Position numbers and translations under genes: made by a program. A stretch of 64,000 nucleotides of DNA, from the IMG/VR virus record IMGVR_UViG_3300038960_000189; one strand, given 5' to 3'. Within the stretch, counting starts at the first letter, position 1, and each line of letters begins with the position of its first letter. This DNA is from an uncultured virus (IMG/VR IMGVR_UViG_3300038960_000189). Its lineage: Duplodnaviria > Heunggongvirae > Uroviricota > Caudoviricetes. Positions 1-64,000 of the stretch are shown one piece after another. A model generated the notes under the pieces. That model was not told the origin of the DNA. It saw nothing but the letters and a program-made list of their open reading frames with translations, and searched no databases.

Positions 1-363
1 GCTCATTTTAAATCCTTATATAGTTCCTTAATATAATATAAATATGACACAATAAGTATATATGCCCATATATTCGATAAAGAGCACCTATATAGCAAAA
101 AATCTATGCTCACAATAAAAATTGGTATTACGACACCATCCTCCGCTGGATGAAGGGGGGCGTTAACGAAACCACCCCCTACCCCCCTGGTTTGACCCCT
201 ATAGCCCCCGGTTTGCCCCACCCTACCCCTTGTTCTACCCTAGCCCCCTTTGTTATACCCTATACCCTAGAACAGTAGAATAGACCCGGGGTCTTATTAA
301 AAGGAGTCCCGAGTCTATCTTGCTAGCTCTCCTCTATCGGCTAGCTCTATATTATATACTATA

Positions 364-720
364 CTATGCTGCCTTAGTTATCTTAGTATGATCCTTGCCT
401 TGCTTGTCCTTCACCACACTAATGAAACAATCAATGTCTGAGTAATGTATTCTACCTCTCGTCTTCTTACCGAACATATCATAATTGTAATAATCCATAC
501 TAGTATCTCCTATACGTCTTAGTGTTACTGAGTCAACATATATATACTCTCCTGTCTTGCTATGACAATGATATCTTCTTAGTCTATGGAAGGTACCTTT
601 GTCATCCATCTTTACGCTGAACACTCCGTCCGTGTAACTGTAATACTTCTTTTTGTTGAACTTGAAATACATTCCGCTTTCAATATTCGCTCTTGTGTCA
701 TTTACTTTTTTCTTTGCCAT
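364..720 (-). CDS. hypothetical early protein
   Basis: 118-aa ORF behind the class I promoter cassette (743-774), AAAGATATG start context. Confidence 0.7.
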   Translation of the reverse strand: MAKKKVNDTRANIESGMYFKFNKKKYYSYTDGVFSVKMDDKGTFHRLRRYHCHSKTGEYIYVDSVTLRRIGDTSMDYYNYDMFGKKTRGRIHYSDIDCFISVVKDKQGKDHTKITKAA

Positions 721-742
721 ATCTTTTAATTTTAATTATTTC

Positions 743-774
743 TTAAATATAAGGAAAAGATCAACACGAGTCAA
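743..774 (-). promoter_or_regulatory. class I (putative early) promoter cassette TTGAC(T/A)-N17-TATATT-TAAG; representative copy
   Basis: Minus strand GGTTGACTCGTGTTGATCTTTTCCTTATATTTAAG. Near-identical copies begin at about 1777, 2549, 3538, 3926, 4253, 5058, 5704, 6107, 6493, 6824 and 15585, with variants at 2120, 7178 and 7661; each lies just upstream of a start codon. Confidence 0.85.
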
Positions 775-804
775 CCTTTTCCTTACTTTTATTTTGAGAT
801 ATAA

Positions 805-1755
805 TTACGCTTTAACTATCTGCTCAGCTACCATACTTTCACAATCTTCAAAACCCATTGCACATATCCTGCTAGCCTTTATAAAGCTTCTCAAGTTAAT
901 CTCTACTCCGTCATACTTAGCTTCCAAGTCTTTCATAATCTTCAAAGCCTTTTCTTTAACCTCAACGGGAATCTTAGTTTCCATATCATCCATTAAGTCA
1001 TCTATCCTTTTAAACATCTGCTCCGTGTTCATACTAATATCACTTACAAAGCTTCTACTCTTAATTGCCTCATCTAACTTGCTTTGCGCAATATTAGAGA
1101 TGAATATAATTTTACCAGTAAACTCAAAGTGACGGGGAACCGGATCACCATACGTGTCTTTCAACGGCTTAGTACTAATATAGCTAAGCTTTCTAGTGTC
1201 ATAGCTGTCAAGTGCTGCCTTCAATATATTAACGGCATCGTCATCTTTAAACACGCTATCACAATCATCCAACACAATAATCTTATCACAATTCTCATAC
1301 AGCGTTACAAACAAACCAGCTGCCGTAGCTCTACCTTTAAAGTGCACAAACTGCTTAGCTTCTTCAAGTCCCATATTAGTCAATGTCTTCTTAACCAAAT
1401 AAGTCTTACCTAATCCAGCGCCTCCTGTAATAACTAGCGACGGCTGTATACCTCTACCTACCATCTTAGTCAATCTCTCTAAATTAGAGAACATTACTTT
1501 CGGATCTCTCTTTTCAACAACAGTCATAAAGCTTAGCTTTTGCGGAGCACCTTCCTTAGCCTTACTGCCTACCACAGCATTGTCTAATCTAGTTACTCTA
1601 CCCGTCTCGGGATTAACTGCCAATACTTGCTTATTCTTCTCAGCGTTGCGAATTTGAATATAGCGGATTAAACTTTCTGGAGCTATGCTCCCGGTATCAA
1701 TATTCTTTGCTACCAATTTTCCTTTTAGCCTTACCGGCTCATAAATATTACTCAT
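805..1755 (-). CDS. AAA+ family ATPase
   Basis: Walker A GGAGLGKT, Walker B IIVLDDCD, sensor-I-like IIFISN, arginine-finger-like AIKSRS. Confidence 0.85.
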   Translation of the reverse strand: MSNIYEPVRLKGKLVAKNIDTGSIAPESLIRYIQIRNAEKNKQVLAVNPETGRVTRLDNAVVGSKAKEGAPQKLSFMTVVEKRDPKVMFSNLERLTKMVGRGIQPSLVITGGAGLGKTYLVKKTLTNMGLEEAKQFVHFKGRATAAGLFVTLYENCDKIIVLDDCDSVFKDDDAVNILKAALDSYDTRKLSYISTKPLKDTYGDPVPRHFEFTGKIIFISNIAQSKLDEAIKSRSFVSDISMNTEQMFKRIDDLMDDMETKIPVEVKEKALKIMKDLEAKYDGVEINLRSFIKASRICAMGFEDCESMVAEQIVKA

Positions 1756-1837
1756 ATCTCTTAATTTAATTATTTCTTAAATATAAGGAAAAAATCAATG
1801 CGAGTCAACCTTTTCCTTATATTTTTTTCAACTTTTT

Positions 1838-2098
1838 TTAAATGTTTTTTTCTGAAAACAACAATAATTTTTGAAGATCCTTTTTGGCTTTCTTCGAAGT
1901 GGATCCAGCTCCCAGGTGAAAATTCATATGTATACTATTATTGTAATCTGCCTGGGTGATGTTATCTCCCAACGCTCCTTTTAGATGTGGGAACCGTTCA
2001 ACCATTCTATCAAACATCTCGAGGTGATGGTCTTCACAGTGCTGGTAGTACTCGATCAGATTCTCAATTCGCTTAATCAACTTTTTGTGCTTTTTCAT
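1838..2098 (-). CDS. hypothetical early protein
   Basis: 86-aa ORF with AGAGATATG start and an upstream promoter variant. Confidence 0.7.
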   Translation of the reverse strand: MKKHKKLIKRIENLIEYYQHCEDHHLEMFDRMVERFPHLKGALGDNITQADYNNSIHMNFHLGAGSTSKKAKKDLQKLLLFSEKNI

Positions 2099-2177
2099 AT
2101 CTCTTAATTTTTAATTTACTTAAATATAAGACCTTTTACGTTAGGATCCTAATCTTTTCGAAACTTTTTTTAGGTGG

Positions 2178-2525
2178 CTATTTGTATCTAGCCACCCATC
2201 CATACTTCATCATGTCTTCGACAGCCCACTCATCATCACCCCACACATAATGCGCATCTGCATCATCTAACCATCTCAGTGCCGTTTCCTTATCGACGCC
2301 CATTTCCATAACCTTTGCAATGGATCTCTCTTCTGCAGCATTCTCGTCGGCTTCCTGCTGATCTAATAGCAACATCAGGTTATTAACAAAGTCTTCTAAA
2401 TCCGCATTGGAGAATGCATCCCAATCGTAACCTCTCGGACGCTGTCCATACACATCCTTATACAAATCCGAGACCCATAACATAACTTCGTCTCTCTGTG
2501 CTTCGTTTCTAATTTCTATTGCCAT
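2178..2525 (-). CDS. hypothetical phage protein (SDLYKDVYGQRPR motif)
   Basis: ORF with class I cassette; motif resembles small acidic proteins of large myoviruses (recalled, not searched). Confidence 0.7.
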   Translation of the reverse strand: MAIEIRNEAQRDEVMLWVSDLYKDVYGQRPRGYDWDAFSNADLEDFVNNLMLLLDQQEADENAAEERSIAKVMEMGVDKETALRWLDDADAHYVWGDDEWAVEDMMKYGWVARYK

Positions 2526-2597
2526 ATCTCTTAATTTTTTAATTTATATAAATATAAGAAATAAATCAATGCGAGTCAAGCAAATTGCAAACTTTTT

Positions 2598-3353
2598 TTA
2601 CAGATACTGTAACAACTTATCGATCCCTTTAACTTGCTTTAAAGCACACTCACCTTGTCTTACCAACTGTCTAGCTCTTTCACCTGTCACCTCTAACTCT
2701 TCGGCTATATGCTCCATGTGCATAGGATACTCTCTGTCAATGCCATAAAACATCTTAACGGCATCTCTTTGCTTAGGCTTTAAACTATTCAATGCTACAT
2801 TTAATAACTCTTTAAGATCTGTTACCTCGTGCTTTGCTTTTGCTTGCTCTCCGGATAAGTATCTGTCAGCATATGTTTCACTATCCTCATCATCACCAAC
2901 CTTTTTGCTAGTGCTAAGAGTTGAGAAGTCTTTGCCTTCTGTCATTGTTTTATGAGAAGGGATCCTTACCACTCTACTTAAGTCATTCAATGCTTTCTGC
3001 AATTCAGCTCTCACATACCATACTGCGAAGCTAATAAACTTAACACCTCTGCTCGGATCGAATCTCTTAACTGCTTCAAACAATCCTAAGTTAGCTACCT
3101 GTATCAAATCTTCGAGCTCTAAGCCCATTCCCTGATACTGCTTAGCTACTTGCACAGCAAATCGCAAATTCGACTCCACTAACATATTCTGAGCTTCTTT
3201 GTCTCCTGCTAGAGCTTGTTCAGCCAATGCCGTTTCTGTATACTTGTCTAATAGAGGAGCCTTCTTAATTTCTCCCATATACTTTTTGACGCTGGGAGTG
3301 TCTGTCATAACAGCTCCCGTGCTTACATATATCTTACCCATTGTATAACTCAA
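2598..3353 (-). CDS. RNA polymerase sigma-70 family factor (RpoD/RpoS-like)
   Basis: Region 1.2 (YMGEIKKAPLL), region 2 (LVESNLRFAVQVAKQYQGMGLELEDLIQVANLGL...FDPSRGVKFISFAVWYVR), region 4 HTH (EHIAEELEVTGERARQL). Confidence 0.95.
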   Translation of the reverse strand: MSYTMGKIYVSTGAVMTDTPSVKKYMGEIKKAPLLDKYTETALAEQALAGDKEAQNMLVESNLRFAVQVAKQYQGMGLELEDLIQVANLGLFEAVKRFDPSRGVKFISFAVWYVRAELQKALNDLSRVVRIPSHKTMTEGKDFSTLSTSKKVGDDEDSETYADRYLSGEQAKAKHEVTDLKELLNVALNSLKPKQRDAVKMFYGIDREYPMHMEHIAEELEVTGERARQLVRQGECALKQVKGIDKLLQYL

Positions 3354-3516
3354 TTAATGCCAGAGGACTAAATACTGCCTCATCTTGCTTTTTAACTACT
3401 TTCTTATTTCTTAACGCCTGTGCTACAGCGCTATTCTTATTTGAGGACTTTGCGTCTCTCTTAAACCTCGCAATAATTCTATCCTGCGCGTCATAACCTT
3501 TTCTTACTTTTGCCAT
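3334..3516 (-). CDS. small basic hypothetical protein
   Basis: 60-aa ORF behind the class I cassette at 3538; overlaps the sigma start. Confidence 0.65.
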   Translation of the reverse strand: MAKVRKGYDAQDRIIARFKRDAKSSNKNSAVAQALRNKKVVKKQDEAVFSPLALIELYNG

Positions 3517-3597
3517 ATCTTTTAATTATTAATTTACTTAAATATAAGGAAAAGATCGATGCGTGTCAACCTTTTCCTTAACTTTTTTTAAACTTTT

Positions 3598-3897
3598 TTA
3601 CTCAAAATCCTCCCCAATAAAGCCATAACCTTTGTCATTAACGGCATCTAATATTTCATCAAATAACTCAATACCTTCATCTTCTGTCAATCCAAATTTC
3701 TCACAATCATCCTCATCCTCCAAATTAAATTCAGTATCTCCGTCTATTAAATGTATACTTGTAAATCCATCATACGTGTCCAAGTAAAATTCATATACAT
3801 TTGTACCTACACCTAGCATCATGTTTAACTCAATCGTACCTTCAACGTGTCTTTCAAAACCGTCATAACTTTTAGGATCATTTATTTTAACTTTCAT
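3598..3897 (-). CDS. acidic hypothetical early protein
   Basis: ORF with AGAGATATG start and cassette; very D/E-rich. Confidence 0.7.
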   Translation of the reverse strand: MKVKINDPKSYDGFERHVEGTIELNMMLGVGTNVYEFYLDTYDGFTSIHLIDGDTEFNLEDEDDCEKFGLTEDEGIELFDEILDAVNDKGYGFIGEDFE

Positions 3898-3975
3898 ATC
3901 TCTTAATTTTTAATTTTTAATTTACTTAAATATAAGCAAAATACCCGTGCGTGTCAAGCATTTTGCAAACTTTTT

Positions 3976-4230
3976 TTACATGTTATATTCTTCTCTAATA
4001 CCATCCAAAATGTGATATAACAAATTAATTAATTCAGTCACTTCAACTAAACTAGTGTCTTCATTAAATTCATCATTATTAATGTACTCCATAAACAAAT
4101 CAAATTTGTTTTCATCAGTCAACCACTCATCCATAAACTCTAGTACACTATCTCCACCAATATCTGTGTAGCCATATATCTTACCATATAATACTCCTAC
4201 TTCCTGTTCTAAACTTTGTTTTGTAACCAT
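3976..4230 (-). CDS. acidic hypothetical early protein
   Basis: Start re-set to the ATG in AGAGATATG (MVTKQ...); the longer ORF-track start lies inside the promoter. Confidence 0.7.
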   Translation of the reverse strand: MVTKQSLEQEVGVLYGKIYGYTDIGGDSVLEFMDEWLTDENKFDLFMEYINNDEFNEDTSLVEVTELINLLYHILDGIREEYNM

Positions 4231-4313
4231 ATCTCTTAATTTTAATAATTTCTTAAATATAAGAAAAAAAAGAACACGAGTCAAGCATTTTGCAAGAAAA
4301 GTTTAAACTTTTT

Positions 4314-4835
4314 TTAGTTCCTTAACATATAGGATTCCATTGCATCTAACAAGTATTCTTTCTCTTCCAGGAACACTTTTGCAAAGCTTGGATCCTCTTT
4401 CAATATTGACTCGGAGTTATGCTCGATGTCAATTAACTTTATTTGCTTTGCTTCTGTGCTAACCATAGCTAACCTTTCAGCTTCCAATTTCTTCCTCTGC
4501 TTTCGATTTAGGAAAGGGAAGTTGTGTTTTGTATACACATCAGTCAATTCAACAACTAATAACAATATAGCTTCTGCTTTCTCTGGACGGAACTCTTCAT
4601 GCAACCATACTCTCAATTGATCATGAGTAACAGCTGTGTCTTCTAACACGTCATGCAATAAAGCTGCAGCTACCATATTCATATTGTCATATAAATCTTG
4701 AACTCTGCTAGCTACTTCGATCGGATGAGTGATATAGTCTTGATCGCTGTATTTTCTTTTCTGACCTCTATGAGCATATCTTGCAAACTCTTCTACGTTG
4801 TGAGGATAAACTTCTATGTCTTCTATGTTCTGCAT
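4314..4835 (-). CDS. HD-domain small alarmone hydrolase (SpoT-HD/Mesh1-like)
   Basis: AHRGQKRK...YITHP, AALLHDVLEDT, V.ELTD and IKLID..HN motifs of the RelA/SpoT hydrolase domain; no synthetase domain. Confidence 0.85.
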   Translation of the reverse strand: MQNIEDIEVYPHNVEEFARYAHRGQKRKYSDQDYITHPIEVASRVQDLYDNMNMVAAALLHDVLEDTAVTHDQLRVWLHEEFRPEKAEAILLLVVELTDVYTKHNFPFLNRKQRKKLEAERLAMVSTEAKQIKLIDIEHNSESILKEDPSFAKVFLEEKEYLLDAMESYMLRN

Positions 4836-5038
4836 TATACTTTTAATTTAAATTCGTGACACCATACTTTTTTTGATACTCGATGCAATCTGCCTAATGC
4901 ATCCTGTAGTCGGAATCTTTTTTCATCCGTTGGCTCTTCTTTGAAATCCTTTTTAGATTTAAGGACTGCTAACCTTGCAACCTCTTTCATTGCCTTTAAG
5001 GTTTCGTGTCGTAACATTATCTCTGAATGATGATTCAT
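4835..5038 (-). CDS. hypothetical early protein
   Basis: ORF behind the cassette at 5058. Confidence 0.6.
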   Translation of the reverse strand: MNHHSEIMLRHETLKAMKEVARLAVLKSKKDFKEEPTDEKRFRLQDALGRLHRVSKKVWCHEFKLKV

Positions 5039-5340
5039 ATCTTTATTTTTTAATTACTTAAATATAAGAAAAATATCAATACGTGTCAACCTTTTAGTCA
5101 CTTTTTTTATGTTTTATTTTTCGAGTGTATTTCTTCTTGTTGCGATGAATTCGTTTTTTCATCACATCCTGAATTTCCTGCTGAGTAACTTTAATCGTTT
5201 TCATATCCCAATTCTTTTCTCAATTGCTTAACTCGCTTTTGTATTTCGCTGTTAATTATCTTATCACATATAAATAATGTTAACGACATCGATAACACAA
5301 AACTCAATAATATTATTCCTAATAACATATCTCTTAATTT

Positions 5341-5547
5341 TTACCAGCCTAATTCTTCCTTAGCTTCTCTGGGAAGATATCCCAACTGCTGTCCTTCTTC
5401 TAAATAAATAACATCTTCTTCATCAACATGTGCCAGTACTGCATCTAGGATACTGTACTCAAAAGGCCAATTGGGCTGCGAAGCAAATCTTACTTCCATG
5501 TCATCATCATAATGTTCCAATATTCTTTTTAATTCACTTACTGTCAT
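5341..5547 (-). CDS. hypothetical phage protein (MTVSELKRILEHYDDDMEV-type)
   Basis: AGAGATATG start; N-terminal pattern common in small phage proteins. Confidence 0.7.
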   Translation of the reverse strand: MTVSELKRILEHYDDDMEVRFASQPNWPFEYSILDAVLAHVDEEDVIYLEEGQQLGYLPREAKEELGW

Positions 5548-6165
5548 ATCTCTTATTTTTCTAATTCAACATTACCGATATTCTCAGCTAAACTCTGTAA
5601 AGCTTCGTCTTCAGTCATATTCCATCTTTGCATCAAGAAGTTAACCAACTCCCATCCTACTAATTCTCTTTCGTTACTCATATCTCTTAATTCTAATAAT
5701 TTCTTAAATATAAGAAAAATATCAATACGAGTCAACCTTTTTGTTAACTTTTTTTAAACTTTTTTTCATTCCCATGGTCCATCATAATAACTTCCTGTTT
5801 TTATAAAATTTTCTGCTTTTTGTTCCCAATAATAATCTCTTTTACTTTCTTCTAAACTGTCTAACAATTCATTTTGGAATTCGGCAAGAGCTTCTCTCTC
5901 TTTGTCTGTCATGTAACGTGGCATAATTAAAATTGTATTAATTCAATAATCAACTCACCGGTACCAACACCATTTTTTGTTATCTCATATCCCGGATCCA
6001 TACCGCCGGAAACAACATCGTCTAACAACTCATCGATCGTGTCAAACTCTTCATCATAATATTTGCAATCTAAACTATACATATCTCTATTTTTTAAAAT
6101 TAATACTTAAATATAAGAAAAAAAAGTACACGTGTCAACCTTTTTGCATACTTTTTTTAAAAAAG

Positions 6166-6471
6166 TTATTCACAATGTAAAGTGGTTGGATATACAACAT
6201 CATCAAGAAATGCATCATAATAACCTGCTAATTGCCAACCTGAGCCACAACCATAATTAATAACTGTTATATCACAATCATCTAATTCAAATTGCACATA
6301 TGCACCTTTTATAATAATTGTTATTTTATCAGATAAGCTATCATATGTTAACTCATAGCTGTCATAATCAAAAACATTAGCTAAATTGTTAATGGGCATA
6401 CCAGTTTCATTTTCTAGTGCTTCACCATATATTTTTGTAATATCCTCAAAACTTAAATGTAATTTATTCAT
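6166..6471 (-). CDS. acidic hypothetical early protein
   Basis: ORF behind the cassette at 6493. Confidence 0.65.
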   Translation of the reverse strand: MNKLHLSFEDITKIYGEALENETGMPINNLANVFDYDSYELTYDSLSDKITIIIKGAYVQFELDDCDITVINYGCGSGWQLAGYYDAFLDDVVYPTTLHCE

Positions 6472-6551
6472 ATCTTTTAATTTTATAATTTCTTAAATAT
6501 AAGAAAAAAAGGGATACGTGTCAACCATATCCCTAATTATTTTTAAAAAAG

Positions 6552-6803
6552 TTATTCACATCTCAAATCCGCCAACGCGTCTTTATGCGCATCTAATAAA
6601 CGGGATAATGTGTCTACATCTAAATTAACGGGATCGTAATCATCAATCATCGCCTCCAAACAAATACTATACTCATCGTCTAACTCATATTTAGTCACGT
6701 ACTCATCTAACACATTTAGTGCCTCATCGCCTAATCTATCTGTAAAAGCGTATATATTATTATACGTCTCATCAATTAACTCTAATATTTCTTTTCTTTT
6801 CAT
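6552..6803 (-). CDS. acidic hypothetical early protein
   Basis: ORF behind the cassette at 6824; pattern similar to 3976..4230 (IY[GA][YF]TD..GD....DE). Confidence 0.65.
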   Translation of the reverse strand: MKRKEILELIDETYNNIYAFTDRLGDEALNVLDEYVTKYELDDEYSICLEAMIDDYDPVNLDVDTLSRLLDAHKDALADLRCE

Positions 6804-6882
6804 ATCTCAATTTTTAAATTTACTTAAATATAAGAAAAAAATTAACACGTGTCAACCTTTTTCTAAACTTTTTTTATTTTTT

Positions 6883-7152
6883 TTAATATACTTTTTTAAT
6901 TACCCACATAATTTCACCCTCTTCATTTACACTTAATTTGTCTAAACAAATATATTTACTTTTAATTTCGTTTAAAAAATTATTAAATTTGCTAATATAT
7001 TTACTATTACTCATATTGTCGGGATCGCTACTAAATAACTCTAAAAAATAATTTAAATTACTCTCATTAATTCCAAATAATTTATTTTTTACTATTTCAA
7101 AATCACTTACTACAAATATATTATCACTTAATTTATACACTTCATTTTTCAT
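6883..7152 (-). CDS. hypothetical early protein, extremely C-poor coding strand
   Basis: ORF behind the variant cassette at 7178. Confidence 0.6.
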   Translation of the reverse strand: MKNEVYKLSDNIFVVSDFEIVKNKLFGINESNLNYFLELFSSDPDNMSNSKYISKFNNFLNEIKSKYICLDKLSVNEEGEIMWVIKKVY

Positions 7153-7248
7153 ATTTTATATTTTTTAAATTTAACACTTAAATATAAGTAAAAAAGGGCA
7201 AATAAACAAATATTTACCCTATTATTTTTAAAAAAGTTATTCACAATT

Positions 7249-7494
7249 TTATTTTAATAACTCACACTCAAATTCAAACACGTCATTTAATAATAAATAA
7301 AAACTATTACTGCCGTCATATACTAATTTGTCATAATTTAAATTATTATCAAAATCTACATATTCACTTAAATCATCATCTACTTTAATTTTGTCAATTA
7401 AATTATTAACATTATCAGCCTTAACTATTTTACTTATTAACTTGTCATTACTTACGCCATAATAACACTCATTTACATTTACTTTATATCTCAT
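7249..7494 (-). CDS. hypothetical early protein, extremely C-poor coding strand
   Basis: ORF downstream of the variant cassette at 7661, via a 47-aa ORF at 7494-7637. Confidence 0.6.
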   Translation of the reverse strand: MRYKVNVNECYYGVSNDKLISKIVKADNVNNLIDKIKVDDDLSEYVDFDNNLNYDKLVYDGSNSFYLLLNDVFEFECELLK

Positions 7495-7749
7495 TATTCA
7501 TTTATTAAAATTACTACTTTATTTATCTCGTCTAATACTTTACTAATATTAAATTCACTACTATTAAACGTCATAAATAAATCGTCTTCACATTTATATA
7601 AACAATTTAATAACTCATTTTTTTCACTTTTACTCATATATTATATTTTTAAATTAACACTTAAATATAAGTATAATTTTTCAAATAAACAAATATTTTA
7701 GCAGAAAAGTTTAAACAAAGTGCTTTGTAATTCAAACCTATTTGTACTG

Positions 7750-7825
7750 AAAGTAAGAAAGGAGCAGGGCGATGAACTCCTACTCCTTATAGAGATATGG
7801 CTATTTGACGCATAGCTACGTGATC
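7750..7825 (-). ncRNA. candidate 3'-UTR sRNA 1: pseudoknot + CAUAUCUCU seed + intrinsic terminator
   Basis: Minus strand CGUAGCUAUGCGUCAAAUAGC-CAUAUCUCU-AU-AAGGAGUAGG(loop)CCUGCUCCUU-UCUUACUUU; paralog at 25050-25135. Confidence 0.6.
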
Positions 7826-7843
7826 TATTTAATGTCTAGGCGA

Positions 7844-8071
7844 CTAAATATTGTCTGGTCCCGCCGTCCTGATCGCTTTTGGGACATAAATTTGTTTCTT
7901 GGTTAGATATTCAATTTGCTTGTCTACAAAGTAATCTAACTTCTTTTTGGTATATAGGATCGCTCCTATGTCTTCATTCTGGAACTCTTGGTCTAGTCTT
8001 TCCAAATAGTAATTTACTTTTTGTTCATAACCATTTGTGTAATTTCTTTTGTAATAGGTCTTCTTATCCAT
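7844..8071 (-). CDS. hypothetical protein
   Basis: Start re-set to MDKKTYY, downstream of class II promoter 8090-8118. Confidence 0.65.
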   Translation of the reverse strand: MDKKTYYKRNYTNGYEQKVNYYLERLDQEFQNEDIGAILYTKKKLDYFVDKQIEYLTKKQIYVPKAIRTAGPDNI

Positions 8072-8089
8072 ATCTTCTATTTTTTCTAT

Positions 8090-8118
8090 ATTATAAGAAA
8101 ACAAAAAGTAGAATCCAA
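8090..8118 (-). promoter_or_regulatory. class II (putative middle) promoter TTGGAT-N17-TAT(A/T)AT; representative copy
   Basis: Exact 17-bp spacing in copies with the -10 box at 8090, 10406, 15125, 16213, 18624, 24629, 26287, 52513 and 59180; variant at 63003. Confidence 0.8.
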
Positions 8119-8140
8119 CCGTACGCGCGTAAAAAAGTTT

Positions 8141-8582
8141 TCTAAAAATAAATCCTGGCCGGACCGGCTATGCCCAAATATAATCTAAAAATAGAATATC
8201 AATCTAAAAATAACACACTTTGGTCTAAAAGTAAAACCCGGATCGATCCCTTCTAAAAGTAAATTCTTCAGCTCCCCAGTATCGTTTCGTCTAAAAATAA
8301 AACCTATTCCGTCTAAAAGTAAATTGTATATAATATACTATATATATAGGACTAAAAATAGACCACCTTCCTTCTAAAAATAAAACACGCATATACATAT
8401 ATTGGACTAAAAATAAATGGCTTATTTCGTCTAAAAGTAAACAAGGGGAGGGAGATGGGGACCTGGCTTCTAAAAGTAAAATGCTTTGGTCTAAAAATAA
8501 ATGCGCATTTCGTCTAAAAATAACATACTTTGGTCTAAAAGTAAACGTTCATATAACGCTCATATATTGGACTAAAAATAAA
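8141..8582 (+). repeat. iteron-like array of (T/A)CTAAAA(A/G)TA(A/G) direct repeats
   Basis: 16 copies at 8141, 8184, 8203, 8224, 8252, 8290, 8312, 8351, 8373, 8406, 8430, 8469, 8490, 8513, 8534 and 8571, plus one at 8821; non-coding. Confidence 0.9.
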
Positions 8583-9238
8583 CAATGCCCCTCTCCCTCC
8601 ACCTTACCTTAATAAAGAGCATACACGCAGTAAAAACTTTTAATACTGGGAGAAAGGGACCTTTACATTCTACCACTCCATTACTACACACGATTCTGGA
8701 TGCGGGTATATATCTGTATATAATAAAAGTACTTTGAAATTCAAATCGATTTGGGATCAGTAAATATCTAATAGACACCAGAGCAAATAGTATCCAGGTA
8801 GTAAAATATCAAAACTTTGCTCTAAAAATACTTGTGCCTTTAATTGTCTATAATAGATGCTATTGCTATAATTAATCCTGACACTAATGCTATAGCTACT
8901 AATAATACAATTCGTTCTTCCATGTTTACTTCTTTATTCTATTACTATAATGATCGTATAATATATAAGAGCAATAGCCGAACAAAGCTATTATTAATAC
9001 ATATGGATATAACACTACAACTGGTAATGCTAATATTGCTACTGCTATCCAGGCAATAGCTACTTCTTCTTTAGTTCTCATTTCACTTTATTTTTTTAAT
9101 AAACGATCTTTTAATTCATCTGCAATATCCGTAACTTTTTTTACTATCCATGTTACTAATCCAACAATTGCTAATACTGGAAATACTAATATACCTATTG
9201 CTGCTAATATATAATCTCTAATGTTTTCTTTCATCCCG

Positions 9239-9448
9239 TTAAAATGGTAAGTCATTTTTCTTTTCTAATTCTTTTTCTGCATCTCGCATTTGTACAAACC
9301 AATCATATGTAACATTGGTACACACAACTATTGCTTCATGATCCGAAGGTACTTGATCATATGTTCTCCACCAACTGCTAGGGAACTGTCCTCGTTTGAT
9401 CATTTCTAATGAATCTTCTTTAACCCAAATTTGTATTACTGGTTTCAC
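9239..9448 (-). CDS. hypothetical protein
   Basis: 69-aa ORF in a tightly packed minus-strand run. Confidence 0.6.
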   Translation of the reverse strand: MKPVIQIWVKEDSLEMIKRGQFPSSWWRTYDQVPSDHEAIVVCTNVTYDWFVQMRDAEKELEKKNDLPF

Positions 9449-9708
9449 TTTTCTTTTCTTTTTTTAACTAATACATACCCAATTACTACTAATGCAATTG
9501 CCCAACTTATTTCATATATCTCAAACATCTTGATCTTTTTTTACTGGCATATTATGTCTTCCATAATAGTGGGATTCTTCTTGCTCTTCTTCTATCCGAC
9601 TCCATCTGAATAATAAAACATAACTAGCAGTAATCATGAAACCTATTAGAAATATAAATGATTCAAGATCATCTAGTATATCCAGGTTGATAGTGTCCAT
9701 TACTAGTA

Positions 9709-9909
9709 TCATATAATACTCACATATTTTTGAAATACATCATTTAGTTCTTCTGTAACTACTCCGCCTTCTGATATTGGAGAATCTAATAACATTTTCA
9801 TAAATTCAAATGCCTCTCCGAACTTTCCCTCTACTAACATTTTTTCAAGTAGATCAAGCTTTGTTTCCTTAGGTAAACTTAGTACCCAATCCTTTTCTTG
9901 TACTGTCAT
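9709..9909 (-). CDS. hypothetical protein
   Basis: 66-aa ORF directly downstream of the ncRNA candidate. Confidence 0.6.
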   Translation of the reverse strand: MTVQEKDWVLSLPKETKLDLLEKMLVEGKFGEAFEFMKMLLDSPISEGGVVTEELNDVFQKYVSII

Positions 9910-9925
9910 AATATTTTTTAATTGT

Positions 9926-10399
9926 ATTGAATGAATTAAAAAGAGAAGATCGATTTGGTAGGATTAGCAGCCTACAACTCAAATTGCTGTGTAATATATG
10001 GTGACTTTAAACGTTGATTGTCTTCAACTTACCCTTATTTAGAATCGGCCAGATTCTTAACATTAGATAAAACCACTACAGTAGTTTAAATGCGTTACCC
10101 CCAGCACAAGGTTGTTCCGCCATAAAACTGGATTTGGGTTTCCCGTACCAGTACACCATTACAGAATAGCTTCTAGATGTCTTTAGAAGTTATTTGAGAA
10201 CCATCATCGAGGTTGTTATCCTCTGCTGGCTTCCATTTGGAAGATTTTCCAGTAGCCCATCGGCTTGATGCTTGTGCCTTATACCCTTCTGATTAGATAT
10301 TTTTCAGCCACAAATCTACAACTTCTTTCCCGTCGGAATTTCGTTGCCTTCTCTAATCTCTTTCGAGATATGCTTTTAATACTTCAATGAACTTTTATA
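9926..10399 (-). ncRNA. large structured non-coding RNA candidate (~470 nt)
   Basis: No ORF of 60 aa or more, raised GC, own class II promoter (10406-10434), nested long-range helices closing the 5' and 3' ends, and more than 8 local hairpins including GAAA tetraloops. Confidence 0.75.
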
Positions 10400-10463
10400 T
10401 AATTTATAATAAGAAATTTCTAAACTAAATCCAAGACTTTTTCTTATATTGTTTACTAATTAA

Positions 10464-10868
10464 TTAACGTATCAACGTTATTGTTCCAGTTTTAATTGTC
10501 TTCATGTCCCATAGGAGTCTATACACATATGTGCCTGTTGGACAGGTCCGTCCTCTGTAACTTCCATTCCATCGGTCTCCAAGGGTTGGTGCACTAAAAA
10601 CTTCTTGTCCCCAACGGTTATAGACCTCTAAACAAAGGTGTCCTATATTCTGACCTTTAACATAAAAAAGGTCGTTGATTCCATCACCATCAGGTGAAAA
10701 GACAGTTGGTATATAAATAAGCTGAGTCTTAGGAACATGTATAGTGTTAGAAACACTTTCTATTAATGTATCACCATTCCTGACTGCTTTAATACGATAG
10801 ATATCATACTCCTGTCCGGATACATTCAGTGAGCATATAATTAATAGAAGCTTAATCAAATTCCTCAT
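10464..10868 (-). CDS. small secreted protein with T9SS type B (gliding motility-associated) C-terminal domain
   Basis: Signal-peptide-like MRNLIKLLLIICSLNVSG; IYIPTVFSPDGDGINDLF, VYNRWGQEVF, WNG, GTYVY, GTITLIR-stop. Confidence 0.9.
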   Translation of the reverse strand: MRNLIKLLLIICSLNVSGQEYDIYRIKAVRNGDTLIESVSNTIHVPKTQLIYIPTVFSPDGDGINDLFYVKGQNIGHLCLEVYNRWGQEVFSAPTLGDRWNGSYRGRTCPTGTYVYRLLWDMKTIKTGTITLIR

Positions 10869-11258
10869 CTTCGCCATCATTATCATATGGTGTATCTTCC
10901 AATTTATAATATTTGATTCCATCTTTTGTTTCTCCTAGCTTCCATGGCAAATTATAGCCCATTAATTCATCTAATGCTGCTATCATATTATTTGATACAA
11001 GATAATCAATAGTTTCCAATAATACTATTCTCATTTAAACTTATTCCATTAATTTTTGTACTAACCATTTAAAATCTGTGTGATTTCTTGTTGCTAACAA
11101 TCTGAAAGATATTTCATCTGCTAATTGGTTAGCATCCTTTTTTGTTCGTAGCTTTTCATTATGATAATGTTCAGCATACGCTTCTAATATTGTACTCAAA
11201 ATAGTACCATTTGGGAATTTATCTTGGTTTTCTTGTAACCATGTTGTTGGATCCATTA

Positions 11259-11840
11259 CTAATTCTCGTTTTTAAATTTAAACCATTTCATATATTTTCT
11301 ATTATCTAAACCAATAAATTCCTTTTCATATATTTTTTCTATAGGTATATTGTTTAGATAATCATTACTAAACTTCTTTACAATATCTTTAACCTCTTTC
11401 AATCGATGAATAGGTATATTGGTTATATCATCTGTAAAGAACGTTAATACACACCCATCAGGCTTCAACATTTGTTTTAGCTTATCAATAAGATTTTCTT
11501 TGTATATATCTATTTGATTTTCTATAACAAGCTCTAATATTATGATGTCATACTTTTTTTCTGTAACATCATAATTAAATATATCTGAATGTATAAATTT
11601 AACATTAAATTTTTTGCAATATTTTTCTACATTTTTATCGATATTGATTACATCGACAACACATCCTTTTTCCTTTAAGTATAAAGAAGTATTCAATCCT
11701 GCACATCCGAAGCCTCCAATATCTAAAACATCCATTCCTTTTTTAATAGTAAGTTCATTTATAAACGGAACTGTTGTATATGGGTAAAGTTTCTTTAATT
11801 CAGAACTATTATAGTTGCTATAAAATTTATTAGACTCCAT
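11259..11840 (-). CDS. class I SAM-dependent methyltransferase
   Basis: VLDIGGFG, YDIII and MLKPDG motifs; start re-set to MESNKF. Confidence 0.7.
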   Translation of the reverse strand: MESNKFYSNYNSSELKKLYPYTTVPFINELTIKKGMDVLDIGGFGCAGLNTSLYLKEKGCVVDVINIDKNVEKYCKKFNVKFIHSDIFNYDVTEKKYDIIILELVIENQIDIYKENLIDKLKQMLKPDGCVLTFFTDDITNIPIHRLKEVKDIVKKFSNDYLNNIPIEKIYEKEFIGLDNRKYMKWFKFKNEN

Positions 11841-12012
11841 ATGATTTGTTAGGACCATAAAAATCATTATCACGATCCAAATCTTTTTTAGAATGCTTTT
11901 TCTTCCTAGTATATTTCTTTTTATTTTTATATACATTAGGACGCATAGCATCGTAGAATTCTTTCATTGTTGCTTTAATCTTTTTCAGCTTTTTCATTTC
12001 TCTATTAATTGT

Positions 12013-12297
12013 TTAAATTAAACTACTTCCCTTTAAATGGGTACTCCATTTTTTAAGTTTATTCTTTTTTGTTTCTACTCTAGTTAATATTTTTTTGTTG
12101 TCAATAATACCAAAATCTTGTAACAATTCAATCATACAAACAACATCACCAATTTCATTTTGTAGTTTAGAATAGTCGGTAGATCCGAATCTAATTTGTT
12201 TGCTACACTCTTGTATTAATTCGCCACATTCCTCCATGGTAATAACTAATAGTTCTTGTAATAAATTACCTGTTCGATCTTTATTTAATCCATTCAT
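12013..12297 (-). CDS. MazG-like NTP pyrophosphohydrolase
   Basis: EECGELIQ...EIGDV (ExxE...ExxD) motif. Confidence 0.85.
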   Translation of the reverse strand: MNGLNKDRTGNLLQELLVITMEECGELIQECSKQIRFGSTDYSKLQNEIGDVVCMIELLQDFGIIDNKKILTRVETKKNKLKKWSTHLKGSSLI

Positions 12298-12462
12298 TGT
12301 ATGCCAATTGAAAAGCTTCTAGATATTCATATCCTTGTTTGATAAATTTTTTTGCAGAATCTTCTACTTCAAGTCGTAGATTGTATTTACTAGCTTCCTG
12401 CAGTATCAAATCAACATGTTCATAATCAATCTGTGTTATATTATTGTCATTCATATATTTTC

Positions 12463-12735
12463 TTATTCGATTGTAGGATCAATTAAATCATATTTAATTA
12501 TACTGTCTTCAGATATAAAAGAAGTCATTATTTCTAATTGATCTTCTAGTTTTTCATTCATTTGCTCAAGAATCTGTACTTCATCAAACGTACGTTCATA
12601 TTGCATTCTCAAATCAAAATATTGATCGATTATGTCTGCAGTTTTGTTTTTTTGATAATTCGAATGTATCAGCATAGCTGTACATATTATTACTAAGATT
12701 AACGATGTTATTCTATATGTTTTTATTTGTGCCAT
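12463..12735 (-). CDS. membrane-anchored coiled-coil protein
   Basis: N-terminal hydrophobic helix followed by a heptad-like acidic region. Confidence 0.55.
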   Translation of the reverse strand: MAQIKTYRITSLILVIICTAMLIHSNYQKNKTADIIDQYFDLRMQYERTFDEVQILEQMNEKLEDQLEIMTSFISEDSIIKYDLIDPTIE

Positions 12736-12737
12736 TT

Positions 12738-13127
12738 TTATTTGTATTGAAGATTATGTTTAAAATACTTTATCATTATTCGAGCTGAACTGTAATTTGT
12801 AGCTAATGGAATGTCATGAACATCACATAATCGCATTAACATTGAAATATCTACATCGTGTGGATGTTTATCTAATGGGTCTCTAAAGAATAATACACAA
12901 TCGATCTCACCATTAGTTACCATAGATCCTATCTCAGCATCACCACCTAACGGACCGGAGGCTACAGTTTGAACTTTTAATCCGGCATTCTGTATCATGG
13001 TACCTGTTGTTCCAGTACCAACCAACTCTACTTCTGGTATCTTGAAGAACTCTAACCTCTTCATGATAAAAGACACCATATCAGCTTTTTTACCATCATG
13101 TGCTATTACTGCTATCTTCATTTGCAA
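12738..13127 (-). CDS. mgsA: methylglyoxal synthase
   Basis: IAVIAHDGKK, TGTTG, SGPLGGDAEIG, FFRDPL, HPHDVDISMLMRLCDVHDIPLATN; catalytic His/Asp set intact. Confidence 0.95.
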   Translation of the reverse strand: MQMKIAVIAHDGKKADMVSFIMKRLEFFKIPEVELVGTGTTGTMIQNAGLKVQTVASGPLGGDAEIGSMVTNGEIDCVLFFRDPLDKHPHDVDISMLMRLCDVHDIPLATNYSSARIMIKYFKHNLQYK

Positions 13128-13313
13128 AACTCGCTAATTAAATTTTCTATATGATCACGTCTTTCATAATTGCGCTCTTGGAAATAAACATAATTCTCTA
13201 TTTCTTCTAACTCTTGTTCCAATAGTTCAACTATTAAATCGATGTCTGAGTCTTCGAACTTATACATCTTTTGAAATACACTATCTGCGGTACCATTATC
13301 TACTTTAACCATA

Positions 13314-13721
13314 TTATTTTCTTTTTCCGCCATGATACTCTACTGCATGGCCTTCGTTTATCATTATTTGATTTGCAGTTGGCAAAGTTTTATATCCATG
13401 AAATGGATGAACTGAGCCAGGATACATTTTCAAAATGTCTGGATTTTCTAATATTATTTCACCTAGACATCTTCCAAATTTACCCACTCCATGAGACTTC
13501 AATATGAATTTAGAATCATTTCTTTCTAATAGATTCGATAAAAACATCTTTGCGGCTAAGCCTCTTTTCTTTTCTTCTAGGTCTCTAGTACGACTCTCAG
13601 GGGCATTTATCCCTTTCAACCGTATCCTAACCTTCTTCCAGGTATCAAACCCTAGGTCAACCATGGCATCCACCGTGTCGCCATCTACCACTTTCAATGT
13701 CTTAGCATTATATTCAAACAT
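13314..13721 (-). CDS. thermonuclease (SNase-like) family nuclease
   Basis: KVVDGDTVD, RIRLKGINAPE, GKFGRCLG, NQIMINEGHA. Confidence 0.9.
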   Translation of the reverse strand: MFEYNAKTLKVVDGDTVDAMVDLGFDTWKKVRIRLKGINAPESRTRDLEEKKRGLAAKMFLSNLLERNDSKFILKSHGVGKFGRCLGEIILENPDILKMYPGSVHPFHGYKTLPTANQIMINEGHAVEYHGGKRK

Positions 13722-14420
13722 TGTTTCTAATCCTTTTGTGCTTCATAGTAGTCCTCCAACGGAACTTCAATATAATCATATTCATATAATCCAGTTGCAT
13801 AATCTTCTTTTATATCAATCAAATAGAATCGATTCCAATTGAACTCTTCAACCGTTACCGACTCATCACATTCCAAATCAATCTCTTTACTTTTCACGTT
13901 TCTTTTCATTGAAGAACTCTTTCATGTGTCGAACGCTAGCTCGATATGAATCCGAATACAACTCATTGACATCATCATGGCTTAACACAACCACATCATG
14001 GTACTCTCTACGAAGCTGCCCTTTTCGAAGATCCGCAGTATCTTTGTTTTCACAACGTTCAAATTGCAACTTTCCTGTTACCTGTTCCCTATGTACTACC
14101 CAATAATTCATACTAATAATTTTGCTACTTCGGTACCAAATTCCATGTTGTTTGGATACTGCTTTCTTAGTTCTTCGACCTGTTCTCTGAACGACTTATA
14201 TATCTTTCGCTTCTGTGGATACTTGTATTCCTTTACCTGTCTTAACTCATTCATGCTTCGCTTTTTGATTTCCTTTGCCATTGTGTCTCTTTAATTTAAA
14301 TATATGCCCGAGGCATCCTGAAAGGATGAACCGTTAGGGCGTACTACCGTACTACATTTTTTTACTTGCCGGATCAACGCATACAATTCTGTATTAAAGT
14401 TGTCCCAATATCTTTCATAC

Positions 14421-14657
14421 TTATTCATCATAATCGTCAACTGTTTCCCAATGAACATCTGTATCTATTTCATCTAACCGATTAATTGCTTCTTGTAATT
14501 GAAGCTTCATGTCATAAACTATATTCTCCAGTTTGGATATTCTGACACAATTTTTTATTTCGTAAATATGATGTCCCAGTTCATCTATTTCATTACAAGC
14601 TTCTTTGAGTTCAGGAACGCAACTCCAACTATCTGTCATTGTCTTTTTCGTTTTCAT
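14421..14657 (-). CDS. hypothetical protein
   Basis: 78-aa ORF in a packed run. Confidence 0.55.
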   Translation of the reverse strand: MKTKKTMTDSWSCVPELKEACNEIDELGHHIYEIKNCVRISKLENIVYDMKLQLQEAINRLDEIDTDVHWETVDDYDE

Positions 14658-15160
14658 AACTTTATTTTAAAGATTTTTTGCAGCCCATTGAGATAATACG
14701 AAACAAGCTATCCATCCTGCAACCCAACCTGCAGCTGGCCAAATACCTCCTCCGTTATATACAAATTTAGTTGTCACAATTGCAACAAACAATATTGTTA
14801 TAGTAAGTAATATTACAACTACTGATGCCATTTTATCTCCAAGCGGATCAAACCAATCATCATCATTAAATTCTTTCATGCGTCTAGGTTTGAAATTAAT
14901 CCTCAAGGAATAGTAACCGGTCATCACTTAAATGATCTACCTTACCGGAATATGTATCATATGTTAATCTTTTATTCAACCAATACTTGAGGGTTGAAAA
15001 GGCTTCCTGTATTCTTTTATGTGAATAATATGCTGGAGCACAATTAAGTGAATTATTCAATTCATTCTGTGCGTCTAATAATTTTTGGTCTATAAGTCTT
15101 TCGCTTTCCATATCTTTTTTTTATATAATAAGAAATTAATTTTAATAATCCAAATTTTTA

Positions 15161-15562
15161 CTATCCTAATCCAATAAATTCTTTACTTAACTTTATTGAC
15201 AAATCTTCTGCAATTTCTTTCAATCTCCAATAAGCTGCAGCATCAACTTCATTCATGACATCCTTCTCAACATCGTAAATCGTATATCCAGATCCATATC
15301 CGGATACAGTAACAGCTTCTTGAATATCCAACATAGTTGCATTTGCATTGTCCCAATCTGATTCCATAAACTCTGGATAATCATCATTATCTTGATCTGA
15401 AAATCCAGCATGCGATTCATAATCATTCTCTGAATCATGATATGCTTTCACCCATTTTTCCCATATTTCATCACGGACTTCGTTTGCAACTTCATCGTTA
15501 TGAGCATACATTTCTTTGCTCCAAGGCTTAGTAATTTCAATACCATATTTTTTAATCTTCAT
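15161..15562 (-). CDS. acidic hypothetical protein
   Basis: ORF behind the isolated class I cassette at 15585. Confidence 0.7.
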   Translation of the reverse strand: MKIKKYGIEITKPWSKEMYAHNDEVANEVRDEIWEKWVKAYHDSENDYESHAGFSDQDNDDYPEFMESDWDNANATMLDIQEAVTVSGYGSGYTIYDVEKDVMNEVDAAAYWRLKEIAEDLSIKLSKEFIGLG

Positions 15563-15897
15563 ATCTTTTAATTTTATAATTTACTTAAATATAAGGAAAA
15601 AATCAACACGTGTCAACCTTTTTCTAAACTTTTTTTAAACTTTTTTTTTTTGATTTTTTACAAATTGAAAATTAGGATCTAATGTTGGTTGAACATCATA
15701 ATCGATATTCTTTACTCTAACCCCAAAGGTTCCAAATACATCATCGAAATGAGTTATCACTCCTTCTAATATTTTAGGACCATAAAGATCTTCATTAAAT
15801 GGACTCTCATCGATTCTAGGATTTGAAAAATTTACTTTAATTATTCTTGGATTCATATCCTTTAATTTTATAATTTATTTAAATTTCTAAACTTTTT

Positions 15898-16194
15898 TTA
15901 TTTTAATTTTGGAAAACTTCCTACCGTTGCCAATTTTAAGAGTCTTGGGGACGCTTTTAAAGTTCCAAAAGAGTTGTTACTAATTGTTAATGATTTTTTA
16001 TTTACTCTAACCACTTCGTAAATAATAGTAGGATCATAATTATGGTGATTAATAGTTACTGCATCACCTTTTTGAAATTGATTTTTTTCTTCTTCTAGAA
16101 GTATTACGAAGGCAGTATTAAATACTGTTCTAATTTCTGTCAGCTCTTCTCTGTTTGCTGTTCTGATAAAATCTTTGACTTGTTCTAAATTCAT
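15898..16194 (-). CDS. hypothetical protein (possible SH3/KOW-like C-terminal half)
   Basis: FQKGDAVTI...YEVVRVNKKSLTI pattern; AGAGATATG start; class II promoter. Confidence 0.6.
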   Translation of the reverse strand: MNLEQVKDFIRTANREELTEIRTVFNTAFVILLEEEKNQFQKGDAVTINHHNYDPTIIYEVVRVNKKSLTISNNSFGTLKASPRLLKLATVGSFPKLK

Positions 16195-16326
16195 ATCTCT
16201 TATTTTTTCTATATAATAAGAAATAGTTTTTAATTATCCAACCTTTTTATTACTTTTTTAGTAATGATTTTATAAGGAAGGCAATGAGAACTGTAACCAT
16301 TGTTGCCATTAATATTGTATCGGGAC

Positions 16327-17022
16327 TCATTTCTTTTTCTTTTTATGAAAGGTAAACTTGGTCAATTCGTTAACTCCTTGTTCAAATTTATGCATTTCAA
16401 GCTTAACTCGTTTCTCTACTTCATCTTCTATAAATCCATTAAATTCTTCATTAACTTCATCAAAATCTAATTTTTGTTTTTTCATAAGATAAATTTCGGT
16501 TGCTCTTCCTTTTCGATAAGCTTCTGACATAGTTCCTAGTGCAAACTTTAAAACTCCAATTACGATTAGTAATATTCCTCCAATAATTCCAAGTAAGACT
16601 TTTTCAAATAAATTCAATCCTGTTTGTTGTATTACAACCGGTGCACCGGATACAGGTGCCGGTTTATTAGACGCAGCTTCTGCTTTCTTATCACTATATT
16701 GTGCAAGGTAGACTGTAATGTCATTAATTGCATCATCTCCTAAATGTTCATAAGCTGGCATTGCCATACCGTTATATTCTTGAAATATTTCATTTGCATG
16801 TTTGTCACCAGCGTCTCTAAGTGCTTGATTATTTTTTATCCAAGATTTTGTCCAATCCTCCCCTTGATTTTTAACAACATTCTTCAAGGCTGGACCTACA
16901 ACCTTTTTTTCCATGTTGTGACACGAAGCACAATTGTTTCTAAATAATTTTTTTCCATTATCATAATCTTGAGCACATATACTAGTGATGAAGATTAAAG
17001 GTAGTAAGAATAGTTTTTTCAT
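16327..17022 (-). CDS. membrane-anchored monoheme c-type cytochrome
   Basis: Signal peptide, GKKLFRNNCASCH (CxxCH), GPAL, distal Met in MAMPAY, Pro/Ala linker and TM helix. Confidence 0.9.
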   Translation of the reverse strand: MKKLFLLPLIFITSICAQDYDNGKKLFRNNCASCHNMEKKVVGPALKNVVKNQGEDWTKSWIKNNQALRDAGDKHANEIFQEYNGMAMPAYEHLGDDAINDITVYLAQYSDKKAEAASNKPAPVSGAPVVIQQTGLNLFEKVLLGIIGGILLIVIGVLKFALGTMSEAYRKGRATEIYLMKKQKLDFDEVNEEFNGFIEDEVEKRVKLEMHKFEQGVNELTKFTFHKKKKK

Positions 17023-17550
17023 TTATTTTTAAAATCCTTTATAGCATTTTTTATAGTTATAACAATTGAGCTTAATATAATCACAGTTGAAACAACTGCG
17101 AACATTATCAATACCCATTTCATGTTCTTTCTTTCATTGACAATTTAAATATAAATAATGCTATACCTAATATTAAAGTATAAACAAAGACATCAGGTAT
17201 TTCTACAACCTTTTCACTGTCTCTGTAAACCTCAAACATAAAATCTTTTAATTGATAATTCATTTTATTAAGATATACGAACCATCTCTACAATTATAAC
17301 AAAAGCTATAATTAATAGTCCTACACCAACTACTGCTAGTCCTATAAGATCTTGTTTTTGATGCTGATTCATTTTTTAGAATTTTTTATATATTTAACCT
17401 TTGTACTAGATTTCTTTATTTTTCTGACTCTTGTTTTCTGAACGGGTCCTAATTCTTGTTCTTGTTTCTTATGAGCAGTATTAATCATTCTCACTAAGAA
17501 AAACATGTAAGTTGCAAATATTGCAAACCCTATTGAAAATATTAATATAT

Positions 17551-17895
17551 TCATTTTTTAACCGAGTTTATAAAGTTACCTAAACTAAGTATAGATGGTA
17601 CCCATACTCCTACAAATAAGCCTTCGTCTTTATATCCTGAAAACCATAAGGTTACAGAAAATACAAAGCTAATAAATGCTAATCCAATTGGATAATATTT
17701 TTGAATGTTCTCCATAATTATATTTCTTTTTTGTTCTACTTTTATTGTTCTACCTTGATCACCCATACCGTCATAGTCTATCGTGTCTTTAGCATACGCT
17801 TGCGGCGATGGTAAGCCCGAATAATGACAATAAGTATCCTCTGCAGGATACGATTCTATAGTTTCAAAGTGATATTTTAAATCATTTTTTTTCAT
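17551..17895 (-). CDS. membrane protein, two C-terminal TM helices
   Basis: Hydrophobic segments, GLFVGVWVPSILS. Confidence 0.6.
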   Translation of the reverse strand: MKKNDLKYHFETIESYPAEDTYCHYSGLPSPQAYAKDTIDYDGMGDQGRTIKVEQKRNIIMENIQKYYPIGLAFISFVFSVTLWFSGYKDEGLFVGVWVPSILSLGNFINSVKK

Positions 17896-18037
17896 CTTGT
17901 TCTAGATATAATTTTAATCTTGCTGGAATAACATATTCCATATTGCATTCATCACAGCAACTTCCTTCGTCACGTAAAGGTGCTGGATTATTTCCGTATC
18001 CATAACATGGATCTCCACATATAATACAATCTGCCAT
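17882..18037 (-). CDS. small Cys-rich (zinc-binding) phage protein
   Basis: Hand-translated 51 aa: MADCIICGDPCYGYGNNPAPLRDEGSCCDECNMEYVIPARL... Confidence 0.65.
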   Translation of the reverse strand: MADCIICGDPCYGYGNNPAPLRDEGSCCDECNMEYVIPARLKLYLEQDEKK

Positions 18038-18040
18038 AAT

Positions 18041-18271
18041 TTATACTTTATATAGGTTACTGCCCCAACCAGCTCTTCTGTCCATCTTTTGTAACTTCTT
18101 TGCTAGTTCTGCATCTTTAATAATTTCTGCTTCAGAGTAAGTTGTCTTACCTGATATAATATTTCTAACATACCATCTTTGAGTATCTGAACAGTTAACA
18201 CATACTTTTGTTTCAGGAATAGCTTTTAATCTACCTTCTGGTATTTCTGCTTTACATTTAATACAATTCAT
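18041..18271 (-). CDS. DksA/TraR C4-type zinc finger protein
   Basis: CIKCKAEIPEGRLKAIPETKVCVNC. Confidence 0.8.
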   Translation of the reverse strand: MNCIKCKAEIPEGRLKAIPETKVCVNCSDTQRWYVRNIISGKTTYSEAEIIKDAELAKKLQKMDRRAGWGSNLYKV

Positions 18272-18280
18272 ATATTTGAT

Positions 18281-18604
18281 TTAAATAGGTGCGTAAGTAT
18301 GACTATCATCATCCCAATCAGTGTCAAACTTTGTTTCTGGATCTTTGAATCCTGTTAACGTCTTGGCACATTCAGAATTAAATTTATTTAAATCCGCTTC
18401 AGCTATCTCTATATTACCATTCTTTAGTTCTGAAATTGCAGCCCATAAATACCCAGCTTCTGAGTGATAGTTTACATCTTCAAATGAATCATATAACATC
18501 TGTAAATCTTCTACTGGCCAATCGATCCCAGCTTCCATGCCTTTTTCTAACATGCCATCATAGTCAAAAATTCTTGACCACTTATCTCCTAATTTGTAAC
18601 TCAT
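18281..18604 (-). CDS. hypothetical protein
   Basis: 107-aa ORF behind class II promoter 18624. Confidence 0.65.
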   Translation of the reverse strand: MSYKLGDKWSRIFDYDGMLEKGMEAGIDWPVEDLQMLYDSFEDVNYHSEAGYLWAAISELKNGNIEIAEADLNKFNSECAKTLTGFKDPETKFDTDWDDDSHTYAPI

Positions 18605-18640
18605 AATATCTCCTTTTTTATTTATAATAAGAAAACTAAT

Positions 18641-19015
18641 TTAATTATCCAAATTTCTGTTATGATATTCTTCCCATTTAGATAATTTAGATTTTATGCG
18701 AGAAGCTACGACATCTTCAGACCCAGCTAAAAACGTTACTTTTTGTTCTGATAATCCTTTATTAACATATGGAGATAAAACATCTATAACTGATAATATA
18801 CTAGTAGCTATGATAGGAACTGTTTTTAATTCTCCATCATCTAGATATGTAACTTCATATATGAAGTGATCTTTAATCTTGGAAGTTGCTTTTAAGTTGA
18901 TTTTAATTATACAAGTATCAACGCCGCAAGATTTTAGTTCTTCAATTAGTCCTTCTTGTTCTTGTTTGTATTTTTTTCTTATAAACATATCCGTTATTTT
19001 ATTTTCTTTACTCAT
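18641..19015 (-). CDS. hypothetical protein
   Basis: 124-aa ORF coupled to its upstream neighbour. Confidence 0.6.
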   Translation of the reverse strand: MSKENKITDMFIRKKYKQEQEGLIEELKSCGVDTCIIKINLKATSKIKDHFIYEVTYLDDGELKTVPIIATSILSVIDVLSPYVNKGLSEQKVTFLAGSEDVVASRIKSKLSKWEEYHNRNLDN

Positions 19016-19988
19016 TTCCTATCTCTCGATTCCACATTTCTATCAAACAATCTCTATCCATTTGATTATGTTTCAAATAAGTTTTTTTCCATTGGTCTGA
19101 TTTTTCGTTAAAATAGTTAGACCAACTCCCATCTAGATACGCTTCCCACCTGAACCCTTCTTTAGAAACATAAGAATCAACTTTATCCCAAGTTACTGTT
19201 TTATCACCTAATAAAATCCTACAAAGATAATTTGACTCTTCACAGTATCCTAACATAATTTTTCTCAAAATTCTTTTTAATATTGGATTATAGTCCTTTG
19301 GTAATGTATAAAATTGCCAACAAGCTAAATGAAATGCAAATCCAAAATAATAAGATCTATATAATGTTTTTTGAAAACCGTTCCAACCATCTTTTAAAAC
19401 ATAATGATGTCTTGACGTATATTCTTCATTACTTATTCTTTTAAATCCTAGAATTTTAGCAATAAGCCTATTAAAATTCAAGGCTAAAAACTTTTCTAAA
19501 ATTCCAATAAAACAAGCTACATTTACATAATATTTTTTATGTTTTGTATTTGTAAAAGTCTTTACCCACGCTGACATATCTGGTGTCATTTTAAATCTTC
19601 TCGAAAGCCTTTTTGGAAGTTTACTTGCAATTTCAGAAAGTTCCTCATAATCTCCGTTAACGTGTAATGCTGCTAGAGCCATTGTAACTTGATCTCTTGA
19701 AACATCGTCTTCACCATATCTACCAGTAGCTCGGGACGCTTGATACATTTCATTTTTAAAATGATAGTTCCCACCAAATTTTCTAAAACAACCTAAAATT
19801 CCTTCTTTAATTTCTGGATCTTTCCATGTAATATATGCTAATGAAGTTCTCCATAGAGCATCTCCTTCTCCTACATTCATTTTCCCTTCTTTCTTAGCCC
19901 ATTCCCATGCATGTTCATATAACATTTTATCTTTCGTGCAGAAGTATTTTTTCGATTTAATTTTATTTCCTTTTTTAAATGTACTCAT
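19008..19988 (-). CDS. hypothetical protein
   Basis: 326-aa ORF, no recognised motif. Confidence 0.7.
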   Translation of the reverse strand: MSTFKKGNKIKSKKYFCTKDKMLYEHAWEWAKKEGKMNVGEGDALWRTSLAYITWKDPEIKEGILGCFRKFGGNYHFKNEMYQASRATGRYGEDDVSRDQVTMALAALHVNGDYEELSEIASKLPKRLSRRFKMTPDMSAWVKTFTNTKHKKYYVNVACFIGILEKFLALNFNRLIAKILGFKRISNEEYTSRHHYVLKDGWNGFQKTLYRSYYFGFAFHLACWQFYTLPKDYNPILKRILRKIMLGYCEESNYLCRILLGDKTVTWDKVDSYVSKEGFRWEAYLDGSWSNYFNEKSDQWKKTYLKHNQMDRDCLIEMWNREIGNE

Positions 19989-19990
19989 AA

Positions 19991-20368
19991 TTATTTCATA
20001 GTATTTGTTAAATTATTATCAATTGAAAATAAACAATGGCCTGGTTCAATCCAATCTAATAGGATACGAAGGCAATTTCCAACTTTAGTTAATGTATGAA
20101 GTTTTTGATTTTTTCCTAATGCCGAAGATATTGTTTCTTGTTTATTTCCAAACTTATATCCACCTGACTTTATTAAAACATCATTAAATAATTCAGATCC
20201 ATGTACATTTGCAAATACATCGATTGATCTTGCTGTTCTTCTTGCCCACACAGTAATCATACGTTTTTTGCCGCTAACGATGTATTTTAAGAACATATAA
20301 CATATTATTATTGGCAACAATAAAATTAGCAATATAAATGCTGTAAATAATAATACTATTTCGGTCAT
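19991..20368 (-). CDS. conserved phage membrane-associated protein
   Basis: N-terminal TM; D..ANV...ETISSALGK...LDWIEPGHC pattern. Confidence 0.65.
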   Translation of the reverse strand: MTEIVLLFTAFILLILLLPIIICYMFLKYIVSGKKRMITVWARRTARSIDVFANVHGSELFNDVLIKSGGYKFGNKQETISSALGKNQKLHTLTKVGNCLRILLDWIEPGHCLFSIDNNLTNTMK

Positions 20369-20582
20369 GTTTGTTCTTCAGTAGATTCTGCTTTCTCTTT
20401 TTGTGCTTCTAATTGCTGCTCGTTGATTTCTTGCACGATTTCTGTGAAGTTTGGCATTTTTTGTAATATTTGATATGTAACCGTTTGCGAACTTTTTAAA
20501 CTCATACATTCTGTTGCCAGTGCGTTACATAAGTTATTTAGTGATTGTATATCCTTTTGCATTTTAATTAACGTAGACTCTT

Positions 20583-20717
20583 TCATCTTCCTTGACCTTT
20601 ATATGATTTTTTATAATGTTTAGAACTTTTTAATTTTGATGTTTTTGTTTTAGCATGAATACCCGGCCGCTTTCTTTTTGCTGTTAATGTACGCTCTGTA
20701 GATGCTGTCCGTGCCAT
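20583..20717 (-). CDS. small basic protein
   Basis: Hand-translated 44 aa: MARTASTERTLTAKRKRPGIHAKTKTSKLKSSKHYKKSYKGQGR. Confidence 0.6.
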   Translation of the reverse strand: MARTASTERTLTAKRKRPGIHAKTKTSKLKSSKHYKKSYKGQGR

Positions 20718-21431
20718 TTTTATAATGATCCTTTTTCAAATAAATTGGTAGCTCGTTTTACTAATTTTTTCTGAAACGTTCCAAAATCTGGTTCTGAAGT
20801 TAATTTTTCTATTATTGATTTTTCTGCTTCGTTATACCCTTCATGATAGCACCAAGCACATAGTCGTATAATATCCATACCAAATCCTTCAGATATTTCT
20901 TTTCCTTCTAAATTTTCTTGTTTTTCTGACATAATGTAAACCTTTTTTAATAAATATAATTTATTCTGTTTTCTTGTTTATCGTTAATTGTAAGCTCCGC
21001 TGTTTATTGCATTATAAATATTAATACATCTTTCATAATTTTCTTTCTCTTCATAGTGAGCTAACATTTCTTTTAAATCATCCTTTTTAACATTCCATGG
21101 ATCGCAAAAAAATGGAACTATATATTCACATTCTTCAGCTAATTTAATAATTGAAATATCGTTAAATTCACTTTTATAGACATTGTCCCAGGCTACATCT
21201 TCGTTAAAAAATTGTTTCTTATAACGTGTCATTATAATGTTTTATATCTTTTGTGTAATTCAATTAACCGATTATTGTATTTTAAATATAAATGTCTTGT
21301 TATGTTATCTACAGTACCAGTTGTGCATGCATCGTTACAAACTTTAGCTCTTAATTGTAATGTTCTCTGCTCTACATAAGCTATATGTTTTTTGAATCTT
21401 AAATATTGTTTTAACATATGTAATCTACGTC

Positions 21432-21689
21432 TCATTCTCCGTATAAATTAAATTTTTTAGGCTTAGGCTCTACTACTTCTTTTTGTTCATAACGTATAGC
21501 ATATAACTTACTATCTAATGGTGCCAGACGAAATTCAACTTTTTCTCCGGTTATACTAAACCAGGCCTCTAAGGCATCAGTTAATGTTGGATGTATAGTG
21601 TCAGTTTTGTCGTTTACTAAGATCCAATTATCTCCTGGAGGAACACGTCGTGCTATTAATTCATCAACTTCTATTTGTTCTGTTTTCAT
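21432..21689 (-). CDS. hypothetical protein
   Basis: 85-aa ORF, coupled. Confidence 0.6.
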   Translation of the reverse strand: MKTEQIEVDELIARRVPPGDNWILVNDKTDTIHPTLTDALEAWFSITGEKVEFRLAPLDSKLYAIRYEQKEVVEPKPKKFNLYGE

Positions 21690-21855
21690 ACTTATTATTT
21701 TTCATCAGGAAAGTCCCAAATAGACTTACGTTTCTTTCTTTCTCTTCTTGTTGCAATGTAATCTGATAACATAAACATTAAAAGTAAAATACCTGTACAG
21801 GATAGTGCAACTAGTAATGTTAATACTAGATATGTAAATAACGATATGTCTTCTA

Positions 21856-22398
21856 TCATAATTCTACTTTTGTTGCATACTTCAATAACATTTCAGTATT
21901 GGTTCTTGTGTAACTTTCTTTTCGCTTACCTTTACCTTCTAGTTTCATATCTCGATAAAACATAACATCATATGTATTACAATATTTATCATGATTTAAG
22001 GCTACATTATCATAAAAAATGTTTGCATCTATAACATAGATAGCATTTTGTGCTGGATGATGAAATGATATTGTATCACATTTTCCTTTTTTATTCTCTC
22101 CTAATCGCTTTGCAATCGCAGTTGTCTTAGTACCAGTAATAACTAATTTCTTATGCTCATTCTTAATTCCATTCTTAAATAAATGATCATAACCATCTGC
22201 ATCAACAACTTCTCCTTTACATCCAAAATGGGTTTCTAAATAAGGCAGTACTACTTGTTCTGATATTCGACCGGCATTTACTGTCATTGCCTTTCCTGAT
22301 TGTAAAAATAATTCAATCATTTCATCAGTAATATGATTACTAACATATACAGGCATTGTGATTACTCGGCCGTTCTTTTGTTCTCGTTTTGTTATCAT
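21856..22398 (-). CDS. hypothetical protein (possible PD-(D/E)xK-like nuclease)
   Basis: G..SE...GYD...NEHK spacing only loosely fits. Confidence 0.5.
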   Translation of the reverse strand: MITKREQKNGRVITMPVYVSNHITDEMIELFLQSGKAMTVNAGRISEQVVLPYLETHFGCKGEVVDADGYDHLFKNGIKNEHKKLVITGTKTTAIAKRLGENKKGKCDTISFHHPAQNAIYVIDANIFYDNVALNHDKYCNTYDVMFYRDMKLEGKGKRKESYTRTNTEMLLKYATKVEL

Positions 22399-22558
22399 AT
22401 GTTCATTACTTTTTGATAAGCTTTTTCATATATCTTATCCATTGATGTACTTATAATCTTTCCTTGTTGTTGAAGTTTAAGTATTTTCTTTACTTCTTTC
22501 TTAAACTCATGGCCTTTTCCATGTTCTATAGCACTATTTTCTAATTCTATACTATTCA

Positions 22559-24610
22559 TTATATAGTTTCTGATATTTCTAAAAACTTTTTATTCATTGA
22601 CTTGGAAATTTGTGTAAGGTTACAGGTATCTATAAACTCTGCTGTCTGACCATACATTTGTTTGAAATAATCACATGAATACCCATTCCCACTCTTTCCA
22701 TCAATAAAATATGATAACACATTGATACCTAATTCTTTCATTTCATTTACAACTTTCTTTGTAAACGATATACCATTATATCCCCATGCACATCCAGACA
22801 CTGAACTTGGTGCCCCGTCTGAATAATTAATGAATATACACTCATCACCTTTAGCATCTTGCTTAATATAAGGCAAAAAACTTTTGAAAGCTAATCCTTC
22901 TGGAGTACAGCCGAATGTTCTAAGATATGGAAAATATTTTTTAATCTTAGACATTTTATCTTTTGCACTATCATATGCATATACCGTAACTGTCTTCTCC
23001 ATACTACCATTAAAATTGCTTGTCCCTCTCAAAGAGATTTGAACTCTAATACCTGTTGTCATGGATGCTGCTTGAGCAATTGCTACTGCTGACTTAATAG
23101 CATTTTGAAATCTATTGCCACTCATTGAACCTGATGCATCAATTGAAATGTGTATAAAGAAATTCTTATATCTATCAGTTACGATTCTATGAAAGACAGA
23201 TGCATTTTGAAATCCTAATTCTGATATCAATCTTCTGTCAATCTTACCAGCATTTAATCTTGTCGACTTCAAGGATCTTTCTTCGTTTCTTAGTTGCAAC
23301 TTCTTTCCTAATTGCTTACCTAATAAAATACCTTCTTGAACTCCGTAACTTGGACCATAATAGCTATGAGGTTCTTGCCCCGTTTGTAACCTATATGAAT
23401 CAAATACACTATCCATATGACACATAACTGCATGAGTCATTTTTTTGATAACAATACAATCTACATTATACATAGCTCCACCTTCTTGTCCTGTATTAAC
23501 AGGAACACTTTCTGTGCCAGACTCTTTGATACTTTTTACAATAGCATTGTCTTTCTTTGTAAGCCTTCCTACTTTTTTTGGTTCGCCTGCAAGAAAATCT
23601 TTTTGCTTGTTTATCTGTTTTTCTAATCTTTCTTGTTCTCTAATAGATAATTCTTCTTGCTTTGGAGCTGACTTTGATTGTCCATTATTAACATTTCCAT
23701 TAATACTATCAATACTATCACTATTTGGATTACTACAACTACTAGAAGAATTACAATCTGACTTAGATTTTTGCTGACTGGGCTTGTTACCTTTTGTCTG
23801 TTGCTTCTGTAAAGCAGCGTCCTTAATTTGCTGAGATACCACTTTGTAAACTTCTATTGCTACATTTAAAGCATCTTCTGATGACTTGAGTCTACTAATA
23901 TTTTTCAAATCAATTATGCTCCATACATTCGACAGTACTTCTAATACATCTAATCTTCGGTTAGTATTAGTTAAATTGATAATCCTAAACATATATGAAT
24001 CCCAATCTTCATCTGTCTTTTCATCTGACTTCAATGCTTTATCTACAATCTTAGAATGAAAATATTTTGTATACATTGCCTCATAGTACTTTCTGTATCC
24101 AGGAGCATTTGTATATACATGATAGTCAATTCTTCTGTCCTCAATCCAATTGAATAAATCTTTCACTTTCATGATGTCATCTTCAACCATATCCATGTTA
24201 GGATCTCCACCTCTCATAGATATGTAACTATGAAAGCTGCTTCCGATGAAACATCCATCTAACAATTTAAAATTTGTAAATGCAATATGAGAACCTTCAT
24301 GTAATGCTAATCCAACAGCTGGATCAAAATTCTTATCTTCTATTTTAGATCCAATAGTAACACACTTACCATCTGTATAGCTTTCGTCATTATTTTGAAA
24401 TCGAACTGGAATTTGTTTGCCGGTAACTATATTAACAAAGTTACCAATTGCTCTTTGAGCTGCGGCTAATTTAGTATAATCAATTTGTTTCCTATGGCCT
24501 ACCTTGTAAGTGAAATCTGTGTCTATATCATCAAACCAGTAACTTGATGCCGACGTTTCATATTTCTTTATTGGATTAGCCAAATTTTTTCTAATGCGTA
24601 TCTTTTTCAT
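22559..24610 (-). CDS. vWA-domain protein with N-terminal HExxH metallopeptidase-like domain (CobT-like)
   Basis: LALHEGSH, FNWIEDRRID, low-complexity linker, MIDAS SIDASGSMSG ... TPEG ... SDGAP. Confidence 0.9.
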   Translation of the reverse strand: MKKIRIRKNLANPIKKYETSASSYWFDDIDTDFTYKVGHRKQIDYTKLAAAQRAIGNFVNIVTGKQIPVRFQNNDESYTDGKCVTIGSKIEDKNFDPAVGLALHEGSHIAFTNFKLLDGCFIGSSFHSYISMRGGDPNMDMVEDDIMKVKDLFNWIEDRRIDYHVYTNAPGYRKYYEAMYTKYFHSKIVDKALKSDEKTDEDWDSYMFRIINLTNTNRRLDVLEVLSNVWSIIDLKNISRLKSSEDALNVAIEVYKVVSQQIKDAALQKQQTKGNKPSQQKSKSDCNSSSSCSNPNSDSIDSINGNVNNGQSKSAPKQEELSIREQERLEKQINKQKDFLAGEPKKVGRLTKKDNAIVKSIKESGTESVPVNTGQEGGAMYNVDCIVIKKMTHAVMCHMDSVFDSYRLQTGQEPHSYYGPSYGVQEGILLGKQLGKKLQLRNEERSLKSTRLNAGKIDRRLISELGFQNASVFHRIVTDRYKNFFIHISIDASGSMSGNRFQNAIKSAVAIAQAASMTTGIRVQISLRGTSNFNGSMEKTVTVYAYDSAKDKMSKIKKYFPYLRTFGCTPEGLAFKSFLPYIKQDAKGDECIFINYSDGAPSSVSGCAWGYNGISFTKKVVNEMKELGINVLSYFIDGKSGNGYSCDYFKQMYGQTAEFIDTCNLTQISKSMNKKFLEISETI

Positions 24611-24691
24611 AAATATCTCTTTTTTTATATAATAAGAAAATAATTTTGTTTATCCAAGAAAAAAGTTGGGTTCTTTGAAGATTAATTTAAC

Positions 24692-25009
24692 TTATATTTT
24701 ATTTTCGAATCTTGTATCCTTAGTTCTAGATTTAACTAAGTCTACTATCCTTGCTTCTGTTTTATCAAATCTAGAATCCATTGATTTATATACATCATCT
24801 ATTTGTCCATTTAATGATCTATCAACATTATCTACCATTTGATCTACTTCACTTCTAAACTGATCTAAACTGTTGTGTATATCTGAGCTTAAATCATCAT
24901 GATTTCTAGTTACCCTATCAAAAGATACCTTTACCCTATAAGCAAAAAATGCCAATAAAGCTACAGTACTACCTCCGATAAGGATTCCTAATAACATATT
25001 TGTTTCCAT
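24692..25009 (-). CDS. membrane-anchored coiled-coil protein
   Basis: N-terminal TM followed by helical repeats; flanked by a 14-bp inverted repeat. Confidence 0.7.
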   Translation of the reverse strand: METNMLLGILIGGSTVALLAFFAYRVKVSFDRVTRNHDDLSSDIHNSLDQFRSEVDQMVDNVDRSLNGQIDDVYKSMDSRFDKTEARIVDLVKSRTKDTRFENKI

Positions 25010-25049
25010 ATGCTTCCTTTCTTGTTTATGTCAAAGAACCCAACAATAC

Positions 25050-25135
25050 TTTAAAAGGGAGCCAATGCTGTCCGTATACGGATGTCTGACTCCCTTAGAG
25101 ATATGAAAGATGCTATTTAACGCATAGCTGCGATA
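25050..25135 (-). ncRNA. candidate 3'-UTR sRNA 2: pseudoknot + CAUAUCUCU seed + terminator
   Basis: Minus strand CGCAGCUAUGCGUUAAAUAGC-AUCUUU-CAUAUCUCU-AAGGGAGUCA(...)UGGCUCCCUU-UU; paralog of 7750-7825. Confidence 0.6.
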
Positions 25136-25137
25136 TT

Positions 25138-26268
25138 TTAATATTCTTCGGCTACTTCTTCTCCAACATTAAAAATGTCTTCGTCTGCAGTACCCAAATG
25201 TTTCTGAATAACTTGCTTAACAAATAATCTTTCAGAGTCAGCACCGCCCGATGCATCAAAAAATGGAAGGATACCTACTTCAGAAGCTTCTTCTAAAGTA
25301 AAACCATCTGCTAATAACTCACATACTCTAACTGTCATACGTGTCGATATCATTGTGCTTAGTTTGCCTTCATCAGATCTCCACTCTTTTCTAGTTACAT
25401 CTGCAATATCTGCTACAGATTCTAACAATCCATCCTCAACTTTCTCTCCAAATCTTTTGCCTAACAGAGCATGCTCTCTTTCTTTAGATAATATATCCAC
25501 TTCGATAACTTCAAATCTATCTAACAATGCTCTATCCAATACTCTAGTAGAAGTATACTCCGTACCAATATTAGCAGTTGCAATAAAAGATACTCCTTGT
25601 GCTACCTTAACTAACGGAGCATTAATATTTTCATCTAATCTCAAATATCTTTGACCTTCGTCTAACACGGTCATTAAGATATTCCAAGCTTCAGGATGCG
25701 CTCTAGAAAGCTCATCTAAAAGGATTACAGCGTTTTCTGTCTTAATAGCCTTAATGAATGCGGATTCATCGAAAAGCGTCTCGTTGTTCTTAAAATGCGT
25801 ATTACCTATCAATGTTGATCTGGGATCTTGCGTAGCACCTAAGTTAAAATAAAAGAATGGCCTATCCGTTGCTGTCGGTAATGCCTTTGCGGCTTCTGTC
25901 TTACCAGACCCTGCAGGACCAACCATCATAATATTTTTACCTCTAACTGCTGATCTAATTAAATACTTCCATTTAATATCTGTAATCTCTAGATGATCAG
26001 GCTTAATTGAAGGAGCATTGCTAATAAATGCTAATACCGGATCATCGTTAACTATTTCTTTTTTAGGAGTCTTAGGAGCAGGAAGATCATCTAAATCAAT
26101 TCTCTTACCTCTACCTGTTTTTTCATTATACTTAAGGCCTTGACCTTCTTTATAAGCAATCTTAATCATATCATCTCTAAACAGATGCGTGATGTCATCG
26201 CCATTAGTGCTAACCACTTTAATAAATTCTCCGTCTTCTGTGGTGACGGTACCAAATACTTCTTTCAT
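25138..26268 (-). CDS. MoxR/CbbQ/NirQ-type AAA+ ATPase (CobS-like)
   Basis: GPAGSGKT, ILLDELSRA, FIATAN, LDRALLDRF, ISTR. Confidence 0.9.
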   Translation of the reverse strand: MKEVFGTVTTEDGEFIKVVSTNGDDITHLFRDDMIKIAYKEGQGLKYNEKTGRGKRIDLDDLPAPKTPKKEIVNDDPVLAFISNAPSIKPDHLEITDIKWKYLIRSAVRGKNIMMVGPAGSGKTEAAKALPTATDRPFFYFNLGATQDPRSTLIGNTHFKNNETLFDESAFIKAIKTENAVILLDELSRAHPEAWNILMTVLDEGQRYLRLDENINAPLVKVAQGVSFIATANIGTEYTSTRVLDRALLDRFEVIEVDILSKEREHALLGKRFGEKVEDGLLESVADIADVTRKEWRSDEGKLSTMISTRMTVRVCELLADGFTLEEASEVGILPFFDASGGADSERLFVKQVIQKHLGTADEDIFNVGEEVAEEY

Positions 26269-26343
26269 AACTTTATTTTTTTCTATATAATAAGAAATAG
26301 TAATAAAATATCCAACCTTTTTTCTATAATAATATTTATTTAT

Positions 26344-26706
26344 ATGAGAAGTATTCTAACAACAATTGTTGTAGTATTTATATCATTAACTATATACAGT
26401 CAAAATATATTTTTTGATTATGATATAAAAGAACCTACTAAAATTTACTATAAAAATGGTAAGTTAAAAGAGATAGGATTAGTTAGTGAAGGAAAACGAG
26501 TTGGAAAATGGATATTCTATTCTGAAAAAGGAATAAAGTTAGCTCAATGTTGTTTTAATAATTCAGGACAAAAACATGGAGTATGGTTAGTCTGGGACAA
26601 TAATTCTAAACTAAGAGCTAAAATGATCTATAAAAATGGAATCAGAAAAGGAAAATGGGAAGTATATGATGACCATGGTAAATTAACTATTCGTAGATAT
26701 TACTAA
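26344..26706 (+). CDS. secreted MORN-variant repeat (YwqK-like) protein
   Basis: Signal peptide MRSILTT...; YYKNGKLKEIG, GKRVGKWIFYSEKG, GQKHGVW, GIRKGKWEVYDDHG repeats; the only convincing plus-strand gene. Confidence 0.8.
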   Translation: MRSILTTIVVVFISLTIYSQNIFFDYDIKEPTKIYYKNGKLKEIGLVSEGKRVGKWIFYSEKGIKLAQCCFNNSGQKHGVWLVWDNNSKLRAKMIYKNGIRKGKWEVYDDHGKLTIRRYY

Positions 26707-26913
26707 TACCATCCCAATCTTTTATATCTTCTAAATAGTTAAAAGTAGTATCAATTGAGCTTTGGTAATTCTTATAATTTAAAGGTTGGCTTATAGTTTC
26801 ATACTTTTTACATGACGCAACCGTTATCAATAAAAAACATAATGTTATTAACTTTTTCATATTAACAATAAATATTTTGATATTGTTAGTATTACCTAAA
26901 TTTAATATTATAT

Positions 26914-28311
26914 TTACATTAAGTTAGTATTAATATTTTTTAAACAGATATAATAACACAAACAAATACAAAGCCCAATAAGAAATATAAAATCTTCAAT
27001 TTCGTTTCTACTAAATATACTAGCGCCATATGGAGAATTAGGAGTAACCATAATTTTACTAGAAAAAATTAACTGATTGTTATATTCAATATTTATAATG
27101 TAAACACCAGCTGAAACGTCTAAAAATAATTCATTAAATCTTTTAGTTGTTATTGTTCTATATAACATTTTGCCGGAAATATCATATGCTGAAATAATAA
27201 TATTACCACTAAATGGAGGTAACTCTATATAGACTCTGCCTTGTGTATGAGTCGGATTAATTTTTGTTTCTTTAAATCGATTTATGGTAGGCCTAGGTTG
27301 ATAATTATCTAGCATTTCTGATCTATACGTGTTTAGAGATGCTAAGCCTCTAAGCACTTGATTCTTAGTAAAACATACTAAACAATTATTTCCACCATAA
27401 TCCATATAATGTTTTACAAAGACTCTTTCAGAAGGATTGCATGTACTAAATAGAGTATCAGGGCATTCAGCGCTTGGATAGATAGGACCTCCTTGTGAAC
27501 CTGTTTCTGGAATATAGTCTTCTGAACATTGGCCATCATTTCCCCATGGGTGATAGAGGTTTAGCCAATGACCAATTTCATGCACAGCAACCTTACCTCC
27601 TATCCAATTAGAAAATGCAGGGTCAGAATAACTCCATGAGTATTGTTGATTTCCAACAGTTTGCCAATCTAAAACAACTCCATCTGTTTCTTCTGGACCT
27701 CCTGGAAATTGTGCATAACCTAACAAATAATTATATAAGTCACAAACCCAAATATTCAAATACCTATTAGTTGGCCATGGTTCTTTTCCATGTTGATCGA
27801 ATTTTACAAGATTTCCATAATAACTAAACGCCGACATTTGAGTATGTGTTCGAGTAATGCCTCCTGTTGGTAAGCCGTACGGGTCTTCATAAGCCAATTC
27901 AAAGCTTATTTTAAAATTACCGATCCAGTTTTTCAAAGTATCAGTCAATATCGTTGTATCTGGGTTTCTAGCATTAAAGCTTTCATTTAATACTTCTAAC
28001 TGTTGATAAATAACGCTGTCTGGAATATTTTCATTTGCATCATTGTAAACAATATGAAAAACAACTGGAATTATAATATGATGTCCTGACTTCTGTTTAG
28101 GAGCTTTTAAATAGTTTTGAATATCTATTTCTATCTGTTCATATTTTTCTGGGTTAGCATCCTGAAAAGGTTTATTGTACTTGTCTGTAGCACATATATG
28201 TTGTGAATGTACATTAGTAAAAAGTAAGAAAAATAGTAGTATGAATCTAGTAATTTTTATTAGACGGTAATAATCTAGATATATATTCTTTATAGTATTC
28301 TTTTCTATCAA
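26914..28311 (-). CDS. M43 (pappalysin/ulilysin-like) zinc metalloprotease with T9SS type A-like C-terminal domain
   Basis: Cys-switch-like HICAT, IPVVFHIV, YLNIWV, LLGYAQFP, HEIGHWLNLYH, Met-turn YMDY; C-terminal INPT...YDISGK...AGVYII; exact start uncertain. Confidence 0.9.
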   Translation of the reverse strand: MIEKNTIKNIYLDYYRLIKITRFILLFFLLFTNVHSQHICATDKYNKPFQDANPEKYEQIEIDIQNYLKAPKQKSGHHIIIPVVFHIVYNDANENIPDSVIYQQLEVLNESFNARNPDTTILTDTLKNWIGNFKISFELAYEDPYGLPTGGITRTHTQMSAFSYYGNLVKFDQHGKEPWPTNRYLNIWVCDLYNYLLGYAQFPGGPEETDGVVLDWQTVGNQQYSWSYSDPAFSNWIGGKVAVHEIGHWLNLYHPWGNDGQCSEDYIPETGSQGGPIYPSAECPDTLFSTCNPSERVFVKHYMDYGGNNCLVCFTKNQVLRGLASLNTYRSEMLDNYQPRPTINRFKETKINPTHTQGRVYIELPPFSGNIIISAYDISGKMLYRTITTKRFNELFLDVSAGVYIINIEYNNQLIFSSKIMVTPNSPYGASIFSRNEIEDFIFLIGLCICLCYYICLKNINTNLM

Positions 28312-28464
28312 AATTTGGAATTCTGTCTGAATATTTTGCTGATGTTTTAGGTCCTACTATAAAATTAGTTTTAGGTAATTGTCCTGACGTACATACTTTA
28401 ACTGGACCATCTGGTGTATCAATGTATTTTGCTGCTCTTATTAATATTAAGTCTTTAAGTTTCA

Positions 28465-28818
28465 TTACCATTTTCGACAAGACCAATATCTTGCTTTATG
28501 TCTTGGACCTGGATTATCGCAATTGTGTCTAGCTCTAAATGATTTTCTGGCTTTAGGATTTGATTTTCGTATACGCATAGTTTTCTGACCAGCTTTCTTT
28601 GCTGAGGTACCTCCATGTCCAAAATTAACTTTAACTACATTTCCTTTTGGATTACGAACATATACTTTAAATTTTTTCACATCACCTCGCATTGGCTTTC
28701 CAAGTTTAACTTTTCTGCCTCGATACTCTGCTTCTTGTAATTCTTCAGGTATTATTCCATTTTTAATGTCTTGCAATAAATTTATTGCACATTGTTCACA
28801 TATTATCATTTCTTCCAT
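28465..28818 (-). CDS. conserved basic protein of large myoviruses
   Basis: KKFKVYV...VVKVNFG...ARKSFRARHNCD...ARYWSCRKW. Confidence 0.75.
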   Translation of the reverse strand: MEEMIICEQCAINLLQDIKNGIIPEELQEAEYRGRKVKLGKPMRGDVKKFKVYVRNPKGNVVKVNFGHGGTSAKKAGQKTMRIRKSNPKARKSFRARHNCDNPGPRHKARYWSCRKW

Positions 28819-29479
28819 AACGTTTACGATCTATAAGATTTTTTTGTTTTGCTTCTTTTACCCAGATGTCCATTATGTTATCAACATCTTTTTTTAATAA
28901 ATATTGCGATGAAGGACAAGTATGTAAATATTCTAAAAATACTTCTTGTAGTCCTCTTTTTTGTTTACTTGCTTGAAATTGTAATCCATGGATCATTGCT
29001 GGTATCTCTTTTGCCAGTAAAAAATAATCTGCATATGTTTTTAAATTTTTTCTTTCCTCTTGATCATCCGGCAAATATTTTCCAGGTAATGTATTATATC
29101 CACATTGAGTTAAATGTTCTAATTCATGTCTAAAACTATTTCTAACCATAATAGCAACTTTGCTATATATATTTGGAATAGATTTAGGATCCAACTTAAC
29201 TGTTATTTCTACATATGGTATTTTATCTGAAACAGGTTCAGTTGGATTATATGCATTTCCAGAAATATAGAATTGATTGCACCATTGTATTTGCATTCCT
29301 ACATAAAATCGTAATGGGATCGATTCATTGATAACTTCAAGAAACCATTTATTTTCAAATTCGTTGGTCTTTTTTCCGGTGAAATCTTTTTTAATTGCTT
29401 CTAAAAATTTATTAGATAATGTGGTTACAATATTTCGATATCGACCTGAAATATATATTACTTCGTGATCTTGTTGCAT
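28796..29479 (-). CDS. HExxH-motif putative metallopeptidase
   Basis: FRHELEHLTQ ... YF...KEIPA. Confidence 0.6.
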   Translation of the reverse strand: MQQDHEVIYISGRYRNIVTTLSNKFLEAIKKDFTGKKTNEFENKWFLEVINESIPLRFYVGMQIQWCNQFYISGNAYNPTEPVSDKIPYVEITVKLDPKSIPNIYSKVAIMVRNSFRHELEHLTQCGYNTLPGKYLPDDQEERKNLKTYADYFLLAKEIPAMIHGLQFQASKQKRGLQEVFLEYLHTCPSSQYLLKKDVDNIMDIWVKEAKQKNLIDRKRYGRNDNM

Positions 29480-29983
29480 TTAATCTACTTCAATTAATAT
29501 AGTATCATTAGGATTAATCATAATATTACCTTTATTGGTAGTATATATTTTCTTTGAAGTAGTTCCTCCACTTTCAGGAAATATCGACACAGATACAGTT
29601 CCAGTTTTTAGATTGATAGGTAAATCGCCATTAAATGTTTGATATCCAGGCATTTCTATTCTTAATGTTGTTCCTGTTGTTGTCGAACCTTTGATATTAG
29701 CTATACCATTTGCATCAGTAGTAGTTGAAAGATTTCCTACATAGTTTCCAGGGACTGTTTGTGTAGTAGTTGTTGTAACAGTAGCTCCCACTACTGGAGT
29801 ATTTGTAGTTCCATTTAAAACTCTTACAGTAGCATTAAAAACATTATCAGCTTGTATACCTATTCCAAAGAGACTAGCAACTGGGTCAAATGGGGTTGTT
29901 ACACCTATTCCAAAAACTACGGGTTTAGGTGTTGGAGCTTGTATACCAATTCCATAAAATGATATTCTATCATCTACTGCCAT
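29480..29983 (-). CDS. putative virion protein with carboxypeptidase-regulatory-like beta-sandwich
   Basis: TNTPVVGATV, TTDANG, MPGYQT. Confidence 0.6.
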   Translation of the reverse strand: MAVDDRISFYGIGIQAPTPKPVVFGIGVTTPFDPVASLFGIGIQADNVFNATVRVLNGTTNTPVVGATVTTTTTQTVPGNYVGNLSTTTDANGIANIKGSTTTGTTLRIEMPGYQTFNGDLPINLKTGTVSVSIFPESGGTTSKKIYTTNKGNIMINPNDTILIEVD

Positions 29984-31401
29984 TATACTGATCCTGTGAG
30001 ATTAGTACGTAATGTAAATCTAAATTGAAGATATTGTGCAGAAATTGAATCGTAGCTAGAAGTTAGAAATCCCATATCTCCACTTCCTGATCCATTTGAT
30101 GAAATAAATGGCTGTTCATCTAAAGTATAAATTTGATAATCTAAGCCTGATAAATCAGCTTCATTTCCATATCTCATTTCATATGTATATCTTGTAGGAT
30201 ATTGATTATGTATACTTGAACTATGAACTGCAATTGCACACGCATTTTCTACTGTAGAAGTCCATGAGCTATGAATATGTTCAATTGGCTTTATTTGTCC
30301 TAAATTTACTACAGCTGTGGTAATAGACCCTGTCGGACCTGCAGCAGAAGAAGAAATTCGCAATGAATTATTTTCTTCTATAATATTATTCCATACGGCT
30401 CCACCATCTACATGTAGGATATTAGCGGTACTTCCACTATACCCATATGCAGTAGTTGGTTTCTGATTTCCTAGGAAATTTGAAAATGCTGGTTGATTAT
30501 AATTATCAAATATAGTTTCATTGTTTCCTGCTTGAAGTGTTCCTTGTGCACCATTCCAAGTACCACCACCAGATATATTGGTATTATATGATCCTGTAGC
30601 TACTATAAAATTTTGACCAATAGTATCAACATTACTATAATTATCTACAATATATTGAGATGATGTAATTGTAATAGTACTATCAATAACATCATATGTA
30701 GATAATTGACTACCAGCTTCAAAAAAACAATTTTTAAGAGTAGCTGTACTTACTTCTCTGTAAAATAATACTACTGGATTTTCATATCCATCTGATCTTC
30801 CGAAATAACAATTTTGAATATCCCAATAAACATTATTTGTCGACGTACCGCTTCCATTAACCATAGTCAATAATGGTGAGTTTATAAAGACACAATTTTG
30901 CATTGTAGTGTATTGACAATATTTACCGTTTCTAGTTGATAAATCAGAATCTTGAAATCTGCAATTATGAAATTCTAATTTATAACTATTCCAATTATAA
31001 CTTGAATATGTATCATATTGCAAAAATGATGACATATTTGTAAAAGTACAATCATAGAATTGTGATCTATGATAGTAAGTTGCAAGTCCATGTACTGCAC
31101 CATTAATAAAATGAAATCCAGTAAATGTACTATTTCGACAATTATATACAACAGATCCATTACTTAGTCCTGATGAATCTAATATAGCAGTTCCGTCAGC
31201 ACAAAGATAATAATATGTTGTTCCAAAATTTAATTCTTCATTATATACACCAGTACCTACAACAATTTTATCTCCTTGGGATGCTGCAGTTACTGCTGCA
31301 TTTATTGTTTTAAACGGAGATGTGGTAGTACCCGAATTAGTGTCGTCTCCACTAATAGCATCTACATAATAATCTCCTGCTTCTTTCCATTGAGTTGCCA
31401 T
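29983..31401 (-). CDS. putative tail/receptor-binding protein with right-handed beta-helix
   Basis: YYVDAISGDDTNSG...PFKTINAA...GDKIVVGTGVYNE followed by NC.F repeats. Confidence 0.75.
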   Translation of the reverse strand: MATQWKEAGDYYVDAISGDDTNSGTTTSPFKTINAAVTAASQGDKIVVGTGVYNEELNFGTTYYYLCADGTAILDSSGLSNGSVVYNCRNSTFTGFHFINGAVHGLATYYHRSQFYDCTFTNMSSFLQYDTYSSYNWNSYKLEFHNCRFQDSDLSTRNGKYCQYTTMQNCVFINSPLLTMVNGSGTSTNNVYWDIQNCYFGRSDGYENPVVLFYREVSTATLKNCFFEAGSQLSTYDVIDSTITITSSQYIVDNYSNVDTIGQNFIVATGSYNTNISGGGTWNGAQGTLQAGNNETIFDNYNQPAFSNFLGNQKPTTAYGYSGSTANILHVDGGAVWNNIIEENNSLRISSSAAGPTGSITTAVVNLGQIKPIEHIHSSWTSTVENACAIAVHSSSIHNQYPTRYTYEMRYGNEADLSGLDYQIYTLDEQPFISSNGSGSGDMGFLTSSYDSISAQYLQFRFTLRTNLTGSV

Positions 31402-31403
31402 GT

Positions 31404-31709
31404 TTATTTACTTTCTATTTTGAATTCATTTATTGTACCTAATATAGCAAAACATCTACTATCGCCAGATCCAAATTTATAATTGTATGAAGTTTTATAT
31501 ATATAATCAAATTCAGGATATGACTTTTCTATCCATGTTTGAGACAGAATTCTTTGTAATTTAGAATTTCTTGTTTGCTCCTTTATATCTATAGGGGTAT
31601 TAGATTCTATAATTTCATTTATAAACATATATGAACCTGAATCAGGCTGTTCTGTCCATGGTAATGTTGTATCATATTCTGATCCGTTTGGTAAACTAAT
31701 TATTGCCAT
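31404..31709 (-). CDS. hypothetical protein (tail module)
   Basis: Lies between two fibre-like genes. Confidence 0.6.
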   Translation of the reverse strand: MAIISLPNGSEYDTTLPWTEQPDSGSYMFINEIIESNTPIDIKEQTRNSKLQRILSQTWIEKSYPEFDYIYKTSYNYKFGSGDSRCFAILGTINEFKIESK

Positions 31710-31724
31710 TCTATTCCTTTAATG

Positions 31725-34364
31725 TTATGTAACTATTATTTGTGTGATATTGCTACCACTATATGTTAATGTATATGTTTTATTTATTCCATCTGATCCA
31801 GTTACTGTGATAGCTGCCGGATTACCTTCAGATACAGACCCAGTATATGTAATATTAGTTATTTGTTCTGTACCACTCTCATATAATTTTGTAATACGTG
31901 TTACATTATCGCCATCATATTCAATGCTAGCGGTTGTATACAACGTTCTAGATGTTCCAGCTACTGATAATGCGTCAGTAAATCTACCAGATCCAGATAC
32001 TACAAATGTTTCTGAAAAACCTTGTATATCTGAAGTAGGATTTAATGCCGATGCTGTTACATTAACAAACACTTGTCCAGAACCACTTACTGTGAATCCA
32101 GCGTCTTGAGCTTGGAACATTCCTTTTCTAGAAAATATATATTCTGATTTATGTTGACTTAATCCAGCAGCAGCTCGTAATGATATATCACTTTCATAAT
32201 TTACGCCTGTGCCTTCTTGTCTCTCAATTCCAATTTCTGAAGAGTATGTAGTAGAATTTGCACCCATATAAATATGAACCGAATCATCTTTATTATCTCC
32301 TCTGATCCATAAATAATTTACTTTATTTGATCCTGTATCCCCAGCACCTCCTAAAATTAATCTTCCTCCAGGAGTTGCAGTATTTCCTTGCTCATCTAAT
32401 GTTAAACTTCCTGCAAAGCCTGAATATAATTTTGTTTTAGACCAATTACCATGATTTTGAAAAACAATAGAACTATCATTATAGCTATGAATTGTTAATG
32501 ATCTATCTGATTGTTCTACTCCTGTAGCTATTCTACCAAGTAATACATCATTATTAAATGTAGCTGTACTACCTGTTGTGTGTAATGATCCTGATATTTC
32601 TACTGCGCCTAATATTTTTGTATTACCATCTCTATCGATAGAGAATACATTATCTCCGTCAATATTGTCTCCACGAAATAGTCCTAAATCATAATTTGCT
32701 TCAGCTTCAACATGTACCATAGCTGACGCAGTAAAATATTGTTGAAATCCAAACCCCTTACTTTGATTTAAATTGATTGCTAATGAACCAGATTTGCATA
32801 TTCTAAACGGAATCGAACTATCATTTCCAGTTCCGCTACTATTATCTTGTATTTGAAAGTATACATTATTAGGATTCCTTAAGTACCCAGATGCACTACT
32901 AACTAATGATCCAGATACTATGAGTCGAAGCCCAGAACTTTGATTATATAATCCATCATTTCTTTGATATCCAGTTGCCGACGAATTTAATATAAATTGT
33001 TGTTTAGCATATGTGCTTTGTGCTATAAATTGACCTCCAGTTGCAGATAAATAATATTTATAAAACGGTCTAGTTGATGAACCTATAAAAGGAAAAGGTG
33101 TATTACCAGTCGTAGTAGTGATTGCCTCTATTCCTCCTTGAACAAATTTGATACTTCCTGTATATCCTGTTGAACTATCACTAATGAATACTTGTCCGTC
33201 ATTTTGAAATGATGTATTATTAGTTTCACCCACTTCTCTGGATAATATAAGTTTTGAAGATGATACTCTACTTTCTATTAATAATGTTGGATTTCCTTGA
33301 TCAAAGCCAAAACCTAATCGACTTTTATGCGTTTCAGCTATATCTGTTTCTGTTATATTAAATGCTGATCCAGATGCAATTGCTATATCTACTGACCCTG
33401 ATATTCCTAATGAGCCAGTAGCTATTATATTTCCTTTTACATCTAATGTTACATCTGAAGATCCTGTAATCTGTAATGTATTGGTTGCATAAGGATTATT
33501 TAAAGCAACATTGTCTTCATCTGTAACTAGTCCCCAACTTAATTTATTACCTGAATAAAGATATGTGTTCTGCCATCTTCTATTCCAAAATCCTAAATCC
33601 AATTGATTTGTAGTTGCAGGTTGTAAACTTCCTGACGATAAAACAAAACCATAATTTACTCCAGAGACTGTTCTACGAAAAACTCCTTGATTAGTAATTT
33701 TTAAACCATCACCTGTTAAATTGAATTTTAAATGAAGAGCACTTTCTTTCACTCGACTGGTTATACTTAAAATAGGATCTCCATGATCATAATCAAAGCT
33801 CAACCTATTTGCTTGATCTATATCATTCTCTGTAATTGTAAAAGCAGATCCTGAAGCTAATGATATATCCATAGATCCAGAAACATTTATCGACCCAGTT
33901 GCTATAAGATTGTCAATTTCGGTTGTGTATGTACTGCCATTTAATCCATGCTTAATACCAAATATTCTCCAGCCATAGTTTTGAGTAACACCTCCTAATA
34001 CTAAACTGGAGTCATTCAATCTAACAAGATCCATGCCAGAATTAGTGGTACCTAAATATAGAGCTGATGTAGCTACGCCTGGGTGTAGAGTTGTACCATG
34101 AGCTATATAAGCATATCCTTTACCAAATAACGGATTATTAGGATTATGCTTATCAGCAAAAGAAGCTGTCTCTGCAAAAGAAGCTGTCTCTGCAAATGAT
34201 GATGAAATTTCATATGAAGCAGATGTTGCAAAAGATGCTGATATAGCATTAGGTGGTATGAACAACGAGCCAGTACCATCAACTATTTCGCCATTAGATG
34301 ATATTTGTAGTAAACGTTGATATGTATCGTTTACTTTTTGACCTGTTAAATCTGGCAATGCCAT
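31725..34364 (-). CDS. tail fibre-like virion protein
   Basis: 879 aa, G/S/T-rich, recurring TGS/SGS motifs, SFAETA tandem repeats, internal duplication (ATGS..SGS.DI..ASGSAF.ITE.DI). Confidence 0.7.
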   Translation of the reverse strand: MALPDLTGQKVNDTYQRLLQISSNGEIVDGTGSLFIPPNAISASFATSASYEISSSFAETASFAETASFADKHNPNNPLFGKGYAYIAHGTTLHPGVATSALYLGTTNSGMDLVRLNDSSLVLGGVTQNYGWRIFGIKHGLNGSTYTTEIDNLIATGSINVSGSMDISLASGSAFTITENDIDQANRLSFDYDHGDPILSITSRVKESALHLKFNLTGDGLKITNQGVFRRTVSGVNYGFVLSSGSLQPATTNQLDLGFWNRRWQNTYLYSGNKLSWGLVTDEDNVALNNPYATNTLQITGSSDVTLDVKGNIIATGSLGISGSVDIAIASGSAFNITETDIAETHKSRLGFGFDQGNPTLLIESRVSSSKLILSREVGETNNTSFQNDGQVFISDSSTGYTGSIKFVQGGIEAITTTTGNTPFPFIGSSTRPFYKYYLSATGGQFIAQSTYAKQQFILNSSATGYQRNDGLYNQSSGLRLIVSGSLVSSASGYLRNPNNVYFQIQDNSSGTGNDSSIPFRICKSGSLAINLNQSKGFGFQQYFTASAMVHVEAEANYDLGLFRGDNIDGDNVFSIDRDGNTKILGAVEISGSLHTTGSTATFNNDVLLGRIATGVEQSDRSLTIHSYNDSSIVFQNHGNWSKTKLYSGFAGSLTLDEQGNTATPGGRLILGGAGDTGSNKVNYLWIRGDNKDDSVHIYMGANSTTYSSEIGIERQEGTGVNYESDISLRAAAGLSQHKSEYIFSRKGMFQAQDAGFTVSGSGQVFVNVTASALNPTSDIQGFSETFVVSGSGRFTDALSVAGTSRTLYTTASIEYDGDNVTRITKLYESGTEQITNITYTGSVSEGNPAAITVTGSDGINKTYTLTYSGSNITQIIVT

Positions 34365-34374
34365 TTAAATAACC

Positions 34375-34956
34375 TCATTTTTTTGTTAGTTCGTCTAGAA
34401 CTCCACTTATAACTTCTTGTTTTTCCGATTCTAATATTGGTTTATGTTTCATATATGTCGCAACAATTCTATCAATTCTATCTTTTTTAATTAATAGATT
34501 ATTCATATTAATATTTTCTCGTACTAATAGTTTTAATAAATTAACTACATGATTAGTTTCTTTTTGTGTAACTTTAATCGGAGTAGATTCTTTTTTCAAC
34601 TTGGCTTTTACTTCAATTTTATCTTCTGTTATAATGTCTTTGTCAGTCTGAGATTTAACTTCTACTGTTACTGATTTGCTAGATTCTATTTCAAATGTTG
34701 ATTCCCATGGTGTGAAATACGTGTCTTCTGCTATCACTTCTAACTTAATATTTCCTTTTACTGACTCATCGATCAATCCTTTTAATTTTCTAATTGGTAT
34801 AGAACATTTTCCATTAGAATCAATTTTACCATTAAACATTAAGCTATAGCTATTTGTTTCAATAACTAATCTAGATTTTGAATTTTGAAGGCTTGCTCCT
34901 TTTATTTTTATATCACATTCAAAAACTTCTGATTTATCTGTAAATAATTTATACAT
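34375..34956 (-). CDS. hypothetical (putative structural) protein
   Basis: 193-aa ORF in the late module. Confidence 0.65.
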   Translation of the reverse strand: MYKLFTDKSEVFECDIKIKGASLQNSKSRLVIETNSYSLMFNGKIDSNGKCSIPIRKLKGLIDESVKGNIKLEVIAEDTYFTPWESTFEIESSKSVTVEVKSQTDKDIITEDKIEVKAKLKKESTPIKVTQKETNHVVNLLKLLVRENINMNNLLIKKDRIDRIVATYMKHKPILESEKQEVISGVLDELTKK

Positions 34957-35254
34957 TTATATTCTCCACAATCAAATCAACACCTAATACTTTTTTTGTT
35001 ACTAATTTTATATCTTCTACATTAACTTCAATATCAGTATCAATTGTTTTTTGACCACTATATGTTTCAATTCCTTTTACTTTGCAAACTAATTTAATAA
35101 ATTGCTTTTGTTCATCATCAGATAAACGATCTTTGTATTTAGAGCTATGCCCGCCATCAGTGGCTTTGATAACTAAACATACATCATCCCATGTAAATGG
35201 ATTATCGTTCCAAAGATAATCAACTTCGTCCCATGTTAAACATGTACTTTTCAT
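34949..35254 (-). CDS. hypothetical protein
   Basis: ORF preceded by the ATATTTAT motif. Confidence 0.6.
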   Translation of the reverse strand: MKSTCLTWDEVDYLWNDNPFTWDDVCLVIKATDGGHSSKYKDRLSDDEQKQFIKLVCKVKGIETYSGQKTIDTDIEVNVEDIKLVTKKVLGVDLIVENINV

Positions 35255-35266
35255 TTATTATAAATA

Positions 35267-35827
35267 TCATTCTAATAAATTATAGTTCCAATATTTTTCT
35301 TTTTCCTTATTATAAGGATTACCAGTTTGCATATAATAACAGTTTAAACATAATAATTGTAAGTTTTCTAGTCGATGATTTGTTATATCTCCGTCTATAT
35401 GATCCAATAACAAAGGTGTTGTATCATCTGTTATTCTTCGTTCTTCATATCCACAACAATTGCATTTTTCTGGTAATATTCCTAATGCTAAGATTCTATT
35501 TCGCAATTTCCATACAGGATAATTTGGATGCTCTCCTTGTAAAATTTTATCTATAGAATATGCCCCAGATGTAGCTCTTGATATATCTTTTCGTATTCCT
35601 TTGCCGGCTTGATTCTTATGTAGTTCCCAAAGAGTTTTACCAGATTCAGAATCAGTATACATTTTTGCATATTTTTTATATGTTGTAAATGATACTTTAA
35701 CAAATCTAGCAGCTTCTGAATTAGATTTAGTGTTTTCCATTGCATATCTAATTTCAGACTCTGATAAGTTTAATGAGGTTCTACCTCGACCATAAACATA
35801 CTTATATTTTGATTTGTCTACACCCAT
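35267..35827 (-). CDS. HNH endonuclease
   Basis: CNCCG...LLLDHIDGDITNHRLENLQLLCLNC. Confidence 0.85.
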   Translation of the reverse strand: MGVDKSKYKYVYGRGRTSLNLSESEIRYAMENTKSNSEAARFVKVSFTTYKKYAKMYTDSESGKTLWELHKNQAGKGIRKDISRATSGAYSIDKILQGEHPNYPVWKLRNRILALGILPEKCNCCGYEERRITDDTTPLLLDHIDGDITNHRLENLQLLCLNCYYMQTGNPYNKEKEKYWNYNLLE

Positions 35828-36213
35828 ATAATATCTTTGGACTGCAAATATCGTAGTGCATCCTTTGGTAACATTTTCAAATCAAAACAATCTCTAATTC
35901 GTTCTTTAGCTCCAGGAGCTGACATCATATCATTAATACTAGATGCAGGATATCCTGTTAAATCTTTAACTTGTTCTAACCAAGCATAATATGAAGAAAA
36001 TTTTCTATCAAACTTTTGTCCGGGTGTCATATTTTCGTAATATTCTAATTGATCCTTTAACGGCCATAAATCAATAGGAACGTCTTTTGCTTTACGTCTA
36101 GCAGGAAGACGATCTCTATATTTTTCTCGTTTTTCTTGTCGTTTAATGAATTTATCCATCAAATCCATTGAACGATCTTTCGGCGATTCGCCAATTGTAG
36201 CTTTCTTACTCAT
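35818..36213 (-). CDS. hypothetical protein
   Basis: 131-aa ORF. Confidence 0.6.
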   Translation of the reverse strand: MSKKATIGESPKDRSMDLMDKFIKRQEKREKYRDRLPARRKAKDVPIDLWPLKDQLEYYENMTPGQKFDRKFSSYYAWLEQVKDLTGYPASSINDMMSAPGAKERIRDCFDLKMLPKDALRYLQSKDIIWV

Positions 36214-36381
36214 TTTGATATTTCTTTTTTATTGTGACTAATTTTTTCCAAGCATCTTCAGCACGGTAAATATATTTTTGAAATTTAAAAATATCTTTTT
36301 TTTCTTTTTGTTGTTCAGCATATCTCAAATTTCTGTGATATGAAGCATGATATAATCCTATACGTATTTTGTCTAAAAATT

Positions 36382-36633
36382 TCATTTAACTAATGTTACA
36401 GTCAATCCTTCTTCAATTAATGAATCGTATATTTGTGTAGAAATAGTTGGATGATCTATAAATACTTCACAGAATCCTCGCGAATGTATTAAATTAGTAC
36501 ACTGTACAGCTTGTAAATAGTTATGCCCACATATTTCTTGCAATGTTTTTGTAACAAAATCAAAAGTGTTATGATCGTCATTCATAACTATTACTTTGTA
36601 ATTTTTACTTTTTTTGGATCTTTTCTTTCTCAT
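36382..36633 (-). CDS. clpS: ClpS-like N-degron adaptor
   Basis: YKVIVMNDDHNTFDFVTKTLQEICGH...QAVQCTNLIHSRG. Confidence 0.85.
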   Translation of the reverse strand: MRKKRSKKSKNYKVIVMNDDHNTFDFVTKTLQEICGHNYLQAVQCTNLIHSRGFCEVFIDHPTISTQIYDSLIEEGLTVTLVK

Positions 36634-36846
36634 TATTAATAACTGTACAGTATTCGTATAACTCATTTATTTCCAACCACTCTAGGCATTCGTCTAAAAA
36701 TTCTAACTTATCTATTCCTATCCAATTAGCTGGCCATTCGTATTCGTTATGTTTAATTGACATAACTACATCCAGTATCATTTTTTCAAAGTAATTTTTA
36801 TCTGAATCCATAATATATTATAATGATTTTTTGGGAGAAATACAAC

Positions 36847-37380
36847 CTACAAATTTTTTAAGAAATGCTCACTTTCTTTTTGTCTTCTAGGATTTAAACC
36901 GCCAAATCCTTTTTTTAATCCATAAGTTAATATAGATTTCCCAGCTTCTTGATATTTTTTTTGTTTGACTAGTTGTATGAAATCAGAATTAAGCATTGCG
37001 TTACACCCTGAATTAAATACGATTGAAACTAAAACATCAAACATTTCTTGTGTAATTGTAATGTTTAGTTTTTGTTGAACATTCCATCTAGTAAATAATC
37101 TCCTAACACAATTAGCAGCTTCTGTCAAATCTGTATACATTAACTGTAATGCTTGTTGTTTAGTAATCTTTTGTCCAGAAGTTACATTTTTTGTATGTCC
37201 ATATCCTATTGTCCATGGATCATTTTTATGTTTATATGCTGTTAGAACTGGTTCTCCTTTTTTCTTAGGATCTCCTTCTTCATATTTAATAAAATCAAAA
37301 AGCCATTGGCTTCCACGAAGATTACGACCATCTTTATAATTTCCAGATGATTCATTTAATATGTCTTTTAATTTTATCAT
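36847..37380 (-). CDS. GH24 lysozyme
   Basis: IKYEEG...AYK...D.WTIGYGHT, ITQEMFDVLVSIVFNSG, GLNPRRQKE. Confidence 0.9.
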   Translation of the reverse strand: MIKLKDILNESSGNYKDGRNLRGSQWLFDFIKYEEGDPKKKGEPVLTAYKHKNDPWTIGYGHTKNVTSGQKITKQQALQLMYTDLTEAANCVRRLFTRWNVQQKLNITITQEMFDVLVSIVFNSGCNAMLNSDFIQLVKQKKYQEAGKSILTYGLKKGFGGLNPRRQKESEHFLKNL

Positions 37381-37396
37381 ATAAATGTTTTATCAT

Positions 37397-37488
37397 AAAA
37401 AGGAATAGGCTTATAGTTGAGAGCTTTAATCTCCATGGCTTTTCAAAGTTCTATGTAGGTTAACAGGCCTAATAGCCTATTCCTTTTT
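37397..37488. terminator. 15-bp inverted repeat enclosing 62 nt; terminator-like or structured element
   Basis: AAAAAGGAATAGGCT (37397-37411) / AGCCTATTCCTTTTT (37474-37488). Confidence 0.55.
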
Positions 37489-38564
37489 TATTTAACTAAT
37501 TTATCCATTTTCTTTTTCAATCTTCCTTGACGATTTTTAAGTCGTTTTAGTCGAGTTGCTTTACGTTTCTCTTTACCCTTTAATGCTTTCTTTTTGAATT
37601 CTTGATTGTCAGCATTTGTTATTGGTGCAGCTTGTCGTAAACTTGTAGCAATATCAGCGCCGCTGACAGGAACAGTAGTAACATCCATAGGGGTGATTGG
37701 CTCTAATGTCATTGAATCGCTACTTTTAATTGCTTTCATAACAGCGTCATGTGTTTTTTGACCAAATAATCCATCTACTTTGAGACTTAGAAAATCTTGT
37801 ATATCTTTTGTTTGTTTTTTAGTTTTTGGTCCATACATTCCATCTACTTCAAGCGGTCTAAATTGACCATTTGCTGCAGCATCACCAGTTGCAAACTCAT
37901 TCATATGTTGTTGTGCGGTCTCAACTGCTATGCCGCAATCGCCTGATCTTAAATAACTTCTTCCAGTTATAATATTTTCAACATACCAATCTAAATCTAA
38001 ATTTCTTTTACAAAATCCTCCAGAAGGTTCTTGATCATATATTTCACTTCCATCTTCTGTATCTTGTCCTCCAGGTGTTCCAGCATCGGTATCTAGATCT
38101 GTAGGAAGTGGAGGAGCTGTTCCGAATTCTTTTGTTTTTATTACATTTAGTATTTCATCTCTTGTTCCGCTATATTGGCCTGCACCACCTCTAACTGAAT
38201 CCCAATCTTTAGTGAAAAATAACAATAAAAGGTCATCAGATCTTTCGCCATTAGTCTGCATTGGATTTCTAACTGTACCCATAAGTGTATCACCTTGATA
38301 AACTAGCAAATCATGAGCTCCTTCTGCTGTTCCTGATTTTACAATGCCTCCGTCTTGAACATTCCAATCATCATAATTTGGTAAAAGCTCACCAATATCT
38401 TTTTGTAAAATATCGATATTCATAGCTTCAGTTAATGGATTCCATTTCATCTTCATTAGCTTTTGAGAAGGAAGTTCTCCTAATATATGCTCATTTACAC
38501 GATCAAGATTCTTAGTTTTAAATCTTTTCATGTTGTTCGTTAATAAATTCTTTTTTTGTTTCAT
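37488..38564 (-). CDS. peptidoglycan-binding domain protein
   Basis: LRSGDCG.AVETAQ, LEVDGMYGPKT, LKVDGLFGQKT. Confidence 0.8.
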   Translation of the reverse strand: MKQKKNLLTNNMKRFKTKNLDRVNEHILGELPSQKLMKMKWNPLTEAMNIDILQKDIGELLPNYDDWNVQDGGIVKSGTAEGAHDLLVYQGDTLMGTVRNPMQTNGERSDDLLLLFFTKDWDSVRGGAGQYSGTRDEILNVIKTKEFGTAPPLPTDLDTDAGTPGGQDTEDGSEIYDQEPSGGFCKRNLDLDWYVENIITGRSYLRSGDCGIAVETAQQHMNEFATGDAAANGQFRPLEVDGMYGPKTKKQTKDIQDFLSLKVDGLFGQKTHDAVMKAIKSSDSMTLEPITPMDVTTVPVSGADIATSLRQAAPITNADNQEFKKKALKGKEKRKATRLKRLKNRQGRLKKKMDKLVK

Positions 38565-38779
38565 TTGTTACCTTTTCTATTATTATATGGAAATAGTTTA
38601 TTTAATTTTTCTTGTCGTCGATCACAACCACAGTCACTATTTGTAAGTTCAGCAATTCTTTTTGCTAATTGATCCAGCCTAGTGGCTGATGTAATTTTTT
38701 TTATATCGTCTCCTAATCCTCTAGATTTCATAATTATTTTTTCTTTTTGTTCCTGCCACGCTTCATATTCAAATTCCAT
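38561..38779 (-). CDS. conserved small phage protein
   Basis: SRGLGD.I.KIT...DCGCDRRQEKLNKLFPY. Confidence 0.65.
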   Translation of the reverse strand: MEFEYEAWQEQKEKIIMKSRGLGDDIKKITSATRLDQLAKRIAELTNSDCGCDRRQEKLNKLFPYNNRKGNK

Positions 38780-40317
38780 TGAGCCATACGTTTTCTTTCA
38801 CCAGAAGCTGTTTTTGCAATTTTTGCTAATTTGGCAATTGACATTTTTTGACTGACACCGACTTTCTTTGATAATCCTTTTCTGCCTGGATTCTTACCAT
38901 CTGCAAAATTTTCTTCTACGCCATCAGAAATATCTCTATAATTTACTGCAGGTGGATATGAGTTCATTTTCTTTAAAGCAGCTGCTTTTGTATCATATGG
39001 ACCAAATTCTTGTTTTATTCCTTTTCTAAAAGGGTTGTCTTGTCTAAAATAATATTTATCACCTCGCTTTTCAATTGCTCGGTATCTAGATCCAGATCCA
39101 GATGTTGAAAATCCTTTTAATTCATTTTTTAAACGTTTAGTCTTTTCTTTTGACGCTTCTTTTCTTTTTTTAATATATTCATATGCAGTTTTCAGTCGCT
39201 TCTTTTTTTCTGGATCTTTTGTTCTTTCTACTGCGACTCTAAGACGTTGATGTATCAAATTAATTATTTGTGATTGTCGTTTATGTGATTTAGATTTAAA
39301 TGAAGATTTATTTAATGTATCAACAACATCTTGTTTTGTTTTAAATTTAACTGATACTGTGTCGTCTGGATTTTCATCTGTGTACAATCTTCTTCCAGAG
39401 CCTTTAGGTTTTTTACCAGTTCCTTTTTTTGGATCTTCATTCACTAATTTATACCCAATTATTTCGTCATCTTCTTTTTCTTCTTCACTTCTCCCATGTC
39501 CTATTGATTTTGTAGGAGTCTTACCTGGTCCTTTTTTGAAATTAGTTTTATGACCTGGCTCGCCAAATGGACCTCCATAGTTTGAATATGAATCTCTTTC
39601 ACCAAATGGGCCTTTCGGCCATTGTTCATCTAATGATGGTGTTAATTGTATTAATGTAATATCTTTTTCTAAATCACTTAATTTTTCTAAATGTCCTGAA
39701 TTACGTAATGATTTAAATGCTAAATTTTCAATTGAATATTCACCAACAGATTCTAAACCTGTTTGTCGTAATTGTTTTAATCGACTTTTTAAATTTTTTA
39801 TTTTATCTAAAAGATTATCTTCATATGGATCCAATTCATCTATTTCATATTTATAAGGATCAGCTTTACGATCTATTGCAGCATCTTCTATAGAAACAAC
39901 ATCTGGTTCTGGCTTTTTTACCCAGTCATCGTTGAACAATGAGTATACGCCCGTTGAGGTATGTGGCTCATTTGAATCTTGTGCATATAACTCAATATTC
40001 ATTCCTTTATATTTGATAGGATATGTATTGTTCCAAATGCTTTTTTTAGCCTGCATTAATTCACGAACTAATAAAAAGTTGTCATTTATATCATAATAGT
40101 TAATAATTAAATGTAGATCAATATCAGAATGTTTTGTCCAATTATAGTTTGCATTACTACCAGTAAGTGTAACATCTTTGATTTCTGCATCAATTCCTAG
40201 AAACTTGTAGAAAGCATCGGCAATTCTTAATAACTGACTTCGCAGTTTCTCATTGAATTTTCCGTCTATCCAAAGCTTTGGATTTAGCTCGTTCTGTGTC
40301 TGATATTCTTGTAGCAT
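38734..40317 (-). CDS. Pol-beta-like nucleotidyltransferase domain fused to basic C-terminal modules
   Basis: LTGSNANYNWTKHSDIDLH (GS...DxD), IELYAQD. Confidence 0.8.
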   Translation of the reverse strand: MLQEYQTQNELNPKLWIDGKFNEKLRSQLLRIADAFYKFLGIDAEIKDVTLTGSNANYNWTKHSDIDLHLIINYYDINDNFLLVRELMQAKKSIWNNTYPIKYKGMNIELYAQDSNEPHTSTGVYSLFNDDWVKKPEPDVVSIEDAAIDRKADPYKYEIDELDPYEDNLLDKIKNLKSRLKQLRQTGLESVGEYSIENLAFKSLRNSGHLEKLSDLEKDITLIQLTPSLDEQWPKGPFGERDSYSNYGGPFGEPGHKTNFKKGPGKTPTKSIGHGRSEEEKEDDEIIGYKLVNEDPKKGTGKKPKGSGRRLYTDENPDDTVSVKFKTKQDVVDTLNKSSFKSKSHKRQSQIINLIHQRLRVAVERTKDPEKKKRLKTAYEYIKKRKEASKEKTKRLKNELKGFSTSGSGSRYRAIEKRGDKYYFRQDNPFRKGIKQEFGPYDTKAAALKKMNSYPPAVNYRDISDGVEENFADGKNPGRKGLSKKVGVSQKMSIAKLAKIAKTASGERKRMAQWNLNMKRGRNKKKK

Positions 40318-40332
40318 TTAATATAAATATAT

Positions 40333-40680
40333 CTACTTCCAAAACAACTGTATTGCAATGATTCCAAATCCTAACAATAACGAGACTGCAGTTTTAAGTG
40401 TGATTCCTTCACCACGAAAAAAATATGTAAATGCGGTAAATATTAATATACCAGATACAAATGATACAAATCTTCCTGGCCAAAATAAGTCATTGAATCC
40501 AGTAACAGCAAACCTTGTTGCTTCCATAAATAAAAATGTAATAGGAATACCACATAACATTAACAACATTTTATATTTTTTAGCCCATGGCCAAATCAAT
40601 GGACCATTAACTTGTATCCAAACTAATCCTTGTCCAAGAATAAATAATAGTACAGAGAATAAGATTAATCGGTAGTTCAT
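40333..40680 (-). CDS. four-TM membrane protein
   Basis: Four hydrophobic helices, SMR/DMT-like size. Confidence 0.65.
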   Translation of the reverse strand: MNYRLILFSVLLFILGQGLVWIQVNGPLIWPWAKKYKMLLMLCGIPITFLFMEATRFAVTGFNDLFWPGRFVSFVSGILIFTAFTYFFRGEGITLKTAVSLLLGFGIIAIQLFWK

Positions 40681-40723
40681 AGTGATACTTTAATTAAAAT
40701 ATAAGAAAAAAAGATTAAGATTC

Positions 40724-41116
40724 CTATCTTTTTCGTTTATTAGAAATTTTTTGTATAATTATTTGCGGTTCTTGATTTTGAAGTTCTTCTAATTGTTTAT
40801 TTAACTCTTCAAATTTCCTATCATTTTCAGTTCCATCTTTTAACATACTAGATGTTATTTTAATCTCTTCGCTTAATATATCGATTGTTTGTTCAATCAT
40901 ATGTATTCGTTCTGTCAAAGTTAATATAGATTTTTCATTCCATTCTTCTCGAAGATCATATTCAATTCTTTTTACTTCAGCTGGAGGCATTTTTTTAGCT
41001 TCTTCTATATCTGCCTGTAATGTATAATACATTCCAACAAAAGACGCAGTTACTAATATAATTGCTACTATTGTTTTTAAATCTAGTTTTAATACTGTAT
41101 TTTCACTTAACTTCAA
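40724..41116 (-). CDS. TM + coiled-coil protein (possible lysis accessory)
   Basis: N-terminal TM, heptads, adjacent to holin/endolysin candidates. Confidence 0.55.
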   Translation of the reverse strand: MKLSENTVLKLDLKTIVAIILVTASFVGMYYTLQADIEEAKKMPPAEVKRIEYDLREEWNEKSILTLTERIHMIEQTIDILSEEIKITSSMLKDGTENDRKFEELNKQLEELQNQEPQIIIQKISNKRKR

Positions 41117-41376
41117 CTTTTCTTCCCAAATACTTTACCAGCTTCTGATATTCCGAAGCTCCCTAATGTTACTATTAAAAATGAATTGTAAATAAATTCT
41201 TGTACTTCTAAATCATGTCCGAAAAATCCAGATATGATATCTATAAGCATAGTTATTACCATTATTGCAAAAGAAATAAATCCAATTACATTTTTTTCAT
41301 CAATGTCATTTTTATCTTTAAAGATGTCTACAAATGCCATAATTTTCTCCTTCATAAAAATGAGTAACTTATTCAT
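41113..41376 (-). CDS. two-TM holin-like protein
   Basis: Two TM helices, immediately downstream of the putative endolysin. Confidence 0.5.
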   Translation of the reverse strand: MNKLLIFMKEKIMAFVDIFKDKNDIDEKNVIGFISFAIMVITMLIDIISGFFGHDLEVQEFIYNSFLIVTLGSFGISEAGKVFGKKS

Positions 41377-41417
41377 AAATAAAACCTTTATTTTATAATT
41401 ATATAGTTTTTAACATT

Positions 41418-42044
41418 TCAACTATTTTCTATTGTTATATCGCTACTTTCAATTAATGTATATGTAAAGCTATCACCCCAAACTGCTTTTGCTTTATAAC
41501 ATATATCCATAAATGTATTAAAATCATCAACTTTTTTAAATACTTGACATCCAGCTGACCATTTGTTTACATAATATGATTCGGTATAAGGATTTGATCT
41601 ATGAATATTAATACCATATATACCTTCAGTTATCGTTTCCTCATCTGTATCATAAATATTATCACGATCATTGTCTCTATAAACCTTTACTGGCTTTTTT
41701 TGTCCTAAAGCTTCATATTTTCCTTGATGCTTTCTAATTTTATGTGAGCCTCTATATTGTCCAGGAACTAGTATTGCACAGCCATCTTTATTCATAGGAT
41801 TATTCATCCAATATTGGCCTGGATCTGTTGTTGCTTCCCAACAATGAAATTTCCATACGCCATCTACTTTATAAGACAATGTTAGACAATCATCAAAATG
41901 ATTTGTAATCTGTTCTCCAACTTTTGAGTTTCTAACTCCTACGATATTAACATCATAATCTTTATTTAAGGAGCCTCCTGTAAACCATTTATATCCTTTT
42001 GATATCATTGCTTTTTGAATTTGTTCTCTTGTATAACAACTCAT
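41418..42044 (-). CDS. putative endolysin / cell-wall peptidase (L,D-transpeptidase-like HxxxSxGC site)
   Basis: ATTDPG, LVPGQY, GINIHR...WSAGCQVF, FTYTLI. Confidence 0.65.
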   Translation of the reverse strand: MSCYTREQIQKAMISKGYKWFTGGSLNKDYDVNIVGVRNSKVGEQITNHFDDCLTLSYKVDGVWKFHCWEATTDPGQYWMNNPMNKDGCAILVPGQYRGSHKIRKHQGKYEALGQKKPVKVYRDNDRDNIYDTDEETITEGIYGINIHRSNPYTESYYVNKWSAGCQVFKKVDDFNTFMDICYKAKAVWGDSFTYTLIESSDITIENS

Positions 42045-42053
42045 ACTATCCTT

Positions 42054-42800
42054 TTATTTTAATGTTTTATTATATTGTATAATTAAGTCTCTACGTAATA
42101 GTTTCACAGTTACAAATCCGGTAAATAATAATATTATTGATACAGTATCAACTGCATATCCCGATGTTTGAATATTAAAATTCCATAAACCATGAAACAT
42201 ACACGCAGTTATAAATCCTATAGTCCAATATGCAAATTTCTTTACTAATGGCTTTTTAAATAAATATACATTTGCCGTATTTCTATCAAAATAATTTGAT
42301 ATACGTAATCTACTTAACGAAATCCAATACCCAAATAACAATCCACAAAACATATGAACTATTGTAGGACCTAAGATTCTTGGCATGATTACACTAGGAC
42401 CATATGATGATACGTATGCAATGTTTTCAATAAATGCAAATCCTAATCCAATTATTGCAAAATAATACATATATGAAATTGGATGTAATTCATATTCATT
42501 ATCTAGATTTTTATATACAATAAAAAACATAATATATTTACATAATTCTTCTTGCGGAGCAACGGTCAAGAATTGTTGATGTATCGGACTAATTATATTG
42601 ATACTATTCCATAATGGAAAGAATGCGTGTATTAAATCTAAACATACTGGAGCAAATATTCCTGCAACAAAAAATGCAAGGCAATATTTTAAACTTATTG
42701 TTTTAAATGGCGATGTTAAATAAATAATAAAAAGATAGAACAATACTGGTAATAATGTAGCCGACGCCAATGCTATGTCGAACTCTAATATCATATACAT
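42054..42800 (-). CDS. PrsW-family intramembrane glutamic protease
   Basis: APQEELCK, GLGFAFIEN, VHM and FHGLWN motifs; multiple TMs. Confidence 0.9.
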   Translation of the reverse strand: MYMILEFDIALASATLLPVLFYLFIIYLTSPFKTISLKYCLAFFVAGIFAPVCLDLIHAFFPLWNSINIISPIHQQFLTVAPQEELCKYIMFFIVYKNLDNEYELHPISYMYYFAIIGLGFAFIENIAYVSSYGPSVIMPRILGPTIVHMFCGLLFGYWISLSRLRISNYFDRNTANVYLFKKPLVKKFAYWTIGFITACMFHGLWNFNIQTSGYAVDTVSIILLFTGFVTVKLLRRDLIIQYNKTLK

Positions 42801-42846
42801 ATAAATATTTTAACATTGATATAATGTCCATATATATGATAGTTTT

Positions 42847-43644
42847 TTAAATATATTTTTGATTATTAGAAGAATCGTGCTTAATAAAGTCGCCCCATTT
42901 ATATTTTGCATACATGTGACCTTTTTGTTCTGCCTGTCTCCTAGCTTCTCCATTTGCTGAAATTGAAGCAAAGTGATAGAAGTTTGTATCCATAGTTCTA
43001 CACATTTTCAAGTCTGCTAAATTACATTTCAGAAAGAAATCCCAATCAGCTACCATTCCTAATTCATAATTTTCATCCCAGCCACCCAATTTCAAATAGT
43101 CATGCTTGTACATCATAATAGGTAAAGTAGATCCATTCCAATTATGTCCTGATTTTACTATGTTTTCCTCAAATTCCCAAAAACGTTCTAAATCAAAACT
43201 TTCAACATCAGTGCCTAGATTTTTTATTACAAAATCTTTGAACATGGAAGGATATGGTTCTATTTGATTAGGCGTTAACACAATTGAATATAATCCTTCA
43301 AAATCATCCCAGTATGCACTATTTTTATCATAACTATTCCATTCTGATTCTAATCTAATATCCCATTCTAATGGAAATACATTATCATCATTAACAATAA
43401 GAATTTTATCATGTTTTGCATTCATTACACCTAAATTAGTTCCTCGACATAACCCTTGATTAGTTTCTAAATTTAAAACATCAATATTGTCTTTCCATTT
43501 TTCTATAACTTCTTTATTTAAGTCATAATGGCCATCAACTACTACTATAATTTGATTTATGTCGTCTTGACCTAGAATCGCTGATTCTAAACATAGATTT
43601 AAATATTCTGGAGATTTATATGTTGGTATAATTACTGATATCAT
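42847..43644 (-). CDS. GT2 glycosyltransferase
   Basis: MISVIIPTY, IIVVVDG, VNDD, LGGWDE, DWDF. Confidence 0.9.
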   Translation of the reverse strand: MISVIIPTYKSPEYLNLCLESAILGQDDINQIIVVVDGHYDLNKEVIEKWKDNIDVLNLETNQGLCRGTNLGVMNAKHDKILIVNDDNVFPLEWDIRLESEWNSYDKNSAYWDDFEGLYSIVLTPNQIEPYPSMFKDFVIKNLGTDVESFDLERFWEFEENIVKSGHNWNGSTLPIMMYKHDYLKLGGWDENYELGMVADWDFFLKCNLADLKMCRTMDTNFYHFASISANGEARRQAEQKGHMYAKYKWGDFIKHDSSNNQKYI

Positions 43645-44330
43645 ATTTTACTCCAATCTGTTAAAGGTGCTAGCCAATATGTTTCACCATGTGTTGCATA
43701 ACCTGGCAACGGAGTTATTAGTAATTCTCCATGAGATCTAAGTTCTAAAAACATTTTAAAATCTTCTGGATGGGTGCCTGCTGTATATTTTCTTAATGTT
43801 GACTCAACACGTTTTAATGTAGATACCTTTGATGCAAAAGTCATTGTTGTTGAATTAGTTATTTTCCAATGAGATGAATCTGTTAAGTACACTCTCGTAT
43901 CTTCCCCTCCTCCTTCACAATATGGATTTCCTCCAAGTATTGGATCTAAATATTTATCTGGGTGATCATATAATGCTACAAATGCTGCCCCTAATGAAAA
44001 TCCTTCTTGTAATATTTTCTGTGAATTAGGCTTATGCAAATAATCATTTTCTAAGAAGTAAACAATTTCATCATCATCATAGCTTAATGCTTCATCTAAT
44101 GCTAAATTAAAAGTACCAGCACCATGACCCACTGAAACATAATTTATATAGTTTCTAGATTTATATTTTTGGATCATATTATTTGTTTCTTCAGATACAT
44201 TATCTGCTATAATAGACCAATCTGCATCTTTAAATACTTTAGTAGCATTAGCTAAACATTTTTCATTGTTTATATATTCTGGCTTTTCTTTTACATAACC
44301 AGCGTCTGATATTCTATAAATTATTTTCAT
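43641..44330 (-). CDS. GT-A fold glycosyltransferase
   Basis: IVYFLENDYLH (DxD-like). Confidence 0.7.
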   Translation of the reverse strand: MKIIYRISDAGYVKEKPEYINNEKCLANATKVFKDADWSIIADNVSEETNNMIQKYKSRNYINYVSVGHGAGTFNLALDEALSYDDDEIVYFLENDYLHKPNSQKILQEGFSLGAAFVALYDHPDKYLDPILGGNPYCEGGGEDTRVYLTDSSHWKITNSTTMTFASKVSTLKRVESTLRKYTAGTHPEDFKMFLELRSHGELLITPLPGYATHGETYWLAPLTDWSKI

Positions 44331-45094
44331 ACTGTCTCAAATTCATAGTTATTAACAAAACATTTTCCATTAAATGGTCTAGAAAATTCTTGTTCTACCA
44401 TTTCTATCCAATTTCTATCATTATTATGACCCCATGTTGATACTTTCTTTAACATTTCTTCTTTTGTACGTACCCAACTATAATGATGTATCATAGGAGT
44501 ATTATCTAATCCATTTACAGCTCTAATTTTTCTAACATCTAATGCTTCGTGACATTGTTCTCGTCCAGCTGACAAATTTGGGTTAATAACTGTATTTCGT
44601 CCGTCAGTTACCAGGTTTTTACGAACTAATACAATACTATCTTCATATGTTTTAGCTCTATAACATGTTTCCCGAAAATACCAATAATTAGACAATCTTA
44701 TTGAATCATAATGCTCGTATTGTTTTGAATCAATCCATTCTTGAAATTTTATAGGATCTATAATTTCATCTGTGTCTAAATATAATATCCAATCATTTTC
44801 GTTACTAACTTCTAATGTACTTAATATCCTTGTTATACCTTCCCAATAAAACGTATTATATCCTGGAGACCATTCAAATGTACCAAATTTAACAGATGGG
44901 TATTTTTCTATAACTTCAATACTCTTTTTTAACAGTTCTTGGTTTTCTGAATCGCCGTTCCAATAATGATCACACATTGATATAATTACTTCGTTAGAAA
45001 CTTTAGTTACGTTTTGTAAACATAAATCTAACCAACGATAATCCATTGTTGAATATAATAATACTGTTGAAATTTTCATACCATTGATATCCAT
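44327..45094 (-). CDS. GT-A fold glycosyltransferase
   Basis: DWILYLDTDE, IHHYSWVR. Confidence 0.75.
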   Translation of the reverse strand: MDINGMKISTVLLYSTMDYRWLDLCLQNVTKVSNEVIISMCDHYWNGDSENQELLKKSIEVIEKYPSVKFGTFEWSPGYNTFYWEGITRILSTLEVSNENDWILYLDTDEIIDPIKFQEWIDSKQYEHYDSIRLSNYWYFRETCYRAKTYEDSIVLVRKNLVTDGRNTVINPNLSAGREQCHEALDVRKIRAVNGLDNTPMIHHYSWVRTKEEMLKKVSTWGHNNDRNWIEMVEQEFSRPFNGKCFVNNYEFETV

Positions 45095-45834
45095 TTATTC
45101 ATTTCTTCTTGGGTTCCTCTCATTTTAGCTCGACCTTTTTCACCATTAATATATACGCCAGGTAAATGCTCTATCAAATTTTCATCAAATTCCGAGATAC
45201 AAACTACCTTTTCCCAATTACTAAATTCAAATAGATCTGTATTTACTCTACATTTTACGCTATATGTCAATGTTTTAACAATATTAGATTGAAGATTTGT
45301 AAAATATTCTGAATTATATCTAATAACACGATCTAGTTGTGATTTAGTTATGAAATAGCTAGCTTGATGTACATTTGATAATCTGCAGAATTCAAAATTA
45401 GAATATATTTCTTTTGAGTTGGGTATTAAATGATTATGACCAAATCCGAATGCACAATAATATTTTTTATTATCTTTTCCTTGTTCATACTGTATTAATC
45501 CAGGAATACGATTTTCTGGAAGTATTTTTGTATATTTTAAATGATTATCAATATGATGCTCTTTCCATAAGTGATCATTCTCAGTATAAATAAATCCATC
45601 AAAATCATTGCGATAATGATATATAACTTGTTTACATGTTGCAGGAAGATGCTGATAATTATCTAGTTTAATAATATTTAGATAATCTATACCAGAAATT
45701 GATAGTTCAATGTTACTATTTACTATTACAGTAACATCATATTTTTTAAATGATTTTAGTTCATGAACTACTTGTTCCAAATAGTTTAACTGTTCATCGC
45801 CATAGTTTACTATAACTGCTAATATTTTTTTCAT
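45076..45834 (-). CDS. GT-A fold glycosyltransferase-like protein
   Basis: ILAVIVNY, FIYTEND, LIEHLP. Confidence 0.6.
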   Translation of the reverse strand: MKKILAVIVNYGDEQLNYLEQVVHELKSFKKYDVTVIVNSNIELSISGIDYLNIIKLDNYQHLPATCKQVIYHYRNDFDGFIYTENDHLWKEHHIDNHLKYTKILPENRIPGLIQYEQGKDNKKYYCAFGFGHNHLIPNSKEIYSNFEFCRLSNVHQASYFITKSQLDRVIRYNSEYFTNLQSNIVKTLTYSVKCRVNTDLFEFSNWEKVVCISEFDENLIEHLPGVYINGEKGRAKMRGTQEEMNKWISMV

Positions 45835-46436
45835 AACACGTAACCATATTTTTTAGATAATTTTTTTAATTTAGGAAAACTATTAGATTCTTTTAATTGA
45901 TTTATATTAAAGTTTTCATATTGTGCAGCTCTTGAATTATACTTTTTATTAGGATAAATATTAAGTTTATAATGCGTAGAAAGATCTTCAATTGATATTA
46001 GATTAGAGGTTATATTTTCTATAGACAAATTCCAATTTACCCAAAACTCAATACTTCGGGTAAGTTTGTCTAACTCAGGAGATAAATTTAAACACTTATT
46101 TATATAATTCCAAGATGTATTAGAAATAGTTTGTAACGATGAAATAACATTCAGCGGATGTCTATGAAGATGAATAAATTCTATTGAATCCATGTTGAAT
46201 TCGTTGATGACTTCATTAAGGGAAGGACCGTAAAGCTTAGAATCAGGTAAACTTGGAAATAAACACCAGGAGGAAATACCATCACTCCCTAGTATTTCAT
46301 GATTTACCTGAATGTTATTGTATTTAAATAACATGGAAGCATACCCTGTACCACTTCTCGGACATCCCAATATTACATACTTTTTTTTCATAATAATACT
46401 ATAAAATTTTTCTGCCAACCCTTTATTTCTATCCAT
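45831..46436 (-). CDS. sulfotransferase family protein
   Basis: 5'-PSB GCPRSGT, HE, 3'-PB IHLHRHPLNVISS, IEDL. Confidence 0.8.
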   Translation of the reverse strand: MDRNKGLAEKFYSIIMKKKYVILGCPRSGTGYASMLFKYNNIQVNHEILGSDGISSWCLFPSLPDSKLYGPSLNEVINEFNMDSIEFIHLHRHPLNVISSLQTISNTSWNYINKCLNLSPELDKLTRSIEFWVNWNLSIENITSNLISIEDLSTHYKLNIYPNKKYNSRAAQYENFNINQLKESNSFPKLKKLSKKYGYVL

Positions 46437-46861
46437 TTCTTATTTAAAATTTTTGCTAAATTTATAGCATGATTTCTATCTAGGGGTCTGTGTGTATCAT
46501 CTAATATTATAGGAACAGATGTGTTCAATTTCTTGATATGTTTATCAATACCAGGTCGTAATTCAGATCCAGCTGGGCCATCGATTATTATCAAATCATA
46601 ATGTTTTGGTAGTTTACTAAATACAATTTCTTCGTCGTACCAACCATTTTTTATTGGAGCATAAATATATGTAGAGTCAGGAGCTTTATCTATCCAATTC
46701 TTATTTTGCTCAACAGAATATACTTTCCAATTTTTAGTTAACTCTATAGTACCAGTTCCACTTCCAAATTCTAGGATTGTTTTATTTTTTTCCAGATGAT
46801 TTTCAATCCATACAAACATTTCAGATGAAATTGCAAAGTTATTTAAGTTGTCATTATTCAT
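46388..46861 (-). CDS. class I SAM-dependent methyltransferase
   Basis: ILEFGSGTGT, VYSVE, YDLIIIDGP, ILDDTHR. Confidence 0.85.
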   Translation of the reverse strand: MNNDNLNNFAISSEMFVWIENHLEKNKTILEFGSGTGTIELTKNWKVYSVEQNKNWIDKAPDSTYIYAPIKNGWYDEEIVFSKLPKHYDLIIIDGPAGSELRPGIDKHIKKLNTSVPIILDDTHRPLDRNHAINLAKILNKKWIEIKGWQKNFIVLL

Positions 46862-47503
46862 TTATAAATTGGATTCTATATGATTGTATAATTTATTTTG
46901 TTGCTCTTGTCTTTCGATCAATTTAGGATGATGTAATGCCAATTGTTCACTCATTGGAAGTTTTGATAATTGTTGATGACCAGAAATTCTTTCATGTACT
47001 TTACCAACCCATTTAATATTTTTATCTCGTTTATATATACGTCCTTGATAATCTGGCCAATTCACCCATCCTTGATCATTTACATTCCATCTCCATTTTT
47101 GAATATGTTCTTGTGTTATTCCTTCTACTGTATTAATTCTTGGAACAAAGATTAATTCAATTTCTGGATTCATTTCTAGTATTTCATGAAGATTATCCAT
47201 TAGTGTAGAAGATGGTAATTCGTCTGCATCAATCTGGAATATCCAATCACAATCTTCAAATAGTTCATATCCTACATTTTTAAATGTCGCAAAATCATTA
47301 TTTAATGGGGCATATGCTATTCGAATCGAATTATCTGGAAGCAGAAATTTTTCACATAATTCTCTAACTTCATTTGTATGATTATTTTCGTCTAACAATA
47401 TACCTATACAATCAGAATCTGATATATTTGTTTTCAACATTAACAAAAGTCTTGTTAATTCATTGATTTCATTACAAGCCGTTACAAAGTATCCTATTTT
47501 CAT
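46862..47503 (-). CDS. GT2 glycosyltransferase
   Basis: DFATFKN, DWIFQIDADE, PDYQGRIY, WVGKVHE. Confidence 0.9.
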   Translation of the reverse strand: MKIGYFVTACNEINELTRLLLMLKTNISDSDCIGILLDENNHTNEVRELCEKFLLPDNSIRIAYAPLNNDFATFKNVGYELFEDCDWIFQIDADELPSSTLMDNLHEILEMNPEIELIFVPRINTVEGITQEHIQKWRWNVNDQGWVNWPDYQGRIYKRDKNIKWVGKVHERISGHQQLSKLPMSEQLALHHPKLIERQEQQNKLYNHIESNL

Positions 47504-48789
47504 ACTTTTTGTAGTTTTGGTAAGTTAATCTTTTTGTCTTGAATTGTATTTAGTTTAGGCAAATTTAACTTAGGTAGTTTTAGTTCTTGCTGTTGCGGAA
47601 TACTACTAGTATTATTATCAATTATATCTAATACGTTTGAATATAATTTTTTAACAGCTGTTTTTGAAAAATTAGTTGTTACAAATTTTCGCTGTTCTAC
47701 TGCATTATCTAGGTAGTTACTATAATTTTCAAATACATCGATAAGATATTCTGAAGCTTTTTTGTAATCTGGTGTAAACCATCTAGCATCTTTAATTAGG
47801 AATTTACTTTGTGCCGTGTGATGAATGTTAGTTAATTGCCCAGGTAAATTTACAATATATTTTTCTTTAAGAAAATCAATCTGGCCGGAATAATGAGGAG
47901 CAATAATCGGCTTATCAGTTGTTGAAAACTCTAATAATGGTCTTCCAAACCCTTCTGCTTTAGTATATGATACTAATGCTTTTACTTTTTTATGATTATA
48001 CAATAAATTCATTTCCTTATCAGACAATTCTCCATGTAATAAATAGATATTTGGAAATATTGTATTTTTTGGAAATAATTCATAAATTTGATTTATTTTA
48101 GATTCGATATTACTTCTATCTACTATAGAAGAAGTCGCCCCACCAGTTTTTAATATTAAAGCCGGTACTTCTTTTTTATTTTTAAATGTTTCTATAAAAT
48201 TATGAATTAATCCACTAATATTTTTTCTATCCTCTCCTAAGGATCCTTGTAACCAATGTCCTACGAATAAATAACAAAATTCTTCTTCTATATCATTTAA
48301 AATACTTAAATTTCCTTTTTTGTTACGATTATATATTTTACTATCAAAATATTCTGACACTACTTGTATATTTGTAGTAATTGTGATATTATGCTTTTTT
48401 GCTGTGTTTATAAATACTTGCTTAGTAAATTGAGAAGGAACTATTATTAAATTCATTCTGTTAATACATTCTATCCATTCTTTTGGGCATAAATCTCCTT
48501 CTGTACCTGCTGTAACCCCAATGTTATATTTTCCAATTTTTTGAAATTCATTTGGTACCGTAATCTGTACCCAAATGTCTGGTTGTGATTGTATTGGAAT
48601 TGGAATTAATCTTTTTTGCATGGAATCATCTAGCTTATGTGTAAATGCAGTTGCACCCCATGGCATTGATATCAATTTAATATCCCATTTATTATTTTTT
48701 TGCTCTATTATGTTTTCTATAAACTCACGAGCATGAGCTCCATAGCCAGATTGTGTTGCTAGTGGACTAGATATAATACATGTTCTCAT
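47500..48789 (-). CDS. GT-B (GT4-like) glycosyltransferase
   Basis: SGYG, IIVPSQF, RKNI, EGFGRPLLE. Confidence 0.9.
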   Translation of the reverse strand: MRTCIISSPLATQSGYGAHAREFIENIIEQKNNKWDIKLISMPWGATAFTHKLDDSMQKRLIPIPIQSQPDIWVQITVPNEFQKIGKYNIGVTAGTEGDLCPKEWIECINRMNLIIVPSQFTKQVFINTAKKHNITITTNIQVVSEYFDSKIYNRNKKGNLSILNDIEEEFCYLFVGHWLQGSLGEDRKNISGLIHNFIETFKNKKEVPALILKTGGATSSIVDRSNIESKINQIYELFPKNTIFPNIYLLHGELSDKEMNLLYNHKKVKALVSYTKAEGFGRPLLEFSTTDKPIIAPHYSGQIDFLKEKYIVNLPGQLTNIHHTAQSKFLIKDARWFTPDYKKASEYLIDVFENYSNYLDNAVEQRKFVTTNFSKTAVKKLYSNVLDIIDNNTSSIPQQQELKLPKLNLPKLNTIQDKKINLPKLQKV

Positions 48790-50243
48790 AGGACTCCCAT
48801 TTGATTATATTGTTTATCTTTTACTTTATGTAATGTATATTTCGGACGTTTTTGCTTTGGATATTTAAACAAGAAATTTATCATATCACACATTTTGTCG
48901 CCCATCTGCTCGGATGTCAGTCCGTTATTTAAACAAAATTCACGTCCTTCTTGTCCGCATTTCTCTCTTTTTTCAACTGGTGTTATCCACCAGCCATACA
49001 TGGCTTCTGCTACATCTTCAAAACTACATCTATCATCAAATATGTATGGTGTTTGTGGAGAACCTTGTAGTGATCTGTTTGATGGAAATACTGGGATGGC
49101 CCAATTACCATGATTAAGTTTATATCTTCCTTTATGATTTGTCGGAAATTGAGTATCAAATTGAATCCATTTGTTATTTTCGTCTAAAAATCCACATTGA
49201 TCTTGTAATCCTCCTGTTACATTATTAATAATAGGAGTTCCTGTTAATAGTGATTCTGTACTACTAAGTCCCCATCCTTCATTAGAGGCAATATTAACAG
49301 TAACGTCTGCTATATTATACATTGCATTTAAATCTATTGCCGAAAGTTTTGTTTCTGAAAACAATATTTTACAATTTGGTGCAACTGTTTTTGCTATAGC
49401 TCTCAAATCAGTACCATTATTGTCAACTGCTTGCGTATGCATTAATAATGCTACTCGATCTTGTTGATCTTTTGGCAACATATCTCTAAAATGTTTAAAT
49501 GATAACACTACATCTCCAGGTTGTTTTCTTCGTATATTTCGATTGTTCCAAAATACAACGAAATCAACATCATTTTTAACTTTTATATCATTATGAAATT
49601 TTTGATACAATTCATCGGACTTTGACAATGTTTTGAATATATTATGATTTAATCCATGTGGAACAAAACCAGTAACTACTTCATCCCAATCTAATTCAGG
49701 AGCAACTGTGTTATCTTCGAGATCATAATCATAAACGCCAAAATCATTCTGTAACAATACTTCACGATGTATATTATCAGATTGTTTTGAAATGCCCATT
49801 ATTAAATCACAACTTCCATAAAATGGAGCATTCCACATTGGGTATGGTAGGTCATCCCATATAGAATAATAAATTAATGGAATATTGAATGTAGTTTTTA
49901 TTTCATGTTCTAGTTCATATAGCCAAGTCCAATACCTAGGATCGGTAAAATGAAAAATTGCGTCTGGCTTTTCTTGATTTAATGCTTGAAATAATATATT
50001 TCTGTTTCCATATCCAGAAATAGAAAATATACGTACATTTGCTTCTTCTACGCCAGACTCTTTTCTGACATCTGCAGAGACATCAAATAACTTTCCTTCA
50101 TCTGGATGTTTGACTGATCCACCTAATTGTATCCAATCAAAATACTTAGCAGTATTTATTACGATTTCTTTCGAAATTGTTCCAATACCAGATGGAAGTC
50201 TTAGATCATCTGATAATAGTAAAATTTTTTTTCTCTTACTCAT
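48786..50243 (-). CDS. GT-B (GT4-like) glycosyltransferase
   Basis: SGIG, VPHG, NRNIRRK, YNIADV...NEGWGLSSTESL..GTPII. Confidence 0.9.
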   Translation of the reverse strand: MSKRKKILLLSDDLRLPSGIGTISKEIVINTAKYFDWIQLGGSVKHPDEGKLFDVSADVRKESGVEEANVRIFSISGYGNRNILFQALNQEKPDAIFHFTDPRYWTWLYELEHEIKTTFNIPLIYYSIWDDLPYPMWNAPFYGSCDLIMGISKQSDNIHREVLLQNDFGVYDYDLEDNTVAPELDWDEVVTGFVPHGLNHNIFKTLSKSDELYQKFHNDIKVKNDVDFVVFWNNRNIRRKQPGDVVLSFKHFRDMLPKDQQDRVALLMHTQAVDNNGTDLRAIAKTVAPNCKILFSETKLSAIDLNAMYNIADVTVNIASNEGWGLSSTESLLTGTPIINNVTGGLQDQCGFLDENNKWIQFDTQFPTNHKGRYKLNHGNWAIPVFPSNRSLQGSPQTPYIFDDRCSFEDVAEAMYGWWITPVEKREKCGQEGREFCLNNGLTSEQMGDKMCDMINFLFKYPKQKRPKYTLHKVKDKQYNQMGVL

Positions 50244-50284
50244 TAAAACCTTTATTGTATATTATAACTTTATTATAAATATAG

Positions 50285-50689
50285 TTAACTTAAAACCACT
50301 ATTGGTTTATCTAATTTCTTAATTTTATTATATGCTGTTTTTAATTGCGGATTCATATCATGTTGATTGTTCAGCATAATCATATAATCACAATTTTCTG
50401 CTATCAATCTCATACGATGTAATAGTTGAGAAAAATGATATTTTTTTCCATAGTATGATTCTGGTAGTGCTGAATATAAGTTTCGTCCAGTATATGATGG
50501 ATTATACTCTTCATATGCCATACCAAATTCCAATGCAAATTTTCTAACAAAATAATTTGCTCCTTCACTTCCACCTGCACCTACTAAAACTATATCCTTT
50601 TTAAATCGTTGTTTAAGTTCAGTTAGTACTTGTTGTACTTTTCTTCGATTTTGCCATTCTTTATTACCAATAACAGCAACTTTAATCAT
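50285..50689 (-). CDS. SLOG superfamily (DUF2493/YspA-like) protein
   Basis: KVAVIG..., LVGAGGSEGA..VRKFA, R...IAENCD. Confidence 0.65.
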   Translation of the reverse strand: MIKVAVIGNKEWQNRRKVQQVLTELKQRFKKDIVLVGAGGSEGANYFVRKFALEFGMAYEEYNPSYTGRNLYSALPESYYGKKYHFSQLLHRMRLIAENCDYMIMLNNQHDMNPQLKTAYNKIKKLDKPIVVLS

Positions 50690-50942
50690 TTAATAGTTCT
50701 TTATCATTTGAGTTAGGCTTTTTAGACTCTACTCGAGCAATATGGGAAACCATCATTTTTAATGCTTCTAACTTATCTTGTGCCGTTGCAAATTGATCTA
50801 CTATTTGATCCATTTCTTCTGTATGTTGAGGATGCTCACCAATTCCAACTGAGTTTGTTAAATAAACATTTAATCTTGCTAATGCATCTGATTTATCTGC
50901 ATGATATTTTGCATATAATGCGTCTAATAATAATCCATCCAT
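50682..50942 (-). CDS. conserved myovirus hypothetical protein
   Basis: VYLTNSVGIGEHP motif. Confidence 0.7.
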   Translation of the reverse strand: MDGLLLDALYAKYHADKSDALARLNVYLTNSVGIGEHPQHTEEMDQIVDQFATAQDKLEALKMMVSHIARVESKKPNSNDKELLND

Positions 50943-50971
50943 AATTTCCTTTTTATTTATTATATTAAAAT

Positions 50972-51925
50972 TTATTCACGAATCCTATTTTCTTTAGGAC
51001 AATTTTCATAATCCATTTTAAATGGACACCATTTACAGTTTTTAGATCCTCTTCCTGCTAGAGCTAGATATTTTTGATCTTTCCTTTTGTTTCCTGTTTC
51101 ATCAAAGCAATGTTCTATAAATGAGTCTATACTTCGTTGTACTTTTTTTCTTGTAACTGATCCAGATGCTGGATTTAGTAATTGTATCCTTTTTTGTGGA
51201 AACATTGATTCTTCTAATAGCTTTCTTTTTACTATGAAAAATTCAATATCAATATTATCTATAGGCGTTCCAAATTGATCTGAAAAATATTTTTTATATG
51301 CAACTAATTGAGCTGCTTTTAGTTTGTCTGATTTTTGATATTTATTCCATCCCCTTGTTGAGGTTTTTATGTCTATAACTTTAATTTTGTTTAGTACAGT
51401 ATCTCTAACTACAACATCAATAAATCCATACCAAAATACGTTTTTATTCTTATCTGATGCAGGTACTCCTAGTTCAATTTCAATTCCAACAAGCTCTTGA
51501 TTTTTTGTTGAAAAATATTGAGCTCTACGCTTTTTAAACCATTCTAGAATAGCCATTCCATCTTCTAAATGTTCTGCTAATTCAGTTGGAGTAGAAAAAT
51601 GAACGCCATTACTAGCCTTCACTCCTTTTGCATATTCCATTTTCATACAGGTTAGCAACATATCTCGAAGATCTAAATTATCTGCTGCTTTTATAGATTC
51701 GGTATACATTACCGTTAAATATTCTTGTAACGTTTCGTGAAATGCTGTCCCGAAACAAGTTGCTATGCTATAAGTAAATGGTGCTAATTTATCTATATAG
51801 GAAAGTTTCCATTGATGTGGACATTTTTCAAACATCGACCATTGTGAATAAGATATCTTAGCAGGAGCTTTTGATACATCATTTAATGATAATTTATATA
51901 TAGGATTTATGTATCCGGATTTCAT
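50972..51925 (-). CDS. PD-(D/E)xK (RecB/Cas4-like) exonuclease
   Basis: ISYS...CP, FGTAFH, GFIDVV, IDIKT, QL..Y, C-terminal CKWCPF...C. Confidence 0.85.
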   Translation of the reverse strand: MKSGYINPIYKLSLNDVSKAPAKISYSQWSMFEKCPHQWKLSYIDKLAPFTYSIATCFGTAFHETLQEYLTVMYTESIKAADNLDLRDMLLTCMKMEYAKGVKASNGVHFSTPTELAEHLEDGMAILEWFKKRRAQYFSTKNQELVGIEIELGVPASDKNKNVFWYGFIDVVVRDTVLNKIKVIDIKTSTRGWNKYQKSDKLKAAQLVAYKKYFSDQFGTPIDNIDIEFFIVKRKLLEESMFPQKRIQLLNPASGSVTRKKVQRSIDSFIEHCFDETGNKRKDQKYLALAGRGSKNCKWCPFKMDYENCPKENRIRE

Positions 51926-52497
51926 GGATATATCATAAGTTCTTGTTTACACTCCAATACAAGATCATCTTTTCGTTCTGCAATGATGTCATAAAACTTA
52001 TCAACTGCTTCATCATAATCATATTGATCTTTGTAATCTTCATCATTTGGATATTCTGGAAGGTTCTCATCATCGCAAATGAAATCAGATCCATTTTGAT
52101 TTGCATAACCTCCTGATACATGTATGTATGCTTCATCTTCACTTCTAGCTTCCATTTCAAACTCTCCTCGCTTTGTAAACCAATCTGCTATCTCATGAAA
52201 TAATTCTTCTGGTGGATACCAAGCTGAATCAAATGTTAAATCTATAGTATCATCACCTAAAAACCAATCATGTACAAAACACCATTTAGCTCCTACATTT
52301 TCAGTCATCCAATCTCTTGTTAAGTTGTCTTTAGGATAATCTTTATATAATAATCCATATAAATTGTCAGCTAACAGATCACTTTTTTTCTTCCAATCTG
52401 CTTCTTCTACTTCTGGAGTAAATAATTTATCTGCAAAATTTTTTATAAGTTCTTTTGAAGCTTCTATACTCACAACTGTATATACGTTATTTGCCAT
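51922..52497 (-). CDS. hypothetical acidic protein (DUF1281/YubB-like)
   Basis: MAN..., W...N.G.KW, FDSAWYPP. Confidence 0.55.
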   Translation of the reverse strand: MANNVYTVVSIEASKELIKNFADKLFTPEVEEADWKKKSDLLADNLYGLLYKDYPKDNLTRDWMTENVGAKWCFVHDWFLGDDTIDLTFDSAWYPPEELFHEIADWFTKRGEFEMEARSEDEAYIHVSGGYANQNGSDFICDDENLPEYPNDEDYKDQYDYDEAVDKFYDIIAERKDDLVLECKQELMIYP

Positions 52498-52523
52498 AGT
52501 ATTTTTATTTATATTATAAGAAA

Positions 52524-52751
52524 TTATTCGGATTGATCCAAATATTCAGTAAGATAAATGTCTATTAGATCTTTAGTCTTTGTTAGATCTTCTTCAAATT
52601 GTCCTTTTTTTCTACATCTAACAATTCTTTTGATAATATCAAATTCATATGAATTTAAGTCCCATTCTTCTGAAAATTTGTATAAACTTGATTTACCTAC
52701 ATAATGATATTGGGTATTTACTGATTCTGTATTGTCTGATTCAAATTTCAT
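52524..52751 (-). CDS. DUF3310-like protein
   Basis: HY...IIKRIVRCRKKG...EDLTK. Confidence 0.65.
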   Translation of the reverse strand: MKFESDNTESVNTQYHYVGKSSLYKFSEEWDLNSYEFDIIKRIVRCRKKGQFEEDLTKTKDLIDIYLTEYLDQSE

Positions 52752-53191
52752 TTTTTACCTTTTAACATTTTTTTAATTTCTTTTTCTGTATATCCATACA
52801 TAGATAACAAAGAGCTGCAACTATCTTTAGGCATTAGATCAATATAATCAATAGCTTCTGATTGACTTACTAGGTAGTGATCTGCAATTTGTGAAATCAA
52901 TTGTTTGTCGTACTTATCTTCCTTTTTTCCTTTTATGTACTTAGCAAAGGTTCTCTGGGTAGGTAGAATACCGTGATAGAGACGATAAGTATCGCGTGGT
53001 GATAGTAACCCAATTGTATATTTTTGTAACTGATTGATTATTTCAATTAATTCCATCCTCATTGACAACCATCTGTTAACAATAAATGAAGAAAACTTTT
53101 TTTGATCTGTATCTGTGTATTCAGACCATTTTTTCTTCTTATGTGTCATACCAGTTATAAAGTCAAAAATAGTTGCAGGTTTCTTTGTCAT
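52748..53191 (-). CDS. clamp loader small subunit (T4 gp62-like)
   Basis: FSSFIVNRWLSM...FAKYIK; close to the clamp loader large subunit. Confidence 0.7.
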   Translation of the reverse strand: MTKKPATIFDFITGMTHKKKKWSEYTDTDQKKFSSFIVNRWLSMRMELIEIINQLQKYTIGLLSPRDTYRLYHGILPTQRTFAKYIKGKKEDKYDKQLISQIADHYLVSQSEAIDYIDLMPKDSCSSLLSMYGYTEKEIKKMLKGKK

Positions 53192-53399
53192 ATTTTGTAT
53201 TTATGTTTGTACTTTTCTATAAAATGTTCGCCAATAGCTAGTTCTAAAAAAATAGAATTTTCTGGAACTCCTGGCAATCTTTTTTCGTTTACATGATCTA
53301 TATTCTTATTCTTATAAACTTTCATTTTAGTTCTTGCATTGGATCTATTAGAAGTTTTAAATACCAGAACTACTGGTGCTTTTATGTATGGTGCTCCCA

Positions 53400-53612
53400 T
53401 TATTTTGTCTCCGGTTGAAATTCTTCTGGTACATGACCGCAATCATCACATCTAAACACAGGGACAGGAACAACAGTATCTTTATCTTGTCCTGTTAAAA
53501 ATCTTGATACTTTATTGATTGCAAGAACTTGCCGAAAATACATTCCGCCACATTCACTACATATCATTGGTTTTAAGTCTTCTGATTTAATATTTAAGTT
53601 AGGATTATTCAT
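53400..53612 (-). CDS. zinc-ribbon protein
   Basis: CSECG...CDDCG. Confidence 0.65.
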   Translation of the reverse strand: MNNPNLNIKSEDLKPMICSECGGMYFRQVLAINKVSRFLTGQDKDTVVPVPVFRCDDCGHVPEEFQPETK

Positions 53613-54538
53613 TATAATTCATTCATTAGTTTTACAAACATTGCCATAATATTGATTTCTTTATCAACAACATGAGAATCAGTATATTGCGATTCAGCTA
53701 TAATTAGTATACAAGAAGCTATAGTTCCAGTAGCAAACTCATCTAAATTATCATATAAAAATGTATATAAAGGTGTAAAATCTTTAACTTTTGAATCTGC
53801 AATAATTTGTCTTATTTGTTTAAAAGATTCTTTTTTATTTTTTATATTTTTTAAAATATTTAATAATTCAGTCATATAGTTAGCTTGAACTACACTATTC
53901 TTATCTAATATTAATTTTCCATTTACTACATGACTTTGTGCACTATTAATAGCACGTCGTATATCTGGATATGAAGAATTGATAATAGCTGCAACATCTT
54001 TTATATCATAGGTAATATTTTTATTATCTAATACATTAACTAATCTAGAAGCTACATCTGATTTACTAGGTGGAGCTATACCAAATGTTTGACATCTAGA
54101 TTGTATTGGATCAATGATTTTTTCTACATAATTACATGTTAATATAAATCTTGTAGTTTTACTGTATGTTTCCATTAAGTTTCTTAACGCTGCTTGTGCA
54201 TTCGGCGTTAAATAATCAGCTTCATCTAATATAACAATCTTCCAACGTTTAAATCCTACTGTAGATGCATATCTTTTTATTTTATCTCTTACAGCGTCTA
54301 CAGAGTTTTCGTCAGATGCATTAATATACATTAAATCAGCATCTACATTGTTTGCAATAATCTTTGCTAATGTTGTTTTGCCTGTTCCTGCTCCTCCATA
54401 AAATAATAAATGCGGAACATCTCCGTTTTCAATGAATATTTTGACTTTATCAACAATATGTTCATTGCCAATATATCCATCTAATGTATTTGGTCGAAAT
54501 GCTTCAACCCAAAGTGTGTTTTCTACTACTCCAAACAT
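53612..54538 (-). CDS. clamp loader ATPase subunit (RFC-small/T4 gp44-like)
   Basis: LWVEAFRP, GGAGTGKTT, INASDE, ILDEAD, SRC motif. Confidence 0.95.
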   Translation of the reverse strand: MFGVVENTLWVEAFRPNTLDGYIGNEHIVDKVKIFIENGDVPHLLFYGGAGTGKTTLAKIIANNVDADLMYINASDENSVDAVRDKIKRYASTVGFKRWKIVILDEADYLTPNAQAALRNLMETYSKTTRFILTCNYVEKIIDPIQSRCQTFGIAPPSKSDVASRLVNVLDNKNITYDIKDVAAIINSSYPDIRRAINSAQSHVVNGKLILDKNSVVQANYMTELLNILKNIKNKKESFKQIRQIIADSKVKDFTPLYTFLYDNLDEFATGTIASCILIIAESQYTDSHVVDKEINIMAMFVKLMNEL

Positions 54539-54542
54539 GATA

Positions 54543-55250
54543 TTAATTTTGTAATTGTACTAACCAATATGTTGAATCAAAATCAGAACCAGTAAAGTCT
54601 ATATTTGCTAATCCGTCTGCTGATACACTCATTACTCCTTTATCTCCCTTATTTGCTGTCAAAATTTCTTTTAATTTATCAGCTGAAAAGCATATAGGAT
54701 CCATTTCTTCACTACCTCCATCTATTTCAAATGTAACATTATCTGAATTTATAGTAGTATAATTAATAATAAACTTGATTTTATTATTTTTAACTTGTAC
54801 TGCAAAGTTTTTTGCGTCTGGTAGAGCATTTTTTGCTTTGATAAACTTATTAATAAATTCTTCATTAATATCAATTACTACATTATAATTTGGCTCTGAA
54901 TTTATAGAAGGAACTGCAGGAATAACAGATGTATCTGCTAACATAAACGTCATTGTTGTACTTCCTTCTTTAATTTTCATAGCATAGTTTTTACCTTGTG
55001 CTTCTTGAACATTAATATTAATTTTCTCACCAACTGCTGATAACATTTTTGTTAATGCTCCTGTGTGATTTATTCCTAATTCTCCTGACATAAATGGATC
55101 TGTTTTCCATTTAACTTTGCCTACTACGGTTTGATCTGTATCTATTAATTCACAATTAACAGATTCTCCATTTGATTTAACAGTTACAGCTTCACAGTTT
55201 CCTGCTAAGTAGTATCTATTAATAAATGATTGTAATTTACTTTTTTCCAT
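54543..55250 (-). CDS. sliding clamp (gp45/PCNA-like)
   Basis: 235 aa, two-domain alpha/beta pattern, directly upstream of the clamp loader. Confidence 0.7.
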   Translation of the reverse strand: MEKSKLQSFINRYYLAGNCEAVTVKSNGESVNCELIDTDQTVVGKVKWKTDPFMSGELGINHTGALTKMLSAVGEKININVQEAQGKNYAMKIKEGSTTMTFMLADTSVIPAVPSINSEPNYNVVIDINEEFINKFIKAKNALPDAKNFAVQVKNNKIKFIINYTTINSDNVTFEIDGGSEEMDPICFSADKLKEILTANKGDKGVMSVSADGLANIDFTGSDFDSTYWLVQLQN

Positions 55251-55261
55251 TATTCTACCTT

Positions 55262-56527
55262 TTAAAATTTAAAAAATTTACTAAATTGATTTGCATCAGT
55301 AGTTGATATACTATCACCACCAAATTTCTTATATGTCTTTTTATATGTTGCATATACATTCATTGCATTATCTGGATCATCAAACATATCATGTAATGAT
55401 AAGATAACGTTATATAAATCTTTTGGAATTGCCGTCTCTAACAACTCAACATGATTATTTACTAGTTTACTAACATCCTTTGCAATGTTTACATATAAAT
55501 GAGTATTATGTATAACCATTCTTGGCATACCTTCTTGACTGTATCTATCTAAGCCTTTGTCTGTTTGTCCGCCTAAATAATCATACGTAAAGTCTCTACA
55601 AGCTGGACAATCTATACTACACGGAACATGTTTCGATGTATCGATGTCTACTGTTTTATTAACTCTATTTGCATGCGACTTTCTTCTATATTCATTATTC
55701 TTAGGAAAATATAATTCAGTGAATGTTTGAGTTTTATAATTTCCTGAATGTAAATATGTTCCAAATACAGGATATTGTCCTGGGGAACTAGAATCTGTTG
55801 AAAATAATACTCTATTATCAGTTAATTTGTTAATTAACTTTTGTAATGTTGCTAATATGAAAAAATCAGATATTTTTGATATTCCTAATAAGTGTATGTA
55901 TTTAACATGTTCTTTTTCGAATTCTCGATTCTTTAACATTAAAGCTATAACATACATGAAGTCTACTAATTTTTTAGGACCTCCAATACACCAGCCATTA
56001 AATGCAAAGTCTTTGAATTTATGATACCATTGTTCATATTCTTCATGATAGGTACCTTGAATAACATTTAAGAAATCTGTTTTACCTGTTTGCTTAGATT
56101 CAAAATATTTGAAGTTATCAAAACTGATATCCATAGATTCAGCAAATCTGTTTTCATATTTAGCTCTAGGAGGAATATCTAAATTTGCAGCTACATCTGA
56201 ATTATGTTCTAACCATTCAAATATACGCTCACGAATAGTTCCGTCCCATTTGAGTGCACCAGTTGCTATTTGAAATCCACCAGAATCGCCGAATACTAAT
56301 ACACCATCGTCTAATCCTAACTGGTCACGAAAATCCATTTTTTTAAAATGATGCCCTGCAGTAATTAAAAAATATGGATGTCTCCATTCTTCTGGATACT
56401 CTTTAGAAAAGAATCTGCATGTAGTTCCATCAGAGAACTTCATATTCTTTTTAAAAGCAGATACCATACTGCCGGCAGAAAGTGATGGATAATATATAAA
56501 ATTTTTATCCATCATAGAACATTCCAC
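55262..56527 (-). CDS. TGT-family guanine transglycosylase (DpdA-like)
   Basis: DSGGFQ, LDIPP, VIQG, IHLLG, DSSS, zinc site CSIDCPAC...HN; embedded in the replication cluster. Confidence 0.8.
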   Translation of the reverse strand: MECSMMDKNFIYYPSLSAGSMVSAFKKNMKFSDGTTCRFFSKEYPEEWRHPYFLITAGHHFKKMDFRDQLGLDDGVLVFGDSGGFQIATGALKWDGTIRERIFEWLEHNSDVAANLDIPPRAKYENRFAESMDISFDNFKYFESKQTGKTDFLNVIQGTYHEEYEQWYHKFKDFAFNGWCIGGPKKLVDFMYVIALMLKNREFEKEHVKYIHLLGISKISDFFILATLQKLINKLTDNRVLFSTDSSSPGQYPVFGTYLHSGNYKTQTFTELYFPKNNEYRRKSHANRVNKTVDIDTSKHVPCSIDCPACRDFTYDYLGGQTDKGLDRYSQEGMPRMVIHNTHLYVNIAKDVSKLVNNHVELLETAIPKDLYNVILSLHDMFDDPDNAMNVYATYKKTYKKFGGDSISTTDANQFSKFFKF

Positions 56528-56690
56528 ATATCTTCGCCAATCTTATTTATATTTTTCAATATAAAATTTACAATTTCTGCACTCTTTTTATCTAATTTGT
56601 TTTTAGACTCTAATCTTTCTGCTAGTGCACGTACAGGAGTTTCTATAGTACTTTTAATCTCCTCTATACCTTGTCTATCGATTTTCATAA

Positions 56691-57857
56691 TTATTCCTTG
56701 TTTTTATTTAATAAATGTTTACAATATTCAGCTTCATGCCAAATATTAATTTCTTGATCTATCCCATTTGCTACAATATAGCCTTCCATTTGTCTTCCTA
56801 AATCAGCTAAGTACGCTATATTGTAATTAGGTTGATGCTGTCTCATAACTTCATGTAATCTAATTACAGCAGAACTAACATTAAATGGTGTATATAATCT
56901 AGTACTGGGGATAAATTCTGGAAACGATCTAAAATTTGGAAATACCATATCGCAACCAAATGCTGTTGATTCTAATACAGTCCATGATACATAGTCTTGT
57001 AATGATGAATTAAATTGTATTTTTGCTTCAGCTAATTCTTTATAATATTCTTGTTTAGTTAAATTCTTTAATAATTTAAAATTAGGCAATTCATCTGCTA
57101 ATTTATATAAAGCTTCTATTACGCCAGGCAACATTGATTTAAATTCTTTACCAGATGTAGTTACATGCCATTCTGCTGCAGGAAAATCATTTAAATATTT
57201 TTTAGCAACTTCCATCATAAAAAATGGATTCTTTTCTTTGTCTAATCTACTTGAATATACAACAATAGGTTTCTTTTGAGCAGTTGGGTCATAATCAGGA
57301 TATTTTGCCAATGTCATTTCTAAATGTAATGGTAAAGATACAACATGTATTGGAGCTTCAAATCCTGCTTGACGTAATTGTTCTCTATGAATAGTAGATC
57401 CTACAAAAATACCGGTCATTCTTTTGTCTAAGCCTAATTCAAAACCTCGCATCCAATTTCTCATTGAATATGTAAAATCATACTCATCTACACTTTGTGC
57501 ATGAAGCATTGCGTATATATCTACTTTTATTCCATATAAATCTAATGCATATAATATTGATTCAATGCCCGGATGCCAATAGTCTTGTAAAAATATTACG
57601 TCACCATTTCTAACTTTGTCATTATTCAACATATCAAGAAAATTGCTACATTGACTCATAGCAAATTTTCCTCTACCTACTGCATCTAACACTGCGCCTA
57701 CTTTTATTTGTTGATCAGGATCAAACTCTCCTTCAACATCAATAAACTCAACTTTATCAGAATATGGCTCAAATGTTGCTGGCATCCATTCTTTAGATAA
57801 CTGATATGTATATCTAGCCTTTAAAGGCTCTAGTCCAAAATAAAATACTTTTTTCAT
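56691..57857 (-). CDS. GT-B glycosyltransferase, possibly DNA-modifying
   Basis: SSRLDKEKNP, QDYVSWTVLES.AFGC, SFPE; next to the DpdA-like gene. Confidence 0.75.
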   Translation of the reverse strand: MKKVFYFGLEPLKARYTYQLSKEWMPATFEPYSDKVEFIDVEGEFDPDQQIKVGAVLDAVGRGKFAMSQCSNFLDMLNNDKVRNGDVIFLQDYWHPGIESILYALDLYGIKVDIYAMLHAQSVDEYDFTYSMRNWMRGFELGLDKRMTGIFVGSTIHREQLRQAGFEAPIHVVSLPLHLEMTLAKYPDYDPTAQKKPIVVYSSRLDKEKNPFFMMEVAKKYLNDFPAAEWHVTTSGKEFKSMLPGVIEALYKLADELPNFKLLKNLTKQEYYKELAEAKIQFNSSLQDYVSWTVLESTAFGCDMVFPNFRSFPEFIPSTRLYTPFNVSSAVIRLHEVMRQHQPNYNIAYLADLGRQMEGYIVANGIDQEINIWHEAEYCKHLLNKNKE

Positions 57858-58201
57858 CTTTCTATTATTGCTCCATTTTCCCAATCTTCCCAAACCTCTA
57901 CTTTATATAAATTTTCATTTGCAGAATGATTTAATATCCATTCCGCTATGTCCTCACAACTCATTCTACCAAATTCTAATATACTACCACCGTAGGTGAC
58001 TCTTAATTGTTTTTTTAGTTTTCTTTGCATTAGAATAAATTCTTCATCTCTGTCTGTATGACTTACTTTTGCATAACAGCGAAAACCAAACATATGTCTG
58101 TGCCTATCAGATAAAAATCCTACTTCTGGAAAAACTTCTTTAGCTTCTGGCCAACAATGAAATCCTTCCATACTAAATGATACCACTACTGAATATTTCA
58201 T
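57854..58201 (-). CDS. QueD/PTPS-like T-fold protein
   Basis: EGFH...HRH His cluster, SCEDIAE, VEVWED..NGA. Confidence 0.55.
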   Translation of the reverse strand: MKYSVVVSFSMEGFHCWPEAKEVFPEVGFLSDRHRHMFGFRCYAKVSHTDRDEEFILMQRKLKKQLRVTYGGSILEFGRMSCEDIAEWILNHSANENLYKVEVWEDWENGAIIER

Positions 58202-58716
58202 ATTGTTTCTTTTTTAACTTGTAAATATTTTAAATAACGTTTATTCATATTGTCATAATACTTTGTTTTTAATAAATTTTTATGTGCTTTGCTTAATACA
58301 CTACTTTTAGCAATATTAATCAAAAAATATGGAGCATGGCTCCTTGCATTAAATCCATTTATATCAAGTTTGTCATTTGGATTAAAGCATATACATTTTA
58401 AATGCTTATACCCACTAGTTTTCAATGTTTTATTAATAAAATCTTGATATCCAGCTGTATCTTTTTGTTGTAAATCTAAATCAGAAACTTGTACAAATAA
58501 TGCACTATCATATTCAGAAGCTTCTAATTTTTCAACCATTTCTATTAATGTATTTTCGCTAGGATCAAATTTATCAATCATTAATTTATTACTATCTAAT
58601 TCTGCTCCTACAAATGGGCAGACTGGCATATTTCCATATTCTTCTCTAGGCGTTCTTAATAATTTAATATAATCCAATACACGTGCTTTAAAGTTTGTAT
58701 ATGGACATTTGCTCAT
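58198..58716 (-). CDS. hypothetical protein (DUF1415-like CPF motif)
   Basis: PVCPF...FNP...APY. Confidence 0.5.
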   Translation of the reverse strand: MSKCPYTNFKARVLDYIKLLRTPREEYGNMPVCPFVGAELDSNKLMIDKFDPSENTLIEMVEKLEASEYDSALFVQVSDLDLQQKDTAGYQDFINKTLKTSGYKHLKCICFNPNDKLDINGFNARSHAPYFLINIAKSSVLSKAHKNLLKTKYYDNMNKRYLKYLQVKKETI

Positions 58717-59168
58717 TATACTTCTTCATCAAATTTATAGTTATCCGGACTTATCTCCATCATATTGCATTTGGTTACTTGATGAACTCTATACCACCCA
58801 GCATCAATTGATAACGTATCTGTAGCTTTTAACATTTCTAAATATGGGTCTGATATCCTATATATAATATGACATCTATTAAATAGATCTGGCTTTATAG
58901 TATCTACAGTCTCGTTACTAGCTTCTATAGTAACAACACTATTACATTCATCTAAGATCCATCTTAATGTTTCTAAGTATTTATCGTCCTTCATGGACTT
59001 TTTCATATATTCAATTGTAAAATAATAATGAGGATACTCATTAAGATTTTTAACTTCCAAACCATAAGTACTTCTCATATTATGATTTAAATCTCTTACG
59101 AAAAAGGTCATTATATCTGAATAGCGACCCTCAACTTCTCTACCTTTCCATTGATGCTTACCGTACAT
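58716..59168 (-). CDS. hypothetical protein, first gene of the DNA-modification operon
   Basis: Behind class II promoter 59180-59208. Confidence 0.65.
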   Translation of the reverse strand: MYGKHQWKGREVEGRYSDIMTFFVRDLNHNMRSTYGLEVKNLNEYPHYYFTIEYMKKSMKDDKYLETLRWILDECNSVVTIEASNETVDTIKPDLFNRCHIIYRISDPYLEMLKATDTLSIDAGWYRVHQVTKCNMMEISPDNYKFDEEV

Positions 59169-59200
59169 ATTTTTTATTTATTATAATTAATTTTATTGAA

Positions 59201-61720
59201 TTATCCAAATGAAAAGAATTTACTAACATTATTATTTTCTGGAAGTTTATCCCAATTCATTGACGCATAAAAATCATCTAATTTACCACGAATCTCTCTA
59301 TCAAATATTTTATTTCTATCAATATATCGTTCTACAAATTCTGTTATAGCTCTTGGATCATCATATCCTCTTAAAGCAATTGTATCAAAGCCCATTGCAT
59401 TATGTTTAAGATATGCCCATTTAATTTTATCTCCGTCTTGTATTTCTGGAACTACTTTTCTTCTTTTATTGATACCTAAATGTTTTAGCATATCATTGTA
59501 ATTGATTGCAGACTTAACATGTACTGGAGTACCTGATATATAACCGGATAATGCCTTTCTACCTTTTGTATACTTTGTAATATTTTTAACTCCTGTATTT
59601 TTCATTACATCTAGTATTGGTGAGTCTTGTATTTTATCTTTGAAATCCATTATCAAATTAGTAGTGTCATTTTTTGACTTTTCTTTAAGAACATACCATA
59701 ATGTTTCTTTCATTATAGTTTTGAATTCGGTAGGAAATGAGGATCTAACTACGTCTAATCCTTTTATATCCATTTTATCTGTAGGTTTACCTTCTTTGAA
59801 TATTACCCATTGAGCATATCTCTTTTTTGCTATCCACAAACCAGATTTTGCAACATATTCTTGTTTTATTTGCCATCTATGATCAGATGTATTATGAAAA
59901 TGAATTGCATACTGATCGTACATTTTATTTACATGATCCTGTATTTCTGATGCTATTTCATTGGTCTTTTCAATCATAAACTTTTCATCAGATTCATCAA
60001 ATCCTGGATATCTTTTTTCTATGAGAGGTAAACTAGATACAAATGTTGAGTCTGTATCTGTATAAAATGAAAATTCTGCTTTATTACCATTTGCATTAAT
60101 AAAATAATTTTTGCCTATTTCTTTTTTGTAGTATCCATTAATAACTTTTGCAGAAAATTTAATAACACTTTGACCTGTTGCTGTGATAGCTCCTGCATTA
60201 TCTAAATCATGAAATCTAAATGTTTTTAATCCTAATACTCCATAAAATGAGTTGAGCAATACTTTTTGTGTTAATTGCATTGCATCATAAAATTTATATT
60301 TATCGCTTCCAACTTCATGATTATCACGTTCGTTTTTAAATTTAACACGTTCATCAAACCATTTTTCCAATATTTTTGGAAGAAATCCTTTACTTCTTGT
60401 GTCATATACAACCCCATTACTCGCAACAGTAAATTTATTATCAATTAACCATTGTCTAACATCTGGAATAGTTTGTCCATTACATGTTACACTAACAGGA
60501 ACTTTTTGTAATAATGACTCTTGATCCCAATTTGGAATAACACCTATTTTAGTCTCTGGAGATATATTGAGGCTCATTATAATCGAAGGATATAGAGATG
60601 TTAAATCTAAATCATATATCCATTTGTATAATCCTGGAATTGGAGGCATAACATATGCACCGGCTAGTTTACTTTGCGATTCATCCTCGATAAATCTAAA
60701 TTGTTTATTTGGAGCTACTAATCCATTTCTTTTTAAATCTACAATAGCTGCTCCATCTAGATATTTAGATGCATAATAAACATCTTCATATGGAACATGA
60801 CCTTTATGGCATATAGTTCTAGCTAAATTAATTAATTGTAACTTTTCATCTAGTTCGAATACAAGATCAACATCAGTCATGTTATATTCAATAAATTTAT
60901 GAATATCTGTAACAAATAAATCGTCTAAATCACCATCATATTCAATTTTACCTTTTCCTAATTCTGTTTTAGCTACTGTGTCCAATCTATAATTAGGAAG
61001 CTCTGTATATGTAAAATTTTTATATAGTTTAATGTAATCTAAACTTGATACACCAAATATTTTATATCGTTCACGATGTTTATTCCATTCTACAATCCCA
61101 GCTGGTGATAATTTATTTGCAGACTTTGGACCTAATACTTTTTTGATTCTATTAATAAGATATGGAATATCATAGCCATCTGTATTCCACCCGGATATAA
61201 CAGTAGGTTGTATTTGTGAAAAATAATTAATAAACTTAATCAATAGATTAGCCTCATTGTCAAATACTTCTACAGTGTAATTATCGCCGTAAATAACATC
61301 ATCGTTTAATCTATTTTTAGTGTCTAATACAAGTACCCTTCTATCTTTTCCAACTTTATCATAATATGCAATTGATGTTATTTCTGTCCGAACATCCTCT
61401 GGTGTTGAATATCCTTCTTCATCTTTTGCAGTTTCTATATCAAAGAAAAAATCAATATGTCCTTCAGAAACTAAATCAGATTCATAATATAAGTCTATCA
61501 ATGTTCTAACTTCTTCATTTAAGTCAGATTCATACGCATCTGAGTTGTCTTTATGATTACCAGGAGTCTTTGATAATTTAGTACCATTTAATGACACATA
61601 ATCACCATTTTGATCTGGTAAGTATCCATATGGTTTAAATGTAAATGTTTTATGACCTAATTGATCATCCCACACGTGCATTGTATTAGTTCTTTTTTGG
61701 TATGCTATATTCTGATACAT
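59201..61720 (-). CDS. family B DNA polymerase (T4 gp43-like)
   Basis: Exo DIET, GWNTDGYD, YNMTDV; Pol DLTSLYPSII, KVLLNSFYG, YTDTDS, KKRY. Confidence 0.97.
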   Translation of the reverse strand: MYQNIAYQKRTNTMHVWDDQLGHKTFTFKPYGYLPDQNGDYVSLNGTKLSKTPGNHKDNSDAYESDLNEEVRTLIDLYYESDLVSEGHIDFFFDIETAKDEEGYSTPEDVRTEITSIAYYDKVGKDRRVLVLDTKNRLNDDVIYGDNYTVEVFDNEANLLIKFINYFSQIQPTVISGWNTDGYDIPYLINRIKKVLGPKSANKLSPAGIVEWNKHRERYKIFGVSSLDYIKLYKNFTYTELPNYRLDTVAKTELGKGKIEYDGDLDDLFVTDIHKFIEYNMTDVDLVFELDEKLQLINLARTICHKGHVPYEDVYYASKYLDGAAIVDLKRNGLVAPNKQFRFIEDESQSKLAGAYVMPPIPGLYKWIYDLDLTSLYPSIIMSLNISPETKIGVIPNWDQESLLQKVPVSVTCNGQTIPDVRQWLIDNKFTVASNGVVYDTRSKGFLPKILEKWFDERVKFKNERDNHEVGSDKYKFYDAMQLTQKVLLNSFYGVLGLKTFRFHDLDNAGAITATGQSVIKFSAKVINGYYKKEIGKNYFINANGNKAEFSFYTDTDSTFVSSLPLIEKRYPGFDESDEKFMIEKTNEIASEIQDHVNKMYDQYAIHFHNTSDHRWQIKQEYVAKSGLWIAKKRYAQWVIFKEGKPTDKMDIKGLDVVRSSFPTEFKTIMKETLWYVLKEKSKNDTTNLIMDFKDKIQDSPILDVMKNTGVKNITKYTKGRKALSGYISGTPVHVKSAINYNDMLKHLGINKRRKVVPEIQDGDKIKWAYLKHNAMGFDTIALRGYDDPRAITEFVERYIDRNKIFDREIRGKLDDFYASMNWDKLPENNNVSKFFSFG

Positions 61721-61954
61721 TTATTGTTCTTCTGCTTTTTTATTTCTAATATTATACATTCCATAGACATTGATTGATATAATAATAAGACTTAATACTA
61801 AATGACTAAAATTGTCGATAAGAAAATCATATGTTACCCATCCAATGTCGCCAATAATCCAAGCAATCATTGCATATGTAAATAATTGACGGGCGTTGCA
61901 TATATATCCTAATAGTACTAATGCCGTGCTAATCCACCCTAAAAATTCTATCAT
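61721..61954 (-). CDS. three-TM small membrane protein
   Basis: Hydrophobic helices, LGW...W..G...W pattern. Confidence 0.6.
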   Translation of the reverse strand: MIEFLGWISTALVLLGYICNARQLFTYAMIAWIIGDIGWVTYDFLIDNFSHLVLSLIIISINVYGMYNIRNKKAEEQ

Positions 61955-61956
61955 TA

Positions 61957-62991
61957 TTATAATATAAGTAATTCTTTTTGTTTTTCCAATACCGGAAGTA
62001 TAGCTAATTCTTTTGCTTTTGCTTCTACCACAACATCAAGATTATCAACACCATATGTATTAGGAGTATCTAATATATAGTCTGCATGAGCTTGTTCTTT
62101 TATCTTACTAAATATTTTATATTCTTTTTCAAATGTTGGCCATTCATGTATATTGTCTAACGATATATTATGATGCTCAAACATTTTTTCTATTAGTAAT
62201 TTTTGCTCTTTACGTCTAGATTCTGAATAATGAGTACATTGAGTAATTCCATGCATTTCCCACGTTTCTCGAGCCATAAAGAATGCCTCACGTTCAGATA
62301 AATCGCCTGTACAAAAGGTATGATGCCAATAGTCAAATGTAATAGGAATGTCAATATATTTGTGTATAAGTTCGTATAGATGCCGTACGCTGTACATTGA
62401 TGCCTTATCATCATTCTCTAATACTAATCTGGACTTGCATGATTCAGAAAGACGATGCCAATTCTTAATCCACCTTTTAGCAGTAGCTTCACGATCACCA
62501 TATGCACCAGCTACATGAATATTTATCTTGTTTTCAAAGGATGGTGTATATCCCATTAGATCAAACATTTCAGAGTGTCGTTCTAATCCAATAAGACTTT
62601 TTTCTACTACTTCTTGTCTAGGAGAACCTAATACATGGAATGGTCCAGGATGGGTAGTTAAACGATGACCATGTTTTCGAGCATACTCTCCACATTCAAA
62701 TAACTTTTCTGATATTGCTTCATAGTCTGGAAGATCATGTAATTCATAATGATCGTGCCATGGAAATAATTCTGATCCAACTCTAAATAAGGTGATGCCA
62801 TGCTCTTGATTCCATTTAAGATAAGTTAATAAATCAGTTGCATTTTCTAAAGCCTTATCACTAATAAGTTGTAAATTGTTTGGATACCAAGATGCTTTTC
62901 TAGCAGTTCGTGAAGTTGTTACTCTGCCTCCTAGTTTTTTAGGTCTATTTGTGAGTGTCATATTGACACAAGCATAACCATATCTAATCAT
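61957..62991 (-). CDS. uvsE: UV-damage endonuclease
   Basis: GYACVN, LFRVGSELFP, RLTTHPGPF, NIHVAG, LVLENDD, FDYWHH, HYSES, AHADY, EAKAKE. Confidence 0.95.
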   Translation of the reverse strand: MIRYGYACVNMTLTNRPKKLGGRVTTSRTARKASWYPNNLQLISDKALENATDLLTYLKWNQEHGITLFRVGSELFPWHDHYELHDLPDYEAISEKLFECGEYARKHGHRLTTHPGPFHVLGSPRQEVVEKSLIGLERHSEMFDLMGYTPSFENKINIHVAGAYGDREATAKRWIKNWHRLSESCKSRLVLENDDKASMYSVRHLYELIHKYIDIPITFDYWHHTFCTGDLSEREAFFMARETWEMHGITQCTHYSESRRKEQKLLIEKMFEHHNISLDNIHEWPTFEKEYKIFSKIKEQAHADYILDTPNTYGVDNLDVVVEAKAKELAILPVLEKQKELLIL

Positions 62992-63032
62992 ATTTTTATT
63001 TTATAATAAGAAAATATATTGAAAGATCAAAG

Positions 63033-63515
63033 TTATTTTTCAAATATTACGTATGGTTGTGGCCGATTTATGAGTGCTGTCCACATTTCTTCTGCCCATA
63101 TATCTGCAGATATTTCCCATGGTCGTATGTCCCATGGGAGATCGTTATTCATTTTTTGACCCATCCATCTTGGAGGGTATTGGCTAAGATTGCCTAACGT
63201 CATATCAATTATATGCCCTAATTCATGTAGTATTACCCATTTTCGTTGTTGCTTATTTTTACATGTATAATTAATGTCAATTGCATACATCTTTGGTGAT
63301 ATTTGATAAGCAAATCCATCGATGCCAGGAAATAATGGAGATTTTGGTTTGAAAAGTATTGTTATTGTAGAATCCTTTATAAAATTCTTTGCAGCTCTAT
63401 AAAGTAAAATAGTTTCATATGGGTCTGCATCTGGTGTTGAAATTATCGATTGAGACCTTAGGTTAAAAGGAATAATGCATAACAATATTATTAGAGTTAA
63501 TTTTTTCACATTCAA
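63033..63515 (-). CDS. secreted HExxH metallopeptidase-like protein
   Basis: Signal peptide; ILHELGH...PWEISA. Confidence 0.7.
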   Translation of the reverse strand: MNVKKLTLIILLCIIPFNLRSQSIISTPDADPYETILLYRAAKNFIKDSTITILFKPKSPLFPGIDGFAYQISPKMYAIDINYTCKNKQQRKWVILHELGHIIDMTLGNLSQYPPRWMGQKMNNDLPWDIRPWEISADIWAEEMWTALINRPQPYVIFEK

Positions 63516-64000
63516 TCTTTAATTTTAATAACAATATCGTGAGGAGCTGTTTCATCTCCACCGAAATATGGATATAAATAATAATTTTTATAGATTGTTC
63601 CACATGATCTAGGTGTTTCTGTTACTACACCGTCGACTGCTATAACATATTTATCTTCATCTAGTTCAATCATACAATAAATAATTTCATTGAAATCAAC
63701 TGTTTTTATCTTACCATATGAAAATTCTCCAAATTCATGTTTAAACCAAAGTAATTCTAAACTTTCATTATACCATCGCCAACCAATTCGTATTGAAGAT
63801 TGCATATGATGTTGACCGCAGTCACTAACACCATATAATTTATTTATGTCAGCTTGATTGTTAGGATCTTTTGTTATATATTTAGCAGTTTCATTAAATA
63901 TAACTTCAAATTCAATTACTGATCTCCAATCTCGTTTTAACTTGAATGTAGATCGGTGTTTATCTTTTTTGATACGATAAGTTCGAAATCCATTTTCATC
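63512..64000 (-). CDS. hypothetical protein, probably 5'-truncated by the window edge
   Basis: Reading frame appears open beyond the ORF-track start; C-terminal YPYFGGDETAPHD. Confidence 0.55.
   Translation of the reverse strand, partial: DENGFRTYRIKKDKHRSTFKLKRDWRSVIEFEVIFNETAKYITKDPNNQADINKLYGVSDCGQHHMQSSIRIGWRWYNESLELLWFKHEFGEFSYGKIKTVDFNEIIYCMIELDEDKYVIAVDGVVTETPRSCGTIYKNYYLYPYFGGDETAPHDIVIKIKD

Follow-up and report, generated by a model that had tools for sequence, protein, structure and literature searches.

A conserved 3' untranslated element of a T4-like marine phage and its relatives that probably masks translation starts, chiefly of its own mRNA

Two mRNA tails in an uncultured phage

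The DNA analysed (hereafter the window, 64,000 nucleotides) is from an uncultured, marine, T4-like phage. On its minus strand we found two elements, at 7749-7820 (copy 1) and 25051-25132 (copy 2), both of which end mRNAs; each is made of a 21-nt pseudoknot, the stretch CAUAUCUCU, which mirrors (is complementary to) a start region, and an intrinsic terminator. The features are as follows.

796..804, minus strand: degenerate third mirror UUAUAUCUC, abutting the stop codon of early gene 805-1755
1753..6088, minus strand: early-gene block with nine of the ten AGAGAUAUG starts (ATG at 1755, 2098, 2525, 3897, 4230, 5328, 5547, 5681 and 6082)
about 7749..7788, minus strand: copy 1 intrinsic terminator, a 12-pair stem then the U-rich tail UUUCUUACUUUC (RNA fold and sequence)
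7791..7799, minus strand: copy 1 anti-start-region stretch CAUAUCUCU (read from sequence)
7800..7820, minus strand: copy 1 mini pseudoknot CGUAGCUAUGCGUCAAAUAGC = CGUA-GCUA-UGCG-UCAAA-UAGC (read from sequence)
7844..8071, minus strand: 75-aa gene of no known family, ATG at 8071-8069, with copy 1 as its 3'UTR
about 25051..25096, minus strand: copy 2 intrinsic terminator, an 11-pair stem with an inner hairpin, then UUUU (RNA fold and sequence)
25097..25111, minus strand: copy 2 anti-start-region stretch AUCUUUCAUAUCUCU, mirror of AGAGAUAUGAAAGAU (read from sequence)
25112..25132, minus strand: copy 2 mini H-type pseudoknot CGCAGCUAUGCGUUAAAUAGC = CGCA-GCUA-UGCG-UUAAA-UAGC (read from sequence)
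25138..26268, minus strand: AAA+ ATPase gene, 376 aa (PHROG matches to phrog_249 and AAA ATPase families), with copy 2 as its 3'UTR

Sequence and folding confirmed the architecture of pseudoknot, mirror and terminator that the initial annotation had described for both copies. The terminator stems have 12 and 11 pairs by folding. A window search for the 17-nt core GCTATGCGTYAAATAGC returned only these two sites, even at 3 mismatches (0.14 expected). The copy 2 pseudoknot begins 5 nt past the ATPase stop codon and pairs positions 1-4 with 9-12 (S1) and 5-8 with 18-21 (S2); S1 pair 3-10 is U.G in copy 1 and C-G in copy 2. RNA folding leaves the mirror mostly unpaired in the centroid of both copies, with the 3' half of the copy 1 mirror pairing weakly with an upstream AUAGA. 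Downstream of the third mirror there is no terminator; its complementarity to the start of its own gene, GAGAUAUGA, spans 9 nt and includes one G.U.

The carrier gene upstream of copy 1 is, after a corrected assignment, 7844-8071; its own start region is GAAGAUAUGGAU, and that of the ATPase, around 26259-26274, is AAAGUUAUGAAAGA. Promoters of the type GGTTGGA...TTATTATATAG head the genes preceding both elements, and early genes are preceded by TTGACNCG-type promoters. The motif matches, at about 8118 for the copy 1 carrier and, by promoter regex, at about 26315 for the ATPase, bear out the earlier placement of both elements 3' of class II-promoter genes. An SD-like tetramer precedes just 15 of 106 ATG starts in the window, and the 20 nt upstream of these starts are 53% A. 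With start regions this rich in A, most of them devoid of a Shine-Dalgarno sequence, translation would be expected to depend mainly on how accessible the start region is.

Predicted pairing partners in the window

We found 14 matches to AGAGATATG in the window against 1.33 expected, a count reached in 0 of 100 shuffles. The two plus-strand matches are the two elements; the 12 on the minus strand are ten gene starts plus 49481 and 59817, both inside genes. All ten gene starts that had been listed with the shared motif were thereby recovered, nine in the early-gene block and the tenth at 16194, outside it, and the near matches at 720, 3516, 5038, 6471, 6803, 15111 and 15562 proved correct on a start-context check.

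In the window, both mirrors are a closer match to the shared early-gene start than to that of their own carrier. Copy 1 has early start 2525 as its top predicted partner among 116 start regions (-19.4 kcal/mol), and copy 2 pairs with early start 3897 over 13 nt (predicted -18.0 kcal/mol); in this phage, as had been proposed, early-gene starts are the best predicted partners, with these two in the lead. Own-start complementarity is 8 nt for copy 1 (start AGAUAUGG) and 9 nt for copy 2 (as UAUGAAAGA), in copy 2 followed by a U.U mismatch and then AG; among the 116 regions the own starts rank 7th (-14.2 kcal/mol) and 16th (-10.9 kcal/mol), early genes coming first. Start regions at -9 kcal/mol or better number 27 and 32 for the two copies, against 3.1 and 6.5 with shuffled seeds.

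AGAGAUAUG-type early starts are possible partners in trans of both mirrors. The initial annotation had gone further: cut-off tails would be middle-phase, pseudoknot-capped sRNAs whose CAUAUCUCU seed pairs with AGAGAUAUG starts in trans and shuts off the early regulon. In favor of this proposal are the predicted duplexes, the perfect 9-nt complementarity of each window seed to the early consensus, the location of both elements on class II transcripts, and the placing of the seed beside a terminator, a layout typical of 3'UTR-derived sRNAs. The element has no promoter of its own, which counts against the proposal, as do several features of relatives given below, and a search of sequencing runs listed none of RNA type that contained it; we regard the proposal as possible but unlikely.

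Across all 116 window genes, the 3'UTR is no more complementary to its own start than to the starts of others (mean 6.06 vs 5.93). Only a few genes have the own-start mirror, and it is no general rule across the window.

Own-start mirrors and pseudoknots in relatives

The 3'UTR device is kept in more than 100 relatives. Within its first 45 nt, the ATPase 3'UTR has at least 9 nt complementary to its own start, including the AUG, in 69 of 79 loci (78 viral loci and the window) and lacks an own-start mirror in the other 10; within the first 60 nt, own-start complementarity of the same minimum length was found in 62 of 74 usable metagenome loci, a set that overlaps the viral one. The mirror starts 0-4 nt past the stop codon in 56 of the 69 loci.

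The duplex also covaries. Among 51 distinct combinations, from loci that are related to one another so that the counts are of non-independent events, position -2 is U.G in 25, C-G in 12, A-U in 5, U-A in 5, U.U in 2 and A.G in 2; position -5 is G-C in 30, C-G in 4 and A-U in 3; and position +7 is A-U in 37, G-C in 6 and G.U in 5. The initial annotation had proposed testing for covariation of the mirror with start motifs in relatives, and this covariation is what we found. Own-start complementarity and covariation thus point to the anti-start stretch plus terminator as the conserved core, which mainly tracks the start of its own mRNA.

Could such complementarity arise with no pairing function, as a by-product of A/U-rich stop and terminator sequence and shared ancestry? 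The loci are phylogenetically related, and an A/U-rich background yields many 8-10-nt matches, the best elsewhere in the 3.5-kb locus averaging 9.25. However, the best own-start match of the whole locus of about 3.5 kb falls in the 45-nt 3'UTR in 48 of 62 distinct loci, where chance gives fewer than 1; there are four pair types at -2 and two-sided changes at -5, -4 and +7; and the mirror is retained while the surrounding pseudoknot and terminator sequences are replaced. We consider this explanation improbable.

A role for the other strand or for the DNA itself, either as plus-strand micro-ORFs in a standard start context or as an inverted repeat on both sides of the gene serving a protein or recombination, is very improbable. 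Short frames of 3-5 codons, each closed by Ile-stop, are present in the window (MAI*, MKDAI*), in copy 1 of G001 (MSI*) and in L039 (MIAI*), but the antisense frame is not conserved in relatives and, in L060 and L063 for instance, continues without a nearby stop. Every called gene in the window is on the minus strand, a motif search of the window found no promoter motifs on the plus strand, and the U.G wobbles in the terminator stems work on the minus strand only, as had been claimed and as is seen directly in the sequence. The duplex core from -4 to +7 has 37 G.U cells against 2 A.C or C.A; the only mismatches tolerated are wobbles in sense-strand RNA, which indicates pairing at the RNA level on the sense strand, not a DNA repeat or an antisense feature.

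In T4 genes e, soc and 49, the start is blocked on read-through transcripts and own-promoter transcripts are translated. In favor of the mirrors acting likewise on the next downstream gene, a promoter is usually present after the terminator, and the next start is often consensus-like. Yet in 54 of 60 distinct loci the better pairing is with the own start, not with the downstream gene's (reverse in 4, ties in 2; mean 10.8 vs 6.9), and the window's downstream starts, 25009 and 7637, share just AUAUG with the mirrors. This T4-like variant is unsupported and is, in our estimate, very improbable.

The same preference for the carrier's start bears on the early regulon, at which the mirror had been supposed to aim. 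Early starts are the best predicted partners here, but relatives' mirrors track their own carrier's start. The group-B ATPase mirror, CAUAGCUC, places a G opposite -2 that suits the carrier's own U or C and clashes with the early-consensus A. Complementarity also reaches into codons 2-3 of the carrier gene and covaries there at +7. Mirrors stand behind early genes with the own start GAGAGAUAUG in relatives G006 and G009, and one stands behind an early gene at 796-804 in the window; because these are early-type transcripts, the device is not, as had been claimed, purely middle-phase. In favor of action on early genes in trans, CAUAUCUC is retained in several lineages (window, L054 clade, L157, L158, L161 and L174) despite an own-start U at -2. 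Against the own-start reading, an uncompensated U.U stands at -2 of the own-start duplex in the window and in the clade nearest to it (L054, L137-L144). Among close relatives of copy 2, AUCUUUCAUAUCU is invariant except in L150, which has AUCAUUCAUAUCU. In the copy 1 family, CAUAUCUCU is present in 4 of 4 phages, and the own start of L338 matches it over 10 nt.

In the pseudoknot, S2 covaries across 94 distinct loci with a score reached in 0 of 500 shuffles; S1 pair 3-10 is C-G in 16, G-C in 14, U.G in 4 and U-A in 1, and S1 pair 1-12 is standard in 31 of 35. Close relatives of copy 2 have the compensatory changes UGCA..UGCA (L054, L138-L144) and ACUA..UAGU (L055, L147). At the copy 1 site, G001, G007 and L338 carry another pseudoknot of the same topology, GCC-CUG-GUAUAU-GGC-AUYAUU-AUAUAC, with CAUAUCUCU downstream identical. 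Three pseudoknot sequence types are found at one and the same site. In most relatives the mirror follows straight after the stop codon and there is no pseudoknot. Judged by its sequences, the pseudoknot is real, because both stems covary, and it is an optional, swappable add-on, where the initial annotation had proposed pseudoknot-stabilised sRNAs.

The mini-pseudoknot family, which has no entry in Rfam, is widespread in phages and forms PK1 in phage tmRNAs; of 5 phage records tested, 4 had it at the PK1 position of the tmRNA gene. In phage tmRNAs it thereby stands directly upstream of the tag reading frame, and in other phages directly upstream of ribosome-binding sites. The window contains no tmRNA. 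Bacillus phage BCASJ1c has the same pseudoknot with no mirror of a nearby start after it, so the role of the pseudoknot is not tied to mirrors.

Proposed masking of the carrier's start

We favor, with moderate confidence, a three-module mRNA tail whose stretch would mask the AUG, chiefly of its own mRNA, and so limit or time its translation. Each element would be the 3' untranslated tail of one phage mRNA, with an optional mini H-type pseudoknot, a single-stranded anti-initiation stretch (about -6 to +8 around the AUG) and an intrinsic terminator. The stretch would pair with start regions and hide the AUG, its main partner being the start region of the mRNA that bears it, reached either by fold-back in cis or by a cut-off 3' fragment that hits sister transcripts; by either route, the carrier gene's translation would be limited or timed. 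The pseudoknot may be a structural insulator or an end-protecting module that keeps the stretch exposed. Since both stretches hold CAUAUCUCU, an exact mirror of the shared early start, early genes may also be damped in trans, and regulon-wide action of this kind is possible. Counting against the own-start model are the ranks of the two own starts behind early genes in the window, the start-mirror distance of 1.1 kb and the short (8-16 nt), A/U-rich duplexes.

T4 sequesters the start sites of genes e, soc and 49 in hairpins and uses a pseudoknot in the gene 32 leader for autoregulation. The proposed device resembles T4-type phages in hiding start regions in RNA structure; unlike the T4 structures, which are local and upstream of the start, the partner here is in the 3'UTR, about 0.2-1.1 kb further down. 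The 21-nt motif shares the H-type topology and A-rich third loop of tmRNA PK1 (Rfam RF00023); it is much smaller than the Rfam-consensus PK1, and its setting is the 3'UTR of an mRNA, where an anti-start stretch comes next in place of a resume codon.

The icaR mRNA of Staphylococcus aureus is reported to pair its 3'UTR with the ribosome-binding region in the 5'UTR of the same transcript (PMC3868564). It shares with the phage tails a short 3'UTR motif complementary to the mRNA's own initiation region, with blocked initiation as the expected outcome. In contrast to icaR, the phage mirror covers the AUG and first codons, not the Shine-Dalgarno sequence; it lies 0-4 nt past the stop in most relatives with the terminator immediately after; and it is phage-borne, occurs in several genes per genome and may have a pseudoknot in front. 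OppZ and CarZ of Vibrio cholerae are reported to be autoregulatory 3'UTR-derived sRNAs (PMC7398697). RNase E processing and accumulation of a discrete RNA define that class. As with these sRNAs, an mRNA 3' end that shares the terminator is predicted here to pair with its own transcript in negative feedback; unlike theirs, the phage target would be the first gene's own AUG.

The 3'UTR device is real and conserved, and it is probably translation-masking. It may represent a new form of 5'-3' UTR pairing or of 3'UTR-derived sRNAs.

The two 3′UTR elements and their phage

We found the same order of parts in both 3′UTR elements of the window, as the initial annotation had described: a pseudoknot, then a mirror (a stretch complementary to the translation start region around AUG), then a terminator, all read on the minus strand.

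Parts of the two elements
7820-7800, minus strand, pseudoknot of copy 1
7799-7791, minus strand, mirror of copy 1
about 7788-7749, minus strand, terminator of copy 1
25132-25112, minus strand, pseudoknot of copy 2
25111-25097, minus strand, mirror of copy 2
about 25096-25051, minus strand, terminator of copy 2

The 17-nt core has no third site in the window, even with 3 mismatches permitted. The shared start AGAGATATG occurs 14 times in the window vs 1.33 expected: ten occurrences are the gene starts first reported, two lie inside genes, and two, on the opposite strand, are copy 1 and copy 2.

RNA folding predicted strong terminator hairpins in both copies and left the mirror mostly open. The stems have 12 pairs (copy 1) and 11 pairs (copy 2), with fold z-scores of -3.05 and -2.80 and U-rich tails; both copies have the G+C-rich stem-loop and U-rich tract on the transcribed strand that mark an intrinsic terminator. 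Both also have sRNA-type anatomy, with the seed in the 3′UTR and an intrinsic terminator common to the mRNA. Copy 1 is absent from the list of a simple terminator scan of positions 1-20000 (copy 2 lies outside this range), probably because its loop is larger than the limit of the scan.

The two promoter classes were recovered by regular expression, with seven TTGACNCG-type promoters (class I) in the early block (1753..6088) and eight TTGGA...TTATTATA-type promoters (class II), including those before both carrier genes. Copy 1 does follow a gene with a class II promoter, as proposed; the coordinates of this 75-aa gene were corrected to 7844-8071. Copy 2 follows an AAA+ ATPase gene (25138-26268). 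The suggested Rfam search gave no match at gathering score over the whole window, tmRNA included, and none of relevance at E up to 10 near either copy; both window pseudoknots sit in mRNA 3′UTRs. A pistol-type ribozyme was unsupported by the Rfam scans of the window and around either copy.

The 64-kb window is A/T-rich (30.6% G+C), nearly all of its called genes lie on the minus strand, and among its PHROG matches are a family-B DNA polymerase, a clamp loader, a sigma factor, endolysins and HNH endonucleases. Hence, judged by gene matches, gene layout and A/T richness, the window is a stretch of a large T4-like phage genome. A search of 50,697 phage records turned up none that is near-identical; among cultured phages, Microcystis phage Mel-JY01 has the most similar proteins (45% for PolB, 53% for the ATPase). 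The window DNA was found in marine metagenome runs only (the 20 runs listed are all marine or sponge DNA metagenomes, none RNA).

An SD-like tetramer precedes 15 of the 106 ATG starts of the window, and the 20 nt upstream of these starts are 53% A. Few SD tetramers and A-rich leaders are typical where hosts initiate without Shine-Dalgarno pairing.

Several other features of the window were observed. Near-identical promoter-leader cassettes lie upstream of early genes (700-6900 and 15560-15620, minus strand), with the layout aaagtt..cttg..aaaGGTTGACNCG, N, TTCTTATATTTAAG, about 20 nt, AGAGAUAUG; they recall the mobile promoter-stem-loop cassettes of T4-type phages. The early block contains a sigma-factor gene (2598-3353, minus strand; phrog_351, E = 5e-48), whose product could read class II or late promoters. 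The low end of the window (1-300), upstream of the first called ORF, is unusually G+C-rich, with repeated CTAGGGTA and AGGGG words. Behind a class II promoter (~10434), about 480 nt of the minus strand (9912-10400) hold no ORF and have a G+C content above the surroundings. This stretch folds better than 100/100 shuffles (z = -3.42), and part of it (9953-10153) matches the manA RNA family below threshold (27.1 bits, gathering score 55.2; E = 4.7e-5 in a small search); it is probably a structured non-coding RNA.

Mirrors and gene starts in relatives

We compared mirrors with gene starts in ATPase relatives from 80 viral loci and 80 metagenome loci, two sets that overlap. Complementarity to the gene's own start (at least 9 nt including AUG, within the first 45 nt of the 3′UTR) was found in 69/79 loci, window counted, and was lacking in 10/79, with locus and covariation counts inflated by the shared ancestry of the loci. 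Of the 74 usable metagenome loci, 62 show own-start complementarity within the first 60 nt of the 3′UTR. Group B, the relatives of 67-73% identity, mostly lacks the pseudoknot; in most of its members UUUUUCAUAGCUC begins 0-4 nt past the stop codon, the terminator comes next, and the gene opens with GAG(U/C)UAUGAAAAA. In the window, copy 2 pairs with its own start over 9 nt and, past a U.U mismatch, 2-3 more; copy 1 pairs over 8 nt.

The two sides of the duplex change together at positions -2, -4, -5 and +7 relative to the start codon, in related loci and so in fewer events than the cells counted. Among 51 distinct combinations, position -2 is U.G in 25, C-G in 12, A-U in five, U-A in five, U.U in two and A.G in two; position -5 is G-C in 30, C-G in four and A-U in three; and position +7, inside codon 3, is A-U in 37, G-C in six and G.U in five. 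The duplex core holds 37 G.U cells vs 2 A.C or C.A. Hence, this excess of G.U points to pairing of sense-strand RNA between start and mirror, rather than to repeated DNA or a feature of the antisense strand.

In 48/62 distinct loci the start of the gene finds its best match anywhere in the ~3.5-kb locus at the 3′UTR site. Masking of the downstream gene's start is disfavoured, as the mirror pairs better with its own gene's start than with that of the next gene in 54/60 distinct loci. Comparative evidence thus bears out the proposal that the mirror tracks start motifs in relatives, with the correction that family-wide it fits the start of its own gene better than the early consensus. The mirror is, on this evidence, the ancient part of the device and tracks its own gene.

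Mirrors also stand on other genes. In two near-complete relatives (G006 and G009), CAUAUCUCUC lies right behind the stop codons of early genes starting GAGAGAUAUG, and in the window a degenerate mirror, UUAUAUCUC, lies behind the stop of the early gene 805-1755. In another relative (G003) we counted six GAGATATG starts and a single element with pseudoknot and mirror. The search for relatives of the 75-aa gene before copy 1 yielded just three, profile search included, and the covariation test for copy 1 is thin; all three keep CAUAUCUCU, which matches the own start over 10 nt in one of them (L338) and over 8 nt in the other family members. General own-start complementarity of 3′UTRs is absent over the 116 window genes (mean 6.06 vs 5.93). 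Hence, the device is carried by particular genes only.

In four relatives (L065, L068, L156 and L205) the mirror and terminator are replaced by an unrelated insert downstream of the ATPase stop, and some inserts past this stop include a small ORF that has a ribosome-binding site to itself. Hence, the site past the ATPase stop is, from these replacements, an insertion hot spot.

The mini-pseudoknot

Close relatives carry compensatory changes in the pseudoknot: C1-G12 becomes U-A (L054, L138-L144) and G5-C21 becomes A-U (L055, L147). Between the window copies, one U.G pair corresponds to C-G. Homologous sites hold other types of equal topology, GCC-CUG-GUAUAU-GGC-AUYAUU-AUAUAC and UGCA-G-GCCAC-UGCA-U(U)AGU-GUGGC, and in one locus (L174) a plain hairpin.

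We searched for the family by exact-pattern scans of viral contigs, with the second stem (S2) left free and then the first (S1). With S2 free, at least 114 loci were found, and in 73 of the 94 distinct contexts among the matches listed both free pairs are standard; S2 covariation exceeded that of 500/500 shuffles, with up to six pair types per pair in these contexts. With S1 free, 35 distinct contexts were found: pair 3-10 is C-G in 16, G-C in 14, U.G in four and U-A in one, and pair 1-12 is standard in 31/35. We read these counts as two interleaved stems, both covarying, that would form an H-type pseudoknot; two mutually exclusive hairpins would fit the same pair counts. The loci of the family pattern CGYA-NNUA-UGCG-UYAAA-UANN (L218-L331, L340-L379) have a local G+C of 24-62% (~320-nt loci).

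The third loop differs among the three types at one site (UYAAA, AUYAUU and U(U)AGU). Hence, a ligand pocket is disfavoured, and we rejected a ligand-binding preQ1-I-like mini-pseudoknot, for which there is no conserved third loop and L174 has a plain hairpin.

Rfam holds no model matching the mini-pseudoknot family, and in one locus its tmRNA model extended across the motif. Full tmRNA genes, with the motif at the place of PK1, scored above cut-off in four of five such phage records, on contigs of 66-120 kb.

Phage tmRNA genes
102505-102922 of G010, tmRNA gene
13570-13988 of G012, tmRNA gene
109526-109943 of G013, tmRNA gene
55183-55596 of G014, tmRNA gene

These genes are full-length (56.7-107.7 bits), adjoin tRNA genes and have the mini-pseudoknot as PK1. 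The window copies resemble tmRNA PK1 in their two interleaved covarying stems but lie outside any tmRNA gene.

Among the matches listed, the motif stands directly before ribosome-binding sites in 26/94 distinct loci, and in 22/94 (including L220, L235, L246, L254, L264, L269 and L302) it is preceded by a conserved block of GGUGAUCC, 3-4 nt and AUCU. The block is complementary to the part of the 16S rRNA 3′ tail that lies upstream of the anti-SD. Since its spacing varies by one base, it does not reflect coding constraint.

Pseudoknot and mirror are not always together: in Bacillus phage BCASJ1c the pseudoknot is flanked by a terminator and the scaffold gene, and the bases that follow mirror no nearby start. 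The exact 21-mer had two matches only in a bacterial genome collection, about chance by rough estimate. By its pattern and pairing, the 21-mer belongs to a large mini-pseudoknot family common to tmRNAs, mRNA leaders and 3′UTRs. We see the pseudoknot as a putative portable structural module, which may insulate or protect the RNA end and keep the next stretch single-stranded.

Probable start-site masking, in cis or in trans

The initial annotation had the seeds acting on the early regulon, and the window mirrors do read CAUAUCUCU, the exact complement of early starts. In predicted duplexes with 116 starts, the carriers' own starts rank 7th and 16th, behind early genes; the best partners are the starts at 2525 (-19.4 kcal/mol) and 3897 (-18.0 kcal/mol), and shuffled seeds have far fewer strong predicted partners than the window seeds. 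The ATPase start of the window and of its closest clade has changed to AAGUUAUG, giving the U.U mismatch with the mirror. The group-B ATPase mirror, however, has a G opposite position -2, which fits its own U or C and misfits the A of the early consensus and of many neighbouring genes. Since early starts outrank own starts here, the seeds may act in trans on the early regulon in this phage, a condition that may have derived from a device first directed at its own gene.

The mirror would pair with a start region and hide the AUG, which would be effective where initiation needs an open, A-rich start region. The mirror lies 0-4 nt past the stop codon in 56/69 loci. Hence, a coupling of translation and masking is suggested, in which ribosomes terminating next to the mirror would disturb the duplex. 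In the window lineage, the pseudoknot sets the mirror 20-45 nt away from the stop codon. The tail could act in cis, or in trans after cleavage.

A joint reading, which we consider unlikely, is that a family of marine T4-like phages has a translation-coupled closed-loop mRNA switch and that in the window lineage the pseudoknot allowed its move to a trans sRNA shut-off. Each terminating ribosome would have to melt the start/mirror duplex, so that ongoing translation would keep the mRNA open and a lapse of ribosome traffic would lock it shut, an RNA-only timer of expression in hosts not using Shine-Dalgarno pairing. The mini-pseudoknot, which would present the resume codon in phage tmRNAs, would have been inserted in the window lineage, uncoupling the mirror from the ribosome and allowing trans action on the early regulon. 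If true, a cis-autoregulatory device would have evolved in this way into a phage sRNA shut-off system.

T4 has local start-hiding hairpins and a leader pseudoknot in gene 32. We found no paper, among the matches listed, on this 3′UTR device or on long-range start-site/3′UTR pairing in phages, and a search with the motif letters returned an unrelated occurrence only, probably a primer. The nearest described systems are icaR 5′-3′ UTR pairing (PMC3868564) and the autoregulatory 3′UTR-derived sRNAs OppZ and CarZ (PMC7398697). The likeness to icaR is a 3′UTR motif complementary to the mRNA's own initiation region, here with two sides that covary; to OppZ/CarZ and CpxQ, it is a 3′UTR seed with a terminator common to the mRNA, both likenesses being drawn here from sequence.

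The finding is real and conserved; the class that suits it best is probable start-site masking by the mRNA's own 3′ tail, in a new, phage-borne form. The mini-pseudoknot family, by its recurrence among phages, is newly recognised as a by-product of the analysis; still uncurated, it merits a covariance model and the assignment of a function. With >130 loci and several two-sided changes, the conservation of the mirror is unusually rich, and hence the idea of start-site pairing is directly testable. If the pairing works in this way, large marine phages would time or limit protein synthesis by a protein-free device in their mRNA tails, tuned to hosts where start-site accessibility, not Shine-Dalgarno pairing, governs initiation.

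Follow-up and report, generated by a model that had tools for sequence, protein, structure and literature searches.

Introduction

ROOL and GOLLD are large structured non-coding RNAs of phages and are candidates for RNA-only quaternary structure. The glycine riboswitch has tandem aptamers, that is, two homologous modules in one RNA. A further RNA, manA, was an orphan riboswitch candidate for 15 years. It was first put forward as such in 5' UTRs (PMC2864571). A preprint describes manA-family RNAs that build closed RNA-only cages in vitro, with pentamer-based decamers and a 60-mer resolved by cryo-EM, and names as assembly contacts the kissing loops L5-L7', L8-L9' and L3-L8' together with a GNRA loop-receptor interaction (bioRxiv 10.64898/2026.07.01.735769). 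Assembly is described there in vitro only and for RNAs of less than 200 nt only.

Here we analysed a stretch of 64,000 nt from an uncultured virus of the Caudoviricetes (IMG/VR IMGVR_UViG_3300038960_000189), referred to below as the window. An earlier note on this DNA had proposed a large ornate non-coding RNA in a gap between genes. We find that the minus strand at this site probably encodes a stand-alone, structured RNA with a double manA module, as carried by large marine phages. It would be a natural manA variant with a duplicated core, free-standing, present in RNA libraries and common to very different marine phages.

Homologs and extent of the RNA

The collection of homologs proposed in the earlier note was successful in marine metagenomes. 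The scan returned nine loci, namely seven distinct homologs (L numbers below), one sequence identical to that of the window and one chance match. Together with the window, the seven homologs give eight distinct sequences in three clades (A, B and C), a base that allows few independent changes. Pattern scans of IMG/VR added one contig with an RNA identical to that of L122; further pattern scans of IMG/VR gave chance matches or nothing, with no homologs among 121 loci by nhmmer. A scan of genome contigs yielded 29 loci, none of them homologous (nhmmer). Neither the element nor the surrounding 15 kb matched GenBank phages by blastn, and the flanking proteins had no relatives in IMG/VR. Sequence variants in read-set contigs were clade A lineages of known loci and therefore gave no independent test.

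In the alignments, the conservation borders of the RNA body (Table 1) were sharp at both ends. Body identity was 72-98%, as against 0.58-0.64 in the flanks, which is the level of shuffled sequences (0.60); the homolog flanks are unrelated to those of the window. The gap between the minus-strand genes at 10464-10922 and 9709-9909 contains, as ORFs of at least 30 aa, just one of 41 aa (plus strand) and one of 37 aa (minus strand). Its GC content is 0.35-0.41, compared with 0.27-0.33 in the neighbouring DNA. The ORF-free, GC-enriched gap of the earlier note was thereby borne out.

Table 1. Features of the RNA locus in window coordinates. The P and L numbering was mapped from the 2010 manA alignment and from the loop names in the text of the preprint.
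Feature	Position	Strand	Remarks
Non-coding RNA gene body	9924..10392	-	Block common to all 8 distinct sequences; ~465 nt; ends +/- ~10 nt
Promoter-like TTGGAT (10434..10429), 17 nt, TATTAT (10411..10406)	10406..10434	-	Read from the letters; putative
AU-rich closing stem, 5' strand (AUUGAA, AUUAAAA)	10372..10388	-	Pairs with 9926-9941
AU-rich closing stem, 3' strand (UUUUAAU, UUCAAU)	9926..9941	-	RNAduplex
Hairpin AUCUC-GAAA-GAGAU	10356..10369	-	GAAA tetraloop invariant; one compensatory pair
Long-range helix, 5' strand AGAGAAG	10348..10354	-	Pairs with CUUCUCU 9942-9948
Long-range helix, 3' strand CUUCUCU	9942..9948	-	Partner of AGAGAAG
Module 1 P1 hairpin GCAAC..GUUGU, inner UUCC-GACG-GGAA	10318..10347	-	3 compensatory pairs
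Enclosing helix (manA P2 equivalent), 5' strand GAUUUG	10311..10316	-	Encloses both modules
Enclosing helix, 3' strand CAAAUC	9952..9957	-	Pairs with 10311-10316
Module 1 P3 region UG-GC-UGAAAAAU, hairpin AUAUCU/GGGUAU, AUAAG-GC	10276..10310	-	cmscan alignment of the homologous stretch of L129
Module 1 junction, CAUCA/UGAUG around three hairpins	10202..10270	-	5 compensatory pairs; corresponds to manA P4-P7
Module 1 junction hairpins AGCC-GAUG-GGCU; CUGG..CUUCC-AAAU-GGAAG..CCAG; GAGG-AUAACAA-CCUC	within 10202..10270	-	
P8-like long-range helix, 5' strand CUCAAA	10193..10198	-	Module 2 inside; 2 compensatory pairs, 100% paired
P8-like long-range helix, 3' strand UUUGAG	9978..9983	-	Pairs with 10193-10198
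Variable hairpin CUUCUA..UAGAAG, then AGCU (10171..10168)	10167..10192	-	
PK3, AGCU with P9 loop	10171..10168 with 9969..9966	-	2 compensatory pairs, 87.5% paired
Single-stranded stretch UUCUGUAAUGGUG	10154..10166	-	Invariant in 8/8
Module 2 P1' hairpin ACUGG..CCAGU, inner GG-GAAA-CC mini-hairpin	10127..10152	-	2 compensatory pairs
Module 2 P3 region UG-GC-GGAACAA, hairpin ACCUU/GGGGU, UAAC-GC	10092..10122	-	cmscan alignment
PK2, module 2 P3 loop GCUG with CAGC	10105..10102 with 9989..9986	-	
Module 2 junction, UUUAAAC/GUUUAAA around three hairpins	10006..10090	-	8 compensatory pairs
Module 2 junction hairpins UAC-UGUA-GUG; long UUAUCU..AGAAUC-UGGCC-GAUUCU..GGGUAA; GUUGA-AGACAA-UCAAC	within 10006..10090	-	
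Apical loop UGGCC of module 2 long hairpin	10047..10051	-	Differs by clade, palindromic in each: GGCC, UGCA, UAGCUA
P9-type hairpin GUAGG-CUGCUAAU-CCUAC	9958..9975	-	One compensatory pair; manA consensus GugGG..AguAAUCCcaC matched

Gene context and RNA-library contigs

The promoter-like motif of the earlier note is present as letters; the consensus scanner gave no call for it. At its position the homologs carry another conserved block, TGAAAC, ~19 nt, TATAAT, which was not called by the promoter scanner either. This block is preceded in the homologs by a terminator-like hairpin with a T-run and followed by a leader hairpin. Between the homologous RNAs and the next gene we see by eye a T-run hairpin and another copy of the promoter-like block, neither of which is called by the scanner; in the window, the scanner called no terminator after the RNA.

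Contigs from RNA libraries (two metatranscriptome runs of two studies) cover the element alone, at 9942-10368 and 9999-10337, with a word depth on the element of up to 278. The flanks of 700 nt and 900 nt had no RNA-library cover and were covered in both DNA runs. This RNA evidence consists of assembled contigs, which carry no strand, ends or level. A DNA contig, X4 (9939-10172), breaks at the same places as the RNA contigs; its flank contigs show 15-23 differences per ~95-135 nt, as against 8/234 in the RNA. The element-limited RNA contigs hint, weakly, at a discrete transcript.

These data bear on whether the RNA is the leader of a gene. A 66-aa ORF of the same strand (9709-9909) has its ATG ~15 nt beyond the 3' end of the window RNA, and no terminator-like site separates the two. 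Given this position and the original proposal for manA, the RNA could act in cis as a leader, perhaps as a riboswitch with tandem aptamers, in which two manA-like modules bind ligand, possibly cooperatively as in the glycine riboswitch, and control the downstream gene; the invariant loops and junctions could form the ligand pockets. Like the glycine riboswitch, the window RNA has two homologous modules in probable mutual contact. It differs in that the second module is nested in a helix of the first, in that we found no expression platform alternating with the conserved fold, and in that the downstream genes are not conserved: they differ between the window and the homologs, are mutually unrelated and share no family. 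The terminator-like and promoter-like sites seen by eye between the homologous RNAs and the next gene also argue against a leader, as does, weakly, the fact that the RNA-library contigs end inside the element, short of the ORF. We regard a leader as unlikely. Most likely, the RNA is transcribed as a unit by itself. The homologs stand alone, with the terminator-like hairpin on the upstream side and the next gene on the other, and we therefore consider it likely that the RNA has an architectural role in trans. That the gene is free-standing, present in RNA libraries and spread over different phages argues that manA-type RNAs act in trans.

A second way of acting in trans would be to bind proteins and not itself: the RNA might titrate a host RNA-binding protein, nuclease or defence system as a decoy or sponge, or phage proteins might use it as a scaffold. 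The DNA polymerases of carriers with RNAs at 89% identity are just 29-31% identical, which fits an accessory or host-interaction gene, and many loop sequences are invariant. Moreover, two of the seven homolog loci have, within 1.2 kb of the RNA, genes for the end repair or joining of nucleic acids: L124 a polynucleotide kinase/phosphatase, and L126 an ATP-dependent DNA-ligase domain that also weakly matches RNA ligase. Against this, no conserved protein partner adjoins the RNA, the neighbours being different in every clade, and nothing points to a specific protein. In addition, the single property known from experiments on the closest family is RNA-RNA assembly (10.64898/2026.07.01.735769). 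A protein-binding role is therefore improbable in our view, and we retain the architectural reading.

No tRNA genes adjoin the homologs. The window RNA has as a neighbour the gene for a CHU_C type IX secretion domain protein, from which the host of this phage is likely to belong to the Bacteroidota and not, as for manA, to be a cyanobacterium.

Covariation and folding energy

A structure of 125 pairs, drawn partly from the same alignment that was used for scoring, was compared with the eight distinct sequences, and 97.6% of 995 cells were paired. The covariation for which the earlier note had asked was found: 32 of the 125 pairs change on both sides, compared with 1-7 in slid controls. No shuffle out of 500 reached the observed value on four of five measures; the fifth, further pair types, was not significant (116/500). 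RNAalifold, unaided, gave 27 compensatory pairs among 121. PK1 (see below) and several helices are invariant across the sequences.

The minus strand had a folding energy of -121.4 kcal/mol (z -2.85; 1 of 100 shuffles as good) and the plus strand a z of -3.10. Folding energy alone beats chance modestly and gives no strand signal; an energy no better than that of shuffled controls was among the counter-indications in the earlier note. Canonical pairs, in a structure with 80 G-U cells, made up 97.9% on the minus strand versus 90.9% on the opposite one, and the manA matches (see below) were all on the minus strand. Comparative evidence, not folding energy, is decisive for a real structured RNA. 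The RNA forms a discrete, conserved cassette, and covariation supports its fold of ~25 helices.

The modest z value and its equal on the other strand would fit a decayed protein gene or chance inverted repeats. This is contradicted by the compensatory changes and by the much stronger conservation of the element than of its flanks, as in the comparison with X4. The longest stop-free stretch, whatever its frame and strand, was 44-89 aa across the homologs. We consider a non-functional origin, including the decayed gene that the earlier note had named as a counter-indication, extremely unlikely.

The complementary segments named in the earlier note all lie where it had placed them, and four of its five long-range helices are supported. 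Compensatory changes bear out AGAGAAG/CUUCUCU and GAUUUG/CAAAUC. In the former, clades B and C are shifted by one column: 7 bp form in 5/8 sequences, with 3 compensatory positions, and 6/7 bp in L128, L123 and L126 (U-U first pair) after the same shift. In the latter, G-C is replaced by A-U in 3/8 sequences. AUUAAAA/UUUUAAU belongs to the AU-rich closing stem, which was found in 8/8 sequences, and AUUGAA/UUCAAU to the same stem, with a register that shifts among sequences; RNAduplex gave an end-to-end duplex of 10-15 bp in all eight (dG -7.3 to -10.6 kcal/mol). The fifth helix, GCACAAG/CUUGUGC, was given up: it is broken in L122 and L125 when the alignment rows are read by hand, and was replaced by the local hairpin ACCUU/GGGGU, with 2 compensatory pairs. 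The local hairpins were present in 10 of 10 cases, but AAACUAC/GUGGUUU was re-read as the 3-bp hairpin UAC/GUG, beside which UUUAAAC is paired with a distant GUUUAAA. The RNAalifold alternatives UUCUGU/GCGGAA and UUUGUG..CACAAG fall in invariant columns and are indistinguishable from the adopted pairing. A candidate pairing of the module 2 P5 loop with the module 1 P7 loop fitted 5/5 clade A sequences and failed in 2/3 of clades B and C; it was dropped.

Relationship to manA

The cmscan search against Rfam, which the earlier note had listed as a check, gave no family at gathering score in the window; manA (RF01745) was the sole match at E<=1 across the 64 kb. The 3' half of the window RNA scored 27.1 bits over the full model. 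The 3' module matched manA in 6/7 homologs (18.5-33.9 bits) and the 5' module also in 6/7 (17.9-25.3 bits), both modules doing so in 5/7. None of these values reaches the manA gathering score of 55.2 bits. The 5' half of the window RNA itself had no Rfam match at E<=10, and the manA signal for this half thus comes from the homologs. A covariance model of module 1 detected module 2 in 3/8 sequences (15.0, 12.1 and 12.1 bits), which is at the level of a chance site, given 16.2 bits elsewhere in the window.

The core signature UG-GC-(U/G)GAA.AA..UAA.G-GC, followed by the helix that closes a three-hairpin junction, is found in both halves. The two copies of the manA P3 internal-loop signature are invariant in 8/8 sequences apart from one position. 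In module 1, the P3 region matches the manA consensus UG-aC-UGAAUAAaCUU..UAAgGu and the P1 loop GACG the consensus GAcg. The P4 helix and the three-hairpin junction are likewise present in two copies, with 13 compensatory pairs and a layout that fits SS_cons of Weinberg's alignment, whereas the enclosing P2 helix and the P9 hairpin (..CUAAU-CCUAC, ..AAUCC loop) occur once per RNA. P8 is not the local hairpin that manA has between P4 and P9: CUCAAA and UUUGAG are 210 nt apart, around module 2.

Thus, the window RNA has in common with manA the P3 signature (UG-aC-UGAAUAA..UAAgG), the P1 loop, the enclosing helix, the junction with its long variable middle hairpin, the P9 hairpin with its loop, the pairing of the P8 region with the P9 loop, and the occurrence in marine phages. 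It differs in size (~465 nt versus ~190 nt), in the doubling of the P1/P3/P4-P7 module, in a long-range P8 that holds the second module, in an extra GAAA hairpin, 7-bp helix and closing stem, and in L5 and L7 loops that are not complementary. In addition, its homologs appear to stand alone and not ahead of a gene in the 5' UTR as proposed for manA, although in the window the RNA abuts the next ORF. On balance we favour the view that the RNA is an enlarged manA relative, with the core module twice in one frame of long-range helices. Since the Rfam manA model misses such enlarged relatives, the family probably extends well beyond its present catalogue.

The large ornate RNA of the earlier note is accordingly real by covariation, but it is not without relatives. 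The earlier statement that it matches no tRNA, tmRNA, RNase P or intron holds (ARAGORN found no tRNA or tmRNA genes, and Rfam no RNase P or group I/II intron match); manA had been missed. The size, ornate fold and phage origin that had suggested ROOL, GOLLD or a wholly new class are indeed similar. Neither ROOL nor GOLLD was matched in the whole window at gathering score or at E<=1, and there is no match to them in sequence or structure; the window RNA is smaller and is made of manA modules, with both halves aligning over the full manA model. The chance that it belongs to these classes or to a new one is very small.

Loop pairings and possible assembly

We propose an architecture in which the manA frame would be present once, as the P2-like GAUUUG/CAAAUC, the P8-like CUCAAA/UUUGAG and the P9 hairpin with its ..CUAAUCC loop. 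There would be two copies of the P1/P3/P4-P7 module, of which the second lies nested within P8. The GAAA hairpin, the 7-bp helix and the AU-rich closing stem would form an outer shell, and the modules may be tied together by PK1 and PK2 (P3 loops with the P8 region) and by PK3 (P8 region with the P9 loop).

PK3 has the position of the P8-loop/P9-loop pairing in Weinberg's manA alignment (SS_cons_2; L8-L9' in the preprint). Its variants are AGCU/AGCU (n=3), AGCU/UGCU with 3 bp (n=2), AGUG/CACU (n=2) and a shifted register (n=1). PK2 has 2 compensatory pairs, both from the L122 lineage. PK1, between UUCUG (10166..10162) and the module 1 P3 loop CAGAA (10291..10287), is proposed by analogy with PK2; its strands are invariant in 8/8 sequences and thus give no covariation, and RNAalifold pairs the stretch with GCGGAA instead.

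By analogy with manA in vitro, the RNA may self-associate, with the linked modules resembling neighbouring protomers and the palindromic apical loop of module 2 serving as a homodimeric kissing contact; we put the chance of this somewhat below even. The clade-wise palindromes of this loop fit such a reading. The argument is post hoc, with a rough chance of ~0.01 before correction for picking one loop among several. A wider model is more doubtful and is offered tentatively: two manA protomers, covalently joined in one molecule, would build RNA-only assemblies in infected cells, with partner choice by the self-complementary loop, with the L3-L8' and L8-L9' contacts made partly within one chain, and with the cassette moving among unrelated marine phages. 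For structural biology, the variant represents a ready-made linked-dimer construct together with a candidate dimerisation loop.

Five other loops are invariant, in contrast to the varying apical loop of module 2. Upon inspection of the loops, no L5-L7 complementarity of the manA kind (UGGU/ACCA; SS_cons_1) held across all clades. Module 1 has the loops GAUG and AUAAC(A/G)A, whereas module 2 has NRUA and an AGACAA-like loop.

A folded RNA related to manA

Between 10464 and 9909 there is no ORF of more than 41 aa, and G+C is 0.35-0.41 compared with 0.27-0.33 in the surroundings. The ORF-free, GC-enriched gap described in the earlier note is therefore real, and the complementary segments that it listed were all found where it had placed them. 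Folding of the minus strand yielded -121.4 kcal/mol, better than shuffled sequence (z -2.85), but the plus strand did as well (z -3.10); as sole evidence for an RNA, thermodynamics is weak. ARAGORN found no tRNA or tmRNA in the window, in agreement with the earlier note, and Rfam at gathering thresholds gave no match there. At permissive thresholds the sole Rfam match in the window was manA (RF01745), aligned over the full model with 27.1 bits (gathering score, 55.2 bits) and an E-value of 7.3e-5 for a 901-nt search or 0.0052 for the whole window. The 5' half of the window's own RNA gave no manA match at E<=10. Among seven homologs, the model matched the 3' half in six (18.5-33.9 bits), the 5' half in six (17.9-25.3 bits) and both halves separately in five. 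In the alignment of one of them (L129) to manA, the 5' half fits the P3 signature and the three-hairpin junction. The RNA had been regarded as unmatched to known RNAs and possibly a new class; this has to be revised, since the core signature of manA is present in both halves.

We read the layout of the RNA against the Rfam manA consensus line and the structure line (SS_cons) of the alignment published by Weinberg in 2010 (supplementary file 5, part 127). Two manA-like units of 119 and 123 nt (modules 1 and 2) can be recognized, and the helices corresponding to P2, P8 and P9 of manA are probable equivalents. When a covariance model was made from module 1 only, module 2 did not rise above noise in the search; the case for an apparent duplication therefore consists of the Rfam model and a motif-by-motif comparison. 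No duplicated module is described in the manA passages of PMC2864571 and PMC9964418, and in the available text of a recent preprint (10.64898/2026.07.01.735769) 'tandem' does not occur and the one 'duplicat' refers to duplicate particles. manA is the nearest known family. However, the RNA fails the Rfam threshold of 55.2 bits, lacks the local P8 hairpin of manA and has not kept its L5-L7 complementarity (UGGU/ACCA), and for these reasons it is a variant of the manA kind rather than a member of manA.

Features of the RNA, its homologous loci and the window
Feature	Position	Sequence or content
RNA	window 9924-10392 (-)	~465 nt
manA match	window 10153..9953 (-)
Module 1 P1		GCAAC..UUCC-GACG-GGAA..GUUGU
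Enclosing helix		5' strand GAUUUG in module 1; 3' strand CAAAUC at P9 hairpin
Module 1 P3		UG-GC-UGAAAAAU, hairpin, AUAAG-GC
Module 1 junction		CAUCA/UGAUG around three hairpins
P8-like helix		CUCAAA (manA P8 5'-strand position) with UUUGAG 210 nt downstream (P8 3'-strand position)
Interior of P8-like helix		variable hairpin, invariant 13-nt stretch, module 2
Module 2 P1'		ACUGG..GG-GAAA-CC..CCAGU
Module 2 P3		UG-GC-GGAACAA, hairpin, UAAC-GC
Module 2 junction		UUUAAAC/GUUUAAA around three hairpins
P9 hairpin	directly after UUUGAG	GUAGG-CUGCUAAU-CCUAC
Conserved block	45-130 nt downstream of the RNA in L122, L125, L126, L128, L129	CYCCAGATTTTTTTATGTC, ahead of next gene (CCTCC in L122, L125, L129; CTCC/CTCT in L126, L128); further downstream ..TATATAAT, like the block upstream of the RNA (TGAAAC..TATATAAT)
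Conserved ~75-nt hairpin, clades B and C	L124:1430-1510, L125:1240-1310, L129:605-680	downstream of the RNA; AAAAURCCRUAAGYGGACUGAC..UAURCGGUAUUUUUUU
Polynucleotide kinase/phosphatase	L124:2273-2569
ATP-dependent DNA-ligase domain protein	L126:1995-2525	weak RNA-ligase match
P3-type signature in L178	L178:1150-1300	hairpin GUAGG..CCUAC, then UUUAUGGCGGAAUAA..UAACGCA, then UGAUAGC..GUUAUCA pairing
Unusual auxiliary genes, pointing to a Bacteroidota host	window 10464-10922, 26914-28311, 16327-17022, 12738-13127, 55262-56527	small CHU_C-domain protein, M43 peptidase (weak Por_Secre_tail match), cytochrome c, MGS-like domain protein, TGT-like protein
Low-G+C stretch	window 7000-7750	G+C just 18-21%, far under the rest of the window; GC skew strongly negative (-0.56 to -0.68)

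The P3-type signature of the window RNA was also seen between the tRNA genes of a giant-phage contig (L178, IMG/VR, 324,925 nt). This stretch has no Rfam manA match at E<=1 and may be another uncatalogued manA-like RNA, lying within a tRNA array.

Homologs and covariation

Nothing similar to the RNA region was found in GenBank phages, no relatives of the flanking proteins were found in IMG/VR, and three early DNA patterns gave chance hits or none. A run index pointed to 20 marine or seawater runs from 11 studies. Comparison of four of these with the window yielded positions invariant among natural variants, which were used as a search pattern on metagenome contigs. Nine loci matched: seven distinct homologs (L122-L126, L128 and L129), a 159.5-kb contig that is identical to the window over the region and is probably its source (L130) and a chance hit (L127). 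IMG/VR added one contig, L143, with an RNA identical to that of L122; 29 genome_contigs loci held no homologs. The eight distinct sequences form clades A (window, L122, L128, L123, L126), B (L125, L129) and C (L124), with 88-98% identity within clade A and 72-76% between clades. The conserved block starts at G(U/A)UC.UUGAA and stops at UUCAAUA; in the 300 bases on each side likeness is 0.58-0.64, compared with 0.60 for shuffled sequence. In L143 (record G001) the DNA polymerase is split into two ORFs and is just 29-31% identical to that of the window, whereas the RNA is 89% identical. This suggests either that the RNA gene moves between very different phages or that it is constrained far more strongly than the replication genes.

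RNAalifold on a MAFFT alignment gave 121 pairs, 27 with compensatory change. This fold was revised by hand, supplemented with three loop-to-strand pairings and scored on the eight distinct rows. In the resulting 125-pair structure, 97.6% of 995 cells are paired (91.7% in shuffles), both sides have changed in 32 pairs (15.1 in shuffles, 1-7 in slid controls) and the covariation score is 0.258 (0.139 in shuffles; <=0.081 with slid partners). None of 500 shuffles matched the observed value on four measures; on a fifth, further pair types, 116 of 500 reached it. These figures, which come from three clades and a structure partly derived from the alignment on which it was scored, argue for the non-coding RNA claimed earlier. 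The alternative of a decayed protein gene finds no counterpart in the homologs: no ORF is conserved, and the longest stop-free stretch is 44-89 aa across the sequences. The RNA strand is settled by wobble pairs, since with 80 G-U cells 97.9% of pairs are canonical on the minus strand compared with 90.9% on the opposite strand.

Compensatory changes confirm two of the long-range helices in the earlier note, AGAGAAG/CUUCUCU and GAUUUG/CAAAUC. MAFFT places the 3' strand of the GAGAAG helix one column off in clades B and C; after the shift, five of the eight sequences have 7 bp and the other three 6/7 bp, with three compensatory positions. AUUAAAA/UUUUAAU and AUUGAA/UUCAAU survive as an AU-rich closing stem that is present, though not in one fixed register, in all eight sequences (10-15 bp, dG -7.3 to -10.6 kcal/mol). 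By hand reading of the alignment of homologs (A2), GCACAAG/CUUGUGC is not conserved. CUUGUGC falls instead in a hairpin, ACCUU/GGGGU, where C-G has become U-A twice in L123 and L126, a change also present in an abundant RNA-library contig.

Loop pairings and possible self-association

Three loop-to-strand pairings, PK1 to PK3, were considered. For PK1 we propose, purely by analogy, that the module 1 P3 loop CAGAA would pair with an invariant UUCUG. PK2 joins the module 2 P3 loop GCUG to CAGC, which lies shortly before UUUGAG; all eight sequences keep this pairing, and both inner pairs are changed in L122 (GUCG/CGAC). PK3 joins the four bases before AUUCUG to the four before AAU of the P9 loop (AGCU/AGCU, AGCU/UGCU or AGUG/CACU); 87.5% of its cells are paired, and two pairs show compensatory change. 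At its position the manA 2010 alignment (SS_cons_2) marks a P8-loop to P9-loop pairing.

In the available text of the preprint, the sole tested property of the manA family is RNA-only assembly via peripheral loops: manA pentamers are held by intermolecular kissing loops L8-L9', L3-L8' and L5-L7' and by an L6-P6' GNRA-receptor contact (10.64898/2026.07.01.735769). The loop names of the preprint appear to correspond to helices of this RNA through the 2010 pseudoknot lines. By analogy, this RNA might self-associate through its peripheral loops, although we consider this somewhat less probable than the opposite. Five loop sequences and two GAAA tetraloops never vary among the sequences. A single apical loop is hypervariable: it caps the long P6-type hairpin of module 2 and, whatever the clade, is complementary to itself (GGCC, UGCA, UAGCUA), so that it could act as a homodimeric kissing loop. 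This resemblance was noticed post hoc, and the rough probability of its arising by chance is ~0.01, uncorrected for having picked this loop. The modules, joined in one chain, may imitate a pair of adjacent protomers.

Expression and gene context

In RNA libraries (two metatranscriptome runs of two studies), contigs matching the window at 93-100% identity are confined to 9942-10368 (X15) and 9999-10337 (X16, where word depth reaches 278), with no cover elsewhere in the 2.1 kb compared. Two DNA runs cover the flanking genes too. Neither strand nor ends can be read from the RNA-library contigs, and one DNA contig is broken at comparable positions; element-only contigs are a weak hint of a discrete transcript.

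By eye, three elements precede the RNA in each of the seven homologs: a hairpin and T-run closing the previous gene, a conserved block (TGAAAC, ~19 nt, TATAAT) and a leader hairpin of variable sequence (GUUAUUAA/UUAAUAAC; GUUGAU/AUCAAC). More hairpins with T-runs follow downstream, and a second conserved block precedes the next gene in five of the seven loci. A simple promoter/terminator scanner calls none of these signals. The promoter of the earlier note, TTGGAT-17-TATTAT, is present in the window as a motif but is likewise not called. Neighbouring genes vary by locus (DUF3008, ATP-dependent ligase, polynucleotide kinase/phosphatase, unknowns). Because the downstream genes are not conserved and the homologs carry bracketing signals of their own, we think it probable that the RNA would be made as its own transcript and act in trans. 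What is shown at this locus is an RNA cassette of the manA kind that is conserved and intricately folded.

The CYCCAGATTTTTTTATGTC..TATATAAT block may be a promoter motif of this phage group, and for the ~75-nt hairpin of clades B and C an elaborate terminator and a second small RNA are both conceivable. Two of the seven homolog loci (L124 and L126) carry end-repair or joining genes no more than 1.2 kb downstream. No tRNA genes were found near the homologs.

Phage genome and likely host

A low-GC (~30%) segment of a large phage genome, the window has its genes exclusively on the minus strand; among them are those for a family-B DNA polymerase, a sigma factor, glycosyltransferases and an endolysin. 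Of the GenBank phages, Microcystis phage Mel-JY01 has the polymerase most similar to that of the window (44.9% identity). The gene directly upstream of the RNA (10464-10922) encodes a CHU_C type IX secretion sorting domain (64.7 bits), and this domain suggests a Bacteroidota host.
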